Shown here: piece by piece, positions 1 through 64,000 of the stretch | How positions within the stretch are numbered: the stretch's first letter is position 1 | Layout of the letters: every line of letters begins with the position of its first letter | DNA from: Planctomycetota bacterium | Lineage (GTDB): Bacteria > Planctomycetota > GCA-002687715 | Direction: 5' to 3' | Assembly (NCBI GenBank): GCA_009691765.1 | Contig: SIAO01000002.1 | Location: 154,415 to 218,414, forward strand | Length of the DNA stretch: 64,000 nt | Program-made: the position numbers and the translations under genes | Notes under the pieces: model-generated | The model's database searches: none | What the model was told of the DNA's origin: nothing | What the model saw: the letters and a program-made list of their open reading frames with translations, nothing else

Positions 1-507
1 ACCATCAATCAGCGCAGCGCCGAGACGCGCGGCCAACTCTGAATTGTTGCCGAAAGAACGAATGCCCGTGGATGGATTGGCGCCTGTGGTCGCGAGATCC
101 AAAGCCGGTGCGAGCACGACATCAACTCCGATGCAACGCAGCATGGTGCCGGTCAAACGCCCTTGCTCCCGCGCGAGATGCTCGCCAAGAGTCGGTTCAC
201 GAGTGGCGATGGCGCCGAGAGCCATGTTGCCCGGAAATGAAGGCAATAGACCTGCGAAGCGCTCGACGAGCCCGCCTTCTTGGTCCACCGCAACGAAGAG
301 GTCGTCGCCAAGGAGCGTGCGCAGCTCCGTGCACAGTGAGGTGACTTGTTCGAGCGAGCGAATGTTGCGCTTGAACAGAATCACACCGCCGGGGCGCAGA
401 TCTGAAAGGTGCTGTTCCGTCGCGTCATCGAGATTTGTGCCCGGAATCCCCACCCAAAGCAACGCACCAGCAAGTTCTCGAGGATCAGCGCCCATGGTTC
501 TTGGCAT
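1..507 (-). CDS. nagZ: beta-N-acetylhexosaminidase (GH3, NagZ-like), 5' portion only; gene continues beyond the window edge
   Basis: Hand translation of the minus strand from the ATG at 505-507 gives MPRTMGADPRELAGALLWVGIPG...RPGGVILFKRNIRSLEQV...DLFVAVDQEGGLVERF, matching the GH3 NagZ N-terminal motifs (GGVILF.RN, VDQEGG.V.R). It is not in the ORF track because it is truncated by the window edge. Confidence 0.6.
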   Translation of the reverse strand, partial: MPRTMGADPRELAGALLWVGIPGTNLDDATEQHLSDLRPGGVILFKRNIRSLEQVTSLCTELRTLLGDDLFVAVDQEGGLVERFAGLLPSFPGNMALGAIATREPTLGEHLAREQGRLTGTMLRCIGVDVVLAPALDLATTGANPSTGIRSFGNNSELAARLGAALIDG

Positions 508-540
508 GTTGCCCGCTCAGGGGCCCGGGCCCAAGCACCC

Positions 541-2013
541 TCATGCGCGGGGCGCACGAGGCGCGCAGGCGGTCACGCCAAAAGTGAGGAGCGAAGAGAT
601 TGGAATGAACCACGGCCAGGCGATGACTGGCTCGGGTAACCCGAAGATCTGCTTGTGGAAGAAGAGCATTGCGCCCGCAACGATGCCCACGCAGAGCGCG
701 AGCACGACGAAGCCGTCGCGCCGACGCGGCAGCAACAAAGCGCACAAGAATGTTCCCAGAATGCCGCCATACAGCACTGTCATGGCGGAGAGAGCGATGT
801 TGACAAGATCGTCGCTAGATTGCTCAGCCCACCAAACAAAGAACAGCGCGACGCCGAGCAACACCACGCCGCAACCCGCCATCAACATCCGCACGGAACG
901 CAGCGTGTTGGTGCGCGCTGGGAAGAGGTCTTTCGTCCAAGTGGCGACGACCGCATTGATAGTTGCGCCGAGGCTGGCCACTGCGGCCGCGAAAAGCCCG
1001 GCGAACACCAACCCGCGCAAACCTGAAGGCATCACATGCATGATGAAATTGGGGAACACACGACGCACTTCATCTTTGCCCACAATGCTGTAGCCCTCGG
1101 CAGGCAAATGCTGGTGATACACCCACAGCACCGTGCCTACCGACAAAAACATTCCGACGATCGGAAATGTGAACAGCCCCGAGACGATCAAGCTGCGTAC
1201 CGCTCCTTTTTCGGTGCGCACATTCAAGAGATGCTGCACGTTCTCTTGACATGTGCCGTGTGTGGCGAGCGTCAGGAACGCGCCTCCAATGATGGCCACG
1301 AGCAGCGGCTTGTGTGAAGCAAGCATGTTCTCGCCAGCGCCGAGATTGATGAATTGAAGTTTGCCGGCGGCGAGGGCCTCAGAGACTGCGCTGCCAAAGC
1401 CCACGCCCGCTTCATCGAGTTTCAGCACCGCGAACACCACGGCTGTCGTGGCACCGATGAAAAATATGGAGCCCTGCGCAACATCGGTCCACACCACAGC
1501 CTTCAAGCCGCCGAGCATGGTGTAGATCGTGGCGATGCAGCAAATGCCGACAATGGCTGCAAATAGATCCACCTGCGCGACAACGGCAAAAGCCACCGCA
1601 GCTATGAACGTGCGCACACCGCTGCCGATCAGGCGCCCAACCACAAAGGCCATCGCGGTGGCGCGCTGCGTACGCGGGCCGATGCGAGTAGCAAGAAAGC
1701 CGTAGGCCGTCGGCAGATTCAGGCGCCAATACAGCCGCACCAGCACTGTGCCCACAATAATCTTGCCGAGCAGCGCACCAATCGCGAACTGCAAGTAATT
1801 CCAGTTCGTGCTGAACGCCGATTCCGGCACACCGATGTAGGTCGCAGCGGACACTTCGGTGGCCAACACCGAAAACACCACAGCCCACGCGGGCAAGTCG
1901 CGATCAGCACGCAGATGAGCGTCGGCGCTTTTCGCACCTCGCCCCGCGCGCATGCCCACACCAACGATCAGCGCCACGTAGGCGCCGACTACAGACCAAT
2001 CCAACCAACCCAT
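541..2013 (-). CDS. sodium:solute symporter family (SSF) transporter
   Basis: The 507-aa ORF 541..2064 is polytopic and hydrophobic with SSF-type helices and loops; the start was trimmed to MGWLDW, and substrate is not assignable from sequence. Confidence 0.75.
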   Translation of the reverse strand: MGWLDWSVVGAYVALIVGVGMRAGRGAKSADAHLRADRDLPAWAVVFSVLATEVSAATYIGVPESAFSTNWNYLQFAIGALLGKIIVGTVLVRLYWRLNLPTAYGFLATRIGPRTQRATAMAFVVGRLIGSGVRTFIAAVAFAVVAQVDLFAAIVGICCIATIYTMLGGLKAVVWTDVAQGSIFFIGATTAVVFAVLKLDEAGVGFGSAVSEALAAGKLQFINLGAGENMLASHKPLLVAIIGGAFLTLATHGTCQENVQHLLNVRTEKGAVRSLIVSGLFTFPIVGMFLSVGTVLWVYHQHLPAEGYSIVGKDEVRRVFPNFIMHVMPSGLRGLVFAGLFAAAVASLGATINAVVATWTKDLFPARTNTLRSVRMLMAGCGVVLLGVALFFVWWAEQSSDDLVNIALSAMTVLYGGILGTFLCALLLPRRRDGFVVLALCVGIVAGAMLFFHKQIFGLPEPVIAWPWFIPISSLLTFGVTACAPRAPRA

Positions 2014-2064
2014 GCACGCGAGCTTATCAGGGCTGAAACCGCGCGCCTGCTCACAATGACACAC

Positions 2065-2850
2065 TCACCGCTGCACTTTGGGCAGACGCCGAATGTACAA
2101 GCTGCCGCCCATGTTCTTCGCACACAACGGCATTTCCTCTTTGATGAAATCGCCAAACATGAAGTGCACATAGGTGTTGAAGAACTGGATACTCCACTCG
2201 GAGTTGTAGGACAGAAACGCGCGTAGAAAATCGTTCTCATTCCAATAGCGACCCTGCACCAACCACTCGGCCGGATACTCGAATGGATAGAAAATGTCAT
2301 GGAAGTGAACAAAGACACCGGGTTGCAGACGCGGCAAGATCTCAAACATCAGGCGCTGCAAGTCGCTGCCACACTTGACGACATGACTTGAGTCAACGAA
2401 CAAGAGATCGCCTGACTACAGTGCCAAGAACGTATCCAGTGGGACCGTTTGAATCGGTTGGGCGATAATACTGACGTGTTCTCTGTCGCTGTCGCGCAGC
2501 AAACTCAGCAGGCGCGCTGGATACGGTTCAATAAACGTCATCTCAGGGCGCAGAGAGAAGCACGCATCAACCGTGTCCAGCATGACGGCGGATGAAAAGC
2601 CTGAGCCGACCTCAATAATCCGCTTTGGCTGATTCTTCCTTAGGAAGCAATACAGAAAAATGGCATCGGAGTCGCTGAACCAGCCGTTGTCGTAGAAGTA
2701 CCGGTGTGCAGGCGTCTGCTTTTCAGAAAACGGAACATCTGTGGTGAACGCTGCGGATTCGTGGAGCAACTCCTGCTGCCCCTTTGCGTTCAATTCTATC
2801 CCGAGGAGTTCCTTGCTTGGCGGTTGAGTTGCGGCGACGTACGCATGCAC
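2065..2850 (-). pseudogene. class I SAM-dependent methyltransferase (TylF/MycF/CmcI-like O-methyltransferase fold) interrupted by an in-frame TAG at 2416-2418
   Basis: ORFs 2416..2850 (N-terminal Rossmann part, motif I IIEVGSGFSS) and 2065..2403 (C-terminal part with LLFVDSSH...LPRLQPGVFVHFHDIFYPFEYP, matching the l.lD.DlYes...YP.L.pGG.i.DDY block) are in the same frame and separated only by TAG plus 4 codons. The locus is ~50% GC against ~65% for its surroundings. Confidence 0.55.
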
Positions 2851-2905
2851 GTCCTTCCGGGACGGGATGGTCTAATAGTAATGACCCGCCGGATAAACGC
2901 CTTGC

Positions 2906-3337
2906 TCACGGGTGTGTTTGCTGAGAGTTCGAAGCAGCGGCACTGGCGTTGATGTGCTTCACGATCTGCTTGTCTTCGTCGGAGATGTGATGCGCAAGCC
3001 AGTCCGCAAGAAAGACCATCACTACGATCGACAGAGTCATGTTGCCGGCAGCGTGCTTTGCTTCAATGTCTATGACCTTCTTGGTCAGATCGTCGTGAAA
3101 CACTTTGTGGGCGGCATAGCCGGGGAATCAACTTTCTCGCATGCTGGCTTCTTCAGCGCTGAAATGCTCAACAGTGTAGGTGCGCAGAAAGGCAAGCGTC
3201 CTGCCGATCTCCTCGCGGCCTGCGCCGCTTTTCATCGCGTCGTGAAGCTTGTTCACCGCGTCGAAAAGCCCAGCGGGCTGACGGTCGATGACTGCGTGTC
3301 CGACCTTGTAGCGGCCGTCGAATGTGATGAATGACAT
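2906..3337 (-). pseudogene. hemerythrin-like (bacteriohemerythrin) gene interrupted by an in-frame TGA at 3128-3130
   Basis: ORF 3128..3337 (...LHDAMKSGAGREEIGRTLAFLRTYTVEHFSAEEASMRES) and ORF 2906..3103 (FPGYAAHKVFHDDL...VMVFLADWLAHHISDEDKQ) are in frame and together reconstitute a full hemerythrin (HF..EE..M...Y..H...H...FL.DWL.HI). The stop aligns to a non-conserved linker residue and no SECIS-like hairpin follows it. Confidence 0.5.
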
Positions 3338-3531
3338 TAGCGGGTCCTTAAACAGCTAATCGGCAGCACTGCTACGCGACTTCGCCAAATCCCGCGCGGC
3401 CATGATCACGGGTAATGCACCCCGTTCACCCCGTTCGATGCGAGTGAACATTCGTGTTGCTGTGCTACGAGAGTGCCGGGCGAATCACCGCGACCTCAGC
3501 TTTTTCGTAGCTATTCATTCTCCGGAAGTCC

Positions 3532-4434
3532 GTGCCTGCAACGGCTTTGGCGAGTAGCAGCCCGCTGACCGATGTCAGTGCGATTGTGGATCCGATTGTC
3601 CTCATTGATCGAGAACATCATGCCCTGCTGCTGCGGTATGCTGGGCGCGTGCAGCAAACGCTATCGCTCTGTTTTTGTGTGATCGCCCTCGTGGCGTGTA
3701 CCGCAGAAGGCACGCGACAGGAAGCGGTGGCAGAGCGGCACGAGGAACGAACCATGACTCCGCCCAGCGCAGCAATCAGTGCGGACAAAATTCCGGTGTT
3801 AGATCGCTCACTTCCGGCAGAGGTGCAAAGCGCCACTTTCGCGATGGGATGATTTTGGGGGCCCGACTCCCGGTTCGGGAGTCTGCAAGGTGTGTTGCGT
3901 ACGCGCGTGGGCTATGCGGGCGGCAGCAGCGCGAATGTGAACTACAACAACATTGGCGATTGGATGGAAGCGATCCAAATCGACTTTGATCCCAAACAGG
4001 TCCACTACAAAGACTTGCTTGAGATCTTCTTCGCCGAGCACGATGCGTGCGACGCACCGTGGAAGCGACAATACGCGTCGGGAATCTTCTTTCACAATGA
4101 AGCTCAGAAGGAAGTTGCGACGCAGGCGCTCGCGGGCTTCGGCACCGCGCAAGGGCGCAAGCCTGTGACAGAGATTGCTCCCGTCGTCTTTGCGACCGCC
4201 GAGGACTATCACCAGAAGTACTACCTGCGTCAGACGCATGCCTTGGCAGCAGACCTTATTGCGGCATTCAACAAGAATGAGCACAATTTCCGCGAATCCA
4301 CCGCTGTGGCGCGTGTGAATGGATATCTCGCCGGAAACGGCGCCGCCACCGACTTAGCCCGTGAACTGAAAGAGCTTGGGCTTTCAGAGGCTGGACAGAA
4401 GTTCTTGACGCTCAGCCACGAACGCAATCGCTGA
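3532..4434 (+). CDS. msrA: peptide methionine sulfoxide reductase MsrA, a selenoprotein with in-frame TGA (Sec) at 3850-3852 in place of the catalytic Cys
   Basis: Track ORFs 3532..3852 (ends ATFAMG-stop) and 3892..4434 (MsrA core VGYAGG...) are in the same frame with a single TGA between them. Reading through gives ATFAMG-U-FWGPDSRFGSLQGVLRTRVGYAGG, versus E. coli MsrA AIFAMG-C-FWGVERLFW...GYTGG. An 8-bp hairpin with a GUU loop sits 12 nt downstream of the TGA. The N-terminus has a lipoprotein-like hydrophobic segment (LSLCFCVIALVAC), which suggests an exported enzyme; an alternative internal GTG start at 3649 is possible. GGAAG lies 5-9 nt upstream of the GTG at 3532. Confidence 0.75.
3865..3883 (+). 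promoter_or_regulatory. putative bacterial SECIS element (stem GACUCCCG/CGGGAGUC, apical loop GUU) directing Sec insertion at the msrA UGA
   Basis: A perfect 8-bp GC-rich inverted repeat gactcccg-gtt-cgggagtc begins 12 nt after the TGA at 3850-3852, with a G/U-containing apical loop, as in bacterial SECIS elements. Confidence 0.55.
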
Positions 4435-4442
4435 GCTCCAAG

Positions 4443-4476
4443 GCAGCGCGTCCTATCAGCAGCCGCCTTGGGCCAG
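4443..4476. terminator. hairpin between the convergent msrA and DUF1761 genes (possible bidirectional terminator)
   Basis: ccaaggc...gccttgg is a 7-bp GC-rich inverted repeat in the 56-nt convergent intergenic space. There is no clear U-tract, which is common in high-GC genomes. Confidence 0.3.
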
Positions 4477-4490
4477 ATTCATCGATGCGC

Positions 4491-4923
4491 TCACTTCGGC
4501 CAGAGCATGATGACTTCGGCCATAGCAATCAGCGTCACGAGGCTGTGACCGGCATCTACCATCCAAGCGCATATGGGAGCGTTGACGAACTTGGCGTGCG
4601 TGAGCGTGATAGGCATGGAGAAACCAAGCCAACAAAGGAATCCGAATCCAAGCGCGCACATCCAGTCTGATGGCATCTTCATGGCCCCGGCGAATACCGC
4701 CATCACCCAGCCCATAATGAAGTAAGTGATCAATGCGGTGGCGAACGGACCCGCACAGCCGCGCTTCTTCGTCTCCTCCAAATGTGCTTCCGTGAAACCG
4801 TGGGCCTTCACCCAAGCATTGGAGAAGAGAACCGGCGAATACCACAAGCCGCCAATGACAAATGCCACCAATGTGGACACCAACACGGACCAGCCATTCA
4901 CGCAATCGCAGATATTAGGCATG
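4491..4923 (-). CDS. DUF1761 family small membrane protein
   Basis: ORF 4491..4994 trimmed to MPNICDCVNGW...; it has 4 predicted TM helices and an YSPVLF/GWxxxxF pattern typical of DUF1761. A GGGAG RBS lies 7 nt upstream of the ATG at 4921-4923. Confidence 0.65.
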
Positions 4924-5052
4924 AGTTGCTCCCGATGGGATTGGCACCGACAGCTCGCGCCCCCCGCAAGCGTCTGCGGCGGATAATGCCACACGCAAGC
5001 ACCGCTGGATAGCCGCGAACCTCAGCGCAGCGCGTGGCGGCTGCCGGGTTTC

Positions 5053-5868
5053 TCAACGGAGCGCGTCTTCGAGCGCCGTAGCGGCGTCCGTGCGCGCGTC
5101 GCGATATTTCACAATGAGCGCTATGGATTTCGACAACCCCTGCGCCATGGCGTAATCGCCCTGAGCCTGCTGCATTCCTGGCACCACGACAGCCCCCGCT
5201 GGCACTTCGCCGCGCAAACTGCGCCCGTGCACAAGATCATGAATAACGCTCGCCGCTGTGAGGATCACACCTGCCGCCAACACCGCTCGTTCACGCACCA
5301 CCACACCTTCAAGCACTCCAGCAAGCGCACCAATGAACGCACCGTCCTCCACCACTACCGGCCGCGCACCTGCTGGCTCAAGCACACCGCCGATTTGCGC
5401 CCCCGCACTCAAATGAACGCGCGCGCCCACTTGCGCACACGAACCCACAAGTGCATGGCTATCCACCATGCTGCCTTCTCCCACCCACGCGCCGACATTC
5501 ACATAGGCCGGCGGCATCAGCACCACCCCTTTGCCAATGTGAGCCCCTCGCCGCACCGCGCTGCCTCCCGGCACGAGGCGCACCTGATCGTTCAAGGTGA
5601 ATGCGCGCGCTGGATACGCAGATTTGTCGAAGAAGGGAAACCCAGGCCCAGGCGTTGCAACCACGGTGCTATTGCGGAAACCCGCGAGGATGGCGCGCTT
5701 CACCCAAGCATGCGCAACCCAATCACCGGCAACATTGCGACTCGCTGCACGCACTTGGCCAGATTCCAAAGCATCCAACAACGCCGCATGAAATACCGTG
5801 AATTGCGGATCGGCCTGCACAGTGGCATCCGAGCGCTCGAAAAATGCGTGCAACGCTTCAGGCATCAT
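5053..5868 (-). CDS. dapD: 2,3,4,5-tetrahydropyridine-2,6-dicarboxylate N-succinyltransferase
   Basis: ORF 5053..5976 trimmed to MMPEALHAFFE. It has left-handed beta-helix hexapeptide repeats and DapD-like GAHIGKGVVLMP / VGSCAQVGARVHLSAGAQIGGVLEP blocks. Its start overlaps the dapA stop by 4 nt. Confidence 0.85.
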   Translation of the reverse strand: MMPEALHAFFERSDATVQADPQFTVFHAALLDALESGQVRAASRNVAGDWVAHAWVKRAILAGFRNSTVVATPGPGFPFFDKSAYPARAFTLNDQVRLVPGGSAVRRGAHIGKGVVLMPPAYVNVGAWVGEGSMVDSHALVGSCAQVGARVHLSAGAQIGGVLEPAGARPVVVEDGAFIGALAGVLEGVVVRERAVLAAGVILTAASVIHDLVHGRSLRGEVPAGAVVVPGMQQAQGDYAMAQGLSKSIALIVKYRDARTDAATALEDALR

Positions 5869-6767
5869 GCGCGCACGCCCTCCGCAGCAACACGCGCCTT
5901 TTGCAGCGCACGACGCAAGAGCTCGCATGTTGCTGGTTGCGCGTCCGTAAGTGGCAACCGCAGGTGCGAACCGCACAAACCCAATTCGGCGAGCGCGGCT
6001 TTCACCGGGATCGGATTGCTCTCAGCGAACAACGCGTCCATCAACGGCAGCAGCGCCGCATTCAACGCCGCGGCCTGATCGCGCCGGCCCGCACGTGCCG
6101 CATCCACGAGCGCTTTCATTTCGCGTGGCAATACATTGCCAAGGACCGACACCAACCCTTCCGCGCCGACAGCGATACTCGCGACGGCGAGATTATCGTC
6201 ACCTGCAAGAAGTGTCTTGCCCGGAGGCAACCACCGCGCCAGTTCTCCGATTTGCCCAAGATCGCCACTGGATTCTTTCAGCGCAACCACGCTTTCGATG
6301 CGCCAAAGCAAATCCATCGTGTCAGACGTCATATTCAATGCAGTGCGCCCGGGAACGTTGTAAGCCACGAGTGGCAAACCTGGAGCTGCATCTGCACAGG
6401 CACTGTAGTGCGCGACCAAACCAGCAGGCATAGGCTTGTTGTAATAGGGAGTGACAACCAACGCGCCATGAGCACCCAGCTGCTGTGCTCTACGCACCAG
6501 CGCCGCCGCGGTCTTGGTGCTATTCGATCCTGCACCTACACACACGCGCGCCGATCCAGCTTCTTCCAACACCGCCGTGATCACCGCATCGCGTTCTCGT
6601 TCATCAATCGTCGCTGCTTCACCCGTGGTGCCCAGTGGCACGACGAAATCCACGCCACCGCCTACGACATGACGCACAAGAGCGCGCAACGCGGGAAGAT
6701 CCAATGCGCCACTCGCACTGAACGGAGTCGCCAAGGCCACGCCAAGTCCGCTGAATGCAGGCTTCAT
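5865..6767 (-). CDS. dapA: 4-hydroxy-tetrahydrodipicolinate synthase
   Basis: 300-aa ORF with the DapA/NAL-family TIM-barrel signature (GTTGE, VVTPYYNKP, catalytic Lys region ALKESSGD). Confidence 0.9.
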   Translation of the reverse strand: MKPAFSGLGVALATPFSASGALDLPALRALVRHVVGGGVDFVVPLGTTGEAATIDERERDAVITAVLEEAGSARVCVGAGSNSTKTAAALVRRAQQLGAHGALVVTPYYNKPMPAGLVAHYSACADAAPGLPLVAYNVPGRTALNMTSDTMDLLWRIESVVALKESSGDLGQIGELARWLPPGKTLLAGDDNLAVASIAVGAEGLVSVLGNVLPREMKALVDAARAGRRDQAAALNAALLPLMDALFAESNPIPVKAALAELGLCGSHLRLPLTDAQPATCELLRRALQKARVAAEGVRA

Positions 6768-7495
6768 TCGAGGGCTCCCAAGACGCCTTCGAGAGCGCTA
6801 CGCGCCACATCGTCCATCGTGAATAGGCCACGCTTTACACTGAGAAATGCAGCCGCCATCACAGCCCCGCGCCCACAAGGCAACAGCGAGCGCGCTTCAT
6901 GACGAAGCTCAATGGCTTCATCGGCGCTGTCGATGCCCACCACATGCCAACTGTGTTGCCCGGAACCCGCGCGCACCGAACTGACGCAGAGCTCTTCCGC
7001 CGTCAGAGCCGCTGCGCCCGGTGTAGCGGTGCCATGCTTGTTGGATAGTTGCGAGAGCATGCGGTTCGCCAACAACTTCGCAGTGCCACTCGGCGCATCC
7101 ACTTTCTTCGCGTGGTGCTTCTCCATCACATACGGATCGAAACCCGGAGTGACACTCGCATAGCGCGCAAGCACGGCGGCCAAGCGCGCCATGAGAGCCA
7201 CACTCAACGAGAAATTGGGCGCGATGAGCAAGCCGATGCGCCCCTGCGCACGCTCGGCCAAGGCGCGCGCGTCGATGTCCGTGACACCAACGACGAAGGG
7301 CGTCTCCGCGGCGAGCGCCCAATCGAGATGCTCCGTCACCGCTGCGGGCAAACTGCAATCCACGGCAACATCCACGCGGCCCAGAGGAGCGCACGCGCCG
7401 CGACCGAGCATCCATGCCACTTCATGGCCAGCAGCCACCGCCGCCGTACTCACGGCTTGTGCCAAACGCCCGCGCCCAAAGATGCCGATTCTCAT
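6764..7495 (-). CDS. dapB: 4-hydroxy-tetrahydrodipicolinate reductase
   Basis: 243-aa ORF with an N-terminal Rossmann motif (MRIGIFGRGRLAQ) and the DapB C-terminal block (EKHHAKKVDAPSGTA). Overlaps its neighbours by 4 nt. Confidence 0.85.
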   Translation of the reverse strand: MRIGIFGRGRLAQAVSTAAVAAGHEVAWMLGRGACAPLGRVDVAVDCSLPAAVTEHLDWALAAETPFVVGVTDIDARALAERAQGRIGLLIAPNFSLSVALMARLAAVLARYASVTPGFDPYVMEKHHAKKVDAPSGTAKLLANRMLSQLSNKHGTATPGAAALTAEELCVSSVRAGSGQHSWHVVGIDSADEAIELRHEARSLLPCGRGAVMAAAFLSVKRGLFTMDDVARSALEGVLGALE

Positions 7496-8865
7496 GCGCC
7501 ACCTCCAGGGAGGAGTTCCGCGTGCAAGCGCCGCAGCGCTTCATGCGCATCTGCATTCGCGAGCACAAGGCTGAGATTGATCTCATTGGCACCCATGCTG
7601 ATCATTTCGATATTCATGCCGCGCAATGCGGCAAACGCACGGGCTGCCACACCAGGCGTGCTGCGCAATTGCTCGCCCACCAAAGCCACGATGGCGCGCT
7701 CGCGCACAACAGTCGCCTTCGCGAATGCGCGAATCTCATCGAGAGCTCGGTCCATGTCCACATCGTTTTCAACCGTCACCGACACCGAGATTTCTGCCGT
7801 GGCCACCAAGTCCACGCTGATGGCATGCCGTCCAAAGATCTCGAAGAGTTTTGCGAGAAAACCAGGTTGATCCAACATGCGGCTGGATGTGACGGTGACC
7901 ACGGCCACCGGCCCGCGTGAAGCCAAAGCCGTGATGGCGCGCCCACTCTTCACATCTCCGCGAATGGTGCTGAATCGTCCATCAGGTTTTTGCGTGTGGC
8001 GCACTGTCACTGGGATGCCCGCTTCTACGGCCGGTTGAATTGTCGAAGGATGCAGCACCTTGGCGCCGAAAGCTGCGAGCTCAGCCGCTTCGGCAAAAGA
8101 AAGTTCCGCTATAGGCTGCGCTTGCGGCACGACGCGCGGGTCGCAGGTGAGCACGCCTTCGACATCCGTCCAGATTTGCACTTCTGAACTCTTCAACGCT
8201 GCGCCAAGCAACGCCGCGGAATAATCGCTGCCTCCACGCCCAAGCGTTGTCGTGAGCCCTTCAGCGGTTGCTCCGATGTAGCCCTGCGTGACCACAACGC
8301 GCCCAATCCCGAGTTGCGGCGCAAGCTGTTCTGCGGCGAGCGTTGCGATAACGCGCGGCAACGGTGTTGCGGCGCCGCTCTTGGTGTCTGTGCGCAAGAC
8401 ACGCCGTGCATCGAAGAGCGTGACCTCCATGCCGGCATGACGCAGATGATGAGAGAAAATCAGCGTGCTCAAGCGTTCGCCGTGGCTCGCCACCGCATCC
8501 ATGCTGCGCAGACTCAGCTCGCGCACCATGCTCAAGCCCGTCAAGAGCGTGAGCAATTCCTTGAAATGCGCCGCAAGTTCGACGTGCAACTCGTCGGGCA
8601 CGCGGCGATCCATCAAATCGAGCGCTGTTTGTTCGTGGCGCTGCATCAAAGCTGAATGAGCTTCTGTAGCTTCTTCCAATTGTCCCTGCGCTGCCATGCG
8701 CGCAGCGCGAAACAACCCATCCGTAGTCTTGCCCATCGCTGAAAGCACTACGAGTGGCGCACGCGACAGCGAGCGACGCACCAGCGACGCCACCACGCGC
8801 ATGCACGCAGCATCAGCCAGCGACGATCCGCCGAACTTCATGATGAGTGGCTGTACGGCACTCAC
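7492..8865 (-). CDS. lysC: aspartate kinase
   Basis: 457-aa ORF with the MKFGGSS kinase N-terminus, VVSAMG, and C-terminal ACT regulatory domains. Confidence 0.9.
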   Translation of the reverse strand: MSAVQPLIMKFGGSSLADAACMRVVASLVRRSLSRAPLVVLSAMGKTTDGLFRAARMAAQGQLEEATEAHSALMQRHEQTALDLMDRRVPDELHVELAAHFKELLTLLTGLSMVRELSLRSMDAVASHGERLSTLIFSHHLRHAGMEVTLFDARRVLRTDTKSGAATPLPRVIATLAAEQLAPQLGIGRVVVTQGYIGATAEGLTTTLGRGGSDYSAALLGAALKSSEVQIWTDVEGVLTCDPRVVPQAQPIAELSFAEAAELAAFGAKVLHPSTIQPAVEAGIPVTVRHTQKPDGRFSTIRGDVKSGRAITALASRGPVAVVTVTSSRMLDQPGFLAKLFEIFGRHAISVDLVATAEISVSVTVENDVDMDRALDEIRAFAKATVVRERAIVALVGEQLRSTPGVAARAFAALRGMNIEMISMGANEINLSLVLANADAHEALRRLHAELLPGGGA

Positions 8866-9935
8866 CGAAGTAGCCCCTTATGCGCGGCCAATTCCGCATT
8901 GAGCAAACTGCCGCCGGCCGCGCCGCGCTCCGTGTTGTGCCCGAGCACCGTCATTTTGATCCCGAACAGAGAGCAAGGCCGAATACGGCCAATGTGCACC
9001 GACATGCCGGTGTCGCGTTCCACATCCACGCGGGGTTGCGGGCGATCCTCCTCGGTGTGCAACACCAAGACGCGCTGCGGCGCTGAATGCAATTTGAGTT
9101 GCTGCGGTTCAGGCGTCCACTCAACGAGCGCTTTGGCTACAGCGACAGGTGTTGGGGCACCCTTCAGTCGCACAGATACCGAAAGCGTATGGCCTTCTTG
9201 CACTGGAACGCGATGACATGCCGCACTCACGACAGCATGGGTGGGAATCACAGCGCCACCGCGCAGCGCCCCCAGCAATTTGACTGTCTCCAACTCCACT
9301 TTGGATTCTTCGCCACGAATGTGCGGAATAATGTTGCCCAGAATGTCGAGCGCGGACACACCCGGATAACCGGCCCCAGAGATCGCTTGCATGCTCACCA
9401 TGTGCACGGCTTCAATGCCGAACACCACATCGAGGGGTTTCAGCGCCATCACCAAAACAGTGCTGGTGCAATTCGGATTGGTGATGATGCCGCCGCTCCA
9501 ACCACGACGCGCTCTTTGCACTGACAGCAACTCGAGATGCTCTGGATTCACTTCCGGTACGAGCAGTGGAACATCCTCGGCCATGCGAAATGCTGCCGCG
9601 TTGGAAAACACAATCGCACTGGCCGCCGCGAAAAGTGGTTCCAGTTCTTGCGCAGGCCCGGTGTCGAGCGCAGAGAACACGACGCGAGCCGTCACGGCTG
9701 TCGGCGTGCAGGGTAAGAGTGTTTGCGCCCCATAACCGCCATAGGGCTCGCCGTCCAAACGCCACGCGCAGGCCTCGTCGTAGCGTTTGCCTACGCTGCG
9801 TTCCGAAGCCGCTATTTGCACCAAGCGGAATTGCGGATGCGCCGCAAGTCTGCGCACAAACCGTTGCCCCACGACTCCGGTGGCGCCAAGGACCGCAACA
9901 TCAATACGATTTGCACTCACAGCGGCTGCTCCCAA
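8862..9935 (-). CDS. asd: aspartate-semialdehyde dehydrogenase
   Basis: 357-aa ORF with VAVLGATGVVGQ NAD(P) binding and an active-site Cys region NPNCTST. Confidence 0.9.
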   Translation of the reverse strand: MGAAAVSANRIDVAVLGATGVVGQRFVRRLAAHPQFRLVQIAASERSVGKRYDEACAWRLDGEPYGGYGAQTLLPCTPTAVTARVVFSALDTGPAQELEPLFAAASAIVFSNAAAFRMAEDVPLLVPEVNPEHLELLSVQRARRGWSGGIITNPNCTSTVLVMALKPLDVVFGIEAVHMVSMQAISGAGYPGVSALDILGNIIPHIRGEESKVELETVKLLGALRGGAVIPTHAVVSAACHRVPVQEGHTLSVSVRLKGAPTPVAVAKALVEWTPEPQQLKLHSAPQRVLVLHTEEDRPQPRVDVERDTGMSVHIGRIRPCSLFGIKMTVLGHNTERGAAGGSLLNAELAAHKGLLR

Positions 9936-10978
9936 AAGTGCTCTGACAGGCGCAGCAGCAAAGCCACACCGGCATCGAGGTCGGCGCGCGTCAGATGTTC
10001 GTGTGCCGTGTGTGCCACTTCAATGGCGCCGGGCCCGGCGAGCACCACAGTCCGGGACGGCACCAAAGCGCGCACGCGCGGGGCATCACTACCGAACGAC
10101 ACCATGGCTCGCGGAAACCCTGGCACTTCCGGGAAGCGCGCCGCAGGCGTGTGGTTGAGTTGCTGCACCTGTCCGCATTCGGGTTTGTGAGCTTGCACTA
10201 ATTCCGTGAAGTTCGAATCCGGCAATTCGCGCAGCAATAGGACCGCTGCAGCGTGCTCGGGAACAATGTTGGGCGCACAGCCTCCACTGATTTGTCCGAG
10301 ATTCCACACCTCGGGGCCGAGCTCTGCGTCAGCAGGCCGCTCTTCCATGCGCAGTGCTTGGACCCAATCCAATAACGGCCAAATAGCACTGCGGCCAAGC
10401 TCTGGAGTGCCACTGTGCGCTGGCTCGCCTTTGCAAGTGAGTTGCAGAATACGCACACCGCGCTGGCCCGACCCCAACACATTGTGCGTGGGCTCGCCGT
10501 TGAACACTGCACGCAGTTGCGGGAAGCGTCCGCGCAGAGTGAGCTCCGCATGTTTCGCGCCAAGCGAATCGGTTTCTTCACCCACAACTCCCAACCATGC
10601 CACATCATGCATGCCGCGTTGCGCCAACGCTGCGATGGCAGCGAATTGCGCCACCATCTGCCCTTTGGCATCGCAAGTGCCGCGCCCGTAGAGCGTGTCG
10701 CCTTTGAGATGTGGCGCAATGAACGGTGGCACGGTGTCGCAATGCGTACTGAACAACAGCTTTGGTGTGCCGCGCCACGCGAGCACATTGTGCCGACCTG
10801 GCGCAACTTCGATCAGTTCCACTTTCAGTCCGAGGCCAGCGAGCTGCGCATGCAACACGGGCAGCAAGCGGTCTTCCACTCCTGTGGTCGAATCCACAGC
10901 GCAAAGCTCGCGCAGCGCTCTGAATCGCCCTTCAGAAGTGAGGAACTCGCTGACCATGGTTGCAAGTATGGCCGCCAC
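9917..10978 (-). CDS. dapE: M20 family metallopeptidase, probable succinyl-diaminopimelate desuccinylase (DapE; ArgE not excluded)
   Basis: 353-aa ORF with M20 motifs (HCDTVP, GRGTCDAKG, GEETDS). The dapE assignment rests on its position at the head of the dap/lysC/asd array. Confidence 0.65.
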   Translation of the reverse strand: MAAILATMVSEFLTSEGRFRALRELCAVDSTTGVEDRLLPVLHAQLAGLGLKVELIEVAPGRHNVLAWRGTPKLLFSTHCDTVPPFIAPHLKGDTLYGRGTCDAKGQMVAQFAAIAALAQRGMHDVAWLGVVGEETDSLGAKHAELTLRGRFPQLRAVFNGEPTHNVLGSGQRGVRILQLTCKGEPAHSGTPELGRSAIWPLLDWVQALRMEERPADAELGPEVWNLGQISGGCAPNIVPEHAAAVLLLRELPDSNFTELVQAHKPECGQVQQLNHTPAARFPEVPGFPRAMVSFGSDAPRVRALVPSRTVVLAGPGAIEVAHTAHEHLTRADLDAGVALLLRLSEHFWEQPL

Positions 10979-11025
10979 AATGCGCGAACGCCAGCGGCAG
11001 GCCTAACAGGGCACGCCGTGATGCA

Positions 11026-11553
11026 TCAAAGCAATGCGCTCAGTGCACTGAAGACCGCGTCGGGTGCGCCGTCAGCCGGGATCGAAAGTTCGGCACAAGC
11101 GCGATAGAGCCGGGTGCGCATGGCGTGAAGCATGCGCGCCTCCTCGCTCGAGCTACGACCCACCAACAACGGACGCGTGCTGGCATCCGAGTCGGCAAGA
11201 GCGCGACGCACGGCCTCATCCGCAGAAAGTTCGAGATGAATCACCCGGCCAAAACTCTGCAGCAATGCAGCAGATTCCAGCACCGTCGGCGTCCCACCGC
11301 CTGCAGCCAGCACAAGACCACGTGGGACTGATACAGCACAAACCGCACGCAGTGCAGTGAGTTCTGCCTCACGAAACGCTGCCTCACCTTCGCTACGAAT
11401 CCACTCGGCTGGACTCCGCCCAGTGCACTCCTCCACCACAGCATCAAGATCCGCAAAGTCCGCGCCGAGATGCGCCGCCAAACGCCGCCCGAGCGTGGTT
11501 TTCCCACTGCGACGTAGACCGATTAGAGCGATATTCGTTCGCGCAGCGCCCAT
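11026..11553 (-). CDS. aroK: shikimate kinase
   Basis: 175-aa ORF with Walker A GLRRSGKTT and a shikimate-kinase LID region. Its start overlaps the end of aroDE. Confidence 0.85.
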   Translation of the reverse strand: MGAARTNIALIGLRRSGKTTLGRRLAAHLGADFADLDAVVEECTGRSPAEWIRSEGEAAFREAELTALRAVCAVSVPRGLVLAAGGGTPTVLESAALLQSFGRVIHLELSADEAVRRALADSDASTRPLLVGRSSSEEARMLHAMRTRLYRACAELSIPADGAPDAVFSALSALL

Positions 11554-13001
11554 GTCACCGCTTCTTTCACATGACGCGTCACGTTAGGCAAGTGCCCCCA
11601 CCAGATATTCATCTGGTGCGTCGCTTGAACGGCATACATGCGCTCACCCCCGAGCAGTTTCGCGCCACGCGCGCGTCCTGCACGTAACAAGCTGGTTTCA
11701 CGGGGGCGGTAATTCATGTCGAACAGAATCTGCCCCTGCGCCAAGAGTTTTTCCGGAACGGGCAACACACCCGGTGCGCGACTACCGCCCACAGGTGTGG
11801 CATTCACGATGACTCGCGGTGGACTATCGATCTGTGCAGCAGCGTGGACACCCAAGTCCTGCGCCACATGCTCTGCGCGCTCCATGTTGCGGTTGGTCAC
11901 CGTCACTTCGAAACCGAGTTGCAAGAGAGCGAGCGCCGCGGCGCGCGCCGCTCCGCCAGCACCAACGACCAACGCAGCGCCACGCGCTGTGTCTTCACCC
12001 AACGCATCGAGCATCACTTCGCGGACACCGTAGTAGTCCGTATTCCATGCCGTGAGTTTGCCATCCTGCATGTGCAACGTGTTGGCTGCACCGATTGCGC
12101 GCGCCAGCGGATGAACGCTGTCCGCAGCATGCAGCACTGATTCTTTCAGTGGTGAAGTCACCGACACTCCACGCAGATTCAGGCGACGCATCATTTCACG
12201 CAAACCACCAATGCCTTGCGTCGGCAAGGGCACATAGATGGCGGGGAGTTTGATGGCGCGAAACACTTGCGCAAACACCAACGGTCCGATGCTCGTGGCG
12301 GGGTGCTCCGCCAAGATCGCGAAAGCGGCTACTGGCTCCGGCAAACTGCTGTCCGGATAATAGAGCGTGGTGAGGTCCAACATGTCTGGCAAACCCGGAG
12401 CACTGAGTTGTTCGCGCGCCGAGCTGCCGCGTGCACGCGCATAAACCCACGGAGAACCAATGCGTCGAAACAACAAACGCGTCCCGAGGGCATCGGCACC
12501 CAGACCGAAGGCCACCACTTTGCCTGGTGCTGAATCGCAAGCCCGCGTGAGCGCAAGAACATCAGCAGCATTATTCACTTTCGTCGCAAGTTTCACTTTG
12601 TCCGCTTGATGCTGCAACGCCAGCGACACGAGCGCTTCAAGATCACGGGGTGTCGTTGTCGGGTCGTGGTGCGAGACGAGTAACTTGCGGCCGCGCGGGC
12701 CCGTCCAACGCGCAACGGCATCCAATTCAACATCCACCATCACAGCGCCACAACGCAGAGCGCGTTGCAATAAAGCGAAGCGCGCTTCTTCACTGCCTTT
12801 CCACCAACCACCATCGGTTTCGCGACGACACGTGGCCAAGACTGGCAATGGCGCGCCCAGAATCACATCGCAATCTGGTTGGTCCAGCGCATCGAGACGC
12901 AGCTCCGCCATGACACCGCCCGGCGCATGTGCTGCCGCGAGATGCCGAAACACATCTAGCACGCACGCGGCGTTGCGTTCCGCTACCACTGCAATAATCA
13001 T
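11523..13001 (-). CDS. aroDE: bifunctional 3-dehydroquinate dehydratase (type I) / shikimate 5-dehydrogenase fusion
   Basis: 492-aa ORF. The N-terminal half has type I DHQase motifs (ELRLDAL, ATCRRETDGGWW, VSHHDPTTTP). The C-terminal half is AroE-like (VTSPLKESV, AIGAANTL, WNTDYYG, GAGGAARA). Confidence 0.85.
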   Translation of the reverse strand: MIIAVVAERNAACVLDVFRHLAAAHAPGGVMAELRLDALDQPDCDVILGAPLPVLATCRRETDGGWWKGSEEARFALLQRALRCGAVMVDVELDAVARWTGPRGRKLLVSHHDPTTTPRDLEALVSLALQHQADKVKLATKVNNAADVLALTRACDSAPGKVVAFGLGADALGTRLLFRRIGSPWVYARARGSSAREQLSAPGLPDMLDLTTLYYPDSSLPEPVAAFAILAEHPATSIGPLVFAQVFRAIKLPAIYVPLPTQGIGGLREMMRRLNLRGVSVTSPLKESVLHAADSVHPLARAIGAANTLHMQDGKLTAWNTDYYGVREVMLDALGEDTARGAALVVGAGGAARAAALALLQLGFEVTVTNRNMERAEHVAQDLGVHAAAQIDSPPRVIVNATPVGGSRAPGVLPVPEKLLAQGQILFDMNYRPRETSLLRAGRARGAKLLGGERMYAVQATHQMNIWWGHLPNVTRHVKEAVTWALRERISL

Positions 13002-13864
13002 GCGTGCTCCTCACCCAACAACCGCTGCATCGCACCAAGCTGCCGCGCATCCCCACTCTGCTGGGCCACGCGCAACAATGCTGCATACACCGTGCGCAAC
13101 AACTCAGCATCAGCGCCGTGATGCAGCTCCATGTGCGCAAGATGCCGCTGCACTGTGCCGACGTCACCACGCTGCACCGGACCCGTCAACGCAACCGGGC
13201 CGAGCACCGCCGCATTCGCCAACGCCATACTTGCCAAAGAGGCAAGCTCACGCCGCGCATCCGCCGCTGAAAACCCAGCGCGCATCCAAACTTGAATAGC
13301 CACTTCGAGCAACGCAATCACGCCATTGCCAGCGAGCGCTGCGCCAAGGTGATACGCCGTGCGTTGCGCGGCCGGTACGCGCAACGGGTGCCCGCCGAGC
13401 TCCGTGGCCAACGCGTCCAGCGCAGCAGCGCATTCCGGCGCAGCATCTACGGCCACCATGGCGCCTCCAAGATCCATAGGCGCATCATCGCCATTGGCCA
13501 GCGAGCGCAACGGATGAAAGGCGGCTGTCTGCAATCCGCGCGCGGCAAGCGGCGCCAACACATCGCGCCCATGCATGGCGCTCAGATGCACGACCGTCGC
13601 GTTGCGAGGCAACGGCCCAGCAGCAATGTTGGCCGCTACTTGTGCGAGCACATCATCAGGCACCGACAGCAACAGCCACGCATCCTCGGGAAGCTGCGGC
13701 AACGCAGCCGTCCATGGTGCGCCGAGCAGTGCGCGTGCTCGCGCCCCAGTAATACCGGATCCACCGCTCAATGACAGCACTTGAGTGCCGCGCGCCGCGA
13801 GCATGCGCGCCAGCCCTGTGCCTGCTTTCCCTGGCCCATGCACATGCAGTTGCTGCACAATCAT
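12998..13864 (-). CDS. Rossmann-fold NAD(P)-binding protein, DUF2520/F420-oxidoreductase-like; candidate PanG-type ketopantoate reductase
   Basis: 288-aa ORF with an N-terminal GPGKAG dinucleotide-binding motif and a C-terminal helical domain. It lies two genes upstream of panC in the same array, with overlapping stops and starts on both sides. Confidence 0.55.
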   Translation of the reverse strand: MIVQQLHVHGPGKAGTGLARMLAARGTQVLSLSGGSGITGARARALLGAPWTAALPQLPEDAWLLLSVPDDVLAQVAANIAAGPLPRNATVVHLSAMHGRDVLAPLAARGLQTAAFHPLRSLANGDDAPMDLGGAMVAVDAAPECAAALDALATELGGHPLRVPAAQRTAYHLGAALAGNGVIALLEVAIQVWMRAGFSAADARRELASLASMALANAAVLGPVALTGPVQRGDVGTVQRHLAHMELHHGADAELLRTVYAALLRVAQQSGDARQLGAMQRLLGEEHA

Positions 13865-14715
13865 GCAGACTCCGGCGGACGAGACTTCACCGCGTACGCC
13901 ATCCAGTCTTTGCGAGTGTTCAGACGTGTGGCCACGATTTCAGCGTCTGCGCGATCTTTCGCGAGGAAAAATAACGCCCCGCCGCTGCCCGACAGGTGCG
14001 GCGTGCGTCCACCCAACATGCGCGCTTCGGCACGCAGCCCGCCCAATTCAGGACTGACTCCGAATGCGGCTTCTTCGAGACGGTTGAACAATAGAGTCGC
14101 TTCGAGTGGCAGCCCGTCGCGCAGCGCGCTGAGCAAGCGCCCCGGACCCTCATTGTGTGTTGGCACCTGCAACGCGCCGTACACCGCAGCGGTGGAAGTG
14201 CTGGCCTTCGAGACCAGAATCACATAATGACGCTCGCCGCGTGCCGCCACAGGCTGAACAACTTCGCCGCGTCCCGTGCACAGACACACACCGCCGTGGA
14301 CGAAGAACGCGGTGTCGCTGCCCACCTTAGACACGATTTTTTGCAATCGCTCACGCGGACATTCGACACCATGGAGTTGCAACACTCCGCGCAACGCGGT
14401 GACCGCGTCGCTTGAACCCGCACCCAACCCCGTACCTGGGGGCAGCACTTTGCGCAGCGTGATGGCTGCGGGCAATGCCACGCCCAATTCCGCTTCCGCG
14501 GCGCGCACAGCTTTCCACACAATATTGTCGGCACCACCCGGCACATCGGCGCGATCGGAGCGCACAGAGAGTTCAGATGCCGTCGCCACCTTCACCGTGT
14601 CGCCGAAATCCACACACTCCATCACCGTAACGATTTCGTGATAGCCGCTGCTCTGACGCTCACGCACTTCAAGAAACAGATTCAGCTTCACAGGTGCGGC
14701 GAAAGCGAGGCTCAT
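13861..14715 (-). CDS. ispE: 4-(cytidine 5'-diphospho)-2-C-methyl-D-erythritol kinase
   Basis: 284-aa GHMP kinase ORF with KLNLFLEV, PPGTGLGAGSSDA and a GSGGALF C-terminal motif. Confidence 0.85.
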   Translation of the reverse strand: MSLAFAAPVKLNLFLEVRERQSSGYHEIVTVMECVDFGDTVKVATASELSVRSDRADVPGGADNIVWKAVRAAEAELGVALPAAITLRKVLPPGTGLGAGSSDAVTALRGVLQLHGVECPRERLQKIVSKVGSDTAFFVHGGVCLCTGRGEVVQPVAARGERHYVILVSKASTSTAAVYGALQVPTHNEGPGRLLSALRDGLPLEATLLFNRLEEAAFGVSPELGGLRAEARMLGGRTPHLSGSGGALFFLAKDRADAEIVATRLNTRKDWMAYAVKSRPPESA

Positions 14716-15581
14716 GGCGCGGTCTCCATGCCGAGTAAGGCATTGTCGATGAGGCGCGCAGAACCGAGGAACGCTGCCACGGCCACCACATCGCCCGTTT
14801 GCACACTGCCGCAGCGTTGCGACAAGTCCTGCGCATCACGCACTTCCAGATAATCCAAACGAAAGCGCGGCTCTGCGGCAATGCGTGTGCGCCCAAATTC
14901 TGTCAGGGTGGCTGCATCGCGCTGGCCCGCGCGGAAAGCTCGGTCCATCTGCAACAGTGCGGCGCGCAAGCCTATTGCCACTGCCCGCTCGGGCGCGCTC
15001 AAGTAACGATTGCGACTCGACATAGCGAGTCCATCGGCTTCGCGCAGCGTTGGGCACACTTCAATCTGCACCGGCAAATTCAAATCCCGCACCATGCGCC
15101 GAATAAGCAGCGCCTGCTGAAAGTCTTTGCGGCCGAAGCAAGCAACATCTGGCTGCACCATGTTCAACAGTTTCAATACCACAGTGAGCACACCGTCGAA
15201 GTGCCCTGGACGCGAACGCCCGCAAAGCACCTCTGTCATGCCAGGCATGTGCACTGTGGTGAAAAACCCCTGCGGATAAATCTCTTCCACTGCAGGCATG
15301 AACAAGAAACGACAACCGGAGGTTTCGAGCAAGGCAATATCGGCATCGGGCGTGCGCGGATACTGCGCTAAATCTTCCTTCGGCCCGAATTGCAACGGAT
15401 TCACGAAGATGCTGACCACCACGCAATCGCTCAAGGCGCGAGCTCGCTCCACCAGTGATGCGTGCCCAGCATGGAGCGCACCCATCGTGGGCACAAACCC
15501 GATACGTTGACCCGCGCTGCGCTGCTCATGAAGCGCGCCGCGCAATTCGGGCACGGAGCGCAACACTCGGAGAGTGGGCAT
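14712..15581 (-). CDS. panC: pantoate--beta-alanine ligase
   Basis: ORF 14712..15914 trimmed to MPTLRVL (289 aa). It has PanC motifs GFVPTMGALHAGH, FGPKEDL and FGRKDFQQ. Confidence 0.85.
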   Translation of the reverse strand: MPTLRVLRSVPELRGALHEQRSAGQRIGFVPTMGALHAGHASLVERARALSDCVVVSIFVNPLQFGPKEDLAQYPRTPDADIALLETSGCRFLFMPAVEEIYPQGFFTTVHMPGMTEVLCGRSRPGHFDGVLTVVLKLLNMVQPDVACFGRKDFQQALLIRRMVRDLNLPVQIEVCPTLREADGLAMSSRNRYLSAPERAVAIGLRAALLQMDRAFRAGQRDAATLTEFGRTRIAAEPRFRLDYLEVRDAQDLSQRCGSVQTGDVVAVAAFLGSARLIDNALLGMETAP

Positions 15582-15586
15582 GGTGC

Positions 15587-16099
15587 TCAGCCGCTGGCTT
15601 CCGCTTCGACCCACTCGCCGAAGCGCCGCACGCCACAATCGGCCGGCAATTCGTGGCGCAATTGCAACATCGTCTTGCCGCTTTGTGGATGCACCATCTT
15701 CGGCGCGATCTCTGCTGCTGGAATCAACACAAAGCCGCGCTCCCTCATGCGCGGATGCGGCACGACCAACGAAGCCGTAGCCATGCAGCGTTCGCCTTGC
15801 AGCAACAGATCCAAATCCAGCGTGCGCGGAGCCCCAACTTGTGAACGCGTGCGTCCGTGCCGCGCTTCTAACCCTTGCAAGTGCGCGAGCACAATCTGCG
15901 GAGGCAAATTGCATTCAAAGAGCGCGCACGCATTAAGGAATAGGCCCTGCGGCAAATCCGCAATAGGTTCGGTTTCGTACAAGGCGGACTGTGCAAGCAA
16001 GCGCAATCCCGGCACGCAGGAGAGGGAATGCAATGCAGCGCGGAGCGCGACAGTGCGGTCACCAAGGTTCGAGCCGAAGCCTATGAGCAACTGTTCCAT
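15587..16099 (-). CDS. folK: 2-amino-4-hydroxy-6-hydroxymethyldihydropteridine diphosphokinase
   Basis: ORF trimmed to MEQLLIGFGSNLGDR, which is the classic HPPK N-terminus; it also has the RTLDLDLL motif. Confidence 0.8.
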   Translation of the reverse strand: MEQLLIGFGSNLGDRTVALRAALHSLSCVPGLRLLAQSALYETEPIADLPQGLFLNACALFECNLPPQIVLAHLQGLEARHGRTRSQVGAPRTLDLDLLLQGERCMATASLVVPHPRMRERGFVLIPAAEIAPKMVHPQSGKTMLQLRHELPADCGVRRFGEWVEAEASG

Positions 16100-16106
16100 C
16101 GCTTCG

Positions 16107-16937
16107 TCAATTCTGCGCCGTCGTTGCCGGAGTACGCCGCGTGAAGACCGCAAGCAACGGACCGCTTGCCGCGAAAGCCACGCAGGTGAGCGGCACCATG
16201 ATTTCGAAATACATCGCGAAGAGTGCGAAGAGCCCCACGATCACTGCCATAGTGGTGAAGCTCTTGCGCTTGAATAACCACAGCGTGAGATGCACATAGC
16301 GCAGGCGGCTGACCATCAGCAACCCGCAGAGCCCGACAGCCCAAGGCAAACCGTGCCGCACCCAGGAATCTCCTGCTGCGTCGATGTCGGCGTTCAGAAT
16401 CACGAGCGAGGCGACCACCGCTGCGGCCGCCGGAGCCGGCAAGCCCTTGAACCAGCGGTGCGAATCTTCGTCGGACGTGGTCTCAATGTTGAAGCGTGCG
16501 AGGCGCAAAGCAGCACCTGCGATATACACCGACGCCAGCACCACGGCCACGCGGGCTCCGATGAATGTCTCGCCGCTGGTCATCAGTTGGTGAAAGAGCA
16601 ACGCTGGCGCCGCACCGAAACTCACCACATCGCAGATGGAATCCACCTGCTCGCCGAAGCGGCTGGTCTGCCCTGTCATGCGTGCGACTTTGCCGTCCAC
16701 CGCATCGAACACCATGGCGAGGAACAACAGCCCGCCCGCTTGCGCTTGCAATTCAGTGCGCACAAGAGCGTCGGTGGTCGCAGCCGCCGCGAGACACTTC
16801 ATCATCGCAATGAGGCCCGCGATGAGATTGCCAAGCGTGACCAAGGTGGGCAGGACTTGCACCGGGCGGATGCGCTTCTTAGTGCTGCGAGACGTTTCAC
16901 TTGGCCTAGCGCGTTGGCTTTCGGGACTCACGTTCAC
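16107..16937 (-). CDS. pssA: CDP-diacylglycerol--serine O-phosphatidyltransferase (CDP-alcohol phosphatidyltransferase family)
   Basis: 276-aa polytopic ORF with the CDP-OH P-transferase motif D-G-x2-A-R-x8-G-x3-D-x3-D (DAVDGKVARMTGQTSRFGEQVDSICD). Confidence 0.75.
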   Translation of the reverse strand: MNVSPESQRARPSETSRSTKKRIRPVQVLPTLVTLGNLIAGLIAMMKCLAAAATTDALVRTELQAQAGGLLFLAMVFDAVDGKVARMTGQTSRFGEQVDSICDVVSFGAAPALLFHQLMTSGETFIGARVAVVLASVYIAGAALRLARFNIETTSDEDSHRWFKGLPAPAAAAVVASLVILNADIDAAGDSWVRHGLPWAVGLCGLLMVSRLRYVHLTLWLFKRKSFTTMAVIVGLFALFAMYFEIMVPLTCVAFAASGPLLAVFTRRTPATTAQN

Positions 16938-17632
16938 TTTGGGGACTCCTTCAGACGCGCCAGCGCATCGGCGCCACCCTTCACTCGGTCTCCCACCCGC
17001 ACGAAAACCTCAGCCACCAAGTCGCGCGGCAAAAACACCTCGGCACGGCTACCGAATTTGATCATGCCGTAGCGCTCGCCACGCGCGAAACTCTGTCCCA
17101 AAGGCGCTGGGCAGACGATGCGGCGCGCAATCGCACCCGCGATTTGACGCACCAGCACTTTGCGGGGCCCCGAAGGCAGGTCTATCAGTAGCCCCAAGTC
17201 CATAGCCTCGTTGCGCTCGCTGCCAGCAGGGTCCCGAGCATCGAGAAATGCGCCAGGGCGATGCGCCAAGTGGCACACCGTCCCCTTCAGCGGCACTCGG
17301 TTCACGTGCACATCGAACACTGACAAGAAGATGCCGATGCGCACACACGGTCCACCGGTGAACTCGTTGGCCGGGATTTCCAGCACGTCGGTGACTTTGC
17401 CGTCCGCTGGGCTGACGCAGACATCTTCGCCTGCGGGCAGTGGCCGGTCCGGATCACGGAAGAAATTGAGCACGAAGGCATAGGCGCCGCCGCCCACAAT
17501 GGCGCAAACCACGCCAAACGGGCCACCCACGAGCACGAAGCCCGTAGCCGCACCTCCGAGAAAGAGCACGGCGAAAGCTGCGAGCTCTGGGATGCCATGG
17601 GGTGTGAGAGGCAAACGCATTGGGGCGCCCAT
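16934..17632 (-). CDS. psd: phosphatidylserine decarboxylase proenzyme
   Basis: ORF trimmed to MGAPMRLPLT. It has the Psd family core (SPADG, FLSVFDVH) and a terminal GST-like self-cleavage region (KFGSR). Its start overlaps the pssA stop by 4 nt. Confidence 0.8.
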   Translation of the reverse strand: MGAPMRLPLTPHGIPELAAFAVLFLGGAATGFVLVGGPFGVVCAIVGGGAYAFVLNFFRDPDRPLPAGEDVCVSPADGKVTDVLEIPANEFTGGPCVRIGIFLSVFDVHVNRVPLKGTVCHLAHRPGAFLDARDPAGSERNEAMDLGLLIDLPSGPRKVLVRQIAGAIARRIVCPAPLGQSFARGERYGMIKFGSRAEVFLPRDLVAEVFVRVGDRVKGGADALARLKESPK

Positions 17633-17649
17633 CGTAGGGCGGTTTGTAG

Positions 17650-18975
<1,326 letters not shown>

Positions 18976-19018
18976 AGCAGGTTTGCGCTGACGCAGAGCT
19001 TCCGGGGAGGAGGCGTTC

Positions 19019-19333
19019 GTGGACACTGATGATGCCAAGGCGCACCTGCGCCACACGCTTTTCTGGAGCGCGATGGGCCTCTTGGGACTCATCTTGTTCT
19101 TCGGGCAGTACTTGCCTGCGGTGCGCGACGCCGCCGACACCCGCGACCTCGTCGTACGCCTCGAACTGCGCATCGGCGAACTCCAAGCGGAGCGCGACAT
19201 GCTGCAAGCCCGTATCGCAGCAGTAGATCGCGGCGATCCCCATGCCATTCAGCGCGCCTTGCGCGAACATGACATTGTGCCCGCCGGAGTCACGCGCTTG
19301 GTCGAGAATGTGCCCGGCAGACAAAGACGATAA
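19019..19333 (+). CDS. ftsB: septum formation initiator, FtsB/DivIC-like
   Basis: 104-aa ORF with a single N-terminal TM helix followed by a coiled coil (LELRIGELQAERDMLQARIAAV). It sits immediately downstream of eno, the conserved eno-ftsB arrangement. Confidence 0.6.
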   Translation: MDTDDAKAHLRHTLFWSAMGLLGLILFFGQYLPAVRDAADTRDLVVRLELRIGELQAERDMLQARIAAVDRGDPHAIQRALREHDIVPAGVTRLVENVPGRQRR

Positions 19334-19379
19334 GCAACCGCGCGTTGGTAAACTTCGCGCCCCGGTGAGTGAAATTTGA

Positions 19380-20402
19380 ATGAGCAACATTGACACAGTG
19401 GGCGACCTCGCAGCGGTTCAAAAACTGAAAGAGGCCTATGCCTCTTTGAAGACCGAAGTGGGGCGTGTGATTGTCGGCCAAGACGCGGTGGTGGATCAGG
19501 TGCTCATGAGCATCTTCGCCCGCGGCCATGGGCTCTTGGTCGGCGTACCCGGCTTGGCCAAGACGCTGTTGGTGAGCACGCTCGCCAAATCGCTCTCGCT
19601 CAGCTTCAACCGCATTCAATTCACTCCAGACTTGATGCCTTCAGACATCACAGGCACTGAAGTCATCCAAGAAGATCGCGCGAGCGGGCAGCGACACTTC
19701 AAGTTCATCCCGGGCCCGGTGTTTGCGCATGTGGTTCTGGCCGACGAAATCAACCGCACGCCTCCGAAGACCCAAGCGGCCCTGCTCGAAGCCATGCAAG
19801 AGCATCAGGTGACGGCCGGTGGACGGCGCCACGCTTTGCCCGCTCCGTTCTTCGTGCTGGCCACGCAAAACCCCATCGAACAAGAAGGCACGTATCCGCT
19901 GCCGGAAGCGCAGCTCGACCGCTTCATGTTCATGATCCGTGTTGATTACCCTAGCGCCGCCGAAGAGCTGAAGATCATTCAAGACACCACCGGCGCGCGC
20001 AGCGTGGAGTTGCGCCAAGTTCTCAACGCCGAAGAAATCCTCGCGCTGCAAGAAACAGTGCGCCGTGTGCCGGTATCCGACCACGTCGTGAACTACGCGC
20101 TCGAATTCGCACGTCGCACGCGTATCACCACGCCCGATGCCGACGACTTCGTGAAGCAGTGGGTGGCTTGGGGTGCTGGTCCGCGCGCCAGTCAGTACTT
20201 GGTGCTCGGAGCCAAGGCCCACGCTGTCTTGCACGGCCGCACTTGGGTGAGCGGCGAAGATGTGCGCGCCGTCGCGCATCCCGTGCTGCGCCACCGCATC
20301 ATCCGCAATTTCCGCGCCGAAGCGGAAGGCATCACCACCGATGGGGTCGTCGATCACCTCATCCGCGAAATCCCGCGCGCCGCCGCAGACCGCAGCGCGT
20401 GA
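19380..20402 (+). CDS. MoxR-like AAA+ ATPase
   Basis: 340-aa ORF with Walker A GVPGLAKT, Walker [10 protein letters not shown], and the MoxR-specific AAA_3 topology. It is the first gene of the Bat-like cluster. Confidence 0.9.
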
Positions 20403-20410
20403 AGCCTGCG

Positions 20411-21310
20411 ATGAGCGAGGACTATCGCAAGTACCTCGATCCGGCCGTGCTCGAAAAAGTGGCCGGGTTGGAGGTGAAAGCACGACTCGTGGTGGAGGGC
20501 TTCATGGCCGGCCGCCATGAATCGCCCTACAAAGGCTCGTCGGTGGAATTCGCGGAGCATCGCGAGTACGCACCCGGCGACGACCTGCGCCGGATCGACT
20601 GGAAGGTGTACGGCAAGTCAGACCGCTTTTATCTGAAAGAGTTTGAAGAAGAGACGAATCTGAAGGCGTACATCGCGGTGGATGCGTCAGCCTCGATGGG
20701 CTACGCCGGCGCGGGCCGTGTCAGCAAGCTCGAATACTCCAAGTACGCAGCCGCCGCCATTTTGCACTTGGTGCATCAACAGCGCGACTCGGGCGCCTTG
20801 GTCGCTTTCGGAAGTGGCATCAGCACATTCGTGCCGCCGGGCAGCAGCAGCGCGCATCACAGAAACCTCATCGAGAATCTCTCGGGGTTGAAAGCCGAAG
20901 GACCGAGCGGCATCGGGCCCGTGTTCGATGAAATCGCTTCACGCTTGCGGCAGCGTTCCCTTGTCGCAGTGTTCTCAGATTTGCTCGACGACGAAGCCTC
21001 CGTGCTGCGCGGGTTGCAACACATGGCGCATCGCGGCCACGATGTCATCCTCTTTCACGTGATGGACTCTGATGAACTCAATTTCCCTTTCGAACGGATG
21101 TCGCGCTTCGAAGGGCTCGAAGACATGGAGCGTTTGCTGCTCGATCCGAAAGCCGTGCGCGAGGCCTATCTCGCTGAAGTCAACAGTTTCCGTGCGCGAC
21201 TGACGGCCACGTGCCTCGCAGGCCGCATGGACTTCGTGGCGCTGGACACTTCCGCGCCGCTCGACAAAGCGCTTGGGACATGGCTCGCCCGACGCTCGGG
21301 GACCCGCTGA
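20411..21310 (+). CDS. DUF58 domain protein (MoxR partner, BatII-like)
   Basis: ORF 20159..21310 trimmed to MSEDYRKYLDP. It has the DUF58 blocks (SPYKGSSVEFAEHREYAPGDDLRRIDWKVY) and a degenerate VWA-like fold (IAVDASASM). Confidence 0.8.
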   Translation: MSEDYRKYLDPAVLEKVAGLEVKARLVVEGFMAGRHESPYKGSSVEFAEHREYAPGDDLRRIDWKVYGKSDRFYLKEFEEETNLKAYIAVDASASMGYAGAGRVSKLEYSKYAAAAILHLVHQQRDSGALVAFGSGISTFVPPGSSSAHHRNLIENLSGLKAEGPSGIGPVFDEIASRLRQRSLVAVFSDLLDDEASVLRGLQHMAHRGHDVILFHVMDSDELNFPFERMSRFEGLEDMERLLLDPKAVREAYLAEVNSFRARLTATCLAGRMDFVALDTSAPLDKALGTWLARRSGTR

Positions 21311-21311
21311 C

Positions 21312-23522
21312 ATGGGCTCCTTCTTTGGCGCACCGGCAATGTTGTGGTGGGGCCTCGCGGCTTCCGTGCCCATTCTCATCCATCTTTTCTCGCGCCAGCG
21401 CTATCAGAAGCTGCCGTGGGCCGCGATGGAGTTCTTGCGCCGTGCCTTCAAGAAGACGCGGCGGCGCGTGCGCCTCGAGCATCTGCTGATCCTGCTCTTG
21501 CGCGTGTTAGCGCTGCTGCTGTTGGCGCTGGCTTTGGCGGAACCACTCCGCGATGTGGCCAGCCTCCTTGGAGGCGAACGGCGCGAACTGGTTTTGATCT
21601 TGGACGACAGCTTCTCCATGGCTGTTGAAGAGCCCGACGGATCTACGCCGTTCACGCGCGCGCGTGCGAAAGCCGTAGCGCTCGTCAACGAACTTCGTGG
21701 CGACCGAGGCGACAGCGTCAGCGTGCTGCTCGCGGGGCGTCCCGTGCGCTTGCTGCGCAAGGCCAGTGCTGAACTCGACAAGAGCGCCGCAGAACTTGGC
21801 AGGCTCGAAGTGAGCGACCTCGCCACAGATCTCGGCGGAGCACTCTCCACCGCCTCTGCTCTGCTCGAATCACTGCCTGAAGGCGTAGAAGTCGTGGTGC
21901 TCTCGGATGTGCAGAAGACCGCCTTCGGTGACAGCACCTCAGAAGCGGTGGCGCGCGACTTGGCGCTCGCGGCACGCGCGATCACAGCGCGCAAAGGCAC
22001 GCTGCGTTTCGTTCTGCCTCGCACAGGCAACAGCGACAACCTCGCACTGACCGCGCTGGAATGCCGCGAACGCAGTGTCATCGCGGGACGCGCGGCGCGC
22101 ATGGTGGCCACGCTCACGAACTACTCCGACAAGCCGCAATCAGGCACGGTGCGCTTTCACGCCGACGGCGCCACCGAGCCTTTTGAATCTCGCGAGATCG
22201 AAGCGCTGCGGCCCGGTGCTTCAGAAAGCGTGGACGCGCGTGTGATGTTCAGCGCGGCGGGCAGCCATGTCGTAGAAGCACATTTCGCAACCGACGCACT
22301 CGCGCCAGACAATCGTCGCGCGCTCGCACTCGATGTTCGCAGCGACATCCGCGTGCGCATCGTGGATGGCGAACCTTCTGCAGAGGCCGGCGAAGAAGAG
22401 TCGTTCTTCCTTGCTGCGGCTCTCGACCCCGGCATCGAAGGTGTGCGCTCCCCCTTCGAAGTGCAGGTGTTGGACGAAGGACGCTTTGAACAAACCGCGC
22501 TCAAGGGCGTGGACATCGTCGTTCTCATGAACACGAGCACGCTCTCGCCGCGCAAGGCCGAAGATCTGCGCAACTTCGTGACGGCTGGTGGCGCACTGTG
22601 GGTTTTCCCGGGTGATCGCACGCAACCCGAAACTCTGAACACGCTCTTATTCCAAGAAGGCAACGGACCTTTGCCCGCCGCCATCGCAGGACCTACCTTG
22701 GTTGCGCCGACAGACTCCAGTTTCCGTTTGAGTGGGCCCGATCCGATGCCGTCAGAGCTCGCCTACTTTGCCGACAAAGATGTGGCCTCATGGCTCGGGC
22801 GCGCGCCGATTCACAAGCACTGGCGCCTCGAAGCGCCCAAAGCCCCAAGACAGCAACGCGTTCTTCTCAACCTCGCTCCTCAAGATGGCAGCATTGCGGC
22901 GCAACCCGCACTCGTGGTGAATCGCTTCGGAGCGGGTCGTACTGCGTTGTTCGCTTTCAGTGGCGATCAAGAGTGGAGCGATCTGCCTGCCTTCCCCACC
23001 TTTGTGCTGCTCGCTCGCGAAATGGCTTGGTGGCTGAGCGAACATGTTTCCAGTGGCGACAACTTGTTGGCTGGCAGTTCGTGGCGGTACTCACTGCGTG
23101 GTCGCGTGAAGGAAGCGCTCTTGGCTCATGAAGGCGGCACGGCTGTGGTGTTGCGCCCACTGCGCCATGAAGGCGCTCAGCATGAAGAACTGCAAAGCGA
23201 CACTCTGCTGCGCGCGCGGCTCTGGCGCGCCGATCTCATCCCGCACCCGGGTGAGACTCTCGAAGACACGTCTCCACGCTGGGTCGCGGTGAATGTGGAT
23301 TGCAGCGAATCCGATTTGCACCGCGCCGATGAAGCCTGGCTCCGCACCGTGTTCGGCGTAGAAACCCAATTCGAGAGCGAGGGGCGTGAGCCAGAAACGG
23401 TGACACGCGCTTCCGCCGCAGAACATGCGTGGTGGTGGCTGCTGTTCGGCGCACTGCTCGCACTCTTGGCAGAAACGGCTTTGTCGCAATGGTTCGGCGC
23501 ACGCGCGGAGGCCAAGGCATGA
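21312..23522 (+). CDS. BatA-like VWA protein with N-terminal double-transmembrane anchor (TIGR02226-type)
   Basis: Trimmed to MGSFFGAPAMLWWGLAASVPILIHLF...LLILLLRVLALLLLALALAEP, the BatA/two_anch N-terminus. A VWA MIDAS motif (LILDDSFSM) follows it. Overlaps the DUF58 stop. Confidence 0.75.
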   Translation: MGSFFGAPAMLWWGLAASVPILIHLFSRQRYQKLPWAAMEFLRRAFKKTRRRVRLEHLLILLLRVLALLLLALALAEPLRDVASLLGGERRELVLILDDSFSMAVEEPDGSTPFTRARAKAVALVNELRGDRGDSVSVLLAGRPVRLLRKASAELDKSAAELGRLEVSDLATDLGGALSTASALLESLPEGVEVVVLSDVQKTAFGDSTSEAVARDLALAARAITARKGTLRFVLPRTGNSDNLALTALECRERSVIAGRAARMVATLTNYSDKPQSGTVRFHADGATEPFESREIEALRPGASESVDARVMFSAAGSHVVEAHFATDALAPDNRRALALDVRSDIRVRIVDGEPSAEAGEEESFFLAAALDPGIEGVRSPFEVQVLDEGRFEQTALKGVDIVVLMNTSTLSPRKAEDLRNFVTAGGALWVFPGDRTQPETLNTLLFQEGNGPLPAAIAGPTLVAPTDSSFRLSGPDPMPSELAYFADKDVASWLGRAPIHKHWRLEAPKAPRQQRVLLNLAPQDGSIAAQPALVVNRFGAGRTALFAFSGDQEWSDLPAFPTFVLLAREMAWWLSEHVSSGDNLLAGSSWRYSLRGRVKEALLAHEGGTAVVLRPLRHEGAQHEELQSDTLLRARLWRADLIPHPGETLEDTSPRWVAVNVDCSESDLHRADEAWLRTVFGVETQFESEGREPETVTRASAAEHAWWWLLFGALLALLAETALSQWFGARAEAKA

Positions 23523-25900
23523 ACCCCGCCGAGCGTGAAACTGCTGGCTTCGTGCTGCTCGGCGCCCCTGCTGCATGGGTGATCGTGCTGCTGATCGTTC
23601 CAGCTTTGATCGGCTTCACAGCGCTTTTCTATCGCCTCGGACGTGACCCTTCGCGCAAAGCTCGCTTGTTCCTTGCCAGCTTGCGCGCAGTCGTGGTGCT
23701 GGTTTTGGCTGCGCTATTGATGGACCCCGCATTCGAATCGCAAATCGTCGAACGCAAACCTGTGTTGACCGTCGTGCTCGCAGATTCCAGCGCTTCCATG
23801 CGCACCAAAGACGACTACGCGCAAGTTCCAAACTTAGCGAGCGCAGTGCGCGCAGCAGCATCCCTCGACGCAACAACGCCCTTGGGCGGTGTAGAGCGCA
23901 TCGAGCTCGCACGGCGCGTCCTCGATGACGGTAGTGAGAAGAGTTTCTTGAAGGAGCTGGCGAAGAAACATCCGCTGAAACTCTTGGGCTTCGGCGAACG
24001 CGTCACGCCCGCAACCAGCTTTGCCAGCTTGCAAGCAGACGAACGCGCCACAGCGATTGGTCTCGCGCTGCAACGCACCTTCGACGACCCGGAAGTGAAG
24101 AGCAGCCCGGTCGGGAGCATCGTGCTCATCAGCGATGGTCGCAACACAGCGGGCCCCTTACCGACGGACTTTGTGGAGCTCGCACGCAATCGGCGCATTC
24201 CGATCCACTGCGTGGGTGTCGGCGACCCTTCCGCGCTGCGCAATCTCAAGATCGTCAGTGTGCTTGCCCCGGCGGTGGCGCTGCTGCAAGACAGTGTGGT
24301 CATCGAAACGCGCGTGCGCCAACGCGGGTTAGACGGCGCCGCGGCCACACTGCGTCTGCTCGTCGATGGCAATGTGGTTGAACAGAAAGAGTTCAGCTTC
24401 GGCGACGCGGACCAAGACCAAGTAGTGCGCTTGATGCACAGGCCGACGCGTGTGGGCCAGCAAGAATGGGTGCTGGAGCTGGTGCCACAGCCGGGCGAAG
24501 CCGACACTGCCGACAACCGCCGCACTGTGCCCATCTTGGTGAAAGACGAACGCATCAAAGTCTTGTATGTCGAAACCTATCCGCGCTGGGAGTACGCCAC
24601 GCTGAAAGATTTCCTCACCCGTGGCGAAGATGCATTCGAAACACACTGCCACCTCATCGATGCCGACCGCGGCTTCCCGCAAGAGTCTTCGGCGCGTTTA
24701 CCACCACTGCGCGAACTGCCAGAAGCACCCGAGGATTTGTTCAGCTACGACGTGATCATCTTTGGTGATGTCGACCCCGAGGGCCTTGGCCACGGCGACC
24801 CCGAGCGCGCGCGTCGTTTCCAACAGAATCTGCGCACCTTCGTCGAACAAGGCGGCGGCTTCATCATGCTGAGTGGCGAGCGTTTCTCGCCTGGCGCATG
24901 GAAAGACACGCCCATCGCCGAAGTGCTGCCCATCATCATCGACCCCTCGGAAGTCAGCGCATCCAGCGGTGATTCCGGTTTCCATCTGCGTCTCACAGAA
25001 CTCGGACGCGAGCATCCTGTGATGCAGATCGTCGAAGACCCGCTGCGCAACCGCACTATCTGGGAAGGTGGCGACGACCCGCTGGCACTCGCGCCGCTGT
25101 GGTGGTTCGCCGCGGTGAAGAAAACGAAACCGGGCGCGATGGCGCTGGCGCTGCACTCCAGCGCTTCCAACTTGCACGGGCCCCATGTGTTGATCGCCAC
25201 GGGCACCTATGGCGAAGGCCCAGTGATCTTCTCAGCGCTCGATGAAATGTGGCGTTGGTACCGCGATCAAGGCCCCTTCTCGCATCATCGCTTCTTCGGC
25301 AACCTCGTGCGCCACGCTGCGCGCACGCGCCTGCTCGCAGGCGACAAACGCTTCCGCTTGAACGCCGATCGCAGTGAAGTTGAACAAGGCGCGCGCCTGA
25401 GCCTCGCCGCCTCTGTCAAAGACCACGCCTTCTTGCCCGCGACCAGAGAAACTCAAGAAGTTGTGCTGCGCGAGCCCACAGGGCGCGAACGCCGCGAGCT
25501 CTTGCACCGCGTAGAAAACGGCAAGTACGAACGCGCTTTCACTGTGGGTGAACTCGGAGAATGGAGCGCGTGGCTGCCGAGCGAAGACGGATTGAGTGAC
25601 GAGCGCATTGCGCCCCTCACATTCCGTGTGGTGCTCGCTGACGCTGAGCAGCGCGAACCCGTCATGGATGAGCAGCAACTGCGTGCGTTAGCCAGTGCCA
25701 CCGGCGGGCGCTACGTCGGCCTCGAAGGAGCACGCGAACTCTTGAGCAGCGCGGCCTCGGGCACGGTGGAAATCCCAAGGCAGCGCCGCGTGTTGCGTTT
25801 GCGCGACAGTGACAGCCCTTGGCTGCACTGGATTCCGGCCATTCTTGTGACGCTCCTCGGTATTGAGTGGATGGTGCGCAAACGCCATAGACTCATCTAA
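23519..25900 (+). CDS. second BatA-like paralog: two-TM N-terminal anchor + VWA domain + C-terminal TM helix
   Basis: Trimmed to MNPAERETAGFVLLGAPAAWVIVLLIVPALIGF.... It has a VWA MIDAS motif VVLADSSASM and a C-terminal WLHWIPAILVTLLGIEWMV anchor. ATG overlaps the upstream stop (ATGA). Confidence 0.7.
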   Translation: MNPAERETAGFVLLGAPAAWVIVLLIVPALIGFTALFYRLGRDPSRKARLFLASLRAVVVLVLAALLMDPAFESQIVERKPVLTVVLADSSASMRTKDDYAQVPNLASAVRAAASLDATTPLGGVERIELARRVLDDGSEKSFLKELAKKHPLKLLGFGERVTPATSFASLQADERATAIGLALQRTFDDPEVKSSPVGSIVLISDGRNTAGPLPTDFVELARNRRIPIHCVGVGDPSALRNLKIVSVLAPAVALLQDSVVIETRVRQRGLDGAAATLRLLVDGNVVEQKEFSFGDADQDQVVRLMHRPTRVGQQEWVLELVPQPGEADTADNRRTVPILVKDERIKVLYVETYPRWEYATLKDFLTRGEDAFETHCHLIDADRGFPQESSARLPPLRELPEAPEDLFSYDVIIFGDVDPEGLGHGDPERARRFQQNLRTFVEQGGGFIMLSGERFSPGAWKDTPIAEVLPIIIDPSEVSASSGDSGFHLRLTELGREHPVMQIVEDPLRNRTIWEGGDDPLALAPLWWFAAVKKTKPGAMALALHSSASNLHGPHVLIATGTYGEGPVIFSALDEMWRWYRDQGPFSHHRFFGNLVRHAARTRLLAGDKRFRLNADRSEVEQGARLSLAASVKDHAFLPATRETQEVVLREPTGRERRELLHRVENGKYERAFTVGELGEWSAWLPSEDGLSDERIAPLTFRVVLADAEQREPVMDEQQLRALASATGGRYVGLEGARELLSSAASGTVEIPRQRRVLRLRDSDSPWLHWIPAILVTLLGIEWMVRKRHRLI

Positions 25901-25905
25901 CTGTC

Positions 25906-28900
25906 ATGCGCCACGCGCTGTTGCTGCTGTTCTTCGCAAGCTGCCTCGCAGCTCAGAGTCTCTCCACCGCGCAAGCCACGGTGCCTGATGATCCGGTCGT
26001 GCAGCAATTGCTGTTGAAGGCCGATGAGGCGCTCGCACAGCAAGACTTGAATCGCGCGCTCGCACACTGGCAAGACATTCTTGACCGCCTCGGTTCCAAG
26101 GTGATTCAGGTAACGAAGGGCGAGCGCAGTCAGCACCCGACCGATCCCACAGTGGCGGGCGATCTCTTTCGCGGCGTGCGTGGCCATGTGATGGAACGCT
26201 TGCGCCAGTTGAACGCAGAACAGTTCGCCGTATACGTGCAGAAAATGGAACCCAAGGCGCGTGAACTGCTGCAACGCGGTATCGCAGCCTTCGACGAAGC
26301 AGCGTTGCGCGATGCAGCTTCGCGCTGGTTGCTCACACCGTCAGGACAAGCCGCTGCCTTCACGCTGCTCGATTTGCTGCTCGAACAAGGGCGTTTCGAT
26401 GAAGCGCTGTTGCAAGCGCAGCGCTTGGAAGTGGATCTGCGCACTTTCGGCGCAAGCGTCGCGACGCAACTGAATGCCACCGCACGCATGGCGCTGGCAC
26501 TGCGCGGGCTCGGACGCCGCGCTGCGTTAGAGGAACTGGTTGTCCGCTTCAGCGGCGCAGAGCAGGCTCAAGCGCTGCAAGTGCTGGGGAAGTCGCTCCC
26601 TGCCGCGGACTGGTTTCTCTCCCTCAGCCAAGAGCTTCCGCCAAGCGCTCCAACAGCAACCATCGCGTTCCCGCCTCTCGACGTCGTGCGGCGGCGCATG
26701 TGGGCCACCGAGTATCAGCGGAACAATGAAGCCCGCGAGCTGTTCGTGTTCGATGAACGCGAAGTGAACGCGCGCGTAGGTTGGTTCCCCGTCATGCCTA
26801 GCGTGCAGGGCGCTTCGGTGTACTGGAGCGACGGACTCACCCTGACGTGCGGCTCAATGTTCACGGGCACGGAACTCTGGCCCGCAGTGCATGGCCCGCA
26901 AAACCGCCACGCTGGACGCCGCAATCGCAATCTCTTGTTCCGCGTTGTGGTGGATGGTGATCTTGCCGTCGCGAGCCTCGAAGGTCCGCCATCGTCCAAA
27001 GCACAACGTGCATGGCAAGGCTTCGAGACCATTGAAGCCATTCCCAATCGCAAACTCGTGGCGGTGGATTCCGCAACGGGCGTGCAGCGTTGGAGTCACC
27101 ACACACCCGGCGAGATGCCGCGTGAAGACCGCGATTTCTTGCGCCGCCTCAGCATCGTGCAGCCTCCGGTCGCGCGAGGCAACACGTTTTATGCCACAGG
27201 CACTGTGCTGCTCGGTGTGTTCCATCACTGGGCCTTGGCCATCAACCGCAACACGGGCGCACTACTGTGGCGCACATACCTCGGCGCGGGCCAACTCGAA
27301 CTGAACATGTTTGGCAATCCTGTGAAAGAGGCTGTGCCGCTGCCTCTCACAGAAGCCGACGGCGTGCTTTATTGCTGCACCAACATGGGCGTATTCTGCG
27401 CTGTCGACGCGCTCACCGGGACGCTGCTTTGGGCGAGCACCTATGCACAAGAGGGCATTCCTGGAACCGATTCGCCTGTCACTTACGAGCGCCATCCTGG
27501 TTGGGTGCCTGCCGCTCCAGTCGTGCACGGTTCGCGCGTCTATGCCGCACCGCTCGATGCGTTGACCGTAGTGGCCTTCGAGCGCGACAACGGCAAGGTG
27601 CAAGCCTTTCCCGCGACGCGCCGCACGCTGGCGAATCCCAACACTTGGTTTCTTGGTTTGCACCGTGGCGCACTCTTGGTGGCCGGCAATGTCATCAGCG
27701 CAGTCGATCCCGATTCAGGCGCGCTACGCTGGCGCAGTGTGGAAATCCCGGCGCGCTCTGGACGAGCTGTGTTTGAGGGCTTCCCCAGCGTCGTCGGTGA
27801 CAGCGTGTGGGCCGCCATCGCCGATCCGCGCACGCGTGGCAGCGCCATTCATCGCTACGCCCTCGACGGTGGCGCATTGCTCGAACAAAACGAAGCACGC
27901 GATCAGTCACTGCTCGGCAATCTTGTGGTGACGCCAGAAGCCTTGATCATCGCCAGCGAAGACAGCGTCGCTGTGTGCTTCGACCGCGAGGAAGTGGAAG
28001 CGCGATTAATGCGCGAAGCGCGTTCAGCAGGGGCCAGCTCTGCCACGCATCTGCGTCTCGGCGAACTCCTCTCGCGCAAACCTGATCACATCGGCGCCAT
28101 CGCCGCTTTCGAAGCCGCCCTCGCCGCTGCCGAACGCAGCGCCGATGCTGCCGCGCGCGCCGCGGCCAAACATGCGCTCTTTGAAGCTTGGCTGAACGCC
28201 GCCACAGCGCGCCGTGACTTGCCCACGGGCATCACGCCTGAAGTCTGTTTCGAGCGTGCGCTTGGCCATGCGACGGATGCACGCGCGAAAGCCCGCGTGC
28301 TGTTGGCCGCTCTCGATGCAGCGCTGCGCGATCAAAACCATCAAGCCGCCATCCAGCAGTGCGACGCGATCCTTGCAAGTGTTGCTGACGAACCCGCCAC
28401 TCCACTCGGACGCTTGGTCGAACTCCTCGGCCGAGATTCCCCTGATGTGGCTGTTCCAGCAGGGCTGCTTGCTGCACTCGCTGCCGCGCGAGTGACTGAG
28501 ACCGCTGGCGACACACGCATGGCCGCACGCCGCTGGCAAAATGTGCGCGAACGCTATGGCCGTCAGTTTTTGAACGGCGAAACGGTGCGCTCGGTGGCTT
28601 CGCGCGCCTTGCAAGCACTGCTCACGCTCGCTGGCCGCGCTGCCTACACAGAAGTCGAGGAACAAGCCCAGAAGCGTTTTGCAGCGGCATCAGCCGCGCA
28701 AGACGAGCAAGGACTGCGCACCGTCGTCGAGAACTGGCCAGAGTCTGCAGTGGCACTCGAAGCTCACGCGGCTCTTGTGAAGCTGTTGATACAGCACGGG
28801 AAATCCGTCGAAGCCGTCTTGGAATTGCAGCACCAATTCCGCGATCGCGGCAACGCGCCTGTTGCTCAAGTGGCGCTCTACGCCGAGCTCTTGGGCTCGC

Positions 28901-30285
28901 TCGAGCTTCCTGACAGCGCGCGCGAAGTGGCGCAACGTCTCGCATGCTTTGGCAACGCCGATGTGGGAGGCCGCAGCGCAACGCAAGCCGCACAACCATT
29001 CCTCACGCCAGCCGCACCCGTCAGCACTGCAAGTGGCATCGTGCCCGACAATCTGCAAACGGCGTGGCGCTACGGCAGTGCCGCCGCAGACACGCCAGCG
29101 GCAGTACTGATTCCCGCAGGAGCCCCGCTCCCAGCACACATGGTGCTCGGTTACGTGGACGAGTCCTTGGTCGCATTGAATGTTGAAGATGGCTCCGTGC
29201 TTTGGGCGCGGCCGATGCAGGAATTGCAATCACCGCTCCATGCCGCCGACGGACGCTTGCTGCTACATCACGACGGGTTGCTCGCTTGCTTAGATCTGCG
29301 CAGTGGCCGCGAACTCTGGCGCGCGGTGGGCGAACAGTTTCAATTCTTGGCCGCAGCAACTCATGAAGGGCTGGTCTTGGCACTCGCTCGCACTCTCGAC
29401 CGCGGAGCAGCGTTGCGCTTGCTCAGTTACGACTGGATCAGTGGTCAGTTGGTGCATTCTGTGCCTGCGAGCGATGTCGATCGCGGTGGTTTGCAGTTCA
29501 ACGCTGGCATGGTGCTCGTCATCACGGACGGCCCCGAAGGGAGCCGCGTCTTTGATGTGCTCTCCCTCGCGCCAGTCGGCGGAGCGGCCCCAAGCACGCA
29601 CGAAAGTGCCGCACCTTTCCTCAGCAACGCTGGGCTGCTCATCACCTTTACAAGCGAGCGGCAACGGACGGCCGCCGCGCTCACCATCCGCGCCAAGGAC
29701 CCGCACACAGGCGCCGAGATCTGGAAGCACGAGCCCGGCAGCGGCCACTGCGCGACCACAGGTTCGGACGGCCGCTATCTCGCCTATCAATTCAGTCCTG
29801 CGCGTGGCAGCCAAGGCCGCCGCTTGACGGTGCTGGACTTGAAGGACGGCACCAGTTGCGTTTCTGCAGCTCTCGAACGCAACGAAATCGTGGTTGGCGC
29901 TTCGGTGTTTGTCGGACAACGCATGTATCAACCACAGCGCCTTGTGTTCACCGCTGGCACTGGCCTCGCCGAGCGCGTGAAGGCGTACGACTTGGACACC
30001 GGGGCTTCGCCTTGGTCCAGCGCAGATTTCACCGGCCCAAACCTCTCCCTCCGCGTCTTGCCTTTGGCCGATGTGGTGTTGCTGCGCAAGAGCGTGGCTG
30101 GCGGACGCGGTTTGCGCACGCCCGCTTCCACCCTGTACGGCATCGATCCGATCAGCGGGGCGGTGACAGGCGTCACGGAACTGGGCAGCATCGCGAATTG
30201 GAGCCAAGACGTAGGACTCACGGCATGCGGACGCACCCTCGTGGCCACCGCCGGCGCTCAGCTCATTGCGCTGCGCGCACCATAA
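25906..30285 (+). CDS. giant secreted protein (1459 aa): N-terminal TPR-like helical region + multiple PQQ-type beta-propeller repeats
   Basis: Signal peptide MRHALLLLFFASCLAAQSL. Repeated GxLxWR/GxxxW blades (GVQRWSH, GALLWRTYLG, GTLLWAST, GALRWRSV, GSVLWARP, GRELWRAV, GAEIWKHE) resemble BamB/PQQ-repeat propellers. Confidence 0.7.
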   Translation: MRHALLLLFFASCLAAQSLSTAQATVPDDPVVQQLLLKADEALAQQDLNRALAHWQDILDRLGSKVIQVTKGERSQHPTDPTVAGDLFRGVRGHVMERLRQLNAEQFAVYVQKMEPKARELLQRGIAAFDEAALRDAASRWLLTPSGQAAAFTLLDLLLEQGRFDEALLQAQRLEVDLRTFGASVATQLNATARMALALRGLGRRAALEELVVRFSGAEQAQALQVLGKSLPAADWFLSLSQELPPSAPTATIAFPPLDVVRRRMWATEYQRNNEARELFVFDEREVNARVGWFPVMPSVQGASVYWSDGLTLTCGSMFTGTELWPAVHGPQNRHAGRRNRNLLFRVVVDGDLAVASLEGPPSSKAQRAWQGFETIEAIPNRKLVAVDSATGVQRWSHHTPGEMPREDRDFLRRLSIVQPPVARGNTFYATGTVLLGVFHHWALAINRNTGALLWRTYLGAGQLELNMFGNPVKEAVPLPLTEADGVLYCCTNMGVFCAVDALTGTLLWASTYAQEGIPGTDSPVTYERHPGWVPAAPVVHGSRVYAAPLDALTVVAFERDNGKVQAFPATRRTLANPNTWFLGLHRGALLVAGNVISAVDPDSGALRWRSVEIPARSGRAVFEGFPSVVGDSVWAAIADPRTRGSAIHRYALDGGALLEQNEARDQSLLGNLVVTPEALIIASEDSVAVCFDREEVEARLMREARSAGASSATHLRLGELLSRKPDHIGAIAAFEAALAAAERSADAAARAAAKHALFEAWLNAATARRDLPTGITPEVCFERALGHATDARAKARVLLAALDAALRDQNHQAAIQQCDAILASVADEPATPLGRLVELLGRDSPDVAVPAGLLAALAAARVTETAGDTRMAARRWQNVRERYGRQFLNGETVRSVASRALQALLTLAGRAAYTEVEEQAQKRFAAASAAQDEQGLRTVVENWPESAVALEAHAALVKLLIQHGKSVEAVLELQHQFRDRGNAPVAQVALYAELLGSLELPDSAREVAQRLACFGNADVGGRSATQAAQPFLTPAAPVSTASGIVPDNLQTAWRYGSAAADTPAAVLIPAGAPLPAHMVLGYVDESLVALNVEDGSVLWARPMQELQSPLHAADGRLLLHHDGLLACLDLRSGRELWRAVGEQFQFLAAATHEGLVLALARTLDRGAALRLLSYDWISGQLVHSVPASDVDRGGLQFNAGMVLVITDGPEGSRVFDVLSLAPVGGAAPSTHESAAPFLSNAGLLITFTSERQRTAAALTIRAKDPHTGAEIWKHEPGSGHCATTGSDGRYLAYQFSPARGSQGRRLTVLDLKDGTSCVSAALERNEIVVGASVFVGQRMYQPQRLVFTAGTGLAERVKAYDLDTGASPWSSADFTGPNLSLRVLPLADVVLLRKSVAGGRGLRTPASTLYGIDPISGAVTGVTELGSIANWSQDVGLTACGRTLVATAGAQLIALRAP

Positions 30286-30340
30286 TGTTGTGCCCCGCGG
30301 AGGCGTGAGCCGCGGTGGGTTTGTGGCAAACTACGCCGGG

Positions 30341-31528
30341 ATGTTTATGCCCTCAAAACGTTTTTTCAATGTTGGTTGGGTTGCTGCTGCGTTCCTGCTC
30401 GGAGCCAGTGGACTGGCTTTCACCTACCGCGCCACGGATGTTGCGCCGAGCACGAGCAGCAACACCGCAAACGCGCACTCGGCACTGCCGACATCTGGGC
30501 CACGCACCAAGACCGCCGACCCCGAACGCGTGCGCCGCGCCGTCGACAAAGGCCTCACATGGCTACGCCGTGCGCAAGACAAAACTACAGGCGCGTGGGT
30601 AGAAAACATTGGCTACAAACTGAACTCTGAGTTTGTGGTCACCGAAGCCAGCAAGCCGCACGTTGGAGTCACTTCCCTCGCGCTCATGGCGTTCCTCTCC
30701 GGAGGTCACTTGCCAGGCCGCGGGCAATACGCAGATGTCGTCGAGCGCGGCATCGACTTCGTGCTCTCCAGCGTCGACGCTGAGACGGGCTACATCAGTC
30801 GTGACGGTACGCGCATGTACAGCCACGCTTTCGCCACACTGCTGTTGGCGGAGGTCTACGGCATGACTCACCGCGAAGACTTGAAAGAGAAGTTGCAGCG
30901 CGCGGTGGATGTGACCGTGAAGTCGCAGAACTCCCACGGAAGCTGGCGCTACTTGCTCTACTCCAGCGAATCGGACATGAGCATCACCGTATGCCAAATC
31001 ATGGCGTTGCGTGCCGCGCGCAACAAAGGCATCCGCGTGCCCAAGACTGTGATCGACCGTGCCTACGACTATGTCGTGCGCAGTGCCTACAAAAACCCCG
31101 CCTCACCGGAGTACGGCGGCTTCAAGTATCAAGAGAAGGACCGCTCGCGCACGTCGTTTGCACTGACCAGCGCGGGTGTCGCCACGCTGTACCACTCTGG
31201 AGTCTATGAGCATCAGCTCATCCAAGCAGGGCTGCAATATCTGCGCAACGAAATCGCCGAAGTCAGCCGCCACTACGGTGGGCGCCAAGGCCACTACTTT
31301 TATTGGTACGGGCACTACTACGCTTGCCAAGTGTTCTTCATGGCAGGCAACGACAATGCGGATCTGTGGCAGTTTTATTGGGACCGCATGAGCCGAGAAT
31401 TGCCGGACAACCAAGAAGCCGATGGCTCGTGGAACAACCTCGTCGGGCCCGGGCCCGCGTTCTCCACCGCTGTGGCCAGCATCATTTTGCAGATCCCCAA
31501 CCAATACCTACCCATTTTGCACCGCTAG
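30341..31528 (+). CDS. secreted prenyltransferase/squalene-oxidase-repeat (alpha/alpha toroid, terpene-cyclase-like) protein
   Basis: Trimmed to MFMPSKRFFNVGWVAAAFLLGASGLAF, a signal/anchor sequence. It has repeated G-W and aromatic-rich helical hairpins (TGAWVE, HGSWRYLLYS, DGSWNNLVGPGP) typical of PF00432/PF13243 repeats. Confidence 0.6.
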   Translation: MFMPSKRFFNVGWVAAAFLLGASGLAFTYRATDVAPSTSSNTANAHSALPTSGPRTKTADPERVRRAVDKGLTWLRRAQDKTTGAWVENIGYKLNSEFVVTEASKPHVGVTSLALMAFLSGGHLPGRGQYADVVERGIDFVLSSVDAETGYISRDGTRMYSHAFATLLLAEVYGMTHREDLKEKLQRAVDVTVKSQNSHGSWRYLLYSSESDMSITVCQIMALRAARNKGIRVPKTVIDRAYDYVVRSAYKNPASPEYGGFKYQEKDRSRTSFALTSAGVATLYHSGVYEHQLIQAGLQYLRNEIAEVSRHYGGRQGHYFYWYGHYYACQVFFMAGNDNADLWQFYWDRMSRELPDNQEADGSWNNLVGPGPAFSTAVASIILQIPNQYLPILHR

Positions 31529-31571
31529 CTGCGCGGCGGGAACTTTCCTTCGCGCCGTACGACCAAACACC

Positions 31572-33884
31572 ATGAGCCCACTTGCCACCGTTGTCGCTCG
31601 CCTGCACAGCCTTGGCCGACGGCGCACTCTCGCCGTGGCGCTGCGCGGTGCGACTGGCCCCATGGCGGCCGCTGCTGGGCTGGCCGTCACAGGCTTGCTC
31701 TTGGATTGGTGGTTGCATTTGCCCGTGGCAGTGCGCGCCATCCATCTCGCGGCCTCTGTCGCTTTCGTGGGCGTGCTGTGTTGGCGTCAGCTTGTGAAAC
31801 CACTCTCGCGGCGCCCAGGGCTCGAGCAGCTCGCGCTGCTCGCAGAAGCGTCCGATCCGCGGCTCGGCGATCAGCTCATCTCGGCGTTGCAACTTGAACG
31901 CGACTTGAACGCCGGCGTCGCGGTGGAATCCCCAGAGCTCATTCACGCCCTTGTGGCCGATAGCGCGCAACGGTTCAGCACAGAGACTTTCCGCAATGCA
32001 GCACCGCTCGCACCGGCCTTCGGCGCTTTGTGCTTGGGGTTGCTCGCTTGCTGTGTGCCCGCAGGCATCGCCGCAGCCGACAGCGAAATCGCTTCCATCT
32101 GGCTTCAACGCTCGTTGTTGCTCCGCGAAGTCCCTTGGCCTCGCATGCACTATCTTGTGGTGGAAATCTCTGACGCCGCCGAGATGAGCCGCGAGATGCA
32201 GGGCGACAATTTCGTTTTCCATGTAGCGGAACGCACACCTCTGCAAGTGAATGTGAGCGCCGAGCCGGGCACCAAACTCCCCGACTCCGTCAACATGCTG
32301 GTGACGCCGATAGGTGACACAAGCGATGCGCGCGAAATACCGCTTGGGCGTTCACCCTCAGGCGCGTTCCAACACATCTTTCCGCCGTTGATGGCGTCGT
32401 TCTCCTTCTCGGTGAGCGGCGGCGATGACGACGACGGATTGCCGCTGTACGAAATCCGCGTGGCTCGCGCACCGCGTGTCACAGCCTTCAGTGCGCATTA
32501 CGAGTATCCGAGCTACACCGGCATGCAGCCTCGGGACCTCCCCGACGCGAACATCTCTGCACCCGAAGGCACGCGCATCACGCTGCATTTCACGGTGAAC
32601 ATGGGGCTCACGGCATTTCGTCTGAACTTCGAGAAGGCGGGTGCTGCCGAGCCGACGCTGCAACCCGACGGCACTTGGAACCACACTTTCACAGTCAGCG
32701 CTTCGGATGTCTGGAGCTGGAAGTTGCAAGGCGAAAACGGCGTGGCTTCTACTGCGGTGCCGCGCTACGTCGTCACCTGCGAAAACGACCAGCCACCGCA
32801 CCTCGCGCTAGAGCTGCCGGGCAGCACGACTCTCTTGGTCACTCCGCAAGCCGTCATCCCTTTCAAAGGTGTCGCAAGCGACGACTTCGGTGTCACCGAA
32901 CTCGGCCTGCGCTATGGCACAGATCCGAAAGTGCTGGGGCTCAGTGTGCCTTTCAATGCAACGGATCTCGCGACGCCCTTGGGAGGCCGCACGGTTCCAT
33001 TTTTCCGTGCTCAGCCCGTGGCAGCGTTGCGGCTGGCTGCAGAAAGCGCGACCGAAGCCATGCCCTCGCGCCCCGAACGTGCACCCGGCGATGGCGAGCG
33101 TTTCGCAATGCGTCTCGCGGTCGCCGACAACCGCGTCACAGCGACGCAGCCCGAACCGCACCGCATTCTGTCCGAACAAGAGTTTCGCGTGCAAGTCATC
33201 TCTCCTCAGGAACTGCAAAAGGAGTTTTCGCAGCGTCAGGTGCGCCTGCGCGATCGCGCTGCGGACATCACCACACTGCTCGATCAGCGCATCGCCGAAA
33301 CCAGCGACTTGATTGCGGTGCTGCGCGCCTCGAGCGATCAGCCTCCGGGTGAACCGCGTTTCGTTGCTCTCGAACAAGGCGTAGTGCGCATTCAGGGCGA
33401 ATTGGGTTCGCTGTCGCGCCAGTTTCAGCGCATCGCTGATGGCTATTTGTGGAATCGCCTCGACCACGGCTTTCTCACGGAAAAGCTGATGGAAGTGCTC
33501 GGTGCCGGATTCCTTGCGCACCCCGAACAAGAATCGAGCGCCGCTTGGGCGCAGGCTTTGAAAGACGTACGCCCCGCCATCGACGAAGCCACCCTGATGG
33601 GCCGCGTGGCTGCCATTCTGCAACTGGCGCTGAACACAGCCTTGGAGCTTGCGCCTGCTGCCACGAAACAGTTCGCCGTGGTGAACGCCACGCCCATGCC
33701 AGCGCGTCTTGCACCGCTCGAAACCGTCCTGCCGCTGTTGCAAAAACTCCGCGACGGAGTGGCCGCGCTCACTGAGCGGCTGGAGTCGTGGGAAAACTAT
33801 CTCGACGTCATCCAGGGCTTTCGCGAGCTGCTGGATCTTGAAAAAGGTGTGGAGCACAAGCTCCGCAAAGTGACCAACAAGTGA
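31572..33884 (+). CDS. large membrane-anchored protein (two N-terminal TM helices + ~700-aa extracytoplasmic domain), DUF4175-like candidate
   Basis: Trimmed to MSPLATVVARL.... It has two hydrophobic helices (AAAAGLAVTGLLLDWWL; AIHLAASVAFVGVLCW) followed by a long soluble domain. The family name is uncertain without a search. Confidence 0.55.
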   Translation: MSPLATVVARLHSLGRRRTLAVALRGATGPMAAAAGLAVTGLLLDWWLHLPVAVRAIHLAASVAFVGVLCWRQLVKPLSRRPGLEQLALLAEASDPRLGDQLISALQLERDLNAGVAVESPELIHALVADSAQRFSTETFRNAAPLAPAFGALCLGLLACCVPAGIAAADSEIASIWLQRSLLLREVPWPRMHYLVVEISDAAEMSREMQGDNFVFHVAERTPLQVNVSAEPGTKLPDSVNMLVTPIGDTSDAREIPLGRSPSGAFQHIFPPLMASFSFSVSGGDDDDGLPLYEIRVARAPRVTAFSAHYEYPSYTGMQPRDLPDANISAPEGTRITLHFTVNMGLTAFRLNFEKAGAAEPTLQPDGTWNHTFTVSASDVWSWKLQGENGVASTAVPRYVVTCENDQPPHLALELPGSTTLLVTPQAVIPFKGVASDDFGVTELGLRYGTDPKVLGLSVPFNATDLATPLGGRTVPFFRAQPVAALRLAAESATEAMPSRPERAPGDGERFAMRLAVADNRVTATQPEPHRILSEQEFRVQVISPQELQKEFSQRQVRLRDRAADITTLLDQRIAETSDLIAVLRASSDQPPGEPRFVALEQGVVRIQGELGSLSRQFQRIADGYLWNRLDHGFLTEKLMEVLGAGFLAHPEQESSAAWAQALKDVRPAIDEATLMGRVAAILQLALNTALELAPAATKQFAVVNATPMPARLAPLETVLPLLQKLRDGVAALTERLESWENYLDVIQGFRELLDLEKGVEHKLRKVTNK

Positions 33885-33894
33885 GGAGGCTCTC

Positions 33895-36708
33895 ATGCTG
33901 CGTTGCCTGTTGATGGCGCTGCTCGTGTTGCACTGCGCCGAGATGCTGCCTGCCCAAGACGCCTCCACGGACAAAGAACTTCAAGTGATCCTGCGCGAGC
34001 AGGAGAACGCTGTGCGCCGCATCAAAGCTCTACGCGGCCGCGTGGTGCGCTTGCGCGATCGCTTGGTGCGCGAAAACAACGAACGCAGTGTGAAACTGTT
34101 GGACAGTGCTTTGGCCAAACTCGACAGCATCGATCTCGAAAAGCAGTTGGGCAATGTCGCCGAGCTCGTGCGCAAGGGCCAAGCCTTCCATGGTCTCTCG
34201 GAAGCCGCAAAGGCCGTTGGCGAGATTCAACGCATCATCGACTTGCTCATGGAAAAGCCGCCAGAGCAGAGCGAACGCGAGAAGCGCGCGGAAGAATTGG
34301 CGCAAGCCTCGGCGCAACTTGCAGACCTCGCCGCGCGCGAAGAGGCCTTGAAACAAAGCACTGAAGCGGTGCGCGACGGCATGAGCGCGGAAGCGCGGGC
34401 CGCGGCTGCTGCTTTGGGTGATCGCGTCAAAGCGTTGCGTGAACAGCAGCGCCGCTTGGCCACAGAGCTGACCGCAGAACTCAATGCCGAACAGGCCATC
34501 GACCGCGCTGCACAAGCCGCCGAAGAACTGCGTAGTGCCGCAGCCGCACTGCGTGATGCGGAGATGTCTTTGGAGCGCTCGGCACAACTCGCGCAAGCCG
34601 CTCGCCGCGCCGGAGAATTGGCCAAGCAAGCCAACGCCGTCGCAAAAGCGGCCAAGACTACGGCACGCAGCAGCGATGCGTTGCAGGATGTCAACGCTGC
34701 CCTCGCCGACACAAGCAGCACACCCACACAACGCCTTGAAGCTCTGGAGCGTGCCGCGCAGGCCACGCAACGAGCTGCAGAATCTGCTGCTGAAGCCGCA
34801 GAGGCCACGACGAATCCTGCAGAGGCTTCAGCGGAGCGCGCCTTGGCCGATGCTCTTGCGAAAACCGCCGAAGCCACCGCTGCTGCCGCGCGCGCATCCA
34901 CCAGCGAAGCGAGCGCTCGTGATAAAGCGGAAGCCGCGGCCCGCGCCACTGCGAAAAACGCTGCTACGGCGGCAGAGGCTCAAACTACCGCAACGCAACG
35001 CGCCGCCGAAACTCTTGCGGAAAAATCCAAGGCAGCAGCGGCAGCGACGCCTGAAGCGGAGCAAGCGTCTGAAGCCATGAAGGACGGCGCTGCGTCCTCC
35101 GACGCTGCGCAAGATGCCATGAAATCAGGCGCACCTGACAGCGCCGCGCAAAGTGCGGCGGAAGCTGCTGCCGCCTTCGCGCGCGCGCAAGCTGCTCTCA
35201 GCGAAAGCGCCGCAACAGAAGCCTCACAGCAGAACGCACCATTGAACGCGAGCAACGCTGCCGCGAAGGCTGCACAAAGCGCGGCCAAATCGCTCCCGAA
35301 GGAAGGGGCCGCTGCCGAAGCAGCCGCAGCGTTGGAAAAGGCCGCGAGTGAAGCGCAGAGCAGCGCACAAGCCGCCCATGCAGGGAGCAAGCAAGCGCAG
35401 CGTGAACATGCCGAAGCGGCAGCCAAGGCCGCGGAGGCCGCCGCCGCCAAACTCGCCGAAGCGAAACGCGACTTGAGTCGCCGTAAAGAAGACAACGCCG
35501 CAAAAGCGAAAAAGCAGCGCGATCTTTCTCGCAAGATCGACGAAGTGAAACGCGCCGCTGCGGAGCGCACCGAGAAACCGTTCGAGGCCGCGAGCAAGGC
35601 GCTCGAAGAAGCCGCGCAAGCGCAGCAGCAAGGCGCGCAAGCGAGCGAATCCTCTGACAATGCCGGAGCCGACAAGGCGCAACAGCAAAGTGGTGAGGCT
35701 CTCGATCGCGCTGCGCAAGCGTTGCAAGACGCTGCCAACGCGCGAGAGAAGAATGAGCAAGCCGATGCGAGCGAACAGCAAGAGCTGGCGCGGCGTCAGA
35801 AGGAACTTCAAGAACAAGGGCAGCAGCTCGCCGAATCGATGAAGAACATCTCTCCTGAAGGTGCCAGCAAGGCATCTTCCGCGAGTGAAAGCATGGACTC
35901 CGCGCAACAGAGTTTGCAGCGCAAGGACGCTGGCGCTGCTGCCGAGCAAGAGCAAGAGGCCATCGACAAATTGAAAGATGCGCAGAAGAAGGTGGACGAA
36001 GAGCGCGGGAAGTACGACGACCTGCAGCAAGAGGAACTGCTCTTCCAGCTCAAAGCCGAGGTTGAGAAGTTGATCGTCATTCAAAAAGAGATCAATGCGA
36101 GCTCGCTGAAAGTCCACGCGGAAGCCGAAGGTGGTCGCGTGAGCCGCTCGTCGCGCCGCACATTGCAAGAATTGGGCACACGCGAGACGGCGGCTTCGCA
36201 GACCCTTGGCGGACTCCGTAAATCGATTGAAGAAGAACAAGGCGGCGGCATGGTGTTCTCGTGGCTGATGGAACGCATCGGCAACGACATGAACACCGCC
36301 ACGCAAGACCTAGCCAAAGGCACCGTGACCCAAGTGACTCTTGGCGCTGAAAACGATGCGCTGCAAGGCTTGGAAGACATGCGCCAGACGCTCGAAGATG
36401 AAATCGAATCGCGTAAGAAGATGAAGCAAGGCGATCCGCAGGAAGGGCAGCCACAGAAGCCTCAGTTGGTCGGCATGCTCGCGGAACTCCTGCTCGTGCG
36501 CCGTATGCAGCAGGGCTTCAACACGGATCAAGAAAAGTTCTTTGCGCGCAATCCGAAACTTGGTGCCGATGGCGATCCTCTCGACAAGCTGGTGTTAGAG
36601 CGCCTCGCCCACCGCCAGTCCGCCATTCGTGAGCGCTTCGAGAAACTGTTGGAGAAAATGCAGAGCGGCCAACCCGCCCCTGCTGAAGGTGAAGGAGAAG
36701 GCAAATGA
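33895..36708 (+). CDS. secreted 937-aa coiled-coil protein with an extensive Ala/Glu/Gln/Lys-rich low-complexity core (TIGR02302/DUF4175-like candidate)
   Basis: Signal peptide MLRCLLMALLVLHCAEMLPAQ. Residues ~150-700 are almost entirely A/E/Q/K/S heptad-like repeats, and the termini are conserved-looking. It has strong coding periodicity despite the repetitive GCN-rich DNA. Confidence 0.65.
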   Translation: MLRCLLMALLVLHCAEMLPAQDASTDKELQVILREQENAVRRIKALRGRVVRLRDRLVRENNERSVKLLDSALAKLDSIDLEKQLGNVAELVRKGQAFHGLSEAAKAVGEIQRIIDLLMEKPPEQSEREKRAEELAQASAQLADLAAREEALKQSTEAVRDGMSAEARAAAAALGDRVKALREQQRRLATELTAELNAEQAIDRAAQAAEELRSAAAALRDAEMSLERSAQLAQAARRAGELAKQANAVAKAAKTTARSSDALQDVNAALADTSSTPTQRLEALERAAQATQRAAESAAEAAEATTNPAEASAERALADALAKTAEATAAAARASTSEASARDKAEAAARATAKNAATAAEAQTTATQRAAETLAEKSKAAAAATPEAEQASEAMKDGAASSDAAQDAMKSGAPDSAAQSAAEAAAAFARAQAALSESAATEASQQNAPLNASNAAAKAAQSAAKSLPKEGAAAEAAAALEKAASEAQSSAQAAHAGSKQAQREHAEAAAKAAEAAAAKLAEAKRDLSRRKEDNAAKAKKQRDLSRKIDEVKRAAAERTEKPFEAASKALEEAAQAQQQGAQASESSDNAGADKAQQQSGEALDRAAQALQDAANAREKNEQADASEQQELARRQKELQEQGQQLAESMKNISPEGASKASSASESMDSAQQSLQRKDAGAAAEQEQEAIDKLKDAQKKVDEERGKYDDLQQEELLFQLKAEVEKLIVIQKEINASSLKVHAEAEGGRVSRSSRRTLQELGTRETAASQTLGGLRKSIEEEQGGGMVFSWLMERIGNDMNTATQDLAKGTVTQVTLGAENDALQGLEDMRQTLEDEIESRKKMKQGDPQEGQPQKPQLVGMLAELLLVRRMQQGFNTDQEKFFARNPKLGADGDPLDKLVLERLAHRQSAIRERFEKLLEKMQSGQPAPAEGEGEGK

Positions 36709-37361
36709 AAGCGCTGTCTCTGCTCGCTGCGAGTGTGTTGCTGCTCCCGACGCTTGTCGCACAAGAACCGGAAACGCCTGCCACAGATCCGGGTGAATTG
36801 CTGCGCCAGATTCAGCGCAACATGCAAGCTGTCGAGAAGGGCCTCGATGAACTGGCCACGGAGGAAGCCGGTGCTGCTGGCCGCCGCACAGTGGAATCCA
36901 TCAATCGCGCCATCGAAGAGATGAAGAAGAACGGCCAGCAGGTCACCAAAGACATCGACGAGATCATCAAGCAGATGAAGAGCTCGGGCGGTGGAGGCGG
37001 TGGTGGCGGCGGGCAAAGTGGCGGCAAAGGCGGAGAGAAAAGCAGAAACAGTGGCAAAGAACGCGGCAGCGCCAAAGACCGCAACAAGCCCGAGCCCGGG
37101 CAAGAAGATGGCGAAGGCAAGCAGTCGAAAGGTGGTGGCAAGGAGGACAACACCTCCCCCGATCAGCCGGGTGGGCGCAACGAAAACGGCCCGGGGCGCC
37201 CAGAAGATCCGCGCGAGCGCTTCCGCCAAGAACTTCTCGAAGGCCGCTGGGGCGTGTTGCCTCCGGAGCTGCGCCAGCGCCTGATCGAGCGCAACTTCCG
37301 CGAGTTCACGCCCGAGTATCAAGAAGAATTGCGCGCCTACTTCCGCCGCCTCGCGCGCTAG
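36705..37361 (+). CDS. small secreted Gly/Lys/Glu-rich protein, last gene of the cluster
   Basis: Signal peptide MKALSLLAASVLLLPTLVAQ. It has a poly-Gly tract (SSGGGGGGGGGQSGGKGG) and a conserved-looking C-terminus (FRQELLEGRWGVLPPELRQRLIERNFREFTPEYQEELRAYFRRL). ATG overlaps the upstream stop. Confidence 0.55.
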   Translation: MKALSLLAASVLLLPTLVAQEPETPATDPGELLRQIQRNMQAVEKGLDELATEEAGAAGRRTVESINRAIEEMKKNGQQVTKDIDEIIKQMKSSGGGGGGGGGQSGGKGGEKSRNSGKERGSAKDRNKPEPGQEDGEGKQSKGGGKEDNTSPDQPGGRNENGPGRPEDPRERFRQELLEGRWGVLPPELRQRLIERNFREFTPEYQEELRAYFRRLAR

Positions 37362-37405
37362 GCGCGGAGGTGGTTTGTGCGTTTCGTTGCACAGACCGAT
37401 AGGCG

Positions 37406-37422
37406 CGCCTCGTTGCGAGGCG
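37406..37422. terminator. GC-rich hairpin (cgcctcg-ttg-cgaggcg) in the convergent gap between the Bat-like cluster and rlmI
   Basis: A 7-bp perfect inverted repeat with a 3-nt loop; there is no U-tract. Confidence 0.3.
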
Positions 37423-37436
37423 AACCAACGCCACAC

Positions 37437-38684
37437 CTACTCTGCGCTGGGCTGTGATTGCGGGATACGCGGAGCAATTTCCGTGTCCATGCCGCTGTGC
37501 TGGATGCGCAAGCCGCGCGCCTTCAAGTAACGGCTTTCTTCGAGTGGCAACATCACCGGATGGTCCGGTGCTTGGCTACCGCGGAAGAACTCCTGCGCGC
37601 GCACACCAACGCTCTTCGCGGCCGCGGCCACCATCTCGTCAAACGAGCTGTCCGGCACATGCTGGCTGCATGAATGCGTGAACAAAACTCCGCCGTCACG
37701 CAGCACGCGGAAGGCCTTCGCATTGGTTTCGTGATACAGCGCGAGGCCGCGCTCGATGTCCCCGCGACGGTGCACAAACTTCGGCGGATCCAGCACGATG
37801 ACATCGAAACTGCGCTTCTCTTGGTGGCAATGATCCAACATGCGCAGCACATTGGCTTTCTCAAAAGTCATCTGCTCCTGCACGCCGGCCTTCTCGGCCG
37901 CGATACGACCAAGTTCCAACGCGGGCTCAGAGGAATCCACGCAGGTCACATGCGTGGCGCCTTCAAGGGCCATACGCAAGCCGAATCCACCGACGTAGCT
38001 GAACGCATCCAGCACTTCGCGGCCACGCGCGAAGGGCGCCATCAAACGGCGGTTCTCGCGTTGATCTGAATACCAGCCCGTCTTCTGGCCTTCCATCGGA
38101 TCGCACAGCCATGTAACGCCGTACTCCGTCACTTCCATCGGGCCAGGCGGTAGCGAGCCGTAGAGCACGCCGCCAGTACGCGTCATGCCTTCTTCTTCCG
38201 TAGCGGTGCGACTCTCACGCTCTACGATGGCGACGGGAGCGCAACGCTCCACCAAGCGCTGCACGATGGGTTCGAGGAAGCGCGTCAGCCCGAAGCAACT
38301 GAGTTGCAGCACCAAGACCTTGCCCACTTTGTCCACGATCAATCCGGGGATGCCATCGCCTTCCGAGTGCACGAGGCGGAATGAGTTGGCCACTTCTGGC
38401 AAACGCAACACGTCTTCGCGCATGCTGAGGGCCAAGTCGAGGCGCTTCAGCAGCAACGCTGCATCCAACGTGCCTTCGCCCTTCAAAGCCACGAGGCGCA
38501 CTGAAATCTGGCTCTTGCTGTTCCAGAAGCCCTCGCCGATGAGGCGCCCAGCGTCATCCATAAGTTCGACCACATCGCCATCGGCAACTTGGCCGCGCAC
38601 GCGGTCGATGGCACCTGAAAACACCCAAGGGTGACCGAACCAGAAGGGGCGTGCTTTACGGGCTTTGAGGATGACTTTGGCCAT
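37437..38684 (-). CDS. rlmI: 23S rRNA (cytosine-C5)-methyltransferase RlmI-like (PUA + class I SAM MTase)
   Basis: ORF trimmed to MAKVILKARKARPFWFGHPWVF (PUA-like N-terminus). The MTase core has VLDAFSYVGGFG (motif I) and IVLDPPKF (motif IV). Confidence 0.75.
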   Translation of the reverse strand: MAKVILKARKARPFWFGHPWVFSGAIDRVRGQVADGDVVELMDDAGRLIGEGFWNSKSQISVRLVALKGEGTLDAALLLKRLDLALSMREDVLRLPEVANSFRLVHSEGDGIPGLIVDKVGKVLVLQLSCFGLTRFLEPIVQRLVERCAPVAIVERESRTATEEEGMTRTGGVLYGSLPPGPMEVTEYGVTWLCDPMEGQKTGWYSDQRENRRLMAPFARGREVLDAFSYVGGFGLRMALEGATHVTCVDSSEPALELGRIAAEKAGVQEQMTFEKANVLRMLDHCHQEKRSFDVIVLDPPKFVHRRGDIERGLALYHETNAKAFRVLRDGGVLFTHSCSQHVPDSSFDEMVAAAAKSVGVRAQEFFRGSQAPDHPVMLPLEESRYLKARGLRIQHSGMDTEIAPRIPQSQPSAE

Positions 38685-38809
38685 GACAGTTCTCCAACGG
38701 GGCGCGATGGTAGCGCGCTCTTGCTCGGAGCCGAGCGACAGCGTTCGCAGGAGCCTCCTGCGAGCCAAACTGGCTGCTATCCTGCCCAGACTCAAAGGAC
38801 CCGCGCACT

Positions 38810-39982
38810 ATGGCCAACCCGCTGCTCAAGACCGATTTCTACGACGTGGATGGCTTGTTCGAAGAAGAAGAGTTGTTGGCGCGCGACGAAGTGCGGCGCT
38901 GGGTGCGCGAGCGCTTCATGCCCATCGTGGAGCACTGCTACCGCGACGGCGAGTTCCCGCTGGAACGCGCGTTGGAGCTGGCCAAACTCGGCACCTTTGG
39001 CGCCAACTTGCACGGTTACGGCTGCGCCGGAATGTCCTCCACCGCCTACGGACTGATGATGCAAGAGTTGGAGTGGTGCGACTCCGGCCTGCGCTCGTTC
39101 GTGTCCGTGCAAGGCGCGCTTTGCATGTATCCCATCTACGCCTTCGGCAGCGACGCGCAGAAAGAGAAGTACTTGCCCGGCATGGCTGAAGGCAAGATTC
39201 TCGGGTGCTTCGGCCTCACCGAACCGGATTTCGGCAGCAACCCCGGCGGCTTGCTCGCCAAAGCTGAAGATCGCGGCAGCCACTATCGCCTCAACGGCGC
39301 CAAGATGTGGATCACCAGTTCGCCGCTCGCGCACTTCGCCATTGTCTGGGCCAAACTCGACGGCAAGATCTGCGGCTTCATCGTCGAGCGCGAGCGCGAA
39401 GGCTTCTCCACTCCTGTGCAAGACCGCAAGTGGTCACTGCGCTGCTCCGTCACCGGCGAAATCGTGATGCAGGATGTGGACATTCCCAAAGAAAACTTGC
39501 TGCCCGGCGCAATCGGCCTGAAAACCGCTCTCGCGTGCCTGTCACAAGCGCGCTACGGCATCGCTTATGGCGCGATCGGTGCTGCCGCGAGCTGCTACGA
39601 AACCGCGCGGGATTACACCCTTAGCCGCATTCAGTTCGGCAAGCCGCTCGCATCATTCCAGTTGATCCAGACCAAACTGGCCAACATGCTCACCGAGATC
39701 ACGAAAGCGCAGATGCTGTGCTGGCGCCTCGGCCGCTTGAAGGATGTGGGCAAGATGGATTTCGCGCAGGTCTCCATGGCCAAGCGCAACAATGTCGGCC
39801 GTGCCTTGGAAATCGCGCGCACGGCTCGGGACATGCTCGGAGCCAACGGCATCACCGACGAATACCCCGTGGGTCGCCACATGATGAACCTCGAAACGGT
39901 GAACACCTACGAAGGCACCTACGACATCCATGGGCTCATCCTCGGCGAACGCATCACCGGGATTCAGTCCTACGGCGGCTGA
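38810..39982 (+). CDS. gcdH: glutaryl-CoA dehydrogenase
   Basis: 390-aa acyl-CoA dehydrogenase with near-identity to GCDH signature blocks (GYGCAGMSSTAYGL, ELEWCDSGLRSFVSVQ, MYPIYAFGS, KYLPGMAEGKILGCFGLTEP, NTYEGTYDIHGLILGERITGIQ). Confidence 0.85.
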   Translation: MANPLLKTDFYDVDGLFEEEELLARDEVRRWVRERFMPIVEHCYRDGEFPLERALELAKLGTFGANLHGYGCAGMSSTAYGLMMQELEWCDSGLRSFVSVQGALCMYPIYAFGSDAQKEKYLPGMAEGKILGCFGLTEPDFGSNPGGLLAKAEDRGSHYRLNGAKMWITSSPLAHFAIVWAKLDGKICGFIVEREREGFSTPVQDRKWSLRCSVTGEIVMQDVDIPKENLLPGAIGLKTALACLSQARYGIAYGAIGAAASCYETARDYTLSRIQFGKPLASFQLIQTKLANMLTEITKAQMLCWRLGRLKDVGKMDFAQVSMAKRNNVGRALEIARTARDMLGANGITDEYPVGRHMMNLETVNTYEGTYDIHGLILGERITGIQSYGG

Positions 39983-39988
39983 CGGCTG

Positions 39989-41164
39989 ATGAACGCGCCT
40001 GCAGAACTGCTCGCGCGCTACGGTTCGCCGCTGTATGTGTATGACGCTGCGGTGCTCGACGCGGCACTCGCTGCTGCCCGCACTGCATTTGCTGGCTGTA
40101 GCGCTCGCTACGCCCTGAAAGCCAACGCCAACGCAGTGCTGTTGCGGCGCATCGCAGCCACTGGTTTCGGCGCCGACGCAGTGAGCCCACTGGAAGTGCG
40201 CGCTGCACTGGCTGCGGGGTTTGCGCGTGAGGCTGTTTCCTACACAGGCCATGCCAGTTCGCGCGAAGAGCTTGCTGCGGTGAGCCACGCTGGCGTGGAA
40301 ATCACCCTCGACAGCATCGAAGGCCTACGCCGCCTTGCTGACGTCGCGCCCGGCTCTGCGTGCGGGCTGCGCATCAACACCGGCATCGGCGCTGGGCATC
40401 ACCGCAATGTGGTCACTGGCGGTGCGGCCTCGAAGTTTGGCGTGCCACTCGAGGATCTCGCCGCCGCCATGACCGAAGCGCAGCGCTGCGGGTTGCGCAT
40501 CATCGGACTGCACCAACACGTGGGTTCAGGAATCCTCACTGCTCAACCGCTGATCGACGCCGCAGAAATGCTGTTGCGCGCGGCCACGCCTTGGGCGCAG
40601 CGCCTCAAGTGGCTCGATTTCGGTGGTGGTTTCGGCATCCCCTACCGCTCCGAAGAAGCAGCCCTCGATCTGGGCGCGGTGGTGAGCGGCATCCGCGAGC
40701 GCGCGGCCATTTGGTGCAAGGGCAACGAAACTTCGCTGGAACTGCGTTTTCAACCCGGCCGCATTCTCGTGGGCGCGTGCGGCACACTCTTGGTGCGCGT
40801 GATCGAAGTGAAGTCCTCCCTTTCTGCGTTGTGGGTGGCCACCGATTCCGGCTCGCATCACTTGCTGCGGCCCATGCTGTACGGCGCGTACCACCGCATC
40901 GAAAACCTCAGCCACCCAGACGCAGCGCCAACCCTCGTCAATGTCACCGGAGTGCTGTGTGAATCCGGCGATGTGCTGGCCCACGAGCGCTCGCTACCGC
41001 TGCCGCGCGAAGGCGACATCTTGGCCATCCGCGACGTGGGCGCTTACGGCTTCGCCATGGCCAGCACCTACAACCTCCGGCCCCGTCCAGCCGAAGTGCT
41101 GCTCCATGCCGTAGGCGCCGAGCTCATCCGCCCTCGCGAAACCGACTCCAGCGTCCTCGGCTGA
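39989..41164 (+). CDS. lysA: diaminopimelate decarboxylase
   Basis: 391-aa fold-III PLP decarboxylase with YALKAN (PLP Lys), HQHVGSG, and an EPGR..vG C-terminal domain. It starts 6 nt after gcdH. Confidence 0.9.
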   Translation: MNAPAELLARYGSPLYVYDAAVLDAALAAARTAFAGCSARYALKANANAVLLRRIAATGFGADAVSPLEVRAALAAGFAREAVSYTGHASSREELAAVSHAGVEITLDSIEGLRRLADVAPGSACGLRINTGIGAGHHRNVVTGGAASKFGVPLEDLAAAMTEAQRCGLRIIGLHQHVGSGILTAQPLIDAAEMLLRAATPWAQRLKWLDFGGGFGIPYRSEEAALDLGAVVSGIRERAAIWCKGNETSLELRFQPGRILVGACGTLLVRVIEVKSSLSALWVATDSGSHHLLRPMLYGAYHRIENLSHPDAAPTLVNVTGVLCESGDVLAHERSLPLPREGDILAIRDVGAYGFAMASTYNLRPRPAEVLLHAVGAELIRPRETDSSVLG

Positions 41165-41179
41165 GCCCTCCACCCACGC

Positions 41180-42022
41180 TTACACCATGGTGGAAGACGA
41201 GCCGCTACGGAAACCTTCGAGGTCGAGGGTGACGAAGCGGAATCCGATTTTCTTCAGGCCATCCACGAGCTGGCGGCCGGCAGCGCTATTCAGCAATTGC
41301 GGCGCTTGCGCTAGCGGCACTTCGATGCGCGCAACGCCGCCGTCGTGATGACGCACGCGGAGTTCGTGAAAACCCAGATCGCGCAATAAGGCCTCCGCCG
41401 CTTCCACGCGCTTGAGGCCGTCGAGGCTTACGGGCGTGCCCGCTGGAAAGCGCGAAGCAAGGCACGGCGCGGCTGGCAATTCAGCCGTGATGAGTTGGCG
41501 GCGCGCGGAAAGTCTGCGAATGGCGGCCTTGCCGATCGCCAGTTCGAACAAGGGGCTGCGCACGCCGTGCAACGCAGCGGCCTTGCTGCCTGGGCGATGG
41601 CCTTGTGCGTCGTCGGCCTGCGTGCCGTCCAAGAGCACCGCTTCAGGAGCCATCGCGCGCAAGGTTGCAAAGAGCGTGTCCTTGCAGTGGAAGCAGCGGT
41701 CACCGAGGTTGGCGCGGTATTCCGGGCGCTCTAACTCGTCCGTGGCGACAGTGTCGAGAGTCACAGCCAAAGCGTGTGCGACCGCCTCGGCTTGTTCACG
41801 CTGTGCGGCAGAGAGCGATGGCGATACCCCCAAGACCGCCCGCAGTCCTTGCGGGCCCAAGACTTCGGCCGCAACGGCGAGCAGGTACGACGAGTCCACC
41901 CCACCGGAGAAGGCGATCAGGGGCGCCTGTGGCAGGGCTCGTAGCCACTCCGCCAAGCGCCCTTCACACTGCAAATCATCTGTATTCGCAGTGCTCGCGG
42001 CTGCAAAAGGGGTGCTGCTCAT
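41180..42022 (-). CDS. PP-loop ATP pyrophosphatase, LarE-like (TIGR00268 family)
   Basis: ORF trimmed to MSSTPF. It has the SGGVDSS PP-loop and a Cys-containing downstream region typical of LarE/ExsB-like ATP-utilizing sulfur/amide transferases. Confidence 0.6.
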   Translation of the reverse strand: MSSTPFAAASTANTDDLQCEGRLAEWLRALPQAPLIAFSGGVDSSYLLAVAAEVLGPQGLRAVLGVSPSLSAAQREQAEAVAHALAVTLDTVATDELERPEYRANLGDRCFHCKDTLFATLRAMAPEAVLLDGTQADDAQGHRPGSKAAALHGVRSPLFELAIGKAAIRRLSARRQLITAELPAAPCLASRFPAGTPVSLDGLKRVEAAEALLRDLGFHELRVRHHDGGVARIEVPLAQAPQLLNSAAGRQLVDGLKKIGFRFVTLDLEGFRSGSSSTMV

Positions 42023-42237
42023 GGGGCGCGATGATAGCCCTGCGGAGACGAGACAGCACCCTCTCAAGGCCCTCTTGGAACGAGACCCACTTGTGAGGCA
42101 CAATGGAGCCGTCAACGAGGGCCGCATCACGCAGCCTTCTGCGCCGACGGGACTGGCACCCCCGTCGCACTCGAATTCTGCGGGGGCAACGCCTCTTGAA
42201 TGGCGTAACCTCGAACATCCACATCGAAAGGAAACTT

Positions 42238-43182
42238 ATGCTCCGAATCTTGCTCGCGACTTTTGCAGTCGCATCTTTGTTGGTCCTCCCCTCCTGCATG
42301 AAGATGGAAATGAAGAACAACTTCAATGCCGATAACACCGGCACCATCTCCATGAAGATGTCGATCAAGACTGAAGTGATCGACAACATCAGGGCCATGA
42401 CCGAGAGCGCCGGCGGCGAAGAAGGGGCCCGCGAAAGCCTCGACAAGGTCACGGAAGCGACAGACGAGAAGGCCAATGTCGAGAAGATGAAGAACTCGGG
42501 CGTGGAAATCATCTCCAGCAAGACTGTGGACAAGGACGGTTGGAAGGGCTTCGAAATCGAAGGCAAGATTGCCGACGTGAATGCCTACTGCGAGAAGTCC
42601 GCCAAGATCATGGAACTAGAAGCTGCCTCCGCAGGCTCAGAAGGCGGCAGGGGTCCAATGGACACCAGCGACTTCGGCGAGATGGCTCTGTCGTTCTTCA
42701 AAACTGCGGACCCCGCCGTGGGCAGCATGCAGATCATCCCGCCAATGGGCGATCGGATGTCGGCCATGGGCGGCGCAGACAATCCACTGGCTCGCCTCGA
42801 TGAAGCCTCCGAAGAAGAGCTTCAGATGTTTGAAGGCATGATGGAGATGATGAAGGGCCAGTTCGCCCTCGACCAGATGAGCATGAGCATGGTCATCGGC
42901 GTACCCGGCGACATCGTTGCCATGAAGGGCTGCACCAAGACCGAAGACAGCAAAGGTGTGATCTTCAACATGAAGGGTGGCGACATCAACATTGCGAGCA
43001 TCAAGACCATGATGGGCCTGAAAGAGGGCGTGTCGGTGGACTTCAAGATCCCCGCAGACTGCAAGATCACTTTCAAAGAACGCCCCAAGAAGGACGCACC
43101 AGCGCCCGCCAAGGAAGAGAAGAAGAAAGAAGAGAAGAAGGGCGGCCTCAAGATCGGAGAAGGCGGCGGCAAGGACGGCTGA
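42238..43182 (+). CDS. Met/Lys/Glu-rich lipoprotein of unknown function
   Basis: Trimmed to MLRILLATFAVASLLVLPSC (lipobox LPSC). An AAGGAAA RBS lies 6 nt upstream. The composition is strongly skewed (K, E, M, N, I) with Met-rich clusters (MQIIPPMGDRMSAMGG; MFEGMMEMMKGQF; MSMSMVIG) and a K/E-rich tail. Confidence 0.6.
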   Translation: MLRILLATFAVASLLVLPSCMKMEMKNNFNADNTGTISMKMSIKTEVIDNIRAMTESAGGEEGARESLDKVTEATDEKANVEKMKNSGVEIISSKTVDKDGWKGFEIEGKIADVNAYCEKSAKIMELEAASAGSEGGRGPMDTSDFGEMALSFFKTADPAVGSMQIIPPMGDRMSAMGGADNPLARLDEASEEELQMFEGMMEMMKGQFALDQMSMSMVIGVPGDIVAMKGCTKTEDSKGVIFNMKGGDINIASIKTMMGLKEGVSVDFKIPADCKITFKERPKKDAPAPAKEEKKKEEKKGGLKIGEGGGKDG

Positions 43183-43230
43183 CGACTTCCGGTGAATGGC
43201 CCGCGGCACATTGCGCGGAGCGAGTAATGC

Positions 43231-43257
43231 GGCGCGTTCCCTTCGGGGCAACGCGCC
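43231..43257 (+). terminator. strong GC hairpin with UUCG tetraloop downstream of the lipoprotein gene (convergent with the prolyl oligopeptidase gene)
   Basis: ggcgcgtt-ccc-ttcg-ggg-c-aacgcgcc forms an 8-bp outer stem plus a 3-bp inner stem closing a UUCG loop, followed by GUUGUCAUUGGUG. Confidence 0.45.
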
Positions 43258-43275
43258 GTTGTCATTGGTGCAAGA

Positions 43276-45429
43276 TCAGAAACCGCTCATGCCGAAAATG
43301 CGCACGAGGAACGCGAGGCGGTCGGCTGCTTCCTCGATGGCTTTCGCGGTCGGCGTGCCTGCGCCGTGTCCGGCTTTGGTTTCGATGCGGATCAAACAGG
43401 GCGCGTCGCCACCTTGAGCCGCTTGCAATGCTGCCGTGAACTTGAAGGAGTGCGCCGGCACGACGCGATCATCGTGATCTGCCGTGAACACGAGCGTTGC
43501 TGGATAGTGCGCGCCCGCCTTCAGATTGTGGAGTGGCGAATAAGCCCGCAACACCGGAAACATGGCGGCATCGTCAGCACTGCCGTACTCCGGCACCCAA
43601 GCCCAGCCGATGGTGAACTTGTGGAAGCGCAACATGTCCATCACACCCACCGCTGGCAGGCACGCTCCGAAAAGCTCCGGGCGCTGCGTCATGCACGCTC
43701 CGACGAGCAATCCGCCGTTGCTGCCACCGTTGATCGCGATGCGGCCCGCCGAGCTCCAGCCTTCGCGGATCAACCACTCCGCTGCGCCGATGAAATCGTC
43801 GAACACATTCTGCTTGCGTTGCAGCATGCCGGCTTGGTGCCACTCTTCACCGAACTCCGACCCACCCCGCAGTGCCGGTTGCGCATAGATGCCGCCCATT
43901 TCGAGCCACGCCAGATTCGCGACCGAAAACGCGGGCATGATGGGAATGTTGAAGCCGCCGTAGCCATACAGCAGCACCGGTGCGTTGGCACCACGCTGCA
44001 CATCGGCGCGATGCACGAGGTACATCGGAATCGCAGTGCCATCTTTACTTGTGTAAGTGACCTGCTCCGTCACAAAGCGTTTCGGATCGGGCACGCTTGG
44101 TGGTTGCGCCCAGCATGTCGTATCGCCGCTGTTCACATTGTGACGCCAAACGGAGGCGGGCGTCGTGAAGCTAGTGAAGCTGAAGTAGATCTCCGCATCC
44201 CTAGGCCGCGTGGAAAGCGCGCCGACCGTGCCACTTCCAGGCAACACCAGTTCGCGCAGCAGTGCGCCACTCGTTTCATGCAAGAACAAGCGGTGCTTCA
44301 CCGACTCCATGACCAACACCGCCAACTTCCCGCCAGCCATGCGTGCGTCGGCGATGGTGCCAGCGCCTTGCGGCACCACCGTGCGCCAATGCTGTGGTTC
44401 AGGATGATGCAAGTTCACAGCCACGATCTTCGAGCGCGGCGCTTCGTGATCCGTGCGGAAATAAAACAATTCGCCTTCGTTGCCGAGAAAATCAAAGCTG
44501 GCATCGAACGCCGTGAACAGCGCTTGCACCGGCGCGTCCGGCGCATCGAGGTGTTTGAAAAACACGCGGTTGCGCGAATCCGTGCCCACCCACGATGGGA
44601 TCACGAGGAAACGGCCATCTTCTGTGACTTCACCGCTGAAGCCCCAATCGGGTTCGTCCGTGCGTTCGTACACAACCTTGTCCGCACTTTGCAGCGTGCC
44701 GAGACGATGGAAGCACAGATGCTGATTGCGGTTCACCCCGCGCAGACTCTGGCCTTCCTTCGGTTCTGGATAACGGCTGTAATAAAAGCCACTGCCATCC
44801 GGCAGCCACGAAGCGCTGGAGAACTTCGACCAGCGCAACACGTCTTCGCGGTCGCGGCCTGTCGCCACTTCGCGCACATGCCACTCCACCCAATCCGAGC
44901 CGGCCGTGCTGAGCGCGTAAGCCACCAGCGTGCCGTCGCGCGAGGCCTTCATGTCGCCCAAGGCCATGGTGCCGTCAGCCGTGAGCGTGTTCGGATCCAA
45001 CAGCACCCGCGCTTCGCTGACCGCGCCGGAAGTCACATACACCACGGCCTGATTCTGCAGACCATCGTTCTTCGAGAAGAACAGATTGTGTCCGCGTCGC
45101 GACGGAGCCGACCAGCGCGGAAAGTTCCACAGCTTCGCGAGGCGTTGCTCGATGGCTTCGCGCTCTGGGATGGCGTCGAGAAAGGCTCGCGATTCTTGTT
45201 GGCGCGCCGCAATCCACGCTTTGGATTCCGGTGTTTCCGGATCTTCGAGCCAGCGGTAGGGGTCGGCGACCATAGTGCCGTGGTAGTCGTCCACCTGATC
45301 CATAGTGCGGGCCTCGGGAAAGTGCGCGGTGTTGATTTGCGAGCAAGAGGTGCAGACCAAAAGCAGCGCGAGGCCCCACGCTAGCAGCGCAGGACCCCGA
45401 GTTGGTCTGGCCCCGAAGTTGGGACCCAT
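43276..45429 (-). CDS. prolyl oligopeptidase (S9A family), lipoprotein
   Basis: 717-aa ORF with a lipoprotein signal (LLLVCTSCS), an N-terminal beta-propeller, and a C-terminal alpha/beta hydrolase with GGSNGG (catalytic Ser) and POP-specific blocks (DPYRWLEDP, YGGFN). Confidence 0.85.
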   Translation of the reverse strand: MGPNFGARPTRGPALLAWGLALLLVCTSCSQINTAHFPEARTMDQVDDYHGTMVADPYRWLEDPETPESKAWIAARQQESRAFLDAIPEREAIEQRLAKLWNFPRWSAPSRRGHNLFFSKNDGLQNQAVVYVTSGAVSEARVLLDPNTLTADGTMALGDMKASRDGTLVAYALSTAGSDWVEWHVREVATGRDREDVLRWSKFSSASWLPDGSGFYYSRYPEPKEGQSLRGVNRNQHLCFHRLGTLQSADKVVYERTDEPDWGFSGEVTEDGRFLVIPSWVGTDSRNRVFFKHLDAPDAPVQALFTAFDASFDFLGNEGELFYFRTDHEAPRSKIVAVNLHHPEPQHWRTVVPQGAGTIADARMAGGKLAVLVMESVKHRLFLHETSGALLRELVLPGSGTVGALSTRPRDAEIYFSFTSFTTPASVWRHNVNSGDTTCWAQPPSVPDPKRFVTEQVTYTSKDGTAIPMYLVHRADVQRGANAPVLLYGYGGFNIPIMPAFSVANLAWLEMGGIYAQPALRGGSEFGEEWHQAGMLQRKQNVFDDFIGAAEWLIREGWSSAGRIAINGGSNGGLLVGACMTQRPELFGACLPAVGVMDMLRFHKFTIGWAWVPEYGSADDAAMFPVLRAYSPLHNLKAGAHYPATLVFTADHDDRVVPAHSFKFTAALQAAQGGDAPCLIRIETKAGHGAGTPTAKAIEEAADRLAFLVRIFGMSGF

Positions 45430-45434
45430 GATGT

Positions 45435-46166
45435 TCAGTCTTTCCTTTGTCCGAAGAAACGGAGCAAGAAAAGGAAGAGATTGATGAAGTCGAGATACAG
45501 CGTGAGAGCGCCCATCAGCGCGTACTTGCTCACCTCTTGCTCCGTCGTGGCCTCAGAGCCAATGGCCTTCAACTTCTGCACATCCCACGCGGTGAGTACG
45601 ACGAAGACGAGTACGCCAACGAAGCTGATGATCGTGTCCATGGTGCCGCTGCCCATGAAGATGTTCACGACAGAAGCGATAAGCACACCGATGAGCGCCA
45701 TGCCAGCGATGGCGCCCGCTTTGGACAGATCGGATTTGGTCACATAGCCGAACGCCGCCATGCCGCCAAAGGTGCCCGCGGCGATGAAAAATGTTTGCGC
45801 CACACTGCCCAACTCATAGATCAAGAACACGCTTGAAAGCGTGAGACCCATGAGCGCGCTGTAGAACAAGAACAGCCCCGCGCAGGCGCCTGAAGAAAAC
45901 TTGCGTAGCGCAGCGCTGAAGAGCAACACGATGCCCACTTGGGCGATGATCAAGCCGTAGAACACGACCTTGCTGCCGAAGATGAAGTTCTGCGCTTCGG
46001 GGCTAGTGAACACCCAAAGCGCTGAAGCGCCGGTGACCACAAGCCCAAGAGTCATCCAGCCGAAAACTCGGGCCATGAAAGTGCGGGCCAGTGTCAGTGC
46101 CTGGCTCGATCCCGCGTACAGGTTCGCGTCCGAAGTGCCATTGCCGTAGTTCATAGGTGCGATCAT
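45435..46166 (-). CDS. Bax inhibitor-1/YccA family membrane protein
   Basis: 243-aa ORF with 7 TM helices and the BI-1 family C-terminal pattern. The start is possibly at MNYGN (46154). Confidence 0.8.
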   Translation of the reverse strand: MIAPMNYGNGTSDANLYAGSSQALTLARTFMARVFGWMTLGLVVTGASALWVFTSPEAQNFIFGSKVVFYGLIIAQVGIVLLFSAALRKFSSGACAGLFLFYSALMGLTLSSVFLIYELGSVAQTFFIAAGTFGGMAAFGYVTKSDLSKAGAIAGMALIGVLIASVVNIFMGSGTMDTIISFVGVLVFVVLTAWDVQKLKAIGSEATTEQEVSKYALMGALTLYLDFINLFLFLLRFFGQRKD

Positions 46167-46258
46167 CTCCTTGCTCGTATTACGAGCGCCACGAGCTTGC
46201 CACTCCCCCGCAGGAATGCAACACGCACGCCCTGCATCCTCCCCGCTACACTGGCGCC

Positions 46259-47377
46259 ATGACGCAGCTTTCAGAGGCCTTACTCCGCCGCATGCCCAAA
46301 GTGGCGCTGCATGAACATCTCGACGGGGGCCTGCGCACGGCCACCATCATTGAATTGGCCCGTGAAGTCGCATTGGACCTGCCAGCGAGCGACGCAGAAG
46401 GCCTCCGCGAGTGGTTTGAACGCGGAGCAAACAAGGGCTCTCTCGCCGAGTATTTGCAAGGATTCGCGGTGACCTGCGGCGTGATGCAAACGCGCGCCGC
46501 TCTCGAGCGCGTAGCAGCTGAAGCCCTGCATGACTTGGCCGCGGACGGCGTGGTCTATGCAGAGTTGCGCTTCGCTCCGGAGTTCCACACGGCTGGCGGT
46601 CTCGGTACTGAAGCCGTCATGGATGCAGTGCTGACGGGTCTTGAGCGTGGCGGTACAGAGTCTGGCACTCAGTGGGGCCTGATCGTCTGCGGCATGCGCT
46701 CTTCTCCGCCAGAAATGTCGTTGAAAATGGCAGAGCTCGCCGTGGCTTTCCGCGACCGAGGCTGCTTTGGCTTCGATCTCGCGGGCGATGAGTTTGGCAA
46801 TCCGCCCAAAGATCACCTTGATGCCTTCGAGTTCTGCCAGCGCGAAAACTTCAACATCACCATTCATGCCGGCGAAGCCTTCGGTGCGCCGTCCATTTGG
46901 CAGGCATTGCAATTCTGCGGCGCTCACCGCATTGGGCACTGCACACGCCTCGTGGAAGACATGGTCATTGCCGACGGAAAACCCATCGCGCTTGGCCGAC
47001 TGGCGCAGTACGTACTGGACCATCGCATTCCGCTCGAAGTGTGTTTGTCCTCGAATGTTCAAACTGGCGCCGTGGCTTCCCTCGCCGAGCATCCGCTGCG
47101 CCACTATTTGCGCCTGAACTTCAGAGTCACTTTGAACTCCGACAATCGCTTGATGTCAGGCACCTGTTTGACCAAGGAACACATGATTGCCCAAGAGCAC
47201 TTCGACCTCGGCTTCGACGATCACGAGAAGTTAGTGATCAACGCAATGAAATCGGCGTTCACACCGTACCGACAGCGCTGCGCACTGATCTTCGGCATTC
47301 TGAAGCCGCAGTTTGCCGCCCTACGTCAAGAATTGGGCTTGCCGCCCGCGAGCTATCCGCGGCGCCGCGCGACCTGA
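46259..47377 (+). CDS. add: adenosine deaminase
   Basis: ORF trimmed to MTQLSEALLRRMPKVALHEHLDGGLR (metal-binding HxH). It also has SLNTDD-like SLNSDN and an HAGE block. Confidence 0.85.
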   Translation: MTQLSEALLRRMPKVALHEHLDGGLRTATIIELAREVALDLPASDAEGLREWFERGANKGSLAEYLQGFAVTCGVMQTRAALERVAAEALHDLAADGVVYAELRFAPEFHTAGGLGTEAVMDAVLTGLERGGTESGTQWGLIVCGMRSSPPEMSLKMAELAVAFRDRGCFGFDLAGDEFGNPPKDHLDAFEFCQRENFNITIHAGEAFGAPSIWQALQFCGAHRIGHCTRLVEDMVIADGKPIALGRLAQYVLDHRIPLEVCLSSNVQTGAVASLAEHPLRHYLRLNFRVTLNSDNRLMSGTCLTKEHMIAQEHFDLGFDDHEKLVINAMKSAFTPYRQRCALIFGILKPQFAALRQELGLPPASYPRRRAT

Positions 47378-47391
47378 GCAACGCAGTGTTG

Positions 47392-48729
47392 TCAGCGGCC
47401 TCGCCCACCGCCGCCTCGCCCACCGCCGCCACGTCCGCCACCGCCTTTGCGGCCACCACCGTTGTCGTCACCACCGCCGCCATACAGATCCTTGTCGACT
47501 TGCAAGTCGTTCACGACATTCTCGACATCGACTTCACCTGTGTACGGAGCGCCACCAAGTTGCGCCAGCGCCCAAAGCCCCACGGACTTCACTGGGTCTT
47601 TGTCACTCGGAACTTGCCGCTCTAACAAAGGCCGCGCATCCATGGCCTTCAACGCGCCGATGGCGTGATAGGCCGCGGTCCGCGCACCGCTGTTGCTAGA
47701 TAGAGCCAACTTCATCAACGCATGATCAATATCTTCATGCCGCGGTTGACCCTCGGCCACGCGGCACGCAGCAACATAATCCGCCTGCGCGGTCGAGCGC
47801 AACATCTTCAGGATGTGCACTCGCAACACTGCTGCGTCTTTCTCGCAAGTGGACAACGCACGCAGCAAATGCGCACGCACTCGGTCCTGTGTTTCTTTCA
47901 CCAAGACATCCAACAACGGTTTGGCGGATTCGCGCATGCCAATGCCTTCGAGAGCAGCAGCCACATGAATGCGAACTTGGGTGTCTTTCTGCTTCAAGAG
48001 TGCGTGAAGGCAGGGCAGAACTTTGGCATTGCCGCGCCCACGCATGGCGTCGATAGCTTCGAGGCGTCGCTGCGAATCGACCTCTGGGCCGGTCTGCGTC
48101 AACAAGAACTCCGCTACACGCGGATCGTCCTCTGTAGCCAGCGCCGACAACGCCATGCGGCGTTCGTCTTGATTGTTGCCGTCCGCCTGACGCAAGAGTT
48201 CGAGAACTCTGTCGCGCTGCTCCTTCAATTCAGGAGGCGCGTTCTTCGGATCATGGAAGGTGCTGGCGAGCTGCATCTTCTTGCGCAGCTCCTGCGCGGA
48301 CAGCAACCACACATGGCGCAAGAGCACTTTCTTGCCATCAGGCCCGAGGAACAAGAACTGCGGGGCCTCGACGACAGGCGAGTCCATGTAGGTAGTGCGC
48401 GCACGCTGTTCACAGGCTTCGTGCTGGCGACAAGTGAGCCCATCGAAAGTTGGGCAAGCATCCGCAGCGGCTTCACCATGCAATCCGATGCAACCGATCA
48501 GGCACACGAACTTGCGGCTCTCTGCAACCACACTCGCGTCGTGCAAGTGGTTGCGGGCCACATCCTCATTGGCGCTCTCGCCCTTCAAGAGGAACGTGAT
48601 CATGATGGGTTTGCCTTCAGCTTTGGCACGGGCCAACGCAGTGTCGAAGTCTTTCTCCCATTGAATGACGCGTGGATCTTGGGCGCACAAGCAGGCCGCA
48701 AGGACTAAGAGAGAAGTGAAGTTTTTCAT
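47392..48729 (-). CDS. secreted thioredoxin-like-fold + HEAT/ARM-repeat protein with C-terminal Gly-Arg (RGG-type) tail
   Basis: Trimmed to MKNFTSLLVLAACLCAQDPR (signal). It has a DUF255-like thioredoxin-fold region without CxxC, HEAT-like repeats, and the C-terminus GGGGRGGGGRGGGGRGR. Confidence 0.55.
   Translation of the reverse strand: MKNFTSLLVLAACLCAQDPRVIQWEKDFDTALARAKAEGKPIMITFLLKGESANEDVARNHLHDASVVAESRKFVCLIGCIGLHGEAAADACPTFDGLTCRQHEACEQRARTTYMDSPVVEAPQFLFLGPDGKKVLLRHVWLLSAQELRKKMQLASTFHDPKNAPPELKEQRDRVLELLRQADGNNQDERRMALSALATEDDPRVAEFLLTQTGPEVDSQRRLEAIDAMRGRGNAKVLPCLHALLKQKDTQVRIHVAAALEGIGMRESAKPLLDVLVKETQDRVRAHLLRALSTCEKDAAVLRVHILKMLRSTAQADYVAACRVAEGQPRHEDIDHALMKLALSSNSGARTAAYHAIGALKAMDARPLLERQVPSDKDPVKSVGLWALAQLGGAPYTGEVDVENVVNDLQVDKDLYGGGGDDNGGGRKGGGGRGGGGRGGGGRGR
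47401..47445. repeat. 3 tandem copies of a 15-bp unit (tcgcccaccgccgcc) encoding GGGGR repeats in the C-terminal tail
   Basis: Direct reading shows tcgcccaccgccgcc tcgcccaccgccgcc acgtccgccaccgcc. Confidence 0.6.
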
Positions 48730-48783
48730 GACGACTCCGAACCGTGGGCGGCGTGGGAACAGTTCCAATGTACTCAACACGCA

Positions 48784-49434
48784 CTAACGGCTGGGTCTTT
48801 CACCTGCCCCCCCTGTTTTTAGGAATTGTGCCGAAAACAACCGAGCTTCGCCCGCGCCATAGCGCCACAGGCGTCCCGCATCGGACCCTGCATAACCCAC
48901 GCCAATCCTAGGCCCGCGCACCCTATCTCGCGGCGGCACTTGCGGCGCTTTGAGGATGCGCAGCGCGCTTCTCGCGAGATCGAATCCATTCAAATTTCCG
49001 TCGATGCCAAACGCCTGACAAAGCCGCGCCGGCCCGCGACAAAGATCGCGCTCTGTGCAGCGAGGTCCGCGACGCGCACGCATCAAGTTCACGCCTTCAA
49101 TTGGCTCCACGGCTCTGATGAGAACGGCTTGCGGGTCGCCCTCCGCAGCGCACACGGCATTCAAGCACCAGTGCATGCCGTAGGTGAAGTAGACATAGGC
49201 TGCGCCCGGAGGACCCCACATCGTCTCCGTGCGCGGAGTTCGGCGCCCGCCAAAGGTGTGACACGCTCGATCGCGAACGCCGCAATAGGCTTCGGTCTCG
49301 ACAATGCGGCCAGCGCAGATTCCATCGGCGTTGCGCAACACCAGCCACTGACCCAACAAGTCCTTGGCCACTTGGCGTGCACCGCGCGCATAGAAACTCC
49401 GCGGCAACACTGGCGCATTCGGCACGAAACTCAT
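48784..49434 (-). CDS. mpg: DNA-3-methyladenine glycosylase (Mpg/AAG family)
   Basis: Trimmed to MSFVPNAPVL. It has Mpg blocks (GRIVETEAY, RTPRTE.M.GP.G..YVYFTYGMH.C.N) and a C-terminal extension relative to typical bacterial Mpg. Confidence 0.7.
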   Translation of the reverse strand: MSFVPNAPVLPRSFYARGARQVAKDLLGQWLVLRNADGICAGRIVETEAYCGVRDRACHTFGGRRTPRTETMWGPPGAAYVYFTYGMHWCLNAVCAAEGDPQAVLIRAVEPIEGVNLMRARRGPRCTERDLCRGPARLCQAFGIDGNLNGFDLARSALRILKAPQVPPRDRVRGPRIGVGYAGSDAGRLWRYGAGEARLFSAQFLKTGGAGERPSR

Positions 49435-49442
49435 GAGCGAGC

Positions 49443-50570
49443 TCAGGCCAGCGGAACCCACGCGCTGTCAGCGCTGCTCTTCAAACAGGCGTCGATGAAG
49501 CGCAGGCCGCGCACACCGTCGTGCACTGTGGGGAATGCGGCTTCGATGTCGGCATCACCGCGGATGCGACGCGCGAAGGCTCGGTACAGATTGGCGAACC
49601 CTTCGAGATAACCCTCAGGGTGCCCCGACGGCGTGCGGGTGAGACTGCGCGATGCGTCACTCGTTGTTGCACCGGCACTGCGCAACAACTTCACGCTCCC
49701 GTCTTCTTGGGTCCAATGCAAATCGTTCGGATGCTCTTGCTGCCACGCCAAAGCGCCCTTGGTGCCGAAGACACGCAAGGCCAAACCGTTTTCCCGCCCG
49801 AAGCACACTTGTGACGAGCACAGCACACCGCTGGCGCCACCTGCGAAACGCAAAAGCACCATGTCATCGTCGTCGAGGCGGCGGCCCGACACGAACGTGT
49901 GGAGCACCGCATGCAATTGCTCCACCCGCAGGCCACTCACATGCTCCAAGAGATTGAATGCGTGCGTGCCGATGTCACCGAGCGCGCCCACAGGCCCACT
50001 GCGCGCAGGATCGGTGCGCCATTCGGCTTGCTTATGGCCACCGCTTTCCAAATCCGAGCTCAACCAACCCTGCAAATACTCCACATACACTTTGCGCACC
50101 GTGCCGAGCGCGCCGCTGCGCACTAACTCCCGCGCTTCACGCACCATCGGATAGCCGGTGTAATTATGAGTGAGTGCGAAGTGCATCCCGCTGCGCTCGA
50201 CAGTTGCTGCCAGCGCTTCACCATCAGCAAGTGATGAAGACAACGGCTTATCGCAAATCACGTGAAAACCGCGCTCGAGGAACAAGCGCGCGGGCGCAAC
50301 ATGAAGGTGATTCGGCGTGACGATGCTCACCGCATGGATGCGCTGTTCTGGAGGCAAACGAGATTCCCCCTCCGCCATGGCTTCATAGCCCGCGTAAGCG
50401 CGTTCCGGCGCGATGCCAAGGGACGCTGCGGTTGCGCGCGTGTTCGCCATGTCGCGCGAGAAACACCCAGCCACCAATTCGAACTCACCGTCTAGCGCGA
50501 GTGCAATGCGGTGCACAGCGCCAATGAACGCGCCTTGGCCGCCGCCGATCATGCCGATGCGCAGTCGCAT
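49443..50570 (-). CDS. Gfo/Idh/MocA family NAD(P)-dependent oxidoreductase
   Basis: 375-aa ORF with an MRLRIGMIGGG Rossmann N-terminus and a GFO_IDH_MocA C-terminal domain. Confidence 0.85.
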   Translation of the reverse strand: MRLRIGMIGGGQGAFIGAVHRIALALDGEFELVAGCFSRDMANTRATAASLGIAPERAYAGYEAMAEGESRLPPEQRIHAVSIVTPNHLHVAPARLFLERGFHVICDKPLSSSLADGEALAATVERSGMHFALTHNYTGYPMVREARELVRSGALGTVRKVYVEYLQGWLSSDLESGGHKQAEWRTDPARSGPVGALGDIGTHAFNLLEHVSGLRVEQLHAVLHTFVSGRRLDDDDMVLLRFAGGASGVLCSSQVCFGRENGLALRVFGTKGALAWQQEHPNDLHWTQEDGSVKLLRSAGATTSDASRSLTRTPSGHPEGYLEGFANLYRAFARRIRGDADIEAAFPTVHDGVRGLRFIDACLKSSADSAWVPLA

Positions 50571-50581
50571 GAAAACTCTCC

Positions 50582-51634
50582 TCAGTCCAATCCGAGTACG
50601 CGACGATTCAAGCGCGCATCCGCTCCGCCAGCGAAGTCGTCGAAGGAGCGCTCCGTAACCTTGATGATGTGCCGCTTCACGAAGGTGGCGCCTTCAGCAG
50701 CACCGACCAGCGGATCTTTGTACGCGCACTCCCACTCCACCACCGCCCAGCCGGGATAACCGTGCTTGGCGAGGCGCGTGAAGATGCCGCTGAAATCCGT
50801 CTTGCCGTCGCCGAGCGAGCGGAATCTGCCGGGTTTGTCTGCCCAGCCTTGATAGCCGCCATAAACACCGCTGCGTCCATCACGCACCAGTTCCGCGTCC
50901 TTCACATGGAAGGCGCGAATGTGTTCGTGATAGATGTCGATGAACTCCAAGTAATCAATGTGCTGCAACACGAGATGCGATGGGTCGTAGAGAATCTTCA
51001 CACGCGGATGTTGACCACAAGCATCGCGGAAGCGTTCCCAGCTCACGCCATCGTGCGTGTCTTCGCCGGGATGCACTTCGAAGGCGCAGTCCACGCCGCA
51101 CTCTTCGGCCACCTCGAGAATCGGTTTCCAGCGACGCGCGAGTTCGGCGAAGGCTTCTTCCACCAATCCCGCAGGACGCGGCGGCCAAGAATAGAAATAG
51201 GGCCATGCGAGCGCACCTGAAAAGGTGGCCATCGCCGTGCATCCAAGATTGCGTGACGCACGCAGACACAGTTTCACTTGTTCCGCCGCCCAAGCAGCAC
51301 GCGCCTTCGGATTGCCGCGCACTTCCGGTGCCGCGAAACCATCGCAGAGTTCGTCGTAAGCCGGATGCACCGCCACAAGCTGCCCCTGCAAGTGCGTCGA
51401 CAATTCCGTCACTGCGAGGCCCTTGGCAGCGAGCTTGCCCGCATAGTCATCGCACCACGCTTTGGATTGCGCAGCTTGCTTCAAGTCCATGCAGCGCGCA
51501 TCCCATGTGGGAATCTGAACGCCGCAGTAGCCGAGCGAGGCCGCCCAACCAGCGATAGTGTCGAGCGTATTGAAGGGCGCTTGGTCGCCCATGTACTGCG
51601 CGAGAAACAGCCCTGGGCCCTTGATCGTCTTCAT
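50582..51634 (-). CDS. sugar phosphate isomerase/epimerase (xylose-isomerase-like TIM barrel)
   Basis: Trimmed to MKTIKGPGLF. It has AP_endonuc_2/xylose isomerase-like TIM-barrel blocks, including metal-ligand Glu/Asp/His positions (EVHPGED, HVKD). Confidence 0.7.
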   Translation of the reverse strand: MKTIKGPGLFLAQYMGDQAPFNTLDTIAGWAASLGYCGVQIPTWDARCMDLKQAAQSKAWCDDYAGKLAAKGLAVTELSTHLQGQLVAVHPAYDELCDGFAAPEVRGNPKARAAWAAEQVKLCLRASRNLGCTAMATFSGALAWPYFYSWPPRPAGLVEEAFAELARRWKPILEVAEECGVDCAFEVHPGEDTHDGVSWERFRDACGQHPRVKILYDPSHLVLQHIDYLEFIDIYHEHIRAFHVKDAELVRDGRSGVYGGYQGWADKPGRFRSLGDGKTDFSGIFTRLAKHGYPGWAVVEWECAYKDPLVGAAEGATFVKRHIIKVTERSFDDFAGGADARLNRRVLGLD

Positions 51635-51648
51635 AGCGCTGCGTTCTC

Positions 51649-52950
51649 TCAGTGCGCCACGGTTTTGCGCCGCGGATACATCACGAGGAAGAGAAGCAAA
51701 CACGCGAGGCTCGCCCACATGGGCACGCTGAACAGGCGGCTGTAGTCCATCTTGCCTTCCAATGTAGCCCACTTGGCCACTTGTCCGCTAATCCACGAAC
51801 CGACGATGACACCAACGCCGACGATCACGAGGTTGAAGAGGCTCTGTGCTGAGGCGCGCACGTCCTTCGACGTGTGTTCGTCCACCAAGATGAACGCGAG
51901 GAAGATGTAGCAACCAAAGATCACACCGTGCAGCGCCACGCCGCTGATGAGAATGGTCATGGGCGCGATGCCTGTCGCTGCACTCAGCGCATCCACTTCG
52001 GCGAAACACAACATGCGTAAGCCGTACGCAAACAAGCCAATGATGAGCAGCGCGCGCTTGCCCAGATCCTTCATCAGGAATCCCATACTGGCGAGCACGA
52101 GGATCTCGGACATTTGCCCGATGGTCATCAAGCCGCCACCACCCACGCCGAAGATCTGTGCAAACGGATCCGCCGCGCCGGAGGCGGCTTGCATCTTCCC
52201 GAGGAAACCCGAGGTGTGCACGAAATAGAACTGATGGATGCACGACACGGGCACCGCCAACAGGAACACCGTGCGCAGCTCCGGACTGCGAAAGATCTCG
52301 CCCAAGGCTTCTCCCCACGCATTGCGACTGATGCCTCGTTGTGGCGGCGTCGCCGGCAAGGTGAAGCAATAAACACCCATGGCAATGCCCAGCAAACCGC
52401 TGAGCTTGAACGCATCGGCCATGCCTTGCTGTTGAGCAGCTTCCAGCGCTGCACCACTCAACCCCGGTGGCGAATACTTGCTCAGCAGCCACTGGCCCAT
52501 CGTGATGCCCACGACGATCCAGCCGATCGTGCCCCACAAACGGACAGGCCCGAATTGCTTCTCGCGATCCGTCATATGCGTGAAGGCCAACGCATTGGTG
52601 AGCGGCATGGTGGGCGAATAGAGCAGGGAATAGAGCAGGGAGAAACACAAGAACGCCTCGAAGGAGTTCAGTGAAGCGAGCTGCCAGACCAAGACGCCAC
52701 CGAGAATGTGACTGATCGCGAGATAACGCTCGGTGTTGAACCAGCGGTCCGCCACTTGTCCGGCGATGAAAGGTGCGGCGATAGCTCCGCAGGCTCCCAC
52801 TCCAAAGATGATCGAAATCTGGTCCGCGCTGAACTTGTGCACACCGGCAAGAAACGGCCAAAGGAGTGGCAACCAAGCTCCCCAGATGGCGTACTGGAGG
52901 AACATCATGATGGAGAGTCTGCTTAGCATGCGCGCAAGCTTACCCGTCAC
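51649..52950 (-). CDS. MFS transporter (nucleoside/sugar:H+ symporter-like)
   Basis: 433-aa ORF with 12 predicted TM helices. It is co-oriented with the isomerase and oxidoreductase genes. Confidence 0.75.
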   Translation of the reverse strand: MTGKLARMLSRLSIMMFLQYAIWGAWLPLLWPFLAGVHKFSADQISIIFGVGACGAIAAPFIAGQVADRWFNTERYLAISHILGGVLVWQLASLNSFEAFLCFSLLYSLLYSPTMPLTNALAFTHMTDREKQFGPVRLWGTIGWIVVGITMGQWLLSKYSPPGLSGAALEAAQQQGMADAFKLSGLLGIAMGVYCFTLPATPPQRGISRNAWGEALGEIFRSPELRTVFLLAVPVSCIHQFYFVHTSGFLGKMQAASGAADPFAQIFGVGGGGLMTIGQMSEILVLASMGFLMKDLGKRALLIIGLFAYGLRMLCFAEVDALSAATGIAPMTILISGVALHGVIFGCYIFLAFILVDEHTSKDVRASAQSLFNLVIVGVGVIVGSWISGQVAKWATLEGKMDYSRLFSVPMWASLACLLLFLVMYPRRKTVAH

Positions 52951-52987
52951 ACTTCGGGCGGTCTGCCCCTGCGTGGGGCCAGCGCCT

Positions 52988-54466
52988 TCAGGGTTTACGA
53001 ACTATCACTGCATACGGTCCCGCGGGACCATTGAAATAGCGTGTCCAGTCTTCAGGCGAATGCTCGCGCATCACTTCCAAGAGCGCGCCGCCCTTCGCCG
53101 TCGCCCAATTGGTCCAAGGCAAGCCATCGCCGACTAGGCGATCGGTCACAAATGCGACCGTGCGCCCTTTTTGCACCAGTTCAAAGGCATCCACCAACAC
53201 CGCTGAATCCGTCGCATGAATGCGTGGGTAGATGTGCAAAAAACGCAGCGCATGGGCAGCGCGGTCATTCGAAAGCGTGAAGTACGCAGCGTCAGGTCCG
53301 GCCACCGCCACCACGGTTTCCACACTCTGCATGAGATTGCGTCGGCGCAAGTCGAGCAGGCCAGATCCATGCGTGGCCACTGCAAAAGCGCACAACGCAA
53401 GCAACAGGAGTGCGCCCAAGCGAGCACGAGCAGGTGCTTGGGCTCGCCCGGCTCCAAGGCTCGCCGCCAGCGCCGTCACGAGTGCAAGATTCAGCGCGTG
53501 CCATTCACAATTCTCGGGCTCAAACCATGTGGAAAATGGAATGCGCATTGCCAACGCGAACAGCACAGCCACGCCGAGTCGTTTCCGCGCGGCGTCTGCG
53601 CGCGCTAAACAGCCAGCCAACAACACAATGACACACCACGCCGAGCCTGCGAGTGCGTGAGGCCACACCGCCTCCGAGTATTGCCCGAATGTGGCGCTCC
53701 CGAGCGAGCGTGCGTAGATCGCGAGACGCTCTAAGCCATAGGCATGCGTCGCTGCCATCTGCGGCACATGCGCGTACAGCACCAACCACTCGTGGAAATG
53801 AATCTGCCGACCATCAAACTCGTAGCGCACGAATTGAAAACATGCGGCATACACGGCAAGTGTTGCCAATCCGGCGCAGCACAGCACTCGCAACAAGAGG
53901 CCGAATCGTCCGGGCCCAAGGCCCATCCACGCCGCAGTCAGTAGCGCCGGCAACAACAAGATGCTGTCTTGGCGCAGCGCCAACGCCACCACGATGCTGC
54001 TCCCGAATCTCCACGGCCGCACTCGCTCTGCTGTGGCTTCGCGCAGCGCCCATAGCGCAGCCGCGATGCTAGGCAGATTCACTTCTCCCACCGCCGTTTC
54101 CATGGCGCAGATGCGTGTCGTCGCGAAGGCGGCCGCGCAGCACACACCGAAAAGCAAACGCCCCTTAGCGAAACGCGCGATCAAAACGAGGGCGAAGGCC
54201 GCGCCGAGGCCCGCAAGAATGCGAGCCGCGACAAAGCCGGGGTGAGTGACGCCACAAACATCCAGTACGGGCATCAATGCGTTTTGCAGCGCATGAAACC
54301 CTGGGTGATGCGGATTCAGACTCCACTGCGGTTCGGTCTCGACGATGACGCCATAAATAATGCTGTCGTGGAGGCTGAAGGCGCCGTCGGCATCCAATGG
54401 AAAAAACCACAGCGCCCACGGCAGCGTGAGCAACGCAGCAAAGCACAGCCCCTTGGTGACGCCCAT
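52988..54466 (-). CDS. large polytopic membrane protein of unknown function (glycosyltransferase-like topology possible)
   Basis: 492-aa ORF with more than 10 hydrophobic helices; no motif could be assigned confidently by eye. Confidence 0.5.
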   Translation of the reverse strand: MGVTKGLCFAALLTLPWALWFFPLDADGAFSLHDSIIYGVIVETEPQWSLNPHHPGFHALQNALMPVLDVCGVTHPGFVAARILAGLGAAFALVLIARFAKGRLLFGVCCAAAFATTRICAMETAVGEVNLPSIAAALWALREATAERVRPWRFGSSIVVALALRQDSILLLPALLTAAWMGLGPGRFGLLLRVLCCAGLATLAVYAACFQFVRYEFDGRQIHFHEWLVLYAHVPQMAATHAYGLERLAIYARSLGSATFGQYSEAVWPHALAGSAWCVIVLLAGCLARADAARKRLGVAVLFALAMRIPFSTWFEPENCEWHALNLALVTALAASLGAGRAQAPARARLGALLLLALCAFAVATHGSGLLDLRRRNLMQSVETVVAVAGPDAAYFTLSNDRAAHALRFLHIYPRIHATDSAVLVDAFELVQKGRTVAFVTDRLVGDGLPWTNWATAKGGALLEVMREHSPEDWTRYFNGPAGPYAVIVRKP

Positions 54467-54535
54467 GTGCGAACAGCATAGCCCGCGTGAGCGTGCGCAC
54501 CGCTTCCGCTATGGTTTCAACCCTCGGAGCTCAAA

Positions 54536-57535
54536 ATGCCATTCCGTATTGCCCTACTCCTACTTGCTCTCTGGACCTGCGGCTTGGCGCAAGACGCCGC
54601 AGCCCTCGCAGAGAAACTCCCGAAGTGCGCCGCCGTGGTGCTCGATGGCAGCCAGCTATTCCTTCAAGCCCCGAACGCCACCAGATTCGTAGTTCGCAGC
54701 GTGACCGCGGAAGGCGCCGCGGTGGTCGAAGCCAAACAGCGCGCAGTGAATGTCGACGCAGACTTGTTGCATGCCGATGCAAGCGCCGCGCTCAACATGC
54801 TGGAGCAACTCGTCACGCAGGCGACGAAAGATGGCGTCGATGGAGCGCTGCGGCTGCGCTCGGTCCCGTTGGTTGGCCCGCACCTGAGTAGCGGTACAGC
54901 TTGGGTGCTGCCGGAAGGCGTTGCGAAAAAACAGCCGGGCTCCTCGCCCGCAACGCGCCTAGCTTTGGCCGACGCTGTGAAGCCCTTGGAAAGTCGTGTG
55001 AAATCCCTCGAAGTCACTCCTGCTGGGCAACAGGCCGTCAGTCAGCTCCTCGCGATGCTCACGGAAGACGAAACCACGGATTCTTTCCTCAAGCCGCCGT
55101 TCGCGCGGGCGCTCGTGCGTGGTGGTTGGCTGCGGACGCTGCCGCAATTGGATGCAGAAGCTCGGCGTCTCGAAACGGCACTCGCCGCCGCTGAAGCGCT
55201 CCGCCCGAAACTCATGTGGGTGGGTAAAGGCATCCGCGTCGCCGAACTCACCAACGCCTTCGGTGCCAGTGGCTGGACGTTGCAAACGCCGCTGCGCAGT
55301 GGTTACGCACGCGTGCTGCCGAAACCAGGATTCGACCCGGCCTGCCCCGAACTTTCTTTGGTTGTGAGCTTGCCGGCTGGCAGCGACCCACTCAAAGACG
55401 CAGCCAAGGCTACGAATGCTGAAGTGCTGTTCGACGGCATGGTGTTGGCGCGCTGGTCTGCCGCAGGCTTGGTCGCTGACAGCGACACATGGCGCAAGAC
55501 GGTTGCGCAACACTCGCTGCGCACGCCGGGTATCGCGAAAGGTTTTTTGCCGCCGCACATTCCGCTCTTCGATCTTGACGGCACACTTCACAAGCTCATC
55601 ACCGCGCATGGTGTCCTTGATATGGCTGAGGCCAAGAACTCCGCTGCGTTCCTCAACGCTGCTGCGAAGGTCCTGCCCGACGTAGGACACATGGACCTCT
55701 TGGGTGAGTGCATGTTCACCTATGTGCTCGACAGCCCAGACCCACGCTTCCCGTTGCTCGTGGGTACCGACAAAGTGCAAGGAGAGATTCACCAAACCGT
55801 CGCGCAAACACTCGCGACCACCAGTGGTGGCATTTGTCGCGGCGACTGCGACGACATCGCCGAGCTCTATCAAGAAGTTGCGCTGCGTCAGGGCAAGCTC
55901 GCTCACATCGCGAATCTCCCAGGCCATGCTGCGTGCTTCTGGGTGGACAAACTCGAAGACGGCGGCTTCGTCGCACATGTGTTGCAGACGGGACCGCCGA
56001 TGTCTTTCGCTGCCAAGACCGTGCCGGAAGCGTTACGCGCCGCGTACACCGAGTTTGGTATCGCTGACAATTTCGATCCCGATCAAATCGCCGTCGCCAT
56101 CCGCTTCAACGGCGAAAACCAACGCAGCACTTGGGTTCTTGGCTGGCGCATCTTCACAGAGAAGGACTACGCCACAGCCATGATCGATGTGCAGCGCGAT
56201 TGGCATTTCCACACGTTCAGGCGCGGCATTGTGAAAATGGAAGCGATGGTGGCAGGCGGCGACAAAGATCCCGCCAACGAGCGCGAGCTCGTGGGTTTGT
56301 GCGAAGCCACTGCGCAGTGGTCTGCAGCGGTAGAACATGTGAAGCGCGCGCAAGCTGCCGGGGATCCAACATTCACCTTGGCCACGCGCCTCATCGCAGA
56401 TCTCTTTGAATCCGGGCAGCGCGATGCAGCCCAAGCGGCCGTCGAAGCGCTGCTCACAACAGACCTCCCTGCAGCGGCGAAATCCCTCGGCCTCGGCATG
56501 ACGTCGGTCGGGTTTCAGTTGGCTGGCACCGTCCTTGCGAGCGGTCGTGATCCTGCGTTGGCGGCGCGCTGCTTGGACAGCACATGCACGGCGCAAGTGC
56601 AACGCTTGATCACCCAGCTCGGCGGTTTCATTCGCAGCAATCGTTTCAACGCCGAAGCGTGGAAACACGATGGCACGATGGTGGAACTGAGGCGTCTGAT
56701 TCGCACCTATGTCAGTCTCGGGTGCGGCATCCTCGAAGATGCGCCGAGCCTCTTGGCCGATGCCAACCCAGCGGCCACGCGCATTTCGCAACAAGTCGAG
56801 CAGTGGCTCGCCACCATCGCGTTTCGCGACTTCGATGAGCCTGCTGAACTCTTAGATCGTTATGCAGATGCAGGGCGTTACGCCGCCATCGCCCTTGGCA
56901 ACGAGCGTTTCCATTCGATGTTGCAACGCGGCGAATGGCCAACGCAATTGCCGACGGAACCATGGACGCGCAGTGCAGGCGTCGCACAGCTCACACAAGA
57001 TGCCGCCTTCGTGCGCATGGCGCCGTCCTGGTACGGACAACAACTCTTGAATCAGTTCGGCACCGGCCGCAAGACCTATGACGCCGCGTTGGTGCAACGC
57101 TTGTGGAAGGGCATGGAGAGCGCTCGCACTGCGGCGCGCAAGCTCGGGCTGGAGAGCCGCGTGATGGATCAACTGATGGCCAGTTGCCGCGTGATGGCCA
57201 ACGCCGCCCTCAAAGACAAAGCAGGACTCAAGGCAGCGTTGATTGCAGTGGCGCAGCAAAACGACAAGCATCTGCGCGACCAAGTCGTGGCGTGGATGGG
57301 CCAGTCCGCGCGCTTCTTCGACACCGTTTGGTTCGGCGAGATGCTGACCGTGTTCGACGCTGAAATTCACTACAAACCCAGCTATTTCGAGATCGCTTGG
57401 AAGGCTGCGCAAGGTGGGGCCATTCCACACGCTTTGTTGGCCGCAGACCTCGCAGAGAAGCGCTTCGGCGACGATCCGACTTTCCGCGAAGAAGCCGCAT
57501 GGTTGCGGGCTCTGCTCGGTCCGAAGAAACCTTGA
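54536..57535 (+). CDS. secreted 999-aa hypothetical protein
   Basis: Signal peptide MPFRIALLLLALWTCGLAQDA. It is a long ORF with consistent codon usage and no recognisable catalytic motif. Confidence 0.55.
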   Translation: MPFRIALLLLALWTCGLAQDAAALAEKLPKCAAVVLDGSQLFLQAPNATRFVVRSVTAEGAAVVEAKQRAVNVDADLLHADASAALNMLEQLVTQATKDGVDGALRLRSVPLVGPHLSSGTAWVLPEGVAKKQPGSSPATRLALADAVKPLESRVKSLEVTPAGQQAVSQLLAMLTEDETTDSFLKPPFARALVRGGWLRTLPQLDAEARRLETALAAAEALRPKLMWVGKGIRVAELTNAFGASGWTLQTPLRSGYARVLPKPGFDPACPELSLVVSLPAGSDPLKDAAKATNAEVLFDGMVLARWSAAGLVADSDTWRKTVAQHSLRTPGIAKGFLPPHIPLFDLDGTLHKLITAHGVLDMAEAKNSAAFLNAAAKVLPDVGHMDLLGECMFTYVLDSPDPRFPLLVGTDKVQGEIHQTVAQTLATTSGGICRGDCDDIAELYQEVALRQGKLAHIANLPGHAACFWVDKLEDGGFVAHVLQTGPPMSFAAKTVPEALRAAYTEFGIADNFDPDQIAVAIRFNGENQRSTWVLGWRIFTEKDYATAMIDVQRDWHFHTFRRGIVKMEAMVAGGDKDPANERELVGLCEATAQWSAAVEHVKRAQAAGDPTFTLATRLIADLFESGQRDAAQAAVEALLTTDLPAAAKSLGLGMTSVGFQLAGTVLASGRDPALAARCLDSTCTAQVQRLITQLGGFIRSNRFNAEAWKHDGTMVELRRLIRTYVSLGCGILEDAPSLLADANPAATRISQQVEQWLATIAFRDFDEPAELLDRYADAGRYAAIALGNERFHSMLQRGEWPTQLPTEPWTRSAGVAQLTQDAAFVRMAPSWYGQQLLNQFGTGRKTYDAALVQRLWKGMESARTAARKLGLESRVMDQLMASCRVMANAALKDKAGLKAALIAVAQQNDKHLRDQVVAWMGQSARFFDTVWFGEMLTVFDAEIHYKPSYFEIAWKAAQGGAIPHALLAADLAEKRFGDDPTFREEAAWLRALLGPKKP

Positions 57536-57574
57536 AGCAGCGGCACTATGATCTGCCTCCCCTACGGAGGCCCC

Positions 57575-59773
57575 ATGATCATCCGCACTGCCCTGTTGCT
57601 GTTGCCCTTGATGCTGCTCGCGTTCGCGCAAGATGCGATCAAGATCGAATCCGCGTCCGCTGCTCGCAATCCGCTCGACGGCTTGGGAGCTGGCGTTGTA
57701 TGGGCCTGTTCCGATCCGGAGCTGCTGCCTGAAGGCTCGAATCAAGCCGAGACTCGCAAAAGCGCCACGGCCAACAAAGGCTTTGATCGCACGAAGGCTC
57801 TTGATGACGCGCTGGCTCGTGCGAAGGCCGAGAACAAAGTGGTGTTTTGGTATTGCCCGCGCGTGACGGCAGGGCTGCAAGGGCGACAGATGTACCGCCC
57901 GGCGATTCTCGACAACTATGCGCTCGCAACTTGGTTCAGCGATCCGGAGTGCGTGGCCATGCTGAATCGCCGCACCATCGCCGTGCGACTCACCTGTGAT
58001 GCTGCTTTGGGCAAACGCTTCGACATCACTGGGCCGGAGCGTGTGGAACCCATGATCGCCATTCTGAAAACCGATGGCACGATCGCGTTACTGAAAGATG
58101 GTCTGCGTACTTTCAACACCGGCTGGTTCGAACATTTCCTCAGCGACGCGTTGAGCGCCGCAGGCGCAACGGGGCCTTCAACCGAAACTGGTGCAGCGCT
58201 GCAAGCGTTGAAAGAGGGCAAGGGCTCAGATCTCGCAGTCGCACAAGCGTGGTTGGCCGATGGCGCTCTCGCCAAAGCGCAAACCGCGCTGCCGTCATTT
58301 TTTTCCGGGATTTCGACAGCCAAGGTGACGGAAGCCGACGACGGCGTGGCCCTGGTGCGCGCTGCGGTGCTTCGCCGCTTGGGCGATCCAGCCGCAGCGC
58401 TCACTGCGCTTGCTGCATTGGAAAAACCGGGCGCCGCGGTGCGCCTCGAACGCGCGCGTTCGCTGCTCTTGCTGCGCAATCTCGACGAAGCGCTGGAAGA
58501 ACTGACGAGCGTGCGTCGTGGGCGAGACCAAACTGAAGCGCACTGGTTGCGCGCTGTTTGTCAGCATTTCCTGCGCAACGACACCATGGCGGAGCACGAG
58601 TGGCGCCAAGCCGCCGCGGGCCCGGAAGACAACAGTTTCACAGCGCGCGCTGCTGCCTGCGTCATGGATGGCCGTGACCTCACACCGGTGGGGCCCATGC
58701 CGCATGGGTTTGAAGACCCCTTCCCCGTTCGCATGCCACACAATGCCGCCGCAAGCGGAACATCCATGCCGCGCCCTGTGAAAGATGCTCGCGCCATCGC
58801 GCCAGATGCGCTGCACTACTTGCTGAGCTTGCAACGTGAGAACGGCGGATGGACTGATAGCCGCTATGCCTACTGGCCAACGCCCGACTTAACCCCCAAC
58901 GCTTGGATGGCAGCAACGGCCTTGAGCATGGCGGCGTTACTGGAATGGCGTGACGTTGCTCCGGATCGCGTCGAGCGCGCTTTGGAAATTGGCGAGCGCT
59001 ACTTGTTTGACGAGCGCAAGATGAATCGTGGCAGCAACGAAGAAATCTATGCCGACGCTTATCGGCTGCTGTATCTCACCAAGAAACACGCGCGCGCCAC
59101 TTCCGACAGCGACAAGGCTGCAACCATGGAGCGCATGAAGGCGGTGACTGGTGAACTTGCGCGCACCCAGACGACCGGCAAAGCCAAGGGCTTCTGGGCT
59201 CACGAGTATTCGAATCCATTTTCGACCGGCGCGGTGATGGACATCTTGTTGCAAGCACGCGATGCGGGTGTGCCCATCGCACCTTCGCTGTTACACGACG
59301 GCGCAGAGGCGCTGCTATCGACACGCTCAAAGACCGGGGCCTTCGCTTACGGAGCAGGCCGTCCACCCGGCGACAGCGAAGAAGCCGCGAAGAACAGCAT
59401 GACACGCGCTGCGATCTGTGAAGCGGCCATTCTGCGCTCGGGCCACCAGCAAGGCAGTGCAGAGAAACTCGAGGCCGCCATCAGCACTTTCTGGAAATTC
59501 CAGCCACGGCTCGAACGAGTGCGGCGCTGCGATTTCCACACAGATGGCGAATTGGCGGGCTTCTTCTTCTGGCACTCGCTCTACCACACGAGCAATGCCA
59601 TGGCGGCCGCACCCGCTGCAAGCGCCGCAAGTCACAAAGCGAAGCTGCTCGAGTACCTCGTGACTCTGCAAGAGATCGACGGCTCATTCCTCGACAGTCA
59701 TGAAATGGGCAAAGCTGTCGGCACGGCCTATGGCTTGCTCACCCTCGCCAATCTGCTGCAAGCGCAGAACTGA
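57575..59773 (+). CDS. secreted thioredoxin-like-fold + TPR-like + prenyltransferase/squalene-oxidase-repeat (alpha/alpha toroid) protein
   Basis: Trimmed to MIIRTALLLLPLMLLAFAQDA (signal). The N-terminal thioredoxin-fold-like region lacks CxxC. The C-terminal part has G-W-rich helical repeats (ENGGWTDSRYAYWPTPDLTPNAW; GFWAHEYSNPFSTGAV; DGSFLDSHEMG). Confidence 0.55.
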   Translation: MIIRTALLLLPLMLLAFAQDAIKIESASAARNPLDGLGAGVVWACSDPELLPEGSNQAETRKSATANKGFDRTKALDDALARAKAENKVVFWYCPRVTAGLQGRQMYRPAILDNYALATWFSDPECVAMLNRRTIAVRLTCDAALGKRFDITGPERVEPMIAILKTDGTIALLKDGLRTFNTGWFEHFLSDALSAAGATGPSTETGAALQALKEGKGSDLAVAQAWLADGALAKAQTALPSFFSGISTAKVTEADDGVALVRAAVLRRLGDPAAALTALAALEKPGAAVRLERARSLLLLRNLDEALEELTSVRRGRDQTEAHWLRAVCQHFLRNDTMAEHEWRQAAAGPEDNSFTARAAACVMDGRDLTPVGPMPHGFEDPFPVRMPHNAAASGTSMPRPVKDARAIAPDALHYLLSLQRENGGWTDSRYAYWPTPDLTPNAWMAATALSMAALLEWRDVAPDRVERALEIGERYLFDERKMNRGSNEEIYADAYRLLYLTKKHARATSDSDKAATMERMKAVTGELARTQTTGKAKGFWAHEYSNPFSTGAVMDILLQARDAGVPIAPSLLHDGAEALLSTRSKTGAFAYGAGRPPGDSEEAAKNSMTRAAICEAAILRSGHQQGSAEKLEAAISTFWKFQPRLERVRRCDFHTDGELAGFFFWHSLYHTSNAMAAAPAASAASHKAKLLEYLVTLQEIDGSFLDSHEMGKAVGTAYGLLTLANLLQAQN

Positions 59774-59839
59774 GAGCACGCAGAAGCAGCAAACCAACGA
59801 CGATAGAAGGCGCACGCGCTTTAGGCTACTCTGCGCCCC

Positions 59840-61297
59840 GTGACGCCGCAGCAGGCGACCTCAATGCCGTCCGCCGAATTTTTTGCAGCTCTGCGCTCCA
59901 TCATCGGGCCTGAACGGTGCATCACCGACCCCGGCCTGCTGCTGGCGTACGAGTGCGATGGCATCACGCACCTGCGCACCACACCCAGCGCTGCGGTGCT
60001 GCCCGAATCGCGTGAAGAAGTGCAAGCACTCGTCAGGTTGTGTGCAACGCATGGCGTTCCCATCACAGGTCGGGGCGCAGGCACTTGCTTGTCTGGAGGC
60101 GCAACGGCAAGTGCCGGCGGCATTCTCGTGGTCTTCACGCGCATGAAGCGCATTTTGAAAGTGGATGCTGCGAACCGCCTTGTTGTGGTCGAGCCCGGCG
60201 TCGTGAACGCGCGACTGTCAGAAACACTGCGCCCCCTCGGTTTGGCCTACATGCCAGACCCGTCCAGCCAGACCGCCTGCACGCTTGGTGGCAATGTCGG
60301 CGAGAACAGCGGCGGGCCGCACTGCATCAAACATGGCGCCACTTCAGCCAGCGTCCTAGCGCTCGAAGTTGTCTTGCCAGACGGCAGCGTCGTCAACTGC
60401 GGGCACGCTCGCGGCCGCACCGCAGCGCCCGATTTGCGTGGACTCATCGTAGGTTCTGAAGGCACGCTTGGCCTTGTCACGGCCATCACTCTGCACCTTG
60501 AACGCATTCCCCGCCACGAACTAACTCTGCTGGCTTCGTACCGCGACATGCGCTCTGCCTGCGAAGGCGTGAGCGCCGTCATTGCCGCCGGCATCCTTCC
60601 CTCAGCACTCGAAGCCCTCGATGATCGCACCATTGCTGCGCTGGAAGCGAGCGGCAAGCCCTCTGGCTACCCGCGCGATGCTGCTGCGGTGTTGTTGCTC
60701 GAGTTCGACGGAGAAGCCAGCGCCGTGCGCGCCGAAGCAGAAGCTGCTTCTGCGCTCTTGCGCAATGCCGGTGCCATCACCCTTGAAGAGGCCACGGACT
60801 CAGAACAGCGCAAGCGCTTGTGGAAAGGACGCAAGGGAGCTTTCGGCGCCATGGGCCGCCTTGCGCCAGACCTGTACGTCATGGACACGGTGGTGCCGCG
60901 CTCGAAGTTGGCAGAGGTGTTGCCGCAAATCGGTCGCATCTGCGATCAGTTGGGCCTGCGCCTCGCCAATGTGTTTCATGCAGGTGAAGGGAACCTGCAT
61001 CCCAACATCAGTTACGACGGACGTAATCCTGACGAAGTGAAGCGCGTCATCGAAGCCGGACACCAAATCGTGGAACTGTGTTTGGCCGCAGGCGGAGTTC
61101 TCAGCGGCGAGCACGGCATCGGCACGGAGAAGCGCGATTACATGCCGCTGATGTTCGGAGCCGACAGCCTGAGCGCCATGAGAGATTTGCGCGAAGTGTT
61201 CGATCCGCAAACACTCTTCAACCCCGACAAGCTGTTGCCCACACCACGTATCTGCGCCGAATCCGGGTTCCCGGGAAAACCGAGAACACGGCCGTGA
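59840..61297 (+). CDS. glcD: glycolate oxidase FAD-linked subunit GlcD
   Basis: 485-aa ORF with an FAD_binding_4 domain (GRGAGTCLSGGA) and a C-terminal FAD-oxidase domain (EHGIGTEK). Confidence 0.85.
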   Translation: MTPQQATSMPSAEFFAALRSIIGPERCITDPGLLLAYECDGITHLRTTPSAAVLPESREEVQALVRLCATHGVPITGRGAGTCLSGGATASAGGILVVFTRMKRILKVDAANRLVVVEPGVVNARLSETLRPLGLAYMPDPSSQTACTLGGNVGENSGGPHCIKHGATSASVLALEVVLPDGSVVNCGHARGRTAAPDLRGLIVGSEGTLGLVTAITLHLERIPRHELTLLASYRDMRSACEGVSAVIAAGILPSALEALDDRTIAALEASGKPSGYPRDAAAVLLLEFDGEASAVRAEAEAASALLRNAGAITLEEATDSEQRKRLWKGRKGAFGAMGRLAPDLYVMDTVVPRSKLAEVLPQIGRICDQLGLRLANVFHAGEGNLHPNISYDGRNPDEVKRVIEAGHQIVELCLAAGGVLSGEHGIGTEKRDYMPLMFGADSLSAMRDLREVFDPQTLFNPDKLLPTPRICAESGFPGKPRTRP

Positions 61298-62511
61298 GCA
61301 CACCAGACCCAACCACACTCTTCACTTCGATTGTGGGCAGTGCAGGGGTTTCGCACACCGATGCTGGCCCGCTCGCGCAAAGGCACATGACCGAGGTCAC
61401 TCCGGCCAGCCGTGCGGAATGCGTTGAGATTGTGCGCGCCGCGCACCGCGAACGCATCGCACTGTTTGTTCGCGGCAGTGGCAGTGAACTGCGCTTGTCC
61501 GAATACGCCAGTCCCGCAGCATTGCTGTGCACAACACGCTTGGATCAAGTGATCGAGCACGCCGAGGGCGATCTCACATTCAGCGCCGAAGCGGGACTCA
61601 GCCTCAACGCGGCGCAAGCGTTGCTGCGTCCTCATGGTCAAAGACTTGCGCTGGCACCGCGCGCGCCCAGTGCGACTCTCGGCGGCATCATGGCGCGTGC
61701 AGCCGATGGTTGGACTCGCAAGAGCTGCGGGTTGGTGCGCGATCAAATCCTTGGCTGCGAAGTGGTGCTTGGCGATGGGCGCGTTGTTCATTCTGGCGGG
61801 CGCGTGGTGAAAAACGTCTCGGGCTTCGATTTGTGCCGATTGTTCACAGGAGCGCGTGGCGCTTGGGGCGTCGTGCTCTCGCTCACCCTGCGCTTGCGAG
61901 CCGTGCCGCAGCAACGTCGTGTGAGCCTTCACGCCGCATCAGATCTCGCGGCAGCATTTGCAACGGCGCACGCGCTGAATGCTTCCCTACCCGACGCAGA
62001 AGTCGTGCGCGTCCGCGTTGTGAACGCAGCCCATGGGACAACCTACGCTGTCTTGCTTTCACTCGCTGGTCCCGCCGCACGTGTCGAAGAAGCCGTCGCA
62101 AGCGCCGATGATTTAGCTGGATCCGCTACGGAGCTTGCGCTCGCAGCATTGCATGATGGCGGTACACCGCAATGTGTCGTCGAAGTGCTGCCCGCAGACA
62201 CCGCAGCTGCAACGCGCGCGCTGCTGGCGTATGGCGCGGGCGGCGTCATCGATGCTGATGTGGCCACGGGCACAGTGGAGTTCATGGCGCCTCGCGCGCC
62301 AGAATGGGATCCAACCGCGTTGAGTGCTCTTGCGCACGAACTGCGTGGACTCGAACCGCTTGTTTCCTTTCCCGCACATCCAGAGTCGCTGCGCTGGCAA
62401 CGCGCTGAGTTCGGCGCCGTGGATGCGGCAAACGCAGCGTTGTTACGGCGTTTGGCGCAACGCTTCGATCCGCGAGGAATCTTTGAGCCAGGGTTGCACT
62501 CATGGAAGTGA
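61294..62511 (+). CDS. glcE: glycolate oxidase FAD-binding subunit GlcE
   Basis: An FAD-binding PCMH-type domain (VRGSGSEL, GDGRVVHSGGRVVKNVSGFDL) sits inside the +1-frame ORF 61078..62511. A GTG start overlapping the glcD stop (GTGA) was chosen. Confidence 0.7.
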   Translation: MSTPDPTTLFTSIVGSAGVSHTDAGPLAQRHMTEVTPASRAECVEIVRAAHRERIALFVRGSGSELRLSEYASPAALLCTTRLDQVIEHAEGDLTFSAEAGLSLNAAQALLRPHGQRLALAPRAPSATLGGIMARAADGWTRKSCGLVRDQILGCEVVLGDGRVVHSGGRVVKNVSGFDLCRLFTGARGAWGVVLSLTLRLRAVPQQRRVSLHAASDLAAAFATAHALNASLPDAEVVRVRVVNAAHGTTYAVLLSLAGPAARVEEAVASADDLAGSATELALAALHDGGTPQCVVEVLPADTAAATRALLAYGAGGVIDADVATGTVEFMAPRAPEWDPTALSALAHELRGLEPLVSFPAHPESLRWQRAEFGAVDAANAALLRRLAQRFDPRGIFEPGLHSWK

Positions 62512-63734
62512 CACAAAGCCGCGACACGCAACTCGCTGGAATGCAAGAAGCCCTCGCCTGCGTGCACTGCGGTTTGTGCACGCAGTATTGCCCCACATAC
62601 CTAGTCACTGGACGCGAAACGGCGAACCCCCGCGGACGCTTGTGGACCATGCGCGCCCTTGGCGAAGGTCGTCTCGAACCCACACCTGCGGTTCTCGCAG
62701 AACTCGACAGTTGTCTTGTTTGCAGAGCGTGCGAAAGCGTGTGTCCAAGTTCTGTGCAATACGGCGATGTCCTTGGCGCGTTCCGCGAGCGCACACGCAA
62801 GCGCGGATTTTGGCGACGTCAAAGCTTCAAGGTGCTGGAGCATCCGGCGTTACTACGTGCCCTCGCCACTTTGCTGCGTTGCTGGCAACGGTCGCCATTG
62901 CGCATGCTGCGCTCCTTGCTGCCGCAACGACTGCGCCGCATGGAGGATTACTTGCCGCCGGTGCCGCCGACAACTGAGCGCCAACCGCTTCCAGCGCTGA
63001 CTCCCGCTGTTGGAACACGGCGAGGTGTCGTCGGTGTCCTCGAGGGCTGCGTCATGAGCGTGCTCTTCGCCGATGTCAATCGCGACACGGTGCTCTTGCT
63101 CACCCACGCTGGCTATGACGTGTGCGTGCCACGCGGCCAAGGTTGCTGCGGAGCGTTGCACGAACACGATGGCGACTTGCAAGGCGCGCGGCGCTTGTTG
63201 CAGCGCAATGCCACGGCATTCGCGGCGCAGCCTCTCGATGCGATTGTCATGAACAGCAGCGGCTGCGGCGCGGCGTTTCACGATGCGCGGCGTCACCTTG
63301 GCGCTGCTGGCAATGAACTCAGCCACCTCAGCGTGGATGCGCAACGTTTCCTAGTAGATCACGGCGCGGCACTCCGCTTTCGTCCCCATGCAGGCCGTGT
63401 GACTTCCGATGCGCCCTGCCATCTGCACTACGCGCAAAACGAAACCAGTGCACCGTTGCAGTTGCTGCGCCGCGTTCCAGGACTGCAAGTGGTGGAAATG
63501 CCTGACGCAGCGTTGTGCTGTGGCGCCGCTGGGGTCTACAACCTCGATCATCCTGTGATGGCCGCAGCGATTCTCTCCGGCAAGCTCGACAGCCTTGCAG
63601 CCACGGGCGCCAACATCTTGCTCAGCAGCAATCCTGGTTGCATCTTGCAATGGCGTAACGGCATCACGGAACGCGGCCTCAACGTCGAAGTGCTGCACCC
63701 TCTCACATTTCTTGCTAGGTTGTTGTCCGCATGA
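62502..63734 (+). CDS. glcF: glycolate oxidase iron-sulfur subunit GlcF
   Basis: Two 4Fe-4S ferredoxin-type Cys clusters (CVHCGLCTQYCP; CLVCRACESVCP) plus C-terminal CCG domains (CCGALHE; CCGAAG). Confidence 0.85.
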   Translation: MEVTQSRDTQLAGMQEALACVHCGLCTQYCPTYLVTGRETANPRGRLWTMRALGEGRLEPTPAVLAELDSCLVCRACESVCPSSVQYGDVLGAFRERTRKRGFWRRQSFKVLEHPALLRALATLLRCWQRSPLRMLRSLLPQRLRRMEDYLPPVPPTTERQPLPALTPAVGTRRGVVGVLEGCVMSVLFADVNRDTVLLLTHAGYDVCVPRGQGCCGALHEHDGDLQGARRLLQRNATAFAAQPLDAIVMNSSGCGAAFHDARRHLGAAGNELSHLSVDAQRFLVDHGAALRFRPHAGRVTSDAPCHLHYAQNETSAPLQLLRRVPGLQVVEMPDAALCCGAAGVYNLDHPVMAAAILSGKLDSLAATGANILLSSNPGCILQWRNGITERGLNVEVLHPLTFLARLLSA

Positions 63735-64000
63735 TTGCTCCCGCCCCACGCCTTTTGGTTTTCGACATGGACGGCACGCTCACCGACACCCTGCCGGTAA
63801 TGGTGGAGACCATGAACCGCTCCATTCGAGCGGTTCTTGGCGCCGCTCCGCCCGATGAAGCTCTGGTGCGCGAAGGCCTCGGAATAGAACTGCTTTCCAC
63901 GGTTCAGGCCTTGTTGCCGACGCATTCCCCGCGCCAGCACGATGACGTCGTGGAACACTACTGCGCAAGCTATCGCGCTGTAGAAGCGGAACTCGGCCTG
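63731..64000 (+). CDS. HAD-superfamily hydrolase (phosphoglycolate phosphatase-like), 3'-truncated by the window edge
   Basis: MIAPAPRLLVFDMDGTLTDT carries HAD motif I (DxDGT). The ATG overlaps the glcF stop (ATGA). The local sequence text is ambiguous by 1 nt. Confidence 0.55.
   Translation, partial: MIAPAPRLLVFDMDGTLTDTLPVMVETMNRSIRAVLGAAPPDEALVREGLGIELLSTVQALLPTHSPRQHDDVVEHYCASYRAVEAELGL

Follow-up and report, generated by a model that had tools for sequence, protein, structure and literature searches.

Bacterial pseudogenes formed by nonsense substitution are characterized by homology that runs through the stops, damaging missense changes, fixed lesions, intact neighbouring genes and split annotation. 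Bacteriohemerythrins, such as McHr of Methylococcus capsulatus (PDB 4xpx), bind iron through a diiron ligand set composed of H, HxxxE, HxxxH and HxxxxD. Class I SAM-dependent methyltransferases of the Methyltransf_24 family include a 'YrrM-like' group of ~301 aa. Known prokaryotic selenoprotein families include MsrA in its GUFWG selenocysteine form (PMC13188914).

Members of all three families lie side by side in the window, the whole 64-kb stretch of Planctomycetota DNA that was analysed. Two of the genes, a bacteriohemerythrin followed by a methyltransferase, are adjacent and co-oriented, share the above features of nonsense pseudogenes, and are very probably both dead through fixed base substitutions. 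They differ from ordinary bacterial pseudogenes in that all disabling lesions are substitutions, with no frameshift. Leftward from position 3337, the minus strand carries the bacteriohemerythrin (3337 to 2906), the class I SAM methyltransferase (about 2943 to 2065), 51 nt of spacer and a sodium:solute symporter (2013 to 541); msrA is on the plus strand, divergent from these three (Table 1). The 3' end of the hemerythrin gene (2906) overlaps the 5' region of the methyltransferase (up to about 2943) in a different frame. Nonsense codons across the two genes number three in total, two TAG and one TGA. The rest of the window contains about 46 uninterrupted genes, terminated in the gene map by TGA (38), TAA (5) or TAG (3), and the genetic code in the window is standard. 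No tRNA genes were detected in the 64-kb window. Rfam searches at E <= 10 over positions 1500-5000 give chance-level matches only (DnaX, E 0.78; pRNA, E 7.9). A Markov-model scan for further in-frame stops left the known ones unflagged, because the hemerythrin and methyltransferase score poorly under the host model, and is superseded by the gene map, in which every other gene is intact; the same-frame pairs that the scan flagged (39980, 57533) are merely adjacent genes.

Table 1. Features of the hemerythrin-methyltransferase locus and of the neighbouring msrA (positions in the window).
Feature	Position	Strand	Characteristics
Methyltransf_24-family class I SAM methyltransferase, very probable pseudogene	2065..2943	-	Homology begins at GTG/Val codon 2941-2943; terminal TGA 2065-2067
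TAG no. 1, methyltransferase	2872..2874	-	Replaces invariant Ser of GHYYSPIPS
TAG no. 2, methyltransferase	2416..2418	-	Inside LAL-x-SGDLLF(V/I)DSSH, directly ahead of conserved acidic motif
Bacteriohemerythrin pseudogene (very probable)	2906..3337	-	143 codons counting internal TGA; NF033749, TIGR02481, PF01814
In-frame TGA of hemerythrin, codon 70	3128..3130	-	Loop ahead of conserved (Y/F)P motif
Codon 21 of hemerythrin, CCC (Pro)	3275..3277	-	Position of first iron-ligand His (D-x-Q-H)
msrA, genuine selenoprotein (context)	3649..4434	+	Probable GTG start 3649; Sec-TGA 3850-3852 in G-U-FWG; PF01625
SECIS-like hairpin, GACTCCCG-GTT-CGGGAGTC	3865..3883	+	Begins 12 nt past msrA TGA

The hemerythrin frame, read through its TGA, matches NF033749 'bacteriohemerythrin' with 121.7 bits (cut-off 84, residues 4-129), TIGR02481 with 104.6 bits and PF01814 with a score of 48.8 (threshold 25.3). 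Similarity to the bacteriohemerythrin of PDB 4xpx is at E 6e-19. As in McHr, the profile match is full-length and the conserved Trp and Phe are retained; unlike McHr, the window gene has Pro for the first ligand His and a TGA at codon 70. His is found at codon 21 in 85/85 single-domain homologs. The Pro at this position aligns with the H of 'DDQHK' in 4xpx, the solved McHr structure, and the His that it replaces is taken by us to be the first iron ligand. The diiron ligand set is incomplete: 6 of 7 positions are present and the first His is lost. The column of the TGA contains Gly (29), Ala (15), Asn (12), Lys (7) and other residues; Cys is found in none of the 85 homologs. The next start is a GTG, 9 codons past the stop. 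Insertions or deletions relative to the 85 homologs were not detected. Judged from these residues, the window hemerythrin cannot be a working bacteriohemerythrin.

The methyltransferase matches PF13578 (Methyltransf_24) at E 1.4e-10 and 42.4 bits (gathering score 26.3). Among Pfam profiles only this one is matched, with no TylF match even at E <= 10, and the earlier TylF/MycF-like label does not hold. A PDB sequence search gives no match, and no relative of solved structure was found by it. Homologs number 5393, most of them ~301 aa in length, the best with 75% identity (E 4e-127); by tblastn the identity is 71.6% across 289 aa, spanning both TAGs. Likeness to the 'YrrM-like' group of Methyltransf_24 therefore amounts to 72-75% identity over the whole length, and the window gene differs from that group by two in-frame TAGs and by the replacement of a conserved Tyr and a conserved Pro. 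The translation aligns with homologs from 'VPLLRTLSKHTREQGVYPAGHYY*TIPS' on. Upstream, '…TREQGVYPAGHYY*TIPSRKDV…' in the window corresponds to '…RKQGAYPAGHYYSPIPSEEDV…' in homologs. Homology thus continues upstream of the start assumed in the earlier note, which places a further in-frame TAG (no. 1) in 'GHYY*TIPS', at about codon 24 and at a column that is Ser in 118/118 homologs. TAG no. 2, at about codon 176, is spanned by the PF13578 domain; homologs have Glu (80), Lys (15), Gln (14) or Gly (6) in its column. The next start after TAG no. 2 is a TTG, 4 codons on and in the same frame.

Internal insertions or deletions relative to the family are not observed in the methyltransferase. The glycine-rich motif EVGSGFSS, presumably the SAM-binding motif I of class I methyltransferases, and the motif DLLFVDSSH are intact. 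Of 86 columns conserved at >=97%, the window gene departs at 4 (homolog mean 0.68; only 2/120 homologs depart as much), the replaced residues including a Tyr->Asp at a fully invariant Tyr and a Pro->Thr beside TAG no. 1. This excess is suggestive of decay and is confounded by the gene belonging to an outlier lineage (<=75% identity to any homolog). The sole methyltransferase SNP of strain L001, at window position 2217, changes to Val a Phe that is invariant in 120/120 homologs.

The earlier note had described both genes as split in frame, the methyltransferase by the TAG at 2416-2418 with halves 4 codons apart and the hemerythrin by the TGA at 3128-3130. Position, frame and TTG restart agree with the former, and NF033749 homology crosses the stop in the latter. 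Both of its stops stand, but the third, TAG no. 1, had been overlooked. Its view that these are point nonsense lesions in decaying genes gains from that third stop, the lost ligand His, the replaced conserved residues and the segregating change at the invariant Phe.

Inactivation of the hemerythrin would have come about through the opal stop at codon 70 and the loss of the first iron-binding His (Pro21), and that of the methyltransferase through amber stops at about codon 24 (invariant Ser) and about codon 176 (Glu/Lys/Gln). The stops would merely end translation, no full-length protein would be made from either gene, and the DNA would drift free of selection. Decay is probably young, because all lesions are substitutions, indels are absent and most motifs are still readable. 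We infer that expression and function are lacking and that the change is neutral. Counting against the pseudogene reading, three nonsense mutations without a frameshift or in-frame indel are slightly unusual for neutral decay: the chance of zero indels is ~2-15%, as a rough estimate for 2-4% neutral divergence and an indel ratio of 1:10 to 1:20. This indel-free set of nonsense lesions leaves a few per cent of probability for read-through or residual selection.

It is possible, and compatible with the two genes being pseudogenes, that the low-GC stretch is a recently acquired foreign islet, unadapted to the host; this is put forward tentatively. The G + C content of 2065-3340 is 53.6%, whereas the window averages 61.2% and the flanks have 57-61%; no other stretch of equal length in the window is as low in GC as this 1.3 kb (0.1 percentile, z -4.4). 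The low-GC islet noticed earlier is thus real, but its figures of 50% versus 65% exaggerate the difference and are not reproduced. GC3 is host-like, which speaks against a foreign islet: 0.66 in the methyltransferase (z -0.7), 0.69 in the hemerythrin (z -0.2) and 0.66 in msrA, host genes having 0.70 +/- 0.05. GC2 is 0.37, 0.38 and 0.44, respectively, with 0.48 +/- 0.04 in host genes, and the values of the two pseudogenes are the lowest in comparison with 45 host genes. Since GC3 is normal and the deficit lies at codon positions 1 and 2, the AT-richness comes from the amino-acid composition of the two families and is no unameliorated signature of a donor; a low-GC 'islet' can come from amino-acid composition alone. 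Synonymous codon choice, given the amino-acid sequence, is atypical in the methyltransferase (z -4.5) and hemerythrin (z -2.6), as expected of a foreign islet, but also in msrA (z -2.9), which is conserved at the locus in the relative L004, so that the codon signal is not insert-specific; it is normal in the symporter (z -0.9). Such codon choice is in keeping with genes that are accessory, foreign or expressed at a low level, and is no proof of recent arrival.

Scanning GTDB genomes with the symporter as query yielded a single relative, the MAG L004, whose symporter is 88% identical at the amino-acid level and whose gene order is dapD, DUF1761, msrA(Sec), symporter, GH3. Hemerythrin and methyltransferase are both absent from this locus, and the stretch between msrA and the symporter, ~4.8 kb, instead has genes that are unrelated (with 754-aa and 575-aa ORFs), together with a putative IS-transposase fragment (read by eye). 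Because its content differs, the msrA-symporter interval is variable, and the L004 lineage can do without the pair. The absence in L004 favours a foreign islet, as does the taxonomic scatter of the nearest methyltransferase homologs over Cyanobacteria, Methylococcales, Verrucomicrobiota and Desulfobacterales; however, with a single relative, a gain in the window lineage looks the same as a loss in L004. Marks of insertion likewise fail to support an islet: only short, chance-level repeats flank it, no integrase or other mobility ORF is present in 2031-3648, and the window is free of tRNA genes.

Pairing of hemerythrin with methyltransferase is observed at 0/39 distant hemerythrin loci and 0/5 loci of the closest methyltransferase homolog, and a conserved operon of the two, considered as a candidate, is rejected on this count. 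The closest methyltransferase homolog is followed by a 270-aa partner gene, whereas the window methyltransferase has no such partner. Intact close orthologs were not found in the databases searched (GTDB scan, JGI metagenomes, 90% clusters, protein search): the JGI metagenome scan for a closer hemerythrin ortholog gives 46% identity at best, clustering at 90% groups the four fragments with no other sequence, and the piece lying between TAG no. 1 and TAG no. 2, used as a protein query, returns nothing from 65% to 99% identity. Comparison with related genomes, which had been proposed in the earlier note, accordingly yields the absence of the pair in L004 but no intact copies in these databases. 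An accessory or foreign origin of the pair is plausible. The recent acquisition suggested earlier is partly supported, with atypical codon choice and absence in L004 set against normal GC3 and the lack of mobility marks.

Function of the fragments as split or truncated proteins, that is, hemerythrin halves of 69 aa and 65 aa and re-initiated methyltransferase pieces, is very unlikely. Starts do occur soon after two of the stops (the TTG past TAG no. 2 and the GTG past the TGA), and gene callers list the pieces as ORFs. Nevertheless, the hemerythrin break cuts a four-helix bundle and leaves iron ligands on both halves, the ligand His is lost, and the methyltransferase break cuts a single Rossmann-fold domain (PF13578 across TAG no. 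2). The four fragments are in clusters without relatives, so a family of such split forms does not exist there.

The neighbouring msrA provides the standard against which recoding can be judged. It matches PF01625 at E 3e-34, and its TGA is at the catalytic position, in G-U-FWG. The probable GTG start is followed by a lipoprotein-like signal peptide (…ALVAC). The hairpin past the TGA is 8 bp long and G+C-rich (MFE -28.9 kcal/mol, z -2.0). In L004 the TGA is retained and so is the hairpin, which differs by one A-U -> G-U change of the compensatory type. In these respects, UGA in place of the catalytic Cys, a strong downstream hairpin and retention of both in L004, the gene resembles the selenoprotein MsrA family. 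The msrA of the window is a genuine GUFWG selenoprotein gene, and the recoding of its TGA claimed in the earlier note stands on the catalytic motif, the hairpin and their conservation.

Programmed recoding or read-through of the other stops is highly improbable. Under it, selenocysteine would be inserted at the hemerythrin TGA and the TAGs would be decoded by pyrrolysine or a suppressor tRNA, with full-length proteins made from both genes. In its favour, the organism decodes one UGA as Sec in the adjoining msrA, and apart from the stops both frames are open, without indels. However, an in-frame TGA is the sole feature that the hemerythrin shares with selenoprotein MsrA (GUFWG), and its TGA falls at a variable loop position never occupied by Cys. 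A SECIS-like hairpin was not detected after it: the 66 nt downstream fold at an MFE of -13.5 kcal/mol (z -0.97 vs shuffles) with a 4-bp stem only, and no Rfam match is found for the region. Hemerythrin is unmentioned in a 2026 review of prokaryotic selenoproteins (PMC13188914). Pyrrolysine is disfavoured as well, the methyltransferase being a PF13578 protein and not a methylamine methyltransferase (MtmB/MtbB/MttB), and its two TAG columns holding different residues, an invariant Ser in one and Glu/Lys/Gln in the other. Both TAG and TGA terminate other genes of the window, among them an RlmI-like methyltransferase gene that is TAG-terminated at full profile length. The window lacks a tRNA gene, and a hemerythrin made by read-through would still be one iron ligand short.

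Three independently assembled Logan contigs, L001 (SRR8561390), L002 (SRR8561391) and L003 (SRR12053441), match the locus base by base at 99.9-100% identity, with 6, 0 and 1 SNPs against the window, respectively. Within the first 8 kb, the six L001 SNPs are confined to positions 2217-4472. Each of the three contigs carries the same three stops as the window, and the msrA TGA, reached by L001 alone, is likewise the same. Since L001 and L003 differ elsewhere, at least three haplotypes carry the lesions. The same split gene fragments are present in an ENA assembly (228-kb contig) and in an NCBI Planctomycetota MAG (290-kb contig; EXS14_… locus tags), the link being the identical gene fragments alone. 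The ENA, NCBI and Logan copies were found by exact-protein look-up. In this Planctomycetota organism, the natural population is very probably fixed for the lesions. That the stops are sequencing or assembly errors in genes that are really intact, an option raised in the earlier note, is scarcely credible: it has some prior plausibility for a MAG, but the stops are identical in three independent assemblies, of which L001 and L003 are distinct haplotypes, the ENA contig and the NCBI MAG hold the same split fragments, and the lesions are substitutions and not homopolymer indels.

In public gene calls the two pseudogenes appear as ORFs of 69, 65, 144 and 94 aa. 'Hypothetical protein' is the name given to the 144-aa and 94-aa ORFs; in the NCBI MAG, both MSR74240.1 and MSR74239.1 carry it. 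The same calls cut msrA into 106 + 180 aa, ahead of the catalytic Sec, and leave an N-terminally truncated msrA. Public annotation has thus fallen into the trap that was foreseen, splitting both pseudogenes and msrA.

Read-through at a useful rate, by a suppressor tRNA or SECIS-independent UGA decoding, would supply low or conditional hemerythrin and methyltransferase beside the oxidative-stress gene msrA, and the missing frameshifts would then reflect continuing selection on the frames; there is very little chance of this. With both genes very probably dead, the feature is ordinary gene decay of dispensable accessory genes, of an already known kind and without a novel coding trick. The locus poses no new biological question. 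Its 2.4 kb hold three genes with in-frame stops of two meanings, one Sec codon and three lesions, and its value is mainly practical, as a compact test case for pipelines that separate recoding from decay.

Atypical synonymous codon choice is found in msrA, the selenoprotein gene beside the hemerythrin and methyltransferase pseudogenes (z -2.9), and more weakly in the DUF1761 gene (z -1.7). The anomaly therefore spans about 2065-4900, past both pseudogenes. When the first 8 kb were compared with L001 (Logan contig of run SRR8561390, same locus in another strain), all six SNPs fell within 2217-4472, an interval covering 28% of that length (chance about 5e-4 under an even spread). Two of the six are non-synonymous: one turns a methyltransferase Phe into Val, and the other replaces Arg by Gln in the pre-domain region of msrA. 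Such clustering points to either relaxed constraint or recombination around the pseudogene pair and msrA.

The msrA neighbourhood is a rearrangement hot spot. In L004, the sole relative recovered (a MAG), ORFs of 754 and 575 aa lie between msrA and the symporter gene, together with an 83-aa ORF, judged by eye to be the putative C-terminal part of an ISL3-type transposase. About 3.6 kb of additional DNA separates DUF1761 from msrA in L004.

At every locus recovered for the closest intact homolog of the window methyltransferase (P0001; JGI metagenome contigs, loci L006-L010), a 270-aa gene without a Pfam match comes next and overlaps it. At one of these loci, transposase HTH genes and a gene for a group II intron reverse transcriptase lie nearby. 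The homolog and its partner may form a conserved two-gene module; the window would then carry only the methyltransferase half.

Features of the window and of the L004 locus
Feature	Location	Strand	Remark
msrA	window 3649-4434	+	
msrA 5' part, with N-terminal extension	window 3649-3852	+	MQQTLSLCFCVIALVAC-TAEG
DUF1761 gene	window 4491-4901	-	
DnaX frameshifting element, weak Rfam match	window 4612-4675	+	18.5 bits vs gathering score 35, E 0.78
TGA between same-frame genes	window 39980-39982	+	
TGA between same-frame genes	window 57533-57535	+	
SNPs, window vs L001	window 2217, 3492, 3548, 3749, 4445, 4472		n=6
msrA-symporter interval, L004	CAMDTN010000011.1, about 5000-9984		
83-aa ORF, L004	9623-9874	-	
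msrA 5' part, with N-terminal extension, L004	about 4944-5150	-	MQRRTLISLGLLFALCAC-TAEA

Two further TGA codons were read-through candidates in a naive scan and were rejected. Each divides two long adjacent genes in the same frame, the next ATG lies 2-4 codons past the TGA in both pairs, and the pairs are simply neighbouring genes. The DnaX element match, within or antisense to the DUF1761 gene, is most likely due to chance.

In public gene calls msrA appears as two ORFs of 106 and 180 aa, and the catalytic Sec is lost. The probable start codon of msrA is GTG 3649, far upstream of ATG 3754. The resulting N-terminal extension resembles the signal peptide of a lipoprotein, lipobox Cys included, and a matching extension is kept in L004. 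Given this predicted signal peptide and its conservation, the selenoprotein MsrA may be exported.

Follow-up and report, generated by a model that had tools for sequence, protein, structure and literature searches.

In the 64-kb stretch of DNA analysed here (the window), two plus-strand ORFs, at 3532..3852 and 3892..4434, lie in one frame, with a single TGA (3850-3852) between them. Reading through this codon gives one product whose active site reads ...SATFAMG-U-FWGPDSRFGSLQGVLRTRVGYAGG... or, in a longer upstream context, LPAEVQSATFAMG-U-FWGPDSRFGSLQGVLRTRVGYAGG. Gene models break the product at this point: a Prodigal-type call yields two proteins of 106 aa and 180 aa, and the NCBI record MSR74242.1 ('[Planctomycetes bacterium]') is a truncated fragment of 183 aa. 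The initial annotation had proposed that the TGA joins the two same-frame ORFs and falls on the catalytic residue of MsrA, and that gene callers would split or truncate the gene; the existing calls bear out the latter, and Pfam and PDB alignments agree with the former. We infer that msrA starts at GTG 3649, because the orthologs carry an ATG immediately 5' of the hydrophobic segment; the other in-frame starts are GTG 3586 and GTG 3532. The features of the locus are collected in Table 1.

Table 1. Features of the msrA locus, in positions of the window
Feature	Position	Strand	Remarks
msrA CDS including the UGA	3649..4434	+	261 codons from GTG 3649; stop TGA 4432-4434
Predicted lipoprotein signal peptide, MQQTLSLCFCVIALVA followed by C	3649..3699	+	PROSITE-type lipobox core (PS51257-type)
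PMSR catalytic domain	3832..4239	+	residues 62-197 of the 261-aa precursor; PF01625, 4.8e-36
UGA as predicted selenocysteine (Sec)	3850..3852	+	catalytic position, G-U-FWG motif
SECIS-like hairpin	3865..3883	+	8-bp stem GACUCCCG/CGGGAGUC, apical loop GUU; family core 3867-3881 (6 bp)
Cys134 codon TGC, motif H-D-A-C	4048..4050	+	only mature-protein Cys besides the lipidated Cys
Putative CoMsrA-type C-terminal helical domain	4240..4431	+	4LWJ/4U66 alignment reaches chain residue 195-196

The read-through protein, with U replaced by C, matched the Pfam profile PF01625 (PMSR) with 124.7 bits (E = 4.8e-36; cutoff, 23.7) over profile positions 2-149 of 153. In a search of PDB sequences, the residue encoded by the TGA was aligned with residue 16 of 4LWJ, 4U66, and 7C13 and, via the offset of the reported alignment ranges, with Cys51 of E. 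coli MsrA (1FF3), which places U on the catalytic residue. The entries 4LWJ and 4U66 are Sec-to-Cys forms of the MsrA of Clostridium oremlandii (CoMsrA), whose native Sec is residue 16 (PMC4333827, PMC4479559). CoMsrA was also the top PDB match (E = 4e-44), over about 188 residues that comprise the catalytic and the C-terminal helical domains. Its active-site residues Tyr47, Glu55, Gln89, Tyr90, His137, and Tyr140 (listed in PMC4333827) are identical in the window protein and invariant in 83 family members, and the YHQKYY block is conserved. Two further models scored below their cutoffs. The divergent sequence fell just short of the NCBIfam equivalog-domain model TIGR00401 (99.7 bits; cutoff, 108.1, which is a curated naming threshold and not a biochemical definition), and PF20939, the model that Pfam names 'Selenoprotein MsrA helical domain' (MsrA_helical) for the helical domain of this family, gave 13.1 bits against 23.7. 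On these alignments, the gene is an MsrA of the CoMsrA-type family with a predicted UGA-encoded Sec as its catalytic residue.

The five best hits in the protein database (P0001-P0005) were 63-99% identical to the window protein, and they were fragments of 180-189 residues that start just after the TGA. Orthologous loci were found in four planctomycete lineages (L001-3, L004-7, L008-9, and L010; 63-69% identical). They are syntenic with the window, sharing the SSF transporter, msrA, DUF1761, and dapD-dapA-dapB-lysC-asd. L010 is a MAG labelled Singulisphaera sp., and its neighbouring genes are 72-87% identical to those of the window. By this synteny and by the NCBI cluster member MSR74242.1, the window belongs to Planctomycetota, near Isosphaeraceae. 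The TGA was kept in all of L001-L010, and upstream of it the open frame ran through LPAEV(Q/R)SATFAMG and reached a signal peptide of the lipoprotein type. The initial annotation had named close relatives lacking both TGA and hairpin as grounds for abandoning the Sec reading; the four syntenic lineages retain the TGA. Between the window and the orthologs, pS was about 0.7 (saturated), and pN was 0.17-0.26 both before and after the TGA. A pN far below pS on either side of the TGA indicates that both halves are under purifying selection as one frame. The same TGA was read in separate assemblies and projects, including Logan assemblies (SRR8561390, SRR8561391, and SRR12053441), ENA, JGI, and NCBI MAGs.

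A hairpin starts 12 nt past the TGA. In this single sequence of 61% GC, it was weakly better than chance and not significant alone: the folding z-score of positions 3850-3900 was -1.03, with 31 of 200 shuffles folding equally well, and that of the isolated 29-mer hairpin was -2.39, with 2 of 200 shuffles as good. The significance of the hairpin therefore comes from comparison across relatives and not from single-sequence folding. In an ungapped alignment of 83 sequences (A1; the TGA plus 51 nt), third codon positions within the hairpin (columns 21, 24, 27, and 30) were 95-100% conserved, whereas third positions outside it (columns 12, 15, 36, 39, 42, 45, etc.) used all four bases. Over the 13 codons that follow the TGA, pS dropped to 0.21-0.53, against about 0.7 elsewhere. 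Conservation centred on a core of 6 bp, in which columns 18-23 pair with columns 27-32 around the GUU loop. Compensatory double changes were detected at three stem pairs (16 cells), a value reached in none of 500 shuffles, and slid pairing registers scored lower than the observed one. Pairing was kept even where the protein changed from PDSRFGS to PDARFGH (S..S to A..H), by way of UC..GA to GU..AC. At the base of the 8-bp stem of the window, the two outermost pairs are formed in only about 58% of the sequences. This comparative pattern indicates that the RNA structure of the hairpin is under selection. Of the hairpin described in the initial annotation, the 8-bp stem, the 12-nt spacing, and the G-containing apical loop were recovered; across relatives the structure is conserved and covaries, but family conservation did not extend beyond the inner 6 bp. 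The fold expected near 3853-3900 is predicted to form, but with a z-score of -1.03 for 3850-3900 it carries no significance as a single sequence.

The hairpin resembles the E. coli fdhF-type SECIS in being a stem-loop within the CDS, directly 3' of the UGA, with a small G-containing loop. The E. coli SECIS requires a spacing of about 11 nt, to which the 12-nt spacer of the window is similar. Compared with the fdhF-type element and the consensus of Zhang and Gladyshev, the window hairpin has a perfect stem, no bulged U, and a 3-nt GUU loop, which would widen to 5 nt on opening of the closing G-C pair. Bacterial SECIS elements have been described as stem-loops that immediately follow the UGA within the coding region and whose small apical loop includes a G (PMC1088965), and the position, small loop, and loop G of the window hairpin fit this description. 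No Rfam family matched the hairpin/UGA region.

The selenoprotein MsrA family has been known since 2006-2009. PMC13188914 lists it, with the motif GUFWG/H, among the bacterial selenoproteins verified by experiment, and a 2016 survey of >5,200 genomes recorded Sec-MsrA in only 18 organisms (PMC5029168, S3 Table). A search with the C-terminal 193 residues against 185,579 species, each represented by one genome, recovered at least 561 relatives. Among these, the codon before FWG was TGA in 80 of the 80 best loci, which belong to Planctomycetota, Dehalococcoidales, Anaerolineae, deltaproteobacterial lineages, Nitrospirota, Synergistaceae, Acidobacteriota, Bacillota, and others. The statement of the initial annotation that Sec-MsrA occurs in only a few bacteria is at odds with this spread over many phyla. 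Cys forms with the FWGPDSRFG motif also exist (P0007 and P0012-P0014). In some JGI calls (P0006, P0008, and P0034), W occupies the catalytic site, an artefact of translating TGA with another code table. The Sec-MsrA family is thus already known and widespread, and the window gene adds one member. A UGA-split Sec-MsrA candidate with a SECIS has been reported for the planctomycete P1 from Porphyra (PMC4807772, S9 Table); it belongs to another lineage, not Isosphaeraceae.

TGA terminates 31 of the 35 Pfam-supported genes in the window, msrA itself included. As TGA is the main stop codon in the window, decoding of the UGA at 3850-3852 depends on local context. ARAGORN detected no tRNA in the 64-kb window, an Rfam search at the gathering threshold returned nothing there, and Pfam scans of about 45 window ORFs revealed no SelA, SelB, or SelD domains; tblastn with approximate E. 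coli SelA, SelB, and SelD queries gave no match in the window or in 89 loci. The evolutionary signature of the gene suggests that the host decodes Sec. Complete selA/B/C/D sets are present in Isosphaera pallida and Gemmata obscuriglobus (PMC4807772, S8 Table; PMC5029168, S2 Table). Singulisphaera acidiphila, a relative, was analysed in PMC4807772 and is not named among the planctomycetes with the full Sec-insertion set, suggesting that the Sec trait is patchy in that family.

A hemerythrin-like gene on the opposite strand (3337..2903), 190 nt upstream, is also split by a TGA. It was considered as a second recoded gene and rejected: its TGA aligns with a Gly of the M. capsulatus bacteriohemerythrin 4XPX, a conserved His ligand is changed to Pro, and no strong hairpin follows the TGA. 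The gene is absent from the orthologous msrA loci and, in contrast to msrA, looks like a TGA-interrupted pseudogene.

The N-terminus of the window protein reads ...SLCFCVIALVA-C-TAEG, with the lipobox L-V-A-C and its Cys encoded by TGT at 3697-3699. The lipobox-like LVAC segment pointed out in the initial annotation is therefore present, and the signal peptide is conserved in the orthologs (MRRALALLVSLAAC, MRRAFIFVLVLAAC, and MQRRTLISLGLLFALCAC). Their lipobox regions read LLVSLAA-C, FVLVLAA-C, and LLFALCA-C, and a lipobox is found in all four planctomycete lineages. A start at GTG 3649 would leave the n-region devoid of K/R and put the Cys at position 17, whereas one at GTG 3586 would include an Arg and put the Cys at position 38. 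In the orthologs, the n-region is MRR and the Cys is residue 14; the signal criterion asks for a positively charged n-region and a Cys 15-35 residues from the start. Among 83 family members, a lipobox is present at the N-terminus of 28 and a hydrophobic segment at that of a further 46 (74/83 in total); the remaining 9 have neither, and three of these carry an upstream fused domain. An N-terminal hydrophobic segment is also found in Cys-form homologs, and MsrB-MsrA fusions that bear a lipobox and are predicted to be exported occur in the same subfamily (P0013 and L025). Given the lipoprotein signal peptide, export and periplasmic tethering are most likely.

The split of msrA could be the work of a nonsense mutation that inactivated the gene and left the two ORFs as decaying remnants. 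Gene callers do split msrA, and the apparent TGA interruption of the adjoining hemerythrin-like gene implies that decay occurs at this locus. The TGA of msrA, however, is kept in four lineages at saturated pS with pN far below pS on both sides, within an intact frame and full-length ORF; it stands exactly at the catalytic codon in 80 of the 80 best distant relatives out of at least 561, and it is followed by a conserved, covarying hairpin. Inactivation is accordingly very improbable. The codon might instead be a sequencing or assembly error for TGC or TGT, a general possibility for any metagenome-derived sequence, but independent assemblies from different runs and projects all give TGA, and the chance of such an error is negligible. 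Selenium-independent read-through is a different matter, as it would accept the TGA and place Cys or Trp there by near-cognate decoding or a mis-acylated tRNA-Sec, giving a Cys-form or inactive product. It would accord with the finding of no Sec machinery in the window or the fetched loci and with the W calls in the three JGI sequences, but the latter are a code-table artefact. UGA is the main stop in the window, an enzyme with Trp in place of the catalytic residue would be inactive, and the hairpin is under selection with the position and small G-containing loop typical of a SECIS (PMC1088965). In addition, the C. oremlandii homolog was shown to contain Sec, and its activity is 20 times that of the Cys form (PMC4479559). 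We consider read-through of this kind improbable.

As to location, the hydrophobic stretch might not be a cleaved lipoprotein signal, in which case the Sec-MsrA would be cytoplasmic or anchored in the membrane facing inward. The characterised homolog, CoMsrA, is a cytoplasmic enzyme with glutaredoxin as its reductant (PMC4479559), the start codon and n-region in the window are ambiguous, and no gene for a periplasmic reductant lies nearby. Canonical signal peptides of the form MRR-hydrophobic-LAAC in the orthologs, the clear lipobox in 28/83 members with a hydrophobic N-terminus in 46 more, and the lipobox-bearing exported fusions within the subfamily all argue against such a location, which we regard as unlikely. 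Weighing all of this, it is highly probable that the locus holds one msrA in which the hairpin directs Sec insertion at the catalytic nucleophile and whose precursor carries a lipoprotein signal, with probable export.

CoMsrA, from Clostridium (Alkaliphilus) oremlandii OhILAs (PDB 4LWJ-4LWM, 4U66, 7C13, and 4W8C), has Sec at the same G-U-FWGPD position as the window protein. The alignment of the two extends over the unusual C-terminal helical domain, both share an active site formed by Tyr, Glu, Gln-Tyr, and YHQKYY, and in the CoMsrA family, as in the window gene, a coding-region hairpin follows the UGA. CoMsrA lacks a signal peptide, contains no Cys (1-Cys type), and depends on glutaredoxin, not thioredoxin, for its reduction (PMC4479559). 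The window gene differs from this characterised enzyme by a lipoprotein signal, within an N-terminal extension of about 50 residues; by an extra Cys (HDAC), which sets it outside the 1-Cys type as a variant but not outside the fold family; and by the clade-specific substitutions GDH to GDW, PTY to VNY, and FW to FF. A Cys occupies the Cys134 column in 13 of the 83 members, the four planctomycete lineages included, and most members have Thr. The Asp two residues before Cys134 presumably lines the MsrA substrate site, and Cys134 might, speculatively, act as the resolving residue.

Other exported MsrA enzymes offer a second comparison. Neisseria PilB/MsrAB, the periplasmic MsrAB of Haemophilus influenzae, and Streptococcus pneumoniae MsrAB2, which works with Etrx lipoproteins and CcdA, are extracytoplasmic, lipid- or membrane-tethered, and engaged in envelope repair, as is predicted for the window protein (PMC9404787, PMC3914529, PMC6372556). 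These enzymes are Cys-based, usually fused to MsrB, and sometimes provided with a Trx domain, and their electron donors are encoded nearby. The window protein, in contrast, has a predicted Sec nucleophile, consists of MsrA only, and has no donor gene adjoining.

We propose the following mechanism. During translation, the hairpin at 3865-3883, with its GUU loop, would bind SelB-GTP-Sec-tRNA(Sec), as in the known bacterial mechanism, and the ribosome would insert Sec at 3850-3852 with no termination. To judge from the sequence, the precursor would be exported via the Sec pathway and receive a lipid at Cys17, which would tether it in the periplasm of an Isosphaeraceae-type planctomycete. The tethered enzyme would repair Met-S-sulfoxide of envelope proteins. 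By homology to CoMsrA, Sec68 would attack the sulfoxide and be converted to a selenenic acid. More speculatively, the selenenic acid might be resolved by Cys134, with formation of a selenenylsulfide, or by direct reaction with an external thiol, and the enzyme might be reduced by a periplasmic thioredoxin-like protein supplied by DsbD/CcdA.

The organism is thus predicted to decode Sec and probably places a selenoenzyme in the periplasm. We found no description of an exported Sec-MsrA in the searchable literature. A wider proposal, which we put forward tentatively and hold to be possible but somewhat doubtful, is that the Sec-MsrA subfamily is mainly extracytoplasmic, unlike the cytoplasmic, glutaredoxin-dependent C. 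oremlandii enzyme. The proposal draws on the lipobox or other hydrophobic N-terminal segment of 74 of the 83 members, which come from many phyla. The subfamily would then provide Sec-based periplasmic repair in planctomycetes and many anaerobes; in the clade of the window, an acquired HDAC Cys could form a selenenylsulfide with Sec and so convert a 1-Cys enzyme into one recycled by periplasmic thioredoxin-like proteins. If export holds true, the questions follow of what reduces the periplasmic selenenic acid or selenenylsulfide and why Sec is favoured there. For the present msrA and hundreds of its MAG relatives, gene calls give fragments, a pair of ORFs, or a protein with W as the catalytic residue; by such mis-calls, inventories of selenoproteomes and oxidative repair in planctomycetes and anaerobes are undercounted.

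Further scans concerned the surroundings of the gene. Same-frame pairs of TGA-split ORFs, used to screen the window for a second selenoprotein, were swamped by noise at 61% GC. Promoter and terminator scans with E. coli-type consensus sequences found nothing. When the ORFs lying up to 5 kb from msrA were clustered for 76 loci, no recurrent electron-donor neighbour (Trx-like, CcdA/DsbD) emerged; the recurrent neighbours were additional Msr genes and generic two-component regulators.

The four Isosphaeraceae-type MsrA orthologs, from syntenic planctomycete lineages, share substitutions at sites that are nearly invariant across the remaining family, as seen in the alignment of 83 members. In these orthologs, GDH is changed to GDW (His in 76 of the 83 family members), P-T-Y to V-N-Y (Pro in 79/83) and FW to FF (Trp in 75/83), and HDP-T is replaced by HDA-C. 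Three proteins from JGI metagenomes among the database matches (P0006, P0008 and P0034) carry the motif GWFWGPDSRFG, in which the W stands for the catalytic TGA: a gene caller working with a different code table rendered this codon as Trp. Sec-MsrAs are therefore hidden in the databases as 'W' variants as well as truncated fragments.

Several members of the Sec-MsrA family are joined to, or accompanied by, further domains. An MsrB-(Sec)MsrA fusion was found at the L025 locus, and in L040, L067 and L071, three other loci of msrA relatives, a conserved domain (YDVGKAALEGLHGVKKV...TVTFDP...) is fused immediately N-terminal to the MsrA domain. At the L023 locus, the Sec-MsrA gene is accompanied by a second gene, for an MsrA-MsrB protein. 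In addition, residues 57-203 of the window MsrA, its MsrA domain, are matched by NCBIfam NF041383, named 'VPGUxxT family thioredoxin-like (seleno)protein, type 2', through the C-terminal portion of the profile (143-256 of its 287 positions). This match implies the existence elsewhere of proteins in which a thioredoxin-like selenoprotein is fused to an MsrA of the window type, and a fusion of this sort possibly hints at the natural reductant.

The hemerythrin-like gene beside msrA is split by an in-frame TGA (...HFSAEEASMRES*FPGYAAHKVFH...), and it was considered as a second selenoprotein gene. This reading is disfavoured, given that the internal stop is aligned to a Gly of the M. capsulatus bacteriohemerythrin (4XPX), that Pro replaces the conserved His in the D-x-x-H iron ligand motif, and that the orthologous msrA loci are without the hemerythrin-like gene. 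It is most likely a pseudogene. Stop-codon usage in the window is strongly skewed, with TGA ending 31 of the 35 Pfam-supported genes and TAA and TAG two each.

Coordinates of features in the window and at related msrA loci
Feature	Location	Coordinates	Strand	Remark
MsrB-(Sec)MsrA fusion	L025	upstream of 1179		
MsrA-MsrB gene	L023	8918-10063		Cys-type, exported; directly downstream of Sec-MsrA
Hemerythrin-like gene	window	2903-3337	-	divergent from msrA
In-frame TGA of hemerythrin-like gene	window	3130-3128		
Bat-like operon and following genes	window	19380-30285	+	
Large ORFs	window	31422-37361		several; no Pfam match
GlcD/GlcE/GlcF-like genes	window	59840-63734	+	
Overlapping ORFs	window	59840-61297; 61078-62511		overlap ~220 nt

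Elsewhere in the window, a Bat-like aerotolerance operon (MoxR AAA ATPase, DUF58 and BatA/VWA series) is followed by an 823-aa ORF without a Pfam match and by a protein of 1,459 aa that carries PQQ/BamB-like beta-propeller repeats; the large ORFs come next. Three genes in a row with FAD-linked oxidase, FAD_binding_4 and 4Fe-4S/CCG domains resemble glycolate-oxidase GlcD/GlcE/GlcF in arrangement. Because two of the listed ORFs overlap here, the true start of the second is probably more downstream.

Follow-up and report, generated by a model that had tools for sequence, protein, structure and literature searches.

The nine co-directional plus-strand open reading frames at positions 19380-37361 of the window (the 64,000-nucleotide stretch of a Planctomycetota MAG analyzed here; Table 1) raise the question of whether a MoxR-DUF58-VWA module and the secreted proteins encoded beside it belong to one system, and what such a system may do. 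Pfam and TIGRFAM profile matches, composition, and signal peptides reproduced all domain calls made for the nine proteins in a preliminary description of this DNA, and export signals were present in G5, G6, G8, and G9. The successive junctions from G1 to G9 measure +8, +1, -4 (ATGA), +5, +55 to +61, +43, +10, and -4 (ATGA) nt, lengths that rest on gene starts set by comparison with homologs and their annotated sizes. The genes had been described as following one another with no gaps; tight packing (-4 to +61 nt) held, and the strict wording is slightly overstated because two junctions measure 43-61 nt. Within the cluster, we found no promoter-like sites (0 vs 2.3 expected), and terminator-like sites were at chance level (22 vs 22.8 expected). 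Minus-strand genes flank the cluster on either side, the flanks consist of housekeeping genes, and the GC content of the cluster is uniform with that of its flanks, so it is not a recent island. We conclude that G1-G9 form a genuine, tightly packed nine-gene operon.

Table 1. Genes of the operon, with positions in the window.
Gene	Position	Strand	Product
G1	19380..20402	+	MoxR-type AAA+ ATPase (AAA_3 / MRP subfamily), cytoplasmic, 340 aa
G2	20411..21310	+	DUF58 protein, cytoplasmic VWA-like MoxR partner, 299 aa
G3	21312..23522	+	BatA-type membrane protein, 736 aa
G4	23519..25900	+	G3 paralog, 793 aa; start overlaps G3 stop (ATGA)
G5	25906..30285	+	Secreted TPR-like/PQQ-repeat propeller protein, 1459 aa
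G6	30341..31528	+	Secreted or tethered single-domain (alpha/alpha)6 toroid, about 393 aa
G7	31572..33884	+	Inner-membrane protein, 770 aa; diverged relative of N-terminal part of DUF4175
G8	33895..36708	+	Secreted coiled-coil protein, 937 aa; conserved C-terminal region resembles C-terminal part of DUF4175
G9	36705..37361	+	Secreted protein, 218 aa; start overlaps G8 stop (ATGA)

Genomes were scanned for G5 relatives with the invariant G5 motif GQxELNMF, and synteny was compared across species-representative genomes with a G5 relative, almost all of them Planctomycetota. G1-G4 lie directly upstream of G5 in 55 out of 57 evaluable loci, and G6-G7-G8 follow downstream in 50 out of 53, with order and gene sizes unchanged. 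Cultured Engelhardtia mirabilis Pla133 is among the genomes with the locus, and independently retrieved metagenome contigs carry the same nine genes at 25-36% G5 identity. Because gene order is kept in about 50 other species-level genomes, the operon goes far beyond chance. That two or more unrelated gene sets merely adjoin here is highly improbable: the two halves do lie apart in a minority of genomes, but order and spacing are retained in 50-55 species-level genomes at only 25-30% protein identity for most genes, stop and start codons overlap, and internal promoter and terminator signals do not exceed chance. The separated cases are themselves informative. At three loci (L013, L016, and L018), G5 stays with G1-G4 and G6-G9 do not adjoin it; at three others (L003, L010, and L078), it stays with G6-G9, and no MoxR half lies within 10 kb of the G5-G9 half. 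These differing break points between lineages tie the two halves together, and also indicate that physical linkage is not obligatory. The middle genes do not fall into unrelated, well-characterized families, and they remain linked to moxR/DUF58/batA in relatives. The preliminary description had suggested a lineage-specific, possibly undescribed variant; both parts agree with our results, as the additions to the Bat-like module occur in almost exclusively Planctomycetota genomes and we found no paper describing the nine-gene arrangement in the literature searched.

The first four genes encode the recognizable module. G1 matches AAA_3 (4.7e-63, 211 bits) and AAA_lid_2 (8.3e-18), has intact Walker A (GVPGLAKT) and Walker B (VVLADE) motifs, and is the best-conserved gene of the cluster (median 64% identity to orthologs at 25 distant loci). 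G2 matches DUF58 (2.3e-43) and VWA_2 (2.2e-8), carries an intact MIDAS motif (DASAS at residue 91), and had no transmembrane segment in topology prediction. G3 matches BatA_N (8.7e-16), TIGR02226 (1.8e-19), and VWA_2; an N-terminal double-TM anchor is followed by the VWA domain with its intact MIDAS (DDSFS at residue 98), Ig-like and GATase1-like domains, and a C-terminal TM helix, and 13/22 members of its family match GATase1_like and 11/22 CARDB. The sequence of G4 alone gives only a weak VWA match, and comparison with the G3 family reveals full-length paralogy (hhalign probability 99.5%, 605 columns). Its order is two TM helices, VWA (intact MIDAS DSSAS at residue 89), Ig-like, GATase1-like, and DUF7408 domains, and a C-terminal TM helix; in its family, GATase1_like is matched in 21/22 members and VWA in 17/22. 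The first three genes had been assigned to the Bat/MoxR-DUF58-VWA module, and these profile matches bear this out. The operon shares with the Bat operon (batA-E with upstream MoxR/DUF58) the MoxR and DUF58 proteins, the BatA N-terminal double-TM anchor with VWA, and TPR-containing partners. We nonetheless consider it improbable that this is a canonical Bat (Bacteroides aerotolerance) operon acting in oxidative-stress tolerance. No BatD, BatC, or BatE-type proteins were detected in the cluster by domain search, GATase1-like and Ig-like domains are present in both G3 and G4, and the partners in the ancestral module are VWA proteins of the GATase1-like kind plus one protein of DUF4175 type; Bat has no counterpart of the propeller, the toroid, or the DUF4175-like proteins, as the preliminary description had held for the first two. 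Moreover, no role in oxidative stress was seen in Leptospira bat mutants (PMC3557215).

Simpler relatives point to an older core. Two uncultured relatives (L085 and L087) carry clear orthologs of G1, G2, G3, G4, and G7 (hmmsearch E 1e-41 to 1e-147) in one co-directional cluster that encodes a TPR-Peptidase_MA_2 protein, DUF4159, MoxR, DUF58, BatA/VWA, a long DUF4175-like protein, and a VWA-GATase1_like protein. Unlike the window, these clusters lack G5, G6, and G9 and have the additional DUF4159 and TPR-peptidase genes, and their DUF4175-like protein is a single polypeptide of 1022-1157 aa encoded between the G3-like and G4-like genes. Since these relatives have G1, G2, G3, G4, and G7 without G5 or G6, we take these five genes as the ancestral core, to which G5, G6, and G9 are planctomycetal additions. 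No Pfam family was assigned to G7 by Pfam search, and no window protein reaches the DUF4175 threshold. In G7, a TM hairpin, a cytoplasmic helical segment, and a third TM helix precede three Ig/FN3-like sandwiches in tandem and a C-terminal long helical bundle. In G8, a signal peptide precedes a region (residues 130-690) of 34% Ala and 60% A/E/Q/K; DUF4175 is matched in 10/25 members of its family (best 3.7e-7, profile positions about 634-743), the window protein stays below threshold (18.8 bits vs a cutoff of 27.3), and direct hhalign comparison with the long DUF4175-like protein P0063 is weak (probability 17.5%). Judged by homology, G7 is a diverged, split DUF4175-type protein of the ancestral module and, less securely, so is G8. 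G5 and G6, earlier described as incorporated into the module, remain additions; G7 and, less securely, G8 are not. The operon expands a widespread, poorly understood ATPase-driven envelope module with a propeller giant, a conserved barrel, and a coiled-coil protein.

G5 matches PQQ_2 (3e-29) and has a signal peptide. Its first half comprises a TPR-like helical region (about 25-270) and PQQ-repeat propeller 1 (about 280-690), and its second half a TPR/solenoid region (about 700-1040) and propeller 2 (about 1050-1459), an assignment also drawn from DxxTGxxxW blade motifs and composition. Homologs are 1450-1680 aa long, and orthologs share a median identity of only 26%. Searched against the PDB, the family profile finds BamB (4e-12), PQQ alcohol dehydrogenases (4e-11), and TPR proteins. 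G5 resembles the 'membrane-coat-like' proteins of the PVC group (Santarella-Mellwig et al., 2010; PMC2799638), which range from 1039 to 1287 aa among those described and include one found in the paryphoplasm, in being a planctomycete, exported protein of 1459 aa with a beta-propeller followed by alpha-helical repeats, but differs in its extra N-terminal TPR region and second, C-terminal propeller; the resemblance is one of architecture. G6, which matches SQHop_cyclase/Prenyltrans weakly, is a single (alpha/alpha)6 barrel of the terpene-cyclase/prenyltransferase superfamily with a disordered N-terminal linker, and its conservation (median 53% identity) is second only to that of G1. Of the earlier 'terpene-cyclase-like toroid', the alpha/alpha-toroid of this superfamily is retained, and the reading as a terpene cyclase is rejected because the class II cyclase DxDD motif is absent on motif inspection.

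A PQQ-type propeller beside a MoxR-DUF58-VWA module has a precedent in the founding mxa system, in which mxaRSACKL are experimentally needed for Ca2+ insertion into PQQ methanol dehydrogenase (PMC12276312). There, MxaR (MoxR), MxaS (DUF58), and MxaC/MxaL (membrane VWA proteins) match the composition of our module. By this analogy, G5 (or G6) would be a periplasmic enzyme into which the MoxR-DUF58-VWA proteins load a metal or cofactor; G5 is of the PQQ-repeat propeller superfamily, with a quinoprotein dehydrogenase match about as good as that to BamB, and the conservation of G6 is as high as one would expect of an enzyme. We regard this as unlikely. G5 is not a recognizable quinoprotein dehydrogenase, falling far under the family cutoffs (37 bits vs 480 for TIGR03075; a PF01011 match without a significant stretch), and its fast evolution is unlike that of a catalytic core. 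G6 lacks DxDD, the cluster holds no MxaJ/I/G/A/K equivalents, cytochrome cL, or PQQ synthesis genes and encodes DUF4175-type, coiled-coil, and toroid proteins in their place, and the same MoxR core exists without any propeller. The adjoining MoxR, VWA, and propeller proteins, along with a secondary match of G1 to bpMoxR (PF20030, 45.8 bits), also recall the MoxR-vWA-beta-propeller 'ternary' conflict/defence systems (Kaur et al., 2020). This possibility is effectively refuted: the AAA_3 match of G1 scores 211 bits, the propeller is of an exported PQQ type, no effector or EAD domains occur in the cluster, none of the nine gave a PADLOC match, housekeeping genes lie on either side and GC content is uniform, and the architecture does not vary across about 50 genomes, unlike that of conflict systems, in which effectors are displaced.

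The RL3499-RL3502 operon of Rhizobium leguminosarum, described by Vanderlinde and colleagues in 2011, is reportedly an alphaproteobacterial MoxR-DUF58-TIGR02226-TIGR02302 (DUF4175) operon, which likewise unites a MoxR AAA_3 ATPase, DUF58, a double-TM-anchored protein of BatA_N/VWA type, and a membrane protein of DUF4175 type. The planctomycetal operon, by comparison, has two copies of the BatA-type gene (G3 and G4), a DUF4175-type component that has diverged and apparently been split (G7 and G8), and three extra secreted proteins (G5, G6, and G9). Mutants of RL3499-RL3502 are affected in envelope integrity and cell morphology, as cited in PMC5118466 and PMC5700661. By analogy with these defects, the operon likely serves in construction or maintenance of the cell envelope/periplasm and not in aerotolerance as such; the name 'assembly system' we infer from family precedents. 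We propose that the nine genes probably encode a single inner-membrane-anchored, periplasm-facing envelope complex. The cytoplasmic MoxR ATPase and its DUF58 (VWA) adaptor would assemble or remodel it by engaging, on the cytoplasmic side, the short basic loops of G3/G4 and the cytoplasmic helical segment of G7. In the periplasm, an orientation established experimentally for the BatA-type VWA domain of Borrelia BB0173 (PMC5700661), the G3/G4 MIDAS sites may grip acidic residues of partner proteins via a metal ion. The Ig-like domains of G7 and the long coiled coil of G8 could form a stalk bearing G5 and G6, which would be planctomycete-specific clients or scaffold subunits. A point against this proposal is that, in the portion of the Planctopirus limnophila Tn-seq table covered, all AAA_3 and DUF58 genes, though not necessarily orthologs of G1 and G2, are non-essential. 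G9, for which no Pfam family was found by Pfam search, has a signal peptide, an N-terminal helix, and a Gly/Gln/Ser/Pro-rich linker with a Gly run; it follows G8 in most loci, and an alignment of 20 orthologs revealed a conserved C-terminal motif, WGxLPxxxRxxFRxxGxxDxPxxYRxWIDxYYRRLN.

The nine plus-strand genes of the cluster (G1-G9; table below) form an operon that is real and phylum-wide in the Planctomycetota and apparently undescribed, as we found no published account of the nine-gene arrangement in the literature searched. A pattern derived from the alignment of the propeller giant G5 was run against GTDB, with a single genome for each species, and detected relatives of this protein in 110 genomes. 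From these, 80 loci were taken into the analysis, nearly all of them Planctomycetota, and nine family HMMs, built from the window proteins (locus tags of the window MAG: EXS14_02170, EXS14_02180) and their first matches, were mapped onto the fetched loci. The linkage of the genes that had been claimed from the sequence held in this neighbourhood survey: the MoxR, DUF58 and two BatA/VWA genes (G1-G2-G3-G4) directly preceded G5 in 55 of the 57 loci with enough sequence, two of the 55 having a frameshifted G3, and G6-G7-G8 followed G5 in 50 out of 53, with G9 next in most. Gene sizes and order were invariant in about 50 genomes, and independently retrieved metagenome contigs carried the same nine genes at near-identical sizes with G5 identities of 25-36%. 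Such synteny excludes that the genes are neighbours by chance, a reading we regard as highly improbable. In exceptional loci, G5 accompanies either half of the cluster, with G5-G9 found without the MoxR half within 10 kb (L003/L004, L010, and L078) or G1-G5 without G7 and G8 next (L013, L016, and L018), thereby linking the two halves. The labels of some of these MAGs look wrong, likely through mis-binning or mislabelling: L018 carries the name 'Ca. Kuenenia stuttgartiensis' although its ORF pattern is a high-GC one, L053 goes under 'Ca. Paceibacteria', and L003/L004 (protein P0007) under 'Deltaproteobacteria'. An 11-gene version, with a paralog of half of G5 and a second toroid, is present in L002, L021, L023, L024, L044, L047, L063, and L068; the window has neither of these two genes. 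Across many relatives, the paralog (650-900 aa, covering the TPR and first propeller of the G5 N-terminal half) lies directly upstream of moxR, and the second toroid either follows G9 or forms a tandem with G6. When we compared the window proteins with those of 25 distant loci, the median identities (table) revealed that the toroid G6 is under almost as strong constraint as the ATPase G1.

With start codons picked by homolog lengths, the junctions from G1 to G9 measure +8, +1, -4, +5, about +55 to +61, +43, +10, and -4 nt. The preliminary description of nine plus-strand genes without gaps and with many ATGA junctions was thus right about the nine ORFs and slightly overstated their packing, as two junctions have short gaps and two are ATGA overlaps. 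Inside the cluster we found no sigma-70-like sites (2.3 expected), and terminator-like hairpins were at chance level (22 found, 22.8 expected). The GC content is uniform with that of the flanks, and Rfam and tRNA scans detected no RNA genes in the window. The strong AT skew (0.379) in one part of the composition profile coincides with the Ala/Glu/Gln/Lys-rich core of G8 and is therefore a coding-composition effect, not a replication signal. The neighbours of the cluster are minus-strand or unrelated housekeeping genes: upstream, beyond the ORF divergent from moxR, are psd, pssA-like, and panC genes, and downstream are genes for an RlmI-like methyltransferase, an acyl-CoA dehydrogenase, and an ornithine decarboxylase. 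The phosphatidylserine synthase-like and decarboxylase genes, about 1.7 kb upstream of the operon, belong to envelope lipid synthesis; their adjacency to the operon is not kept in locus L001.

Features of the cluster, its surroundings and related loci (positions are those of the window unless a locus is named; identity is the median of the window protein against 25 distant loci)
Feature	Position	Strand	Length	Identity	Remark
G1	19380-20402	+	340 aa	64%	MoxR
G2	20411-21310	+	299 aa	45%	DUF58
G3	21312-23522	+	736 aa	30%	BatA/VWA
G4	23519-25900	+	793 aa	32%	BatA/VWA paralog
G5	25906-30285	+	1459 aa	26%	propeller giant
G6	about 30341-31528	+	about 393 aa	53%	toroid
G7	31572-33884	+	770 aa	25%	DUF4175-like
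G8	33895-36708	+	937 aa	29%	coiled coil
G9	36705-37361	+	218 aa	26%	small secreted protein
AT skew	34001-36000				within composition profile
moxR divergent neighbour	18037-19248	-	403 aa		unannotated, no Pfam family
Phosphatidylserine synthase-like (CDP-OH_P_transf) and decarboxylase genes	16107-17713	-			
ORF	41180-42130	-	300-400 aa		no Pfam family
ORF	42103-43182	+	300-400 aa		no Pfam family
Large ORF	54536-57535	+	999 aa		no Pfam family
Large ORF	57548-59773	+	741 aa		no Pfam family
Three-gene set	59840-63734	+			FAD-linked oxidase, FAD_binding_4, CCG/4Fe-4S protein
L002 extra gene	L002 971-2929				paralog of G5 N-terminal half
L002 extra gene	L002 21843-23000				second toroid
Simpler relative	L085 381-16347				single long DUF4175-like protein
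Simpler relative	L087 2095-16883				single long DUF4175-like protein

The cluster belongs to the MoxR-DUF58 class. G1 matches AAA_3 (4.7e-63, 211.4 bits, cutoff 27) and AAA_lid_2 (64 bits) and keeps both Walker motifs (A and B) intact, and G2, which starts 8 nt downstream of moxR, matches DUF58 (2.3e-43, 148 bits, cutoff 23.4) with its MIDAS motif (DxSxS) as DASAS; by these matches the two qualify as a MoxR (AAA_3/MRP subfamily)-DUF58 chaperone pair. The N-terminus of G3 is a double-TM segment matching TIGR02226 (69.8 bits, cutoff 23.05) and BatA (58.6 bits, cutoff 25.9), followed by VWA, and BatA is matched by all 22 of the 22 G3 orthologs. G4 by itself gave a weak VWA match and nothing else; the G3 and G4 families are alignable over 605 columns (hhalign probability 99.5%), and family scans revealed a common architecture of two TM helices, VWA, Ig-like (CARDB/Big), GATase1_like (PF07090), DUF7408, and a C-terminal TM helix, with the MIDAS motif retained in both. 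Domain searches thus agree with the preliminary assignment of MoxR, DUF58, and tandem BatA-like VWA proteins, G4 being identified through its family alignment to G3. The BatA/BatB-type VWA membrane proteins G3 and G4, with BatA_N in G3, are what a canonical Bat (aerotolerance) operon would contribute, but BatD (the oxygen-tolerance domain) and the SH3 or stand-alone TPR proteins expected as BatC and BatE are not found among the nine products at E <= 0.01, and we consider such an operon very unlikely here. The combination of MoxR, VWA, and a beta-propeller also recalls the ternary conflict systems, which have a bpMoxR ATPase, variable effector/EAD domains fused to a vWA or third component, and a variable architecture (PMC7159879). 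G1, however, scores 45.8 bits against bpMoxR (PF20030) versus 211.4 bits against AAA_3, the nine products contain no effector domains, the architecture is invariant in about 50 genomes, and PADLOC gave no matches to the cluster proteins. For these reasons we rejected a defence role, and a conflict system is extremely improbable.

The sequence of G5 is predicted to run from a signal peptide through a TPR-like N-terminal region, a PQQ-repeat propeller (residues ~280-690), and a TPR-like helical middle (~700-1040) to a second PQQ-repeat propeller, so that its domains and family profile agree with the signal-peptide TPR and PQQ/BamB-like propeller protein initially described. The profile is about equally far from BamB (4e-12) and PQQ alcohol dehydrogenases (4e-11). 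Ca2+ insertion into methanol dehydrogenase, a periplasmic PQQ propeller enzyme, needs all of MxaR, MxaS, MxaC, MxaL, MxaA, and MxaK, of which MxaR is a MoxR, MxaS a DUF58, and MxaC and MxaL are VWA proteins (PMC12276312). A comparable cofactor insertion into G5 would be a narrower reading than a single complex of all products, and it is unlikely: quinoprotein signatures are lacking in G5, which evolves fast, and accessory genes are missing, with MxaJ, MxaI, and MxaG (cytochrome cL) absent from the cluster and flank products. Specifically, as a PQQ-dependent dehydrogenase of the MxaF/XoxF family G5 reaches 37.1 bits against TIGR03075 (cutoff 480), its PF01011 match of 37.3 bits contains no individually significant stretch, and we found no close solved quinoprotein structure. 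The toroid G6 is predicted to fold into a single (alpha/alpha)6 barrel after a ~55-residue disordered linker (pLDDT 87, pTM 0.82), in support of the toroid part of the earlier 'terpene-cyclase-like toroid' label. The enzyme part did not stand: similarity to squalene-hopene cyclases is limited to QW-type repeats, the DxDD acid motif (D.D[DE]) is missing from the window G6 and 28 out of 29 family members, and there is no full-length cyclase match (TIGR01787, 30.5 bits, cutoff 322.7; TIGR01507, 26.5 bits, cutoff 431). We therefore rejected G6 as a class II terpene (squalene-hopene) cyclase.

The remaining genes connect the cluster to DUF4175. In the predicted structure of G7 (pLDDT 89), a TM hairpin and a cytoplasmic helical segment precede a third TM helix, after which come three Ig/FN3-like sandwiches and a long helical bundle. 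The window G7 has no DUF4175 match of its own and TIGR02302 has no match among the window's cluster proteins; the distant G7 homologs P0061, P0063, and P0064 match Pfam DUF4175 (profile positions 181-335), with scores that exceed the curated threshold for two of the three, and G7 residues 6-451 align with P0061 at an hhalign probability of 99.8%. At E <= 1e-3 the G7 family counts 17,657 representatives of 50%-identity clusters (3,870 at E <= 1e-30), and Pfam has no dedicated model for it. The secreted G8 is a coiled-coil protein; Ala makes up 34% of its core (residues 130-690) and A/E/Q/K together 60%, in line with its description as a signal-peptide protein with a low-complexity core. G8 may be the C-terminal part of DUF4175, as suggested by the Pfam matches of 10 out of 25 orthologs (positions about 634-743); the window G8 itself reaches 18.8 bits versus a cutoff of 27.3, and its similarity to the long DUF4175-like P0063 is weak (hhalign probability 17.5%). 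G9, small and secreted, combines a low-complexity linker with a conserved C-terminal motif whose last residues are YYRRLN; that it is the extreme C-terminus of DUF4175 was supported by no family member and was rejected. The contigs of P0061 and P0063 encode a TPR-Peptidase_MA_2 protein, DUF4159, MoxR, DUF58, BatA/VWA, a long DUF4175-like protein, VWA-GATase1_like, and a ~345-aa protein. Our HMMs recognise G1, G2, G3, G4, and G7 orthologs there (E 1e-41 to 1e-147), and those for G5, G6, and G9 have no match; neither propeller nor toroid is present in the simpler uncultured relatives L085 and L087, both of which have the DUF4159 and TPR-Peptidase_MA_2 proteins upstream of moxR. G1-G4 and G7 are thus the old core, and the planctomycetal operon is, by these profile matches, that core plus G5, G6, and G9, with G8 apparently split off. 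In L085, toxin-antitoxin genes (VapB/PIN, Uma2) interrupt the cluster.

As judged from its domain content, the cluster appears to be related, in a diverged and expanded form, to the MoxR-DUF58-BatA_N-DUF4175 envelope operon (RL3499-RL3502 type), whose TIGR02226/BatA double-TM protein it also has, as G3. The operon is in this sense a variant of the known MoxR-DUF58 kind; it is neither a canonical Bat operon nor an mxa cluster, and it does not qualify as a ternary conflict system or as a terpene cyclase locus. MoxR ATPases and their VWA partners mature or remodel particular protein complexes. Given the known families, the most economical reading is that the products probably make up one inner-membrane-anchored complex. 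MoxR-DUF58 would work from the cytoplasm, G3, G4, and G7 would cross the membrane and offer short cytoplasmic handles, and G3 and G4 would hold partner proteins by their periplasmic MIDAS sites, with G5, G6, G8, and G9 as the exported partners or clients. In a Borrelia inner-membrane protein of the BatA type, the VWA domain faces the periplasm (PMC5700661), and the Rhizobium RL3499-RL3502 operon, according to a title cited in PMC5118466 and PMC5700661, influences envelope integrity and morphology. Those AAA_3 and DUF58 genes that were covered here from a Tn-seq table of Planctopirus limnophila, matched by family and not as operon orthologs, are non-essential.

To our knowledge, few bacterial gene clusters without a mechanism are as widespread as MoxR-DUF58-VWA (Bat-like) modules, and almost none of these has a known client. 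Here a MoxR module is fixed phylum-wide beside a defined exported set (a propeller/TPR giant, a toroid, a coiled-coil protein, and a small protein), which provides directly testable candidate clients or partners of the module; experiments are possible in the one cultured carrier among the loci with G5 relatives, Engelhardtia mirabilis Pla133, whose locus L021 spans 4,350,045-4,373,653 of NZ_CP036287. The envelope of Planctomycetota is atypical, their periplasm is enlarged, and their division is FtsZ-independent; few of the genes responsible are known. A phylum-wide envelope operon with a propeller-solenoid protein is a reasonable candidate for these features. 'Membrane-coat-like' proteins, such as Gemmata gp4978, gp4750, and gp4796, have been described in PVC bacteria (PMC2799638); in each chain a beta-propeller is followed by an alpha-solenoid, as is predicted for G5. 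G5 resembles them also in export and planctomycete origin, a likeness in general features. We speculate, and think it quite unlikely, that the operon is a Planctomycetota-specific periplasm-organising or membrane-shaping machine, in which a membrane-coat-like G5 and the toroid G6 would sit on a DUF4175-type stalk (G7/G8), loaded or remodelled by MoxR-DUF58, with a role in the envelope, membrane invaginations, or FtsZ-less division. Division is suggested by AdvA, a DUF4175-domain protein that is essential for division in Acinetobacter baumannii (PMC7481262).

Elsewhere in the window, further ORFs without a Pfam family were observed (table). The 741-aa member of the two neighbouring large ORFs has a weak match to the G6 toroid HMM (E 4.6e-10), and it may form another toroid-containing orphan pair with the 999-aa ORF. 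The three-gene set that follows looks like a GlcD/GlcE/GlcF-type glycolate (or D-lactate) oxidase, and would belong to ordinary metabolism.
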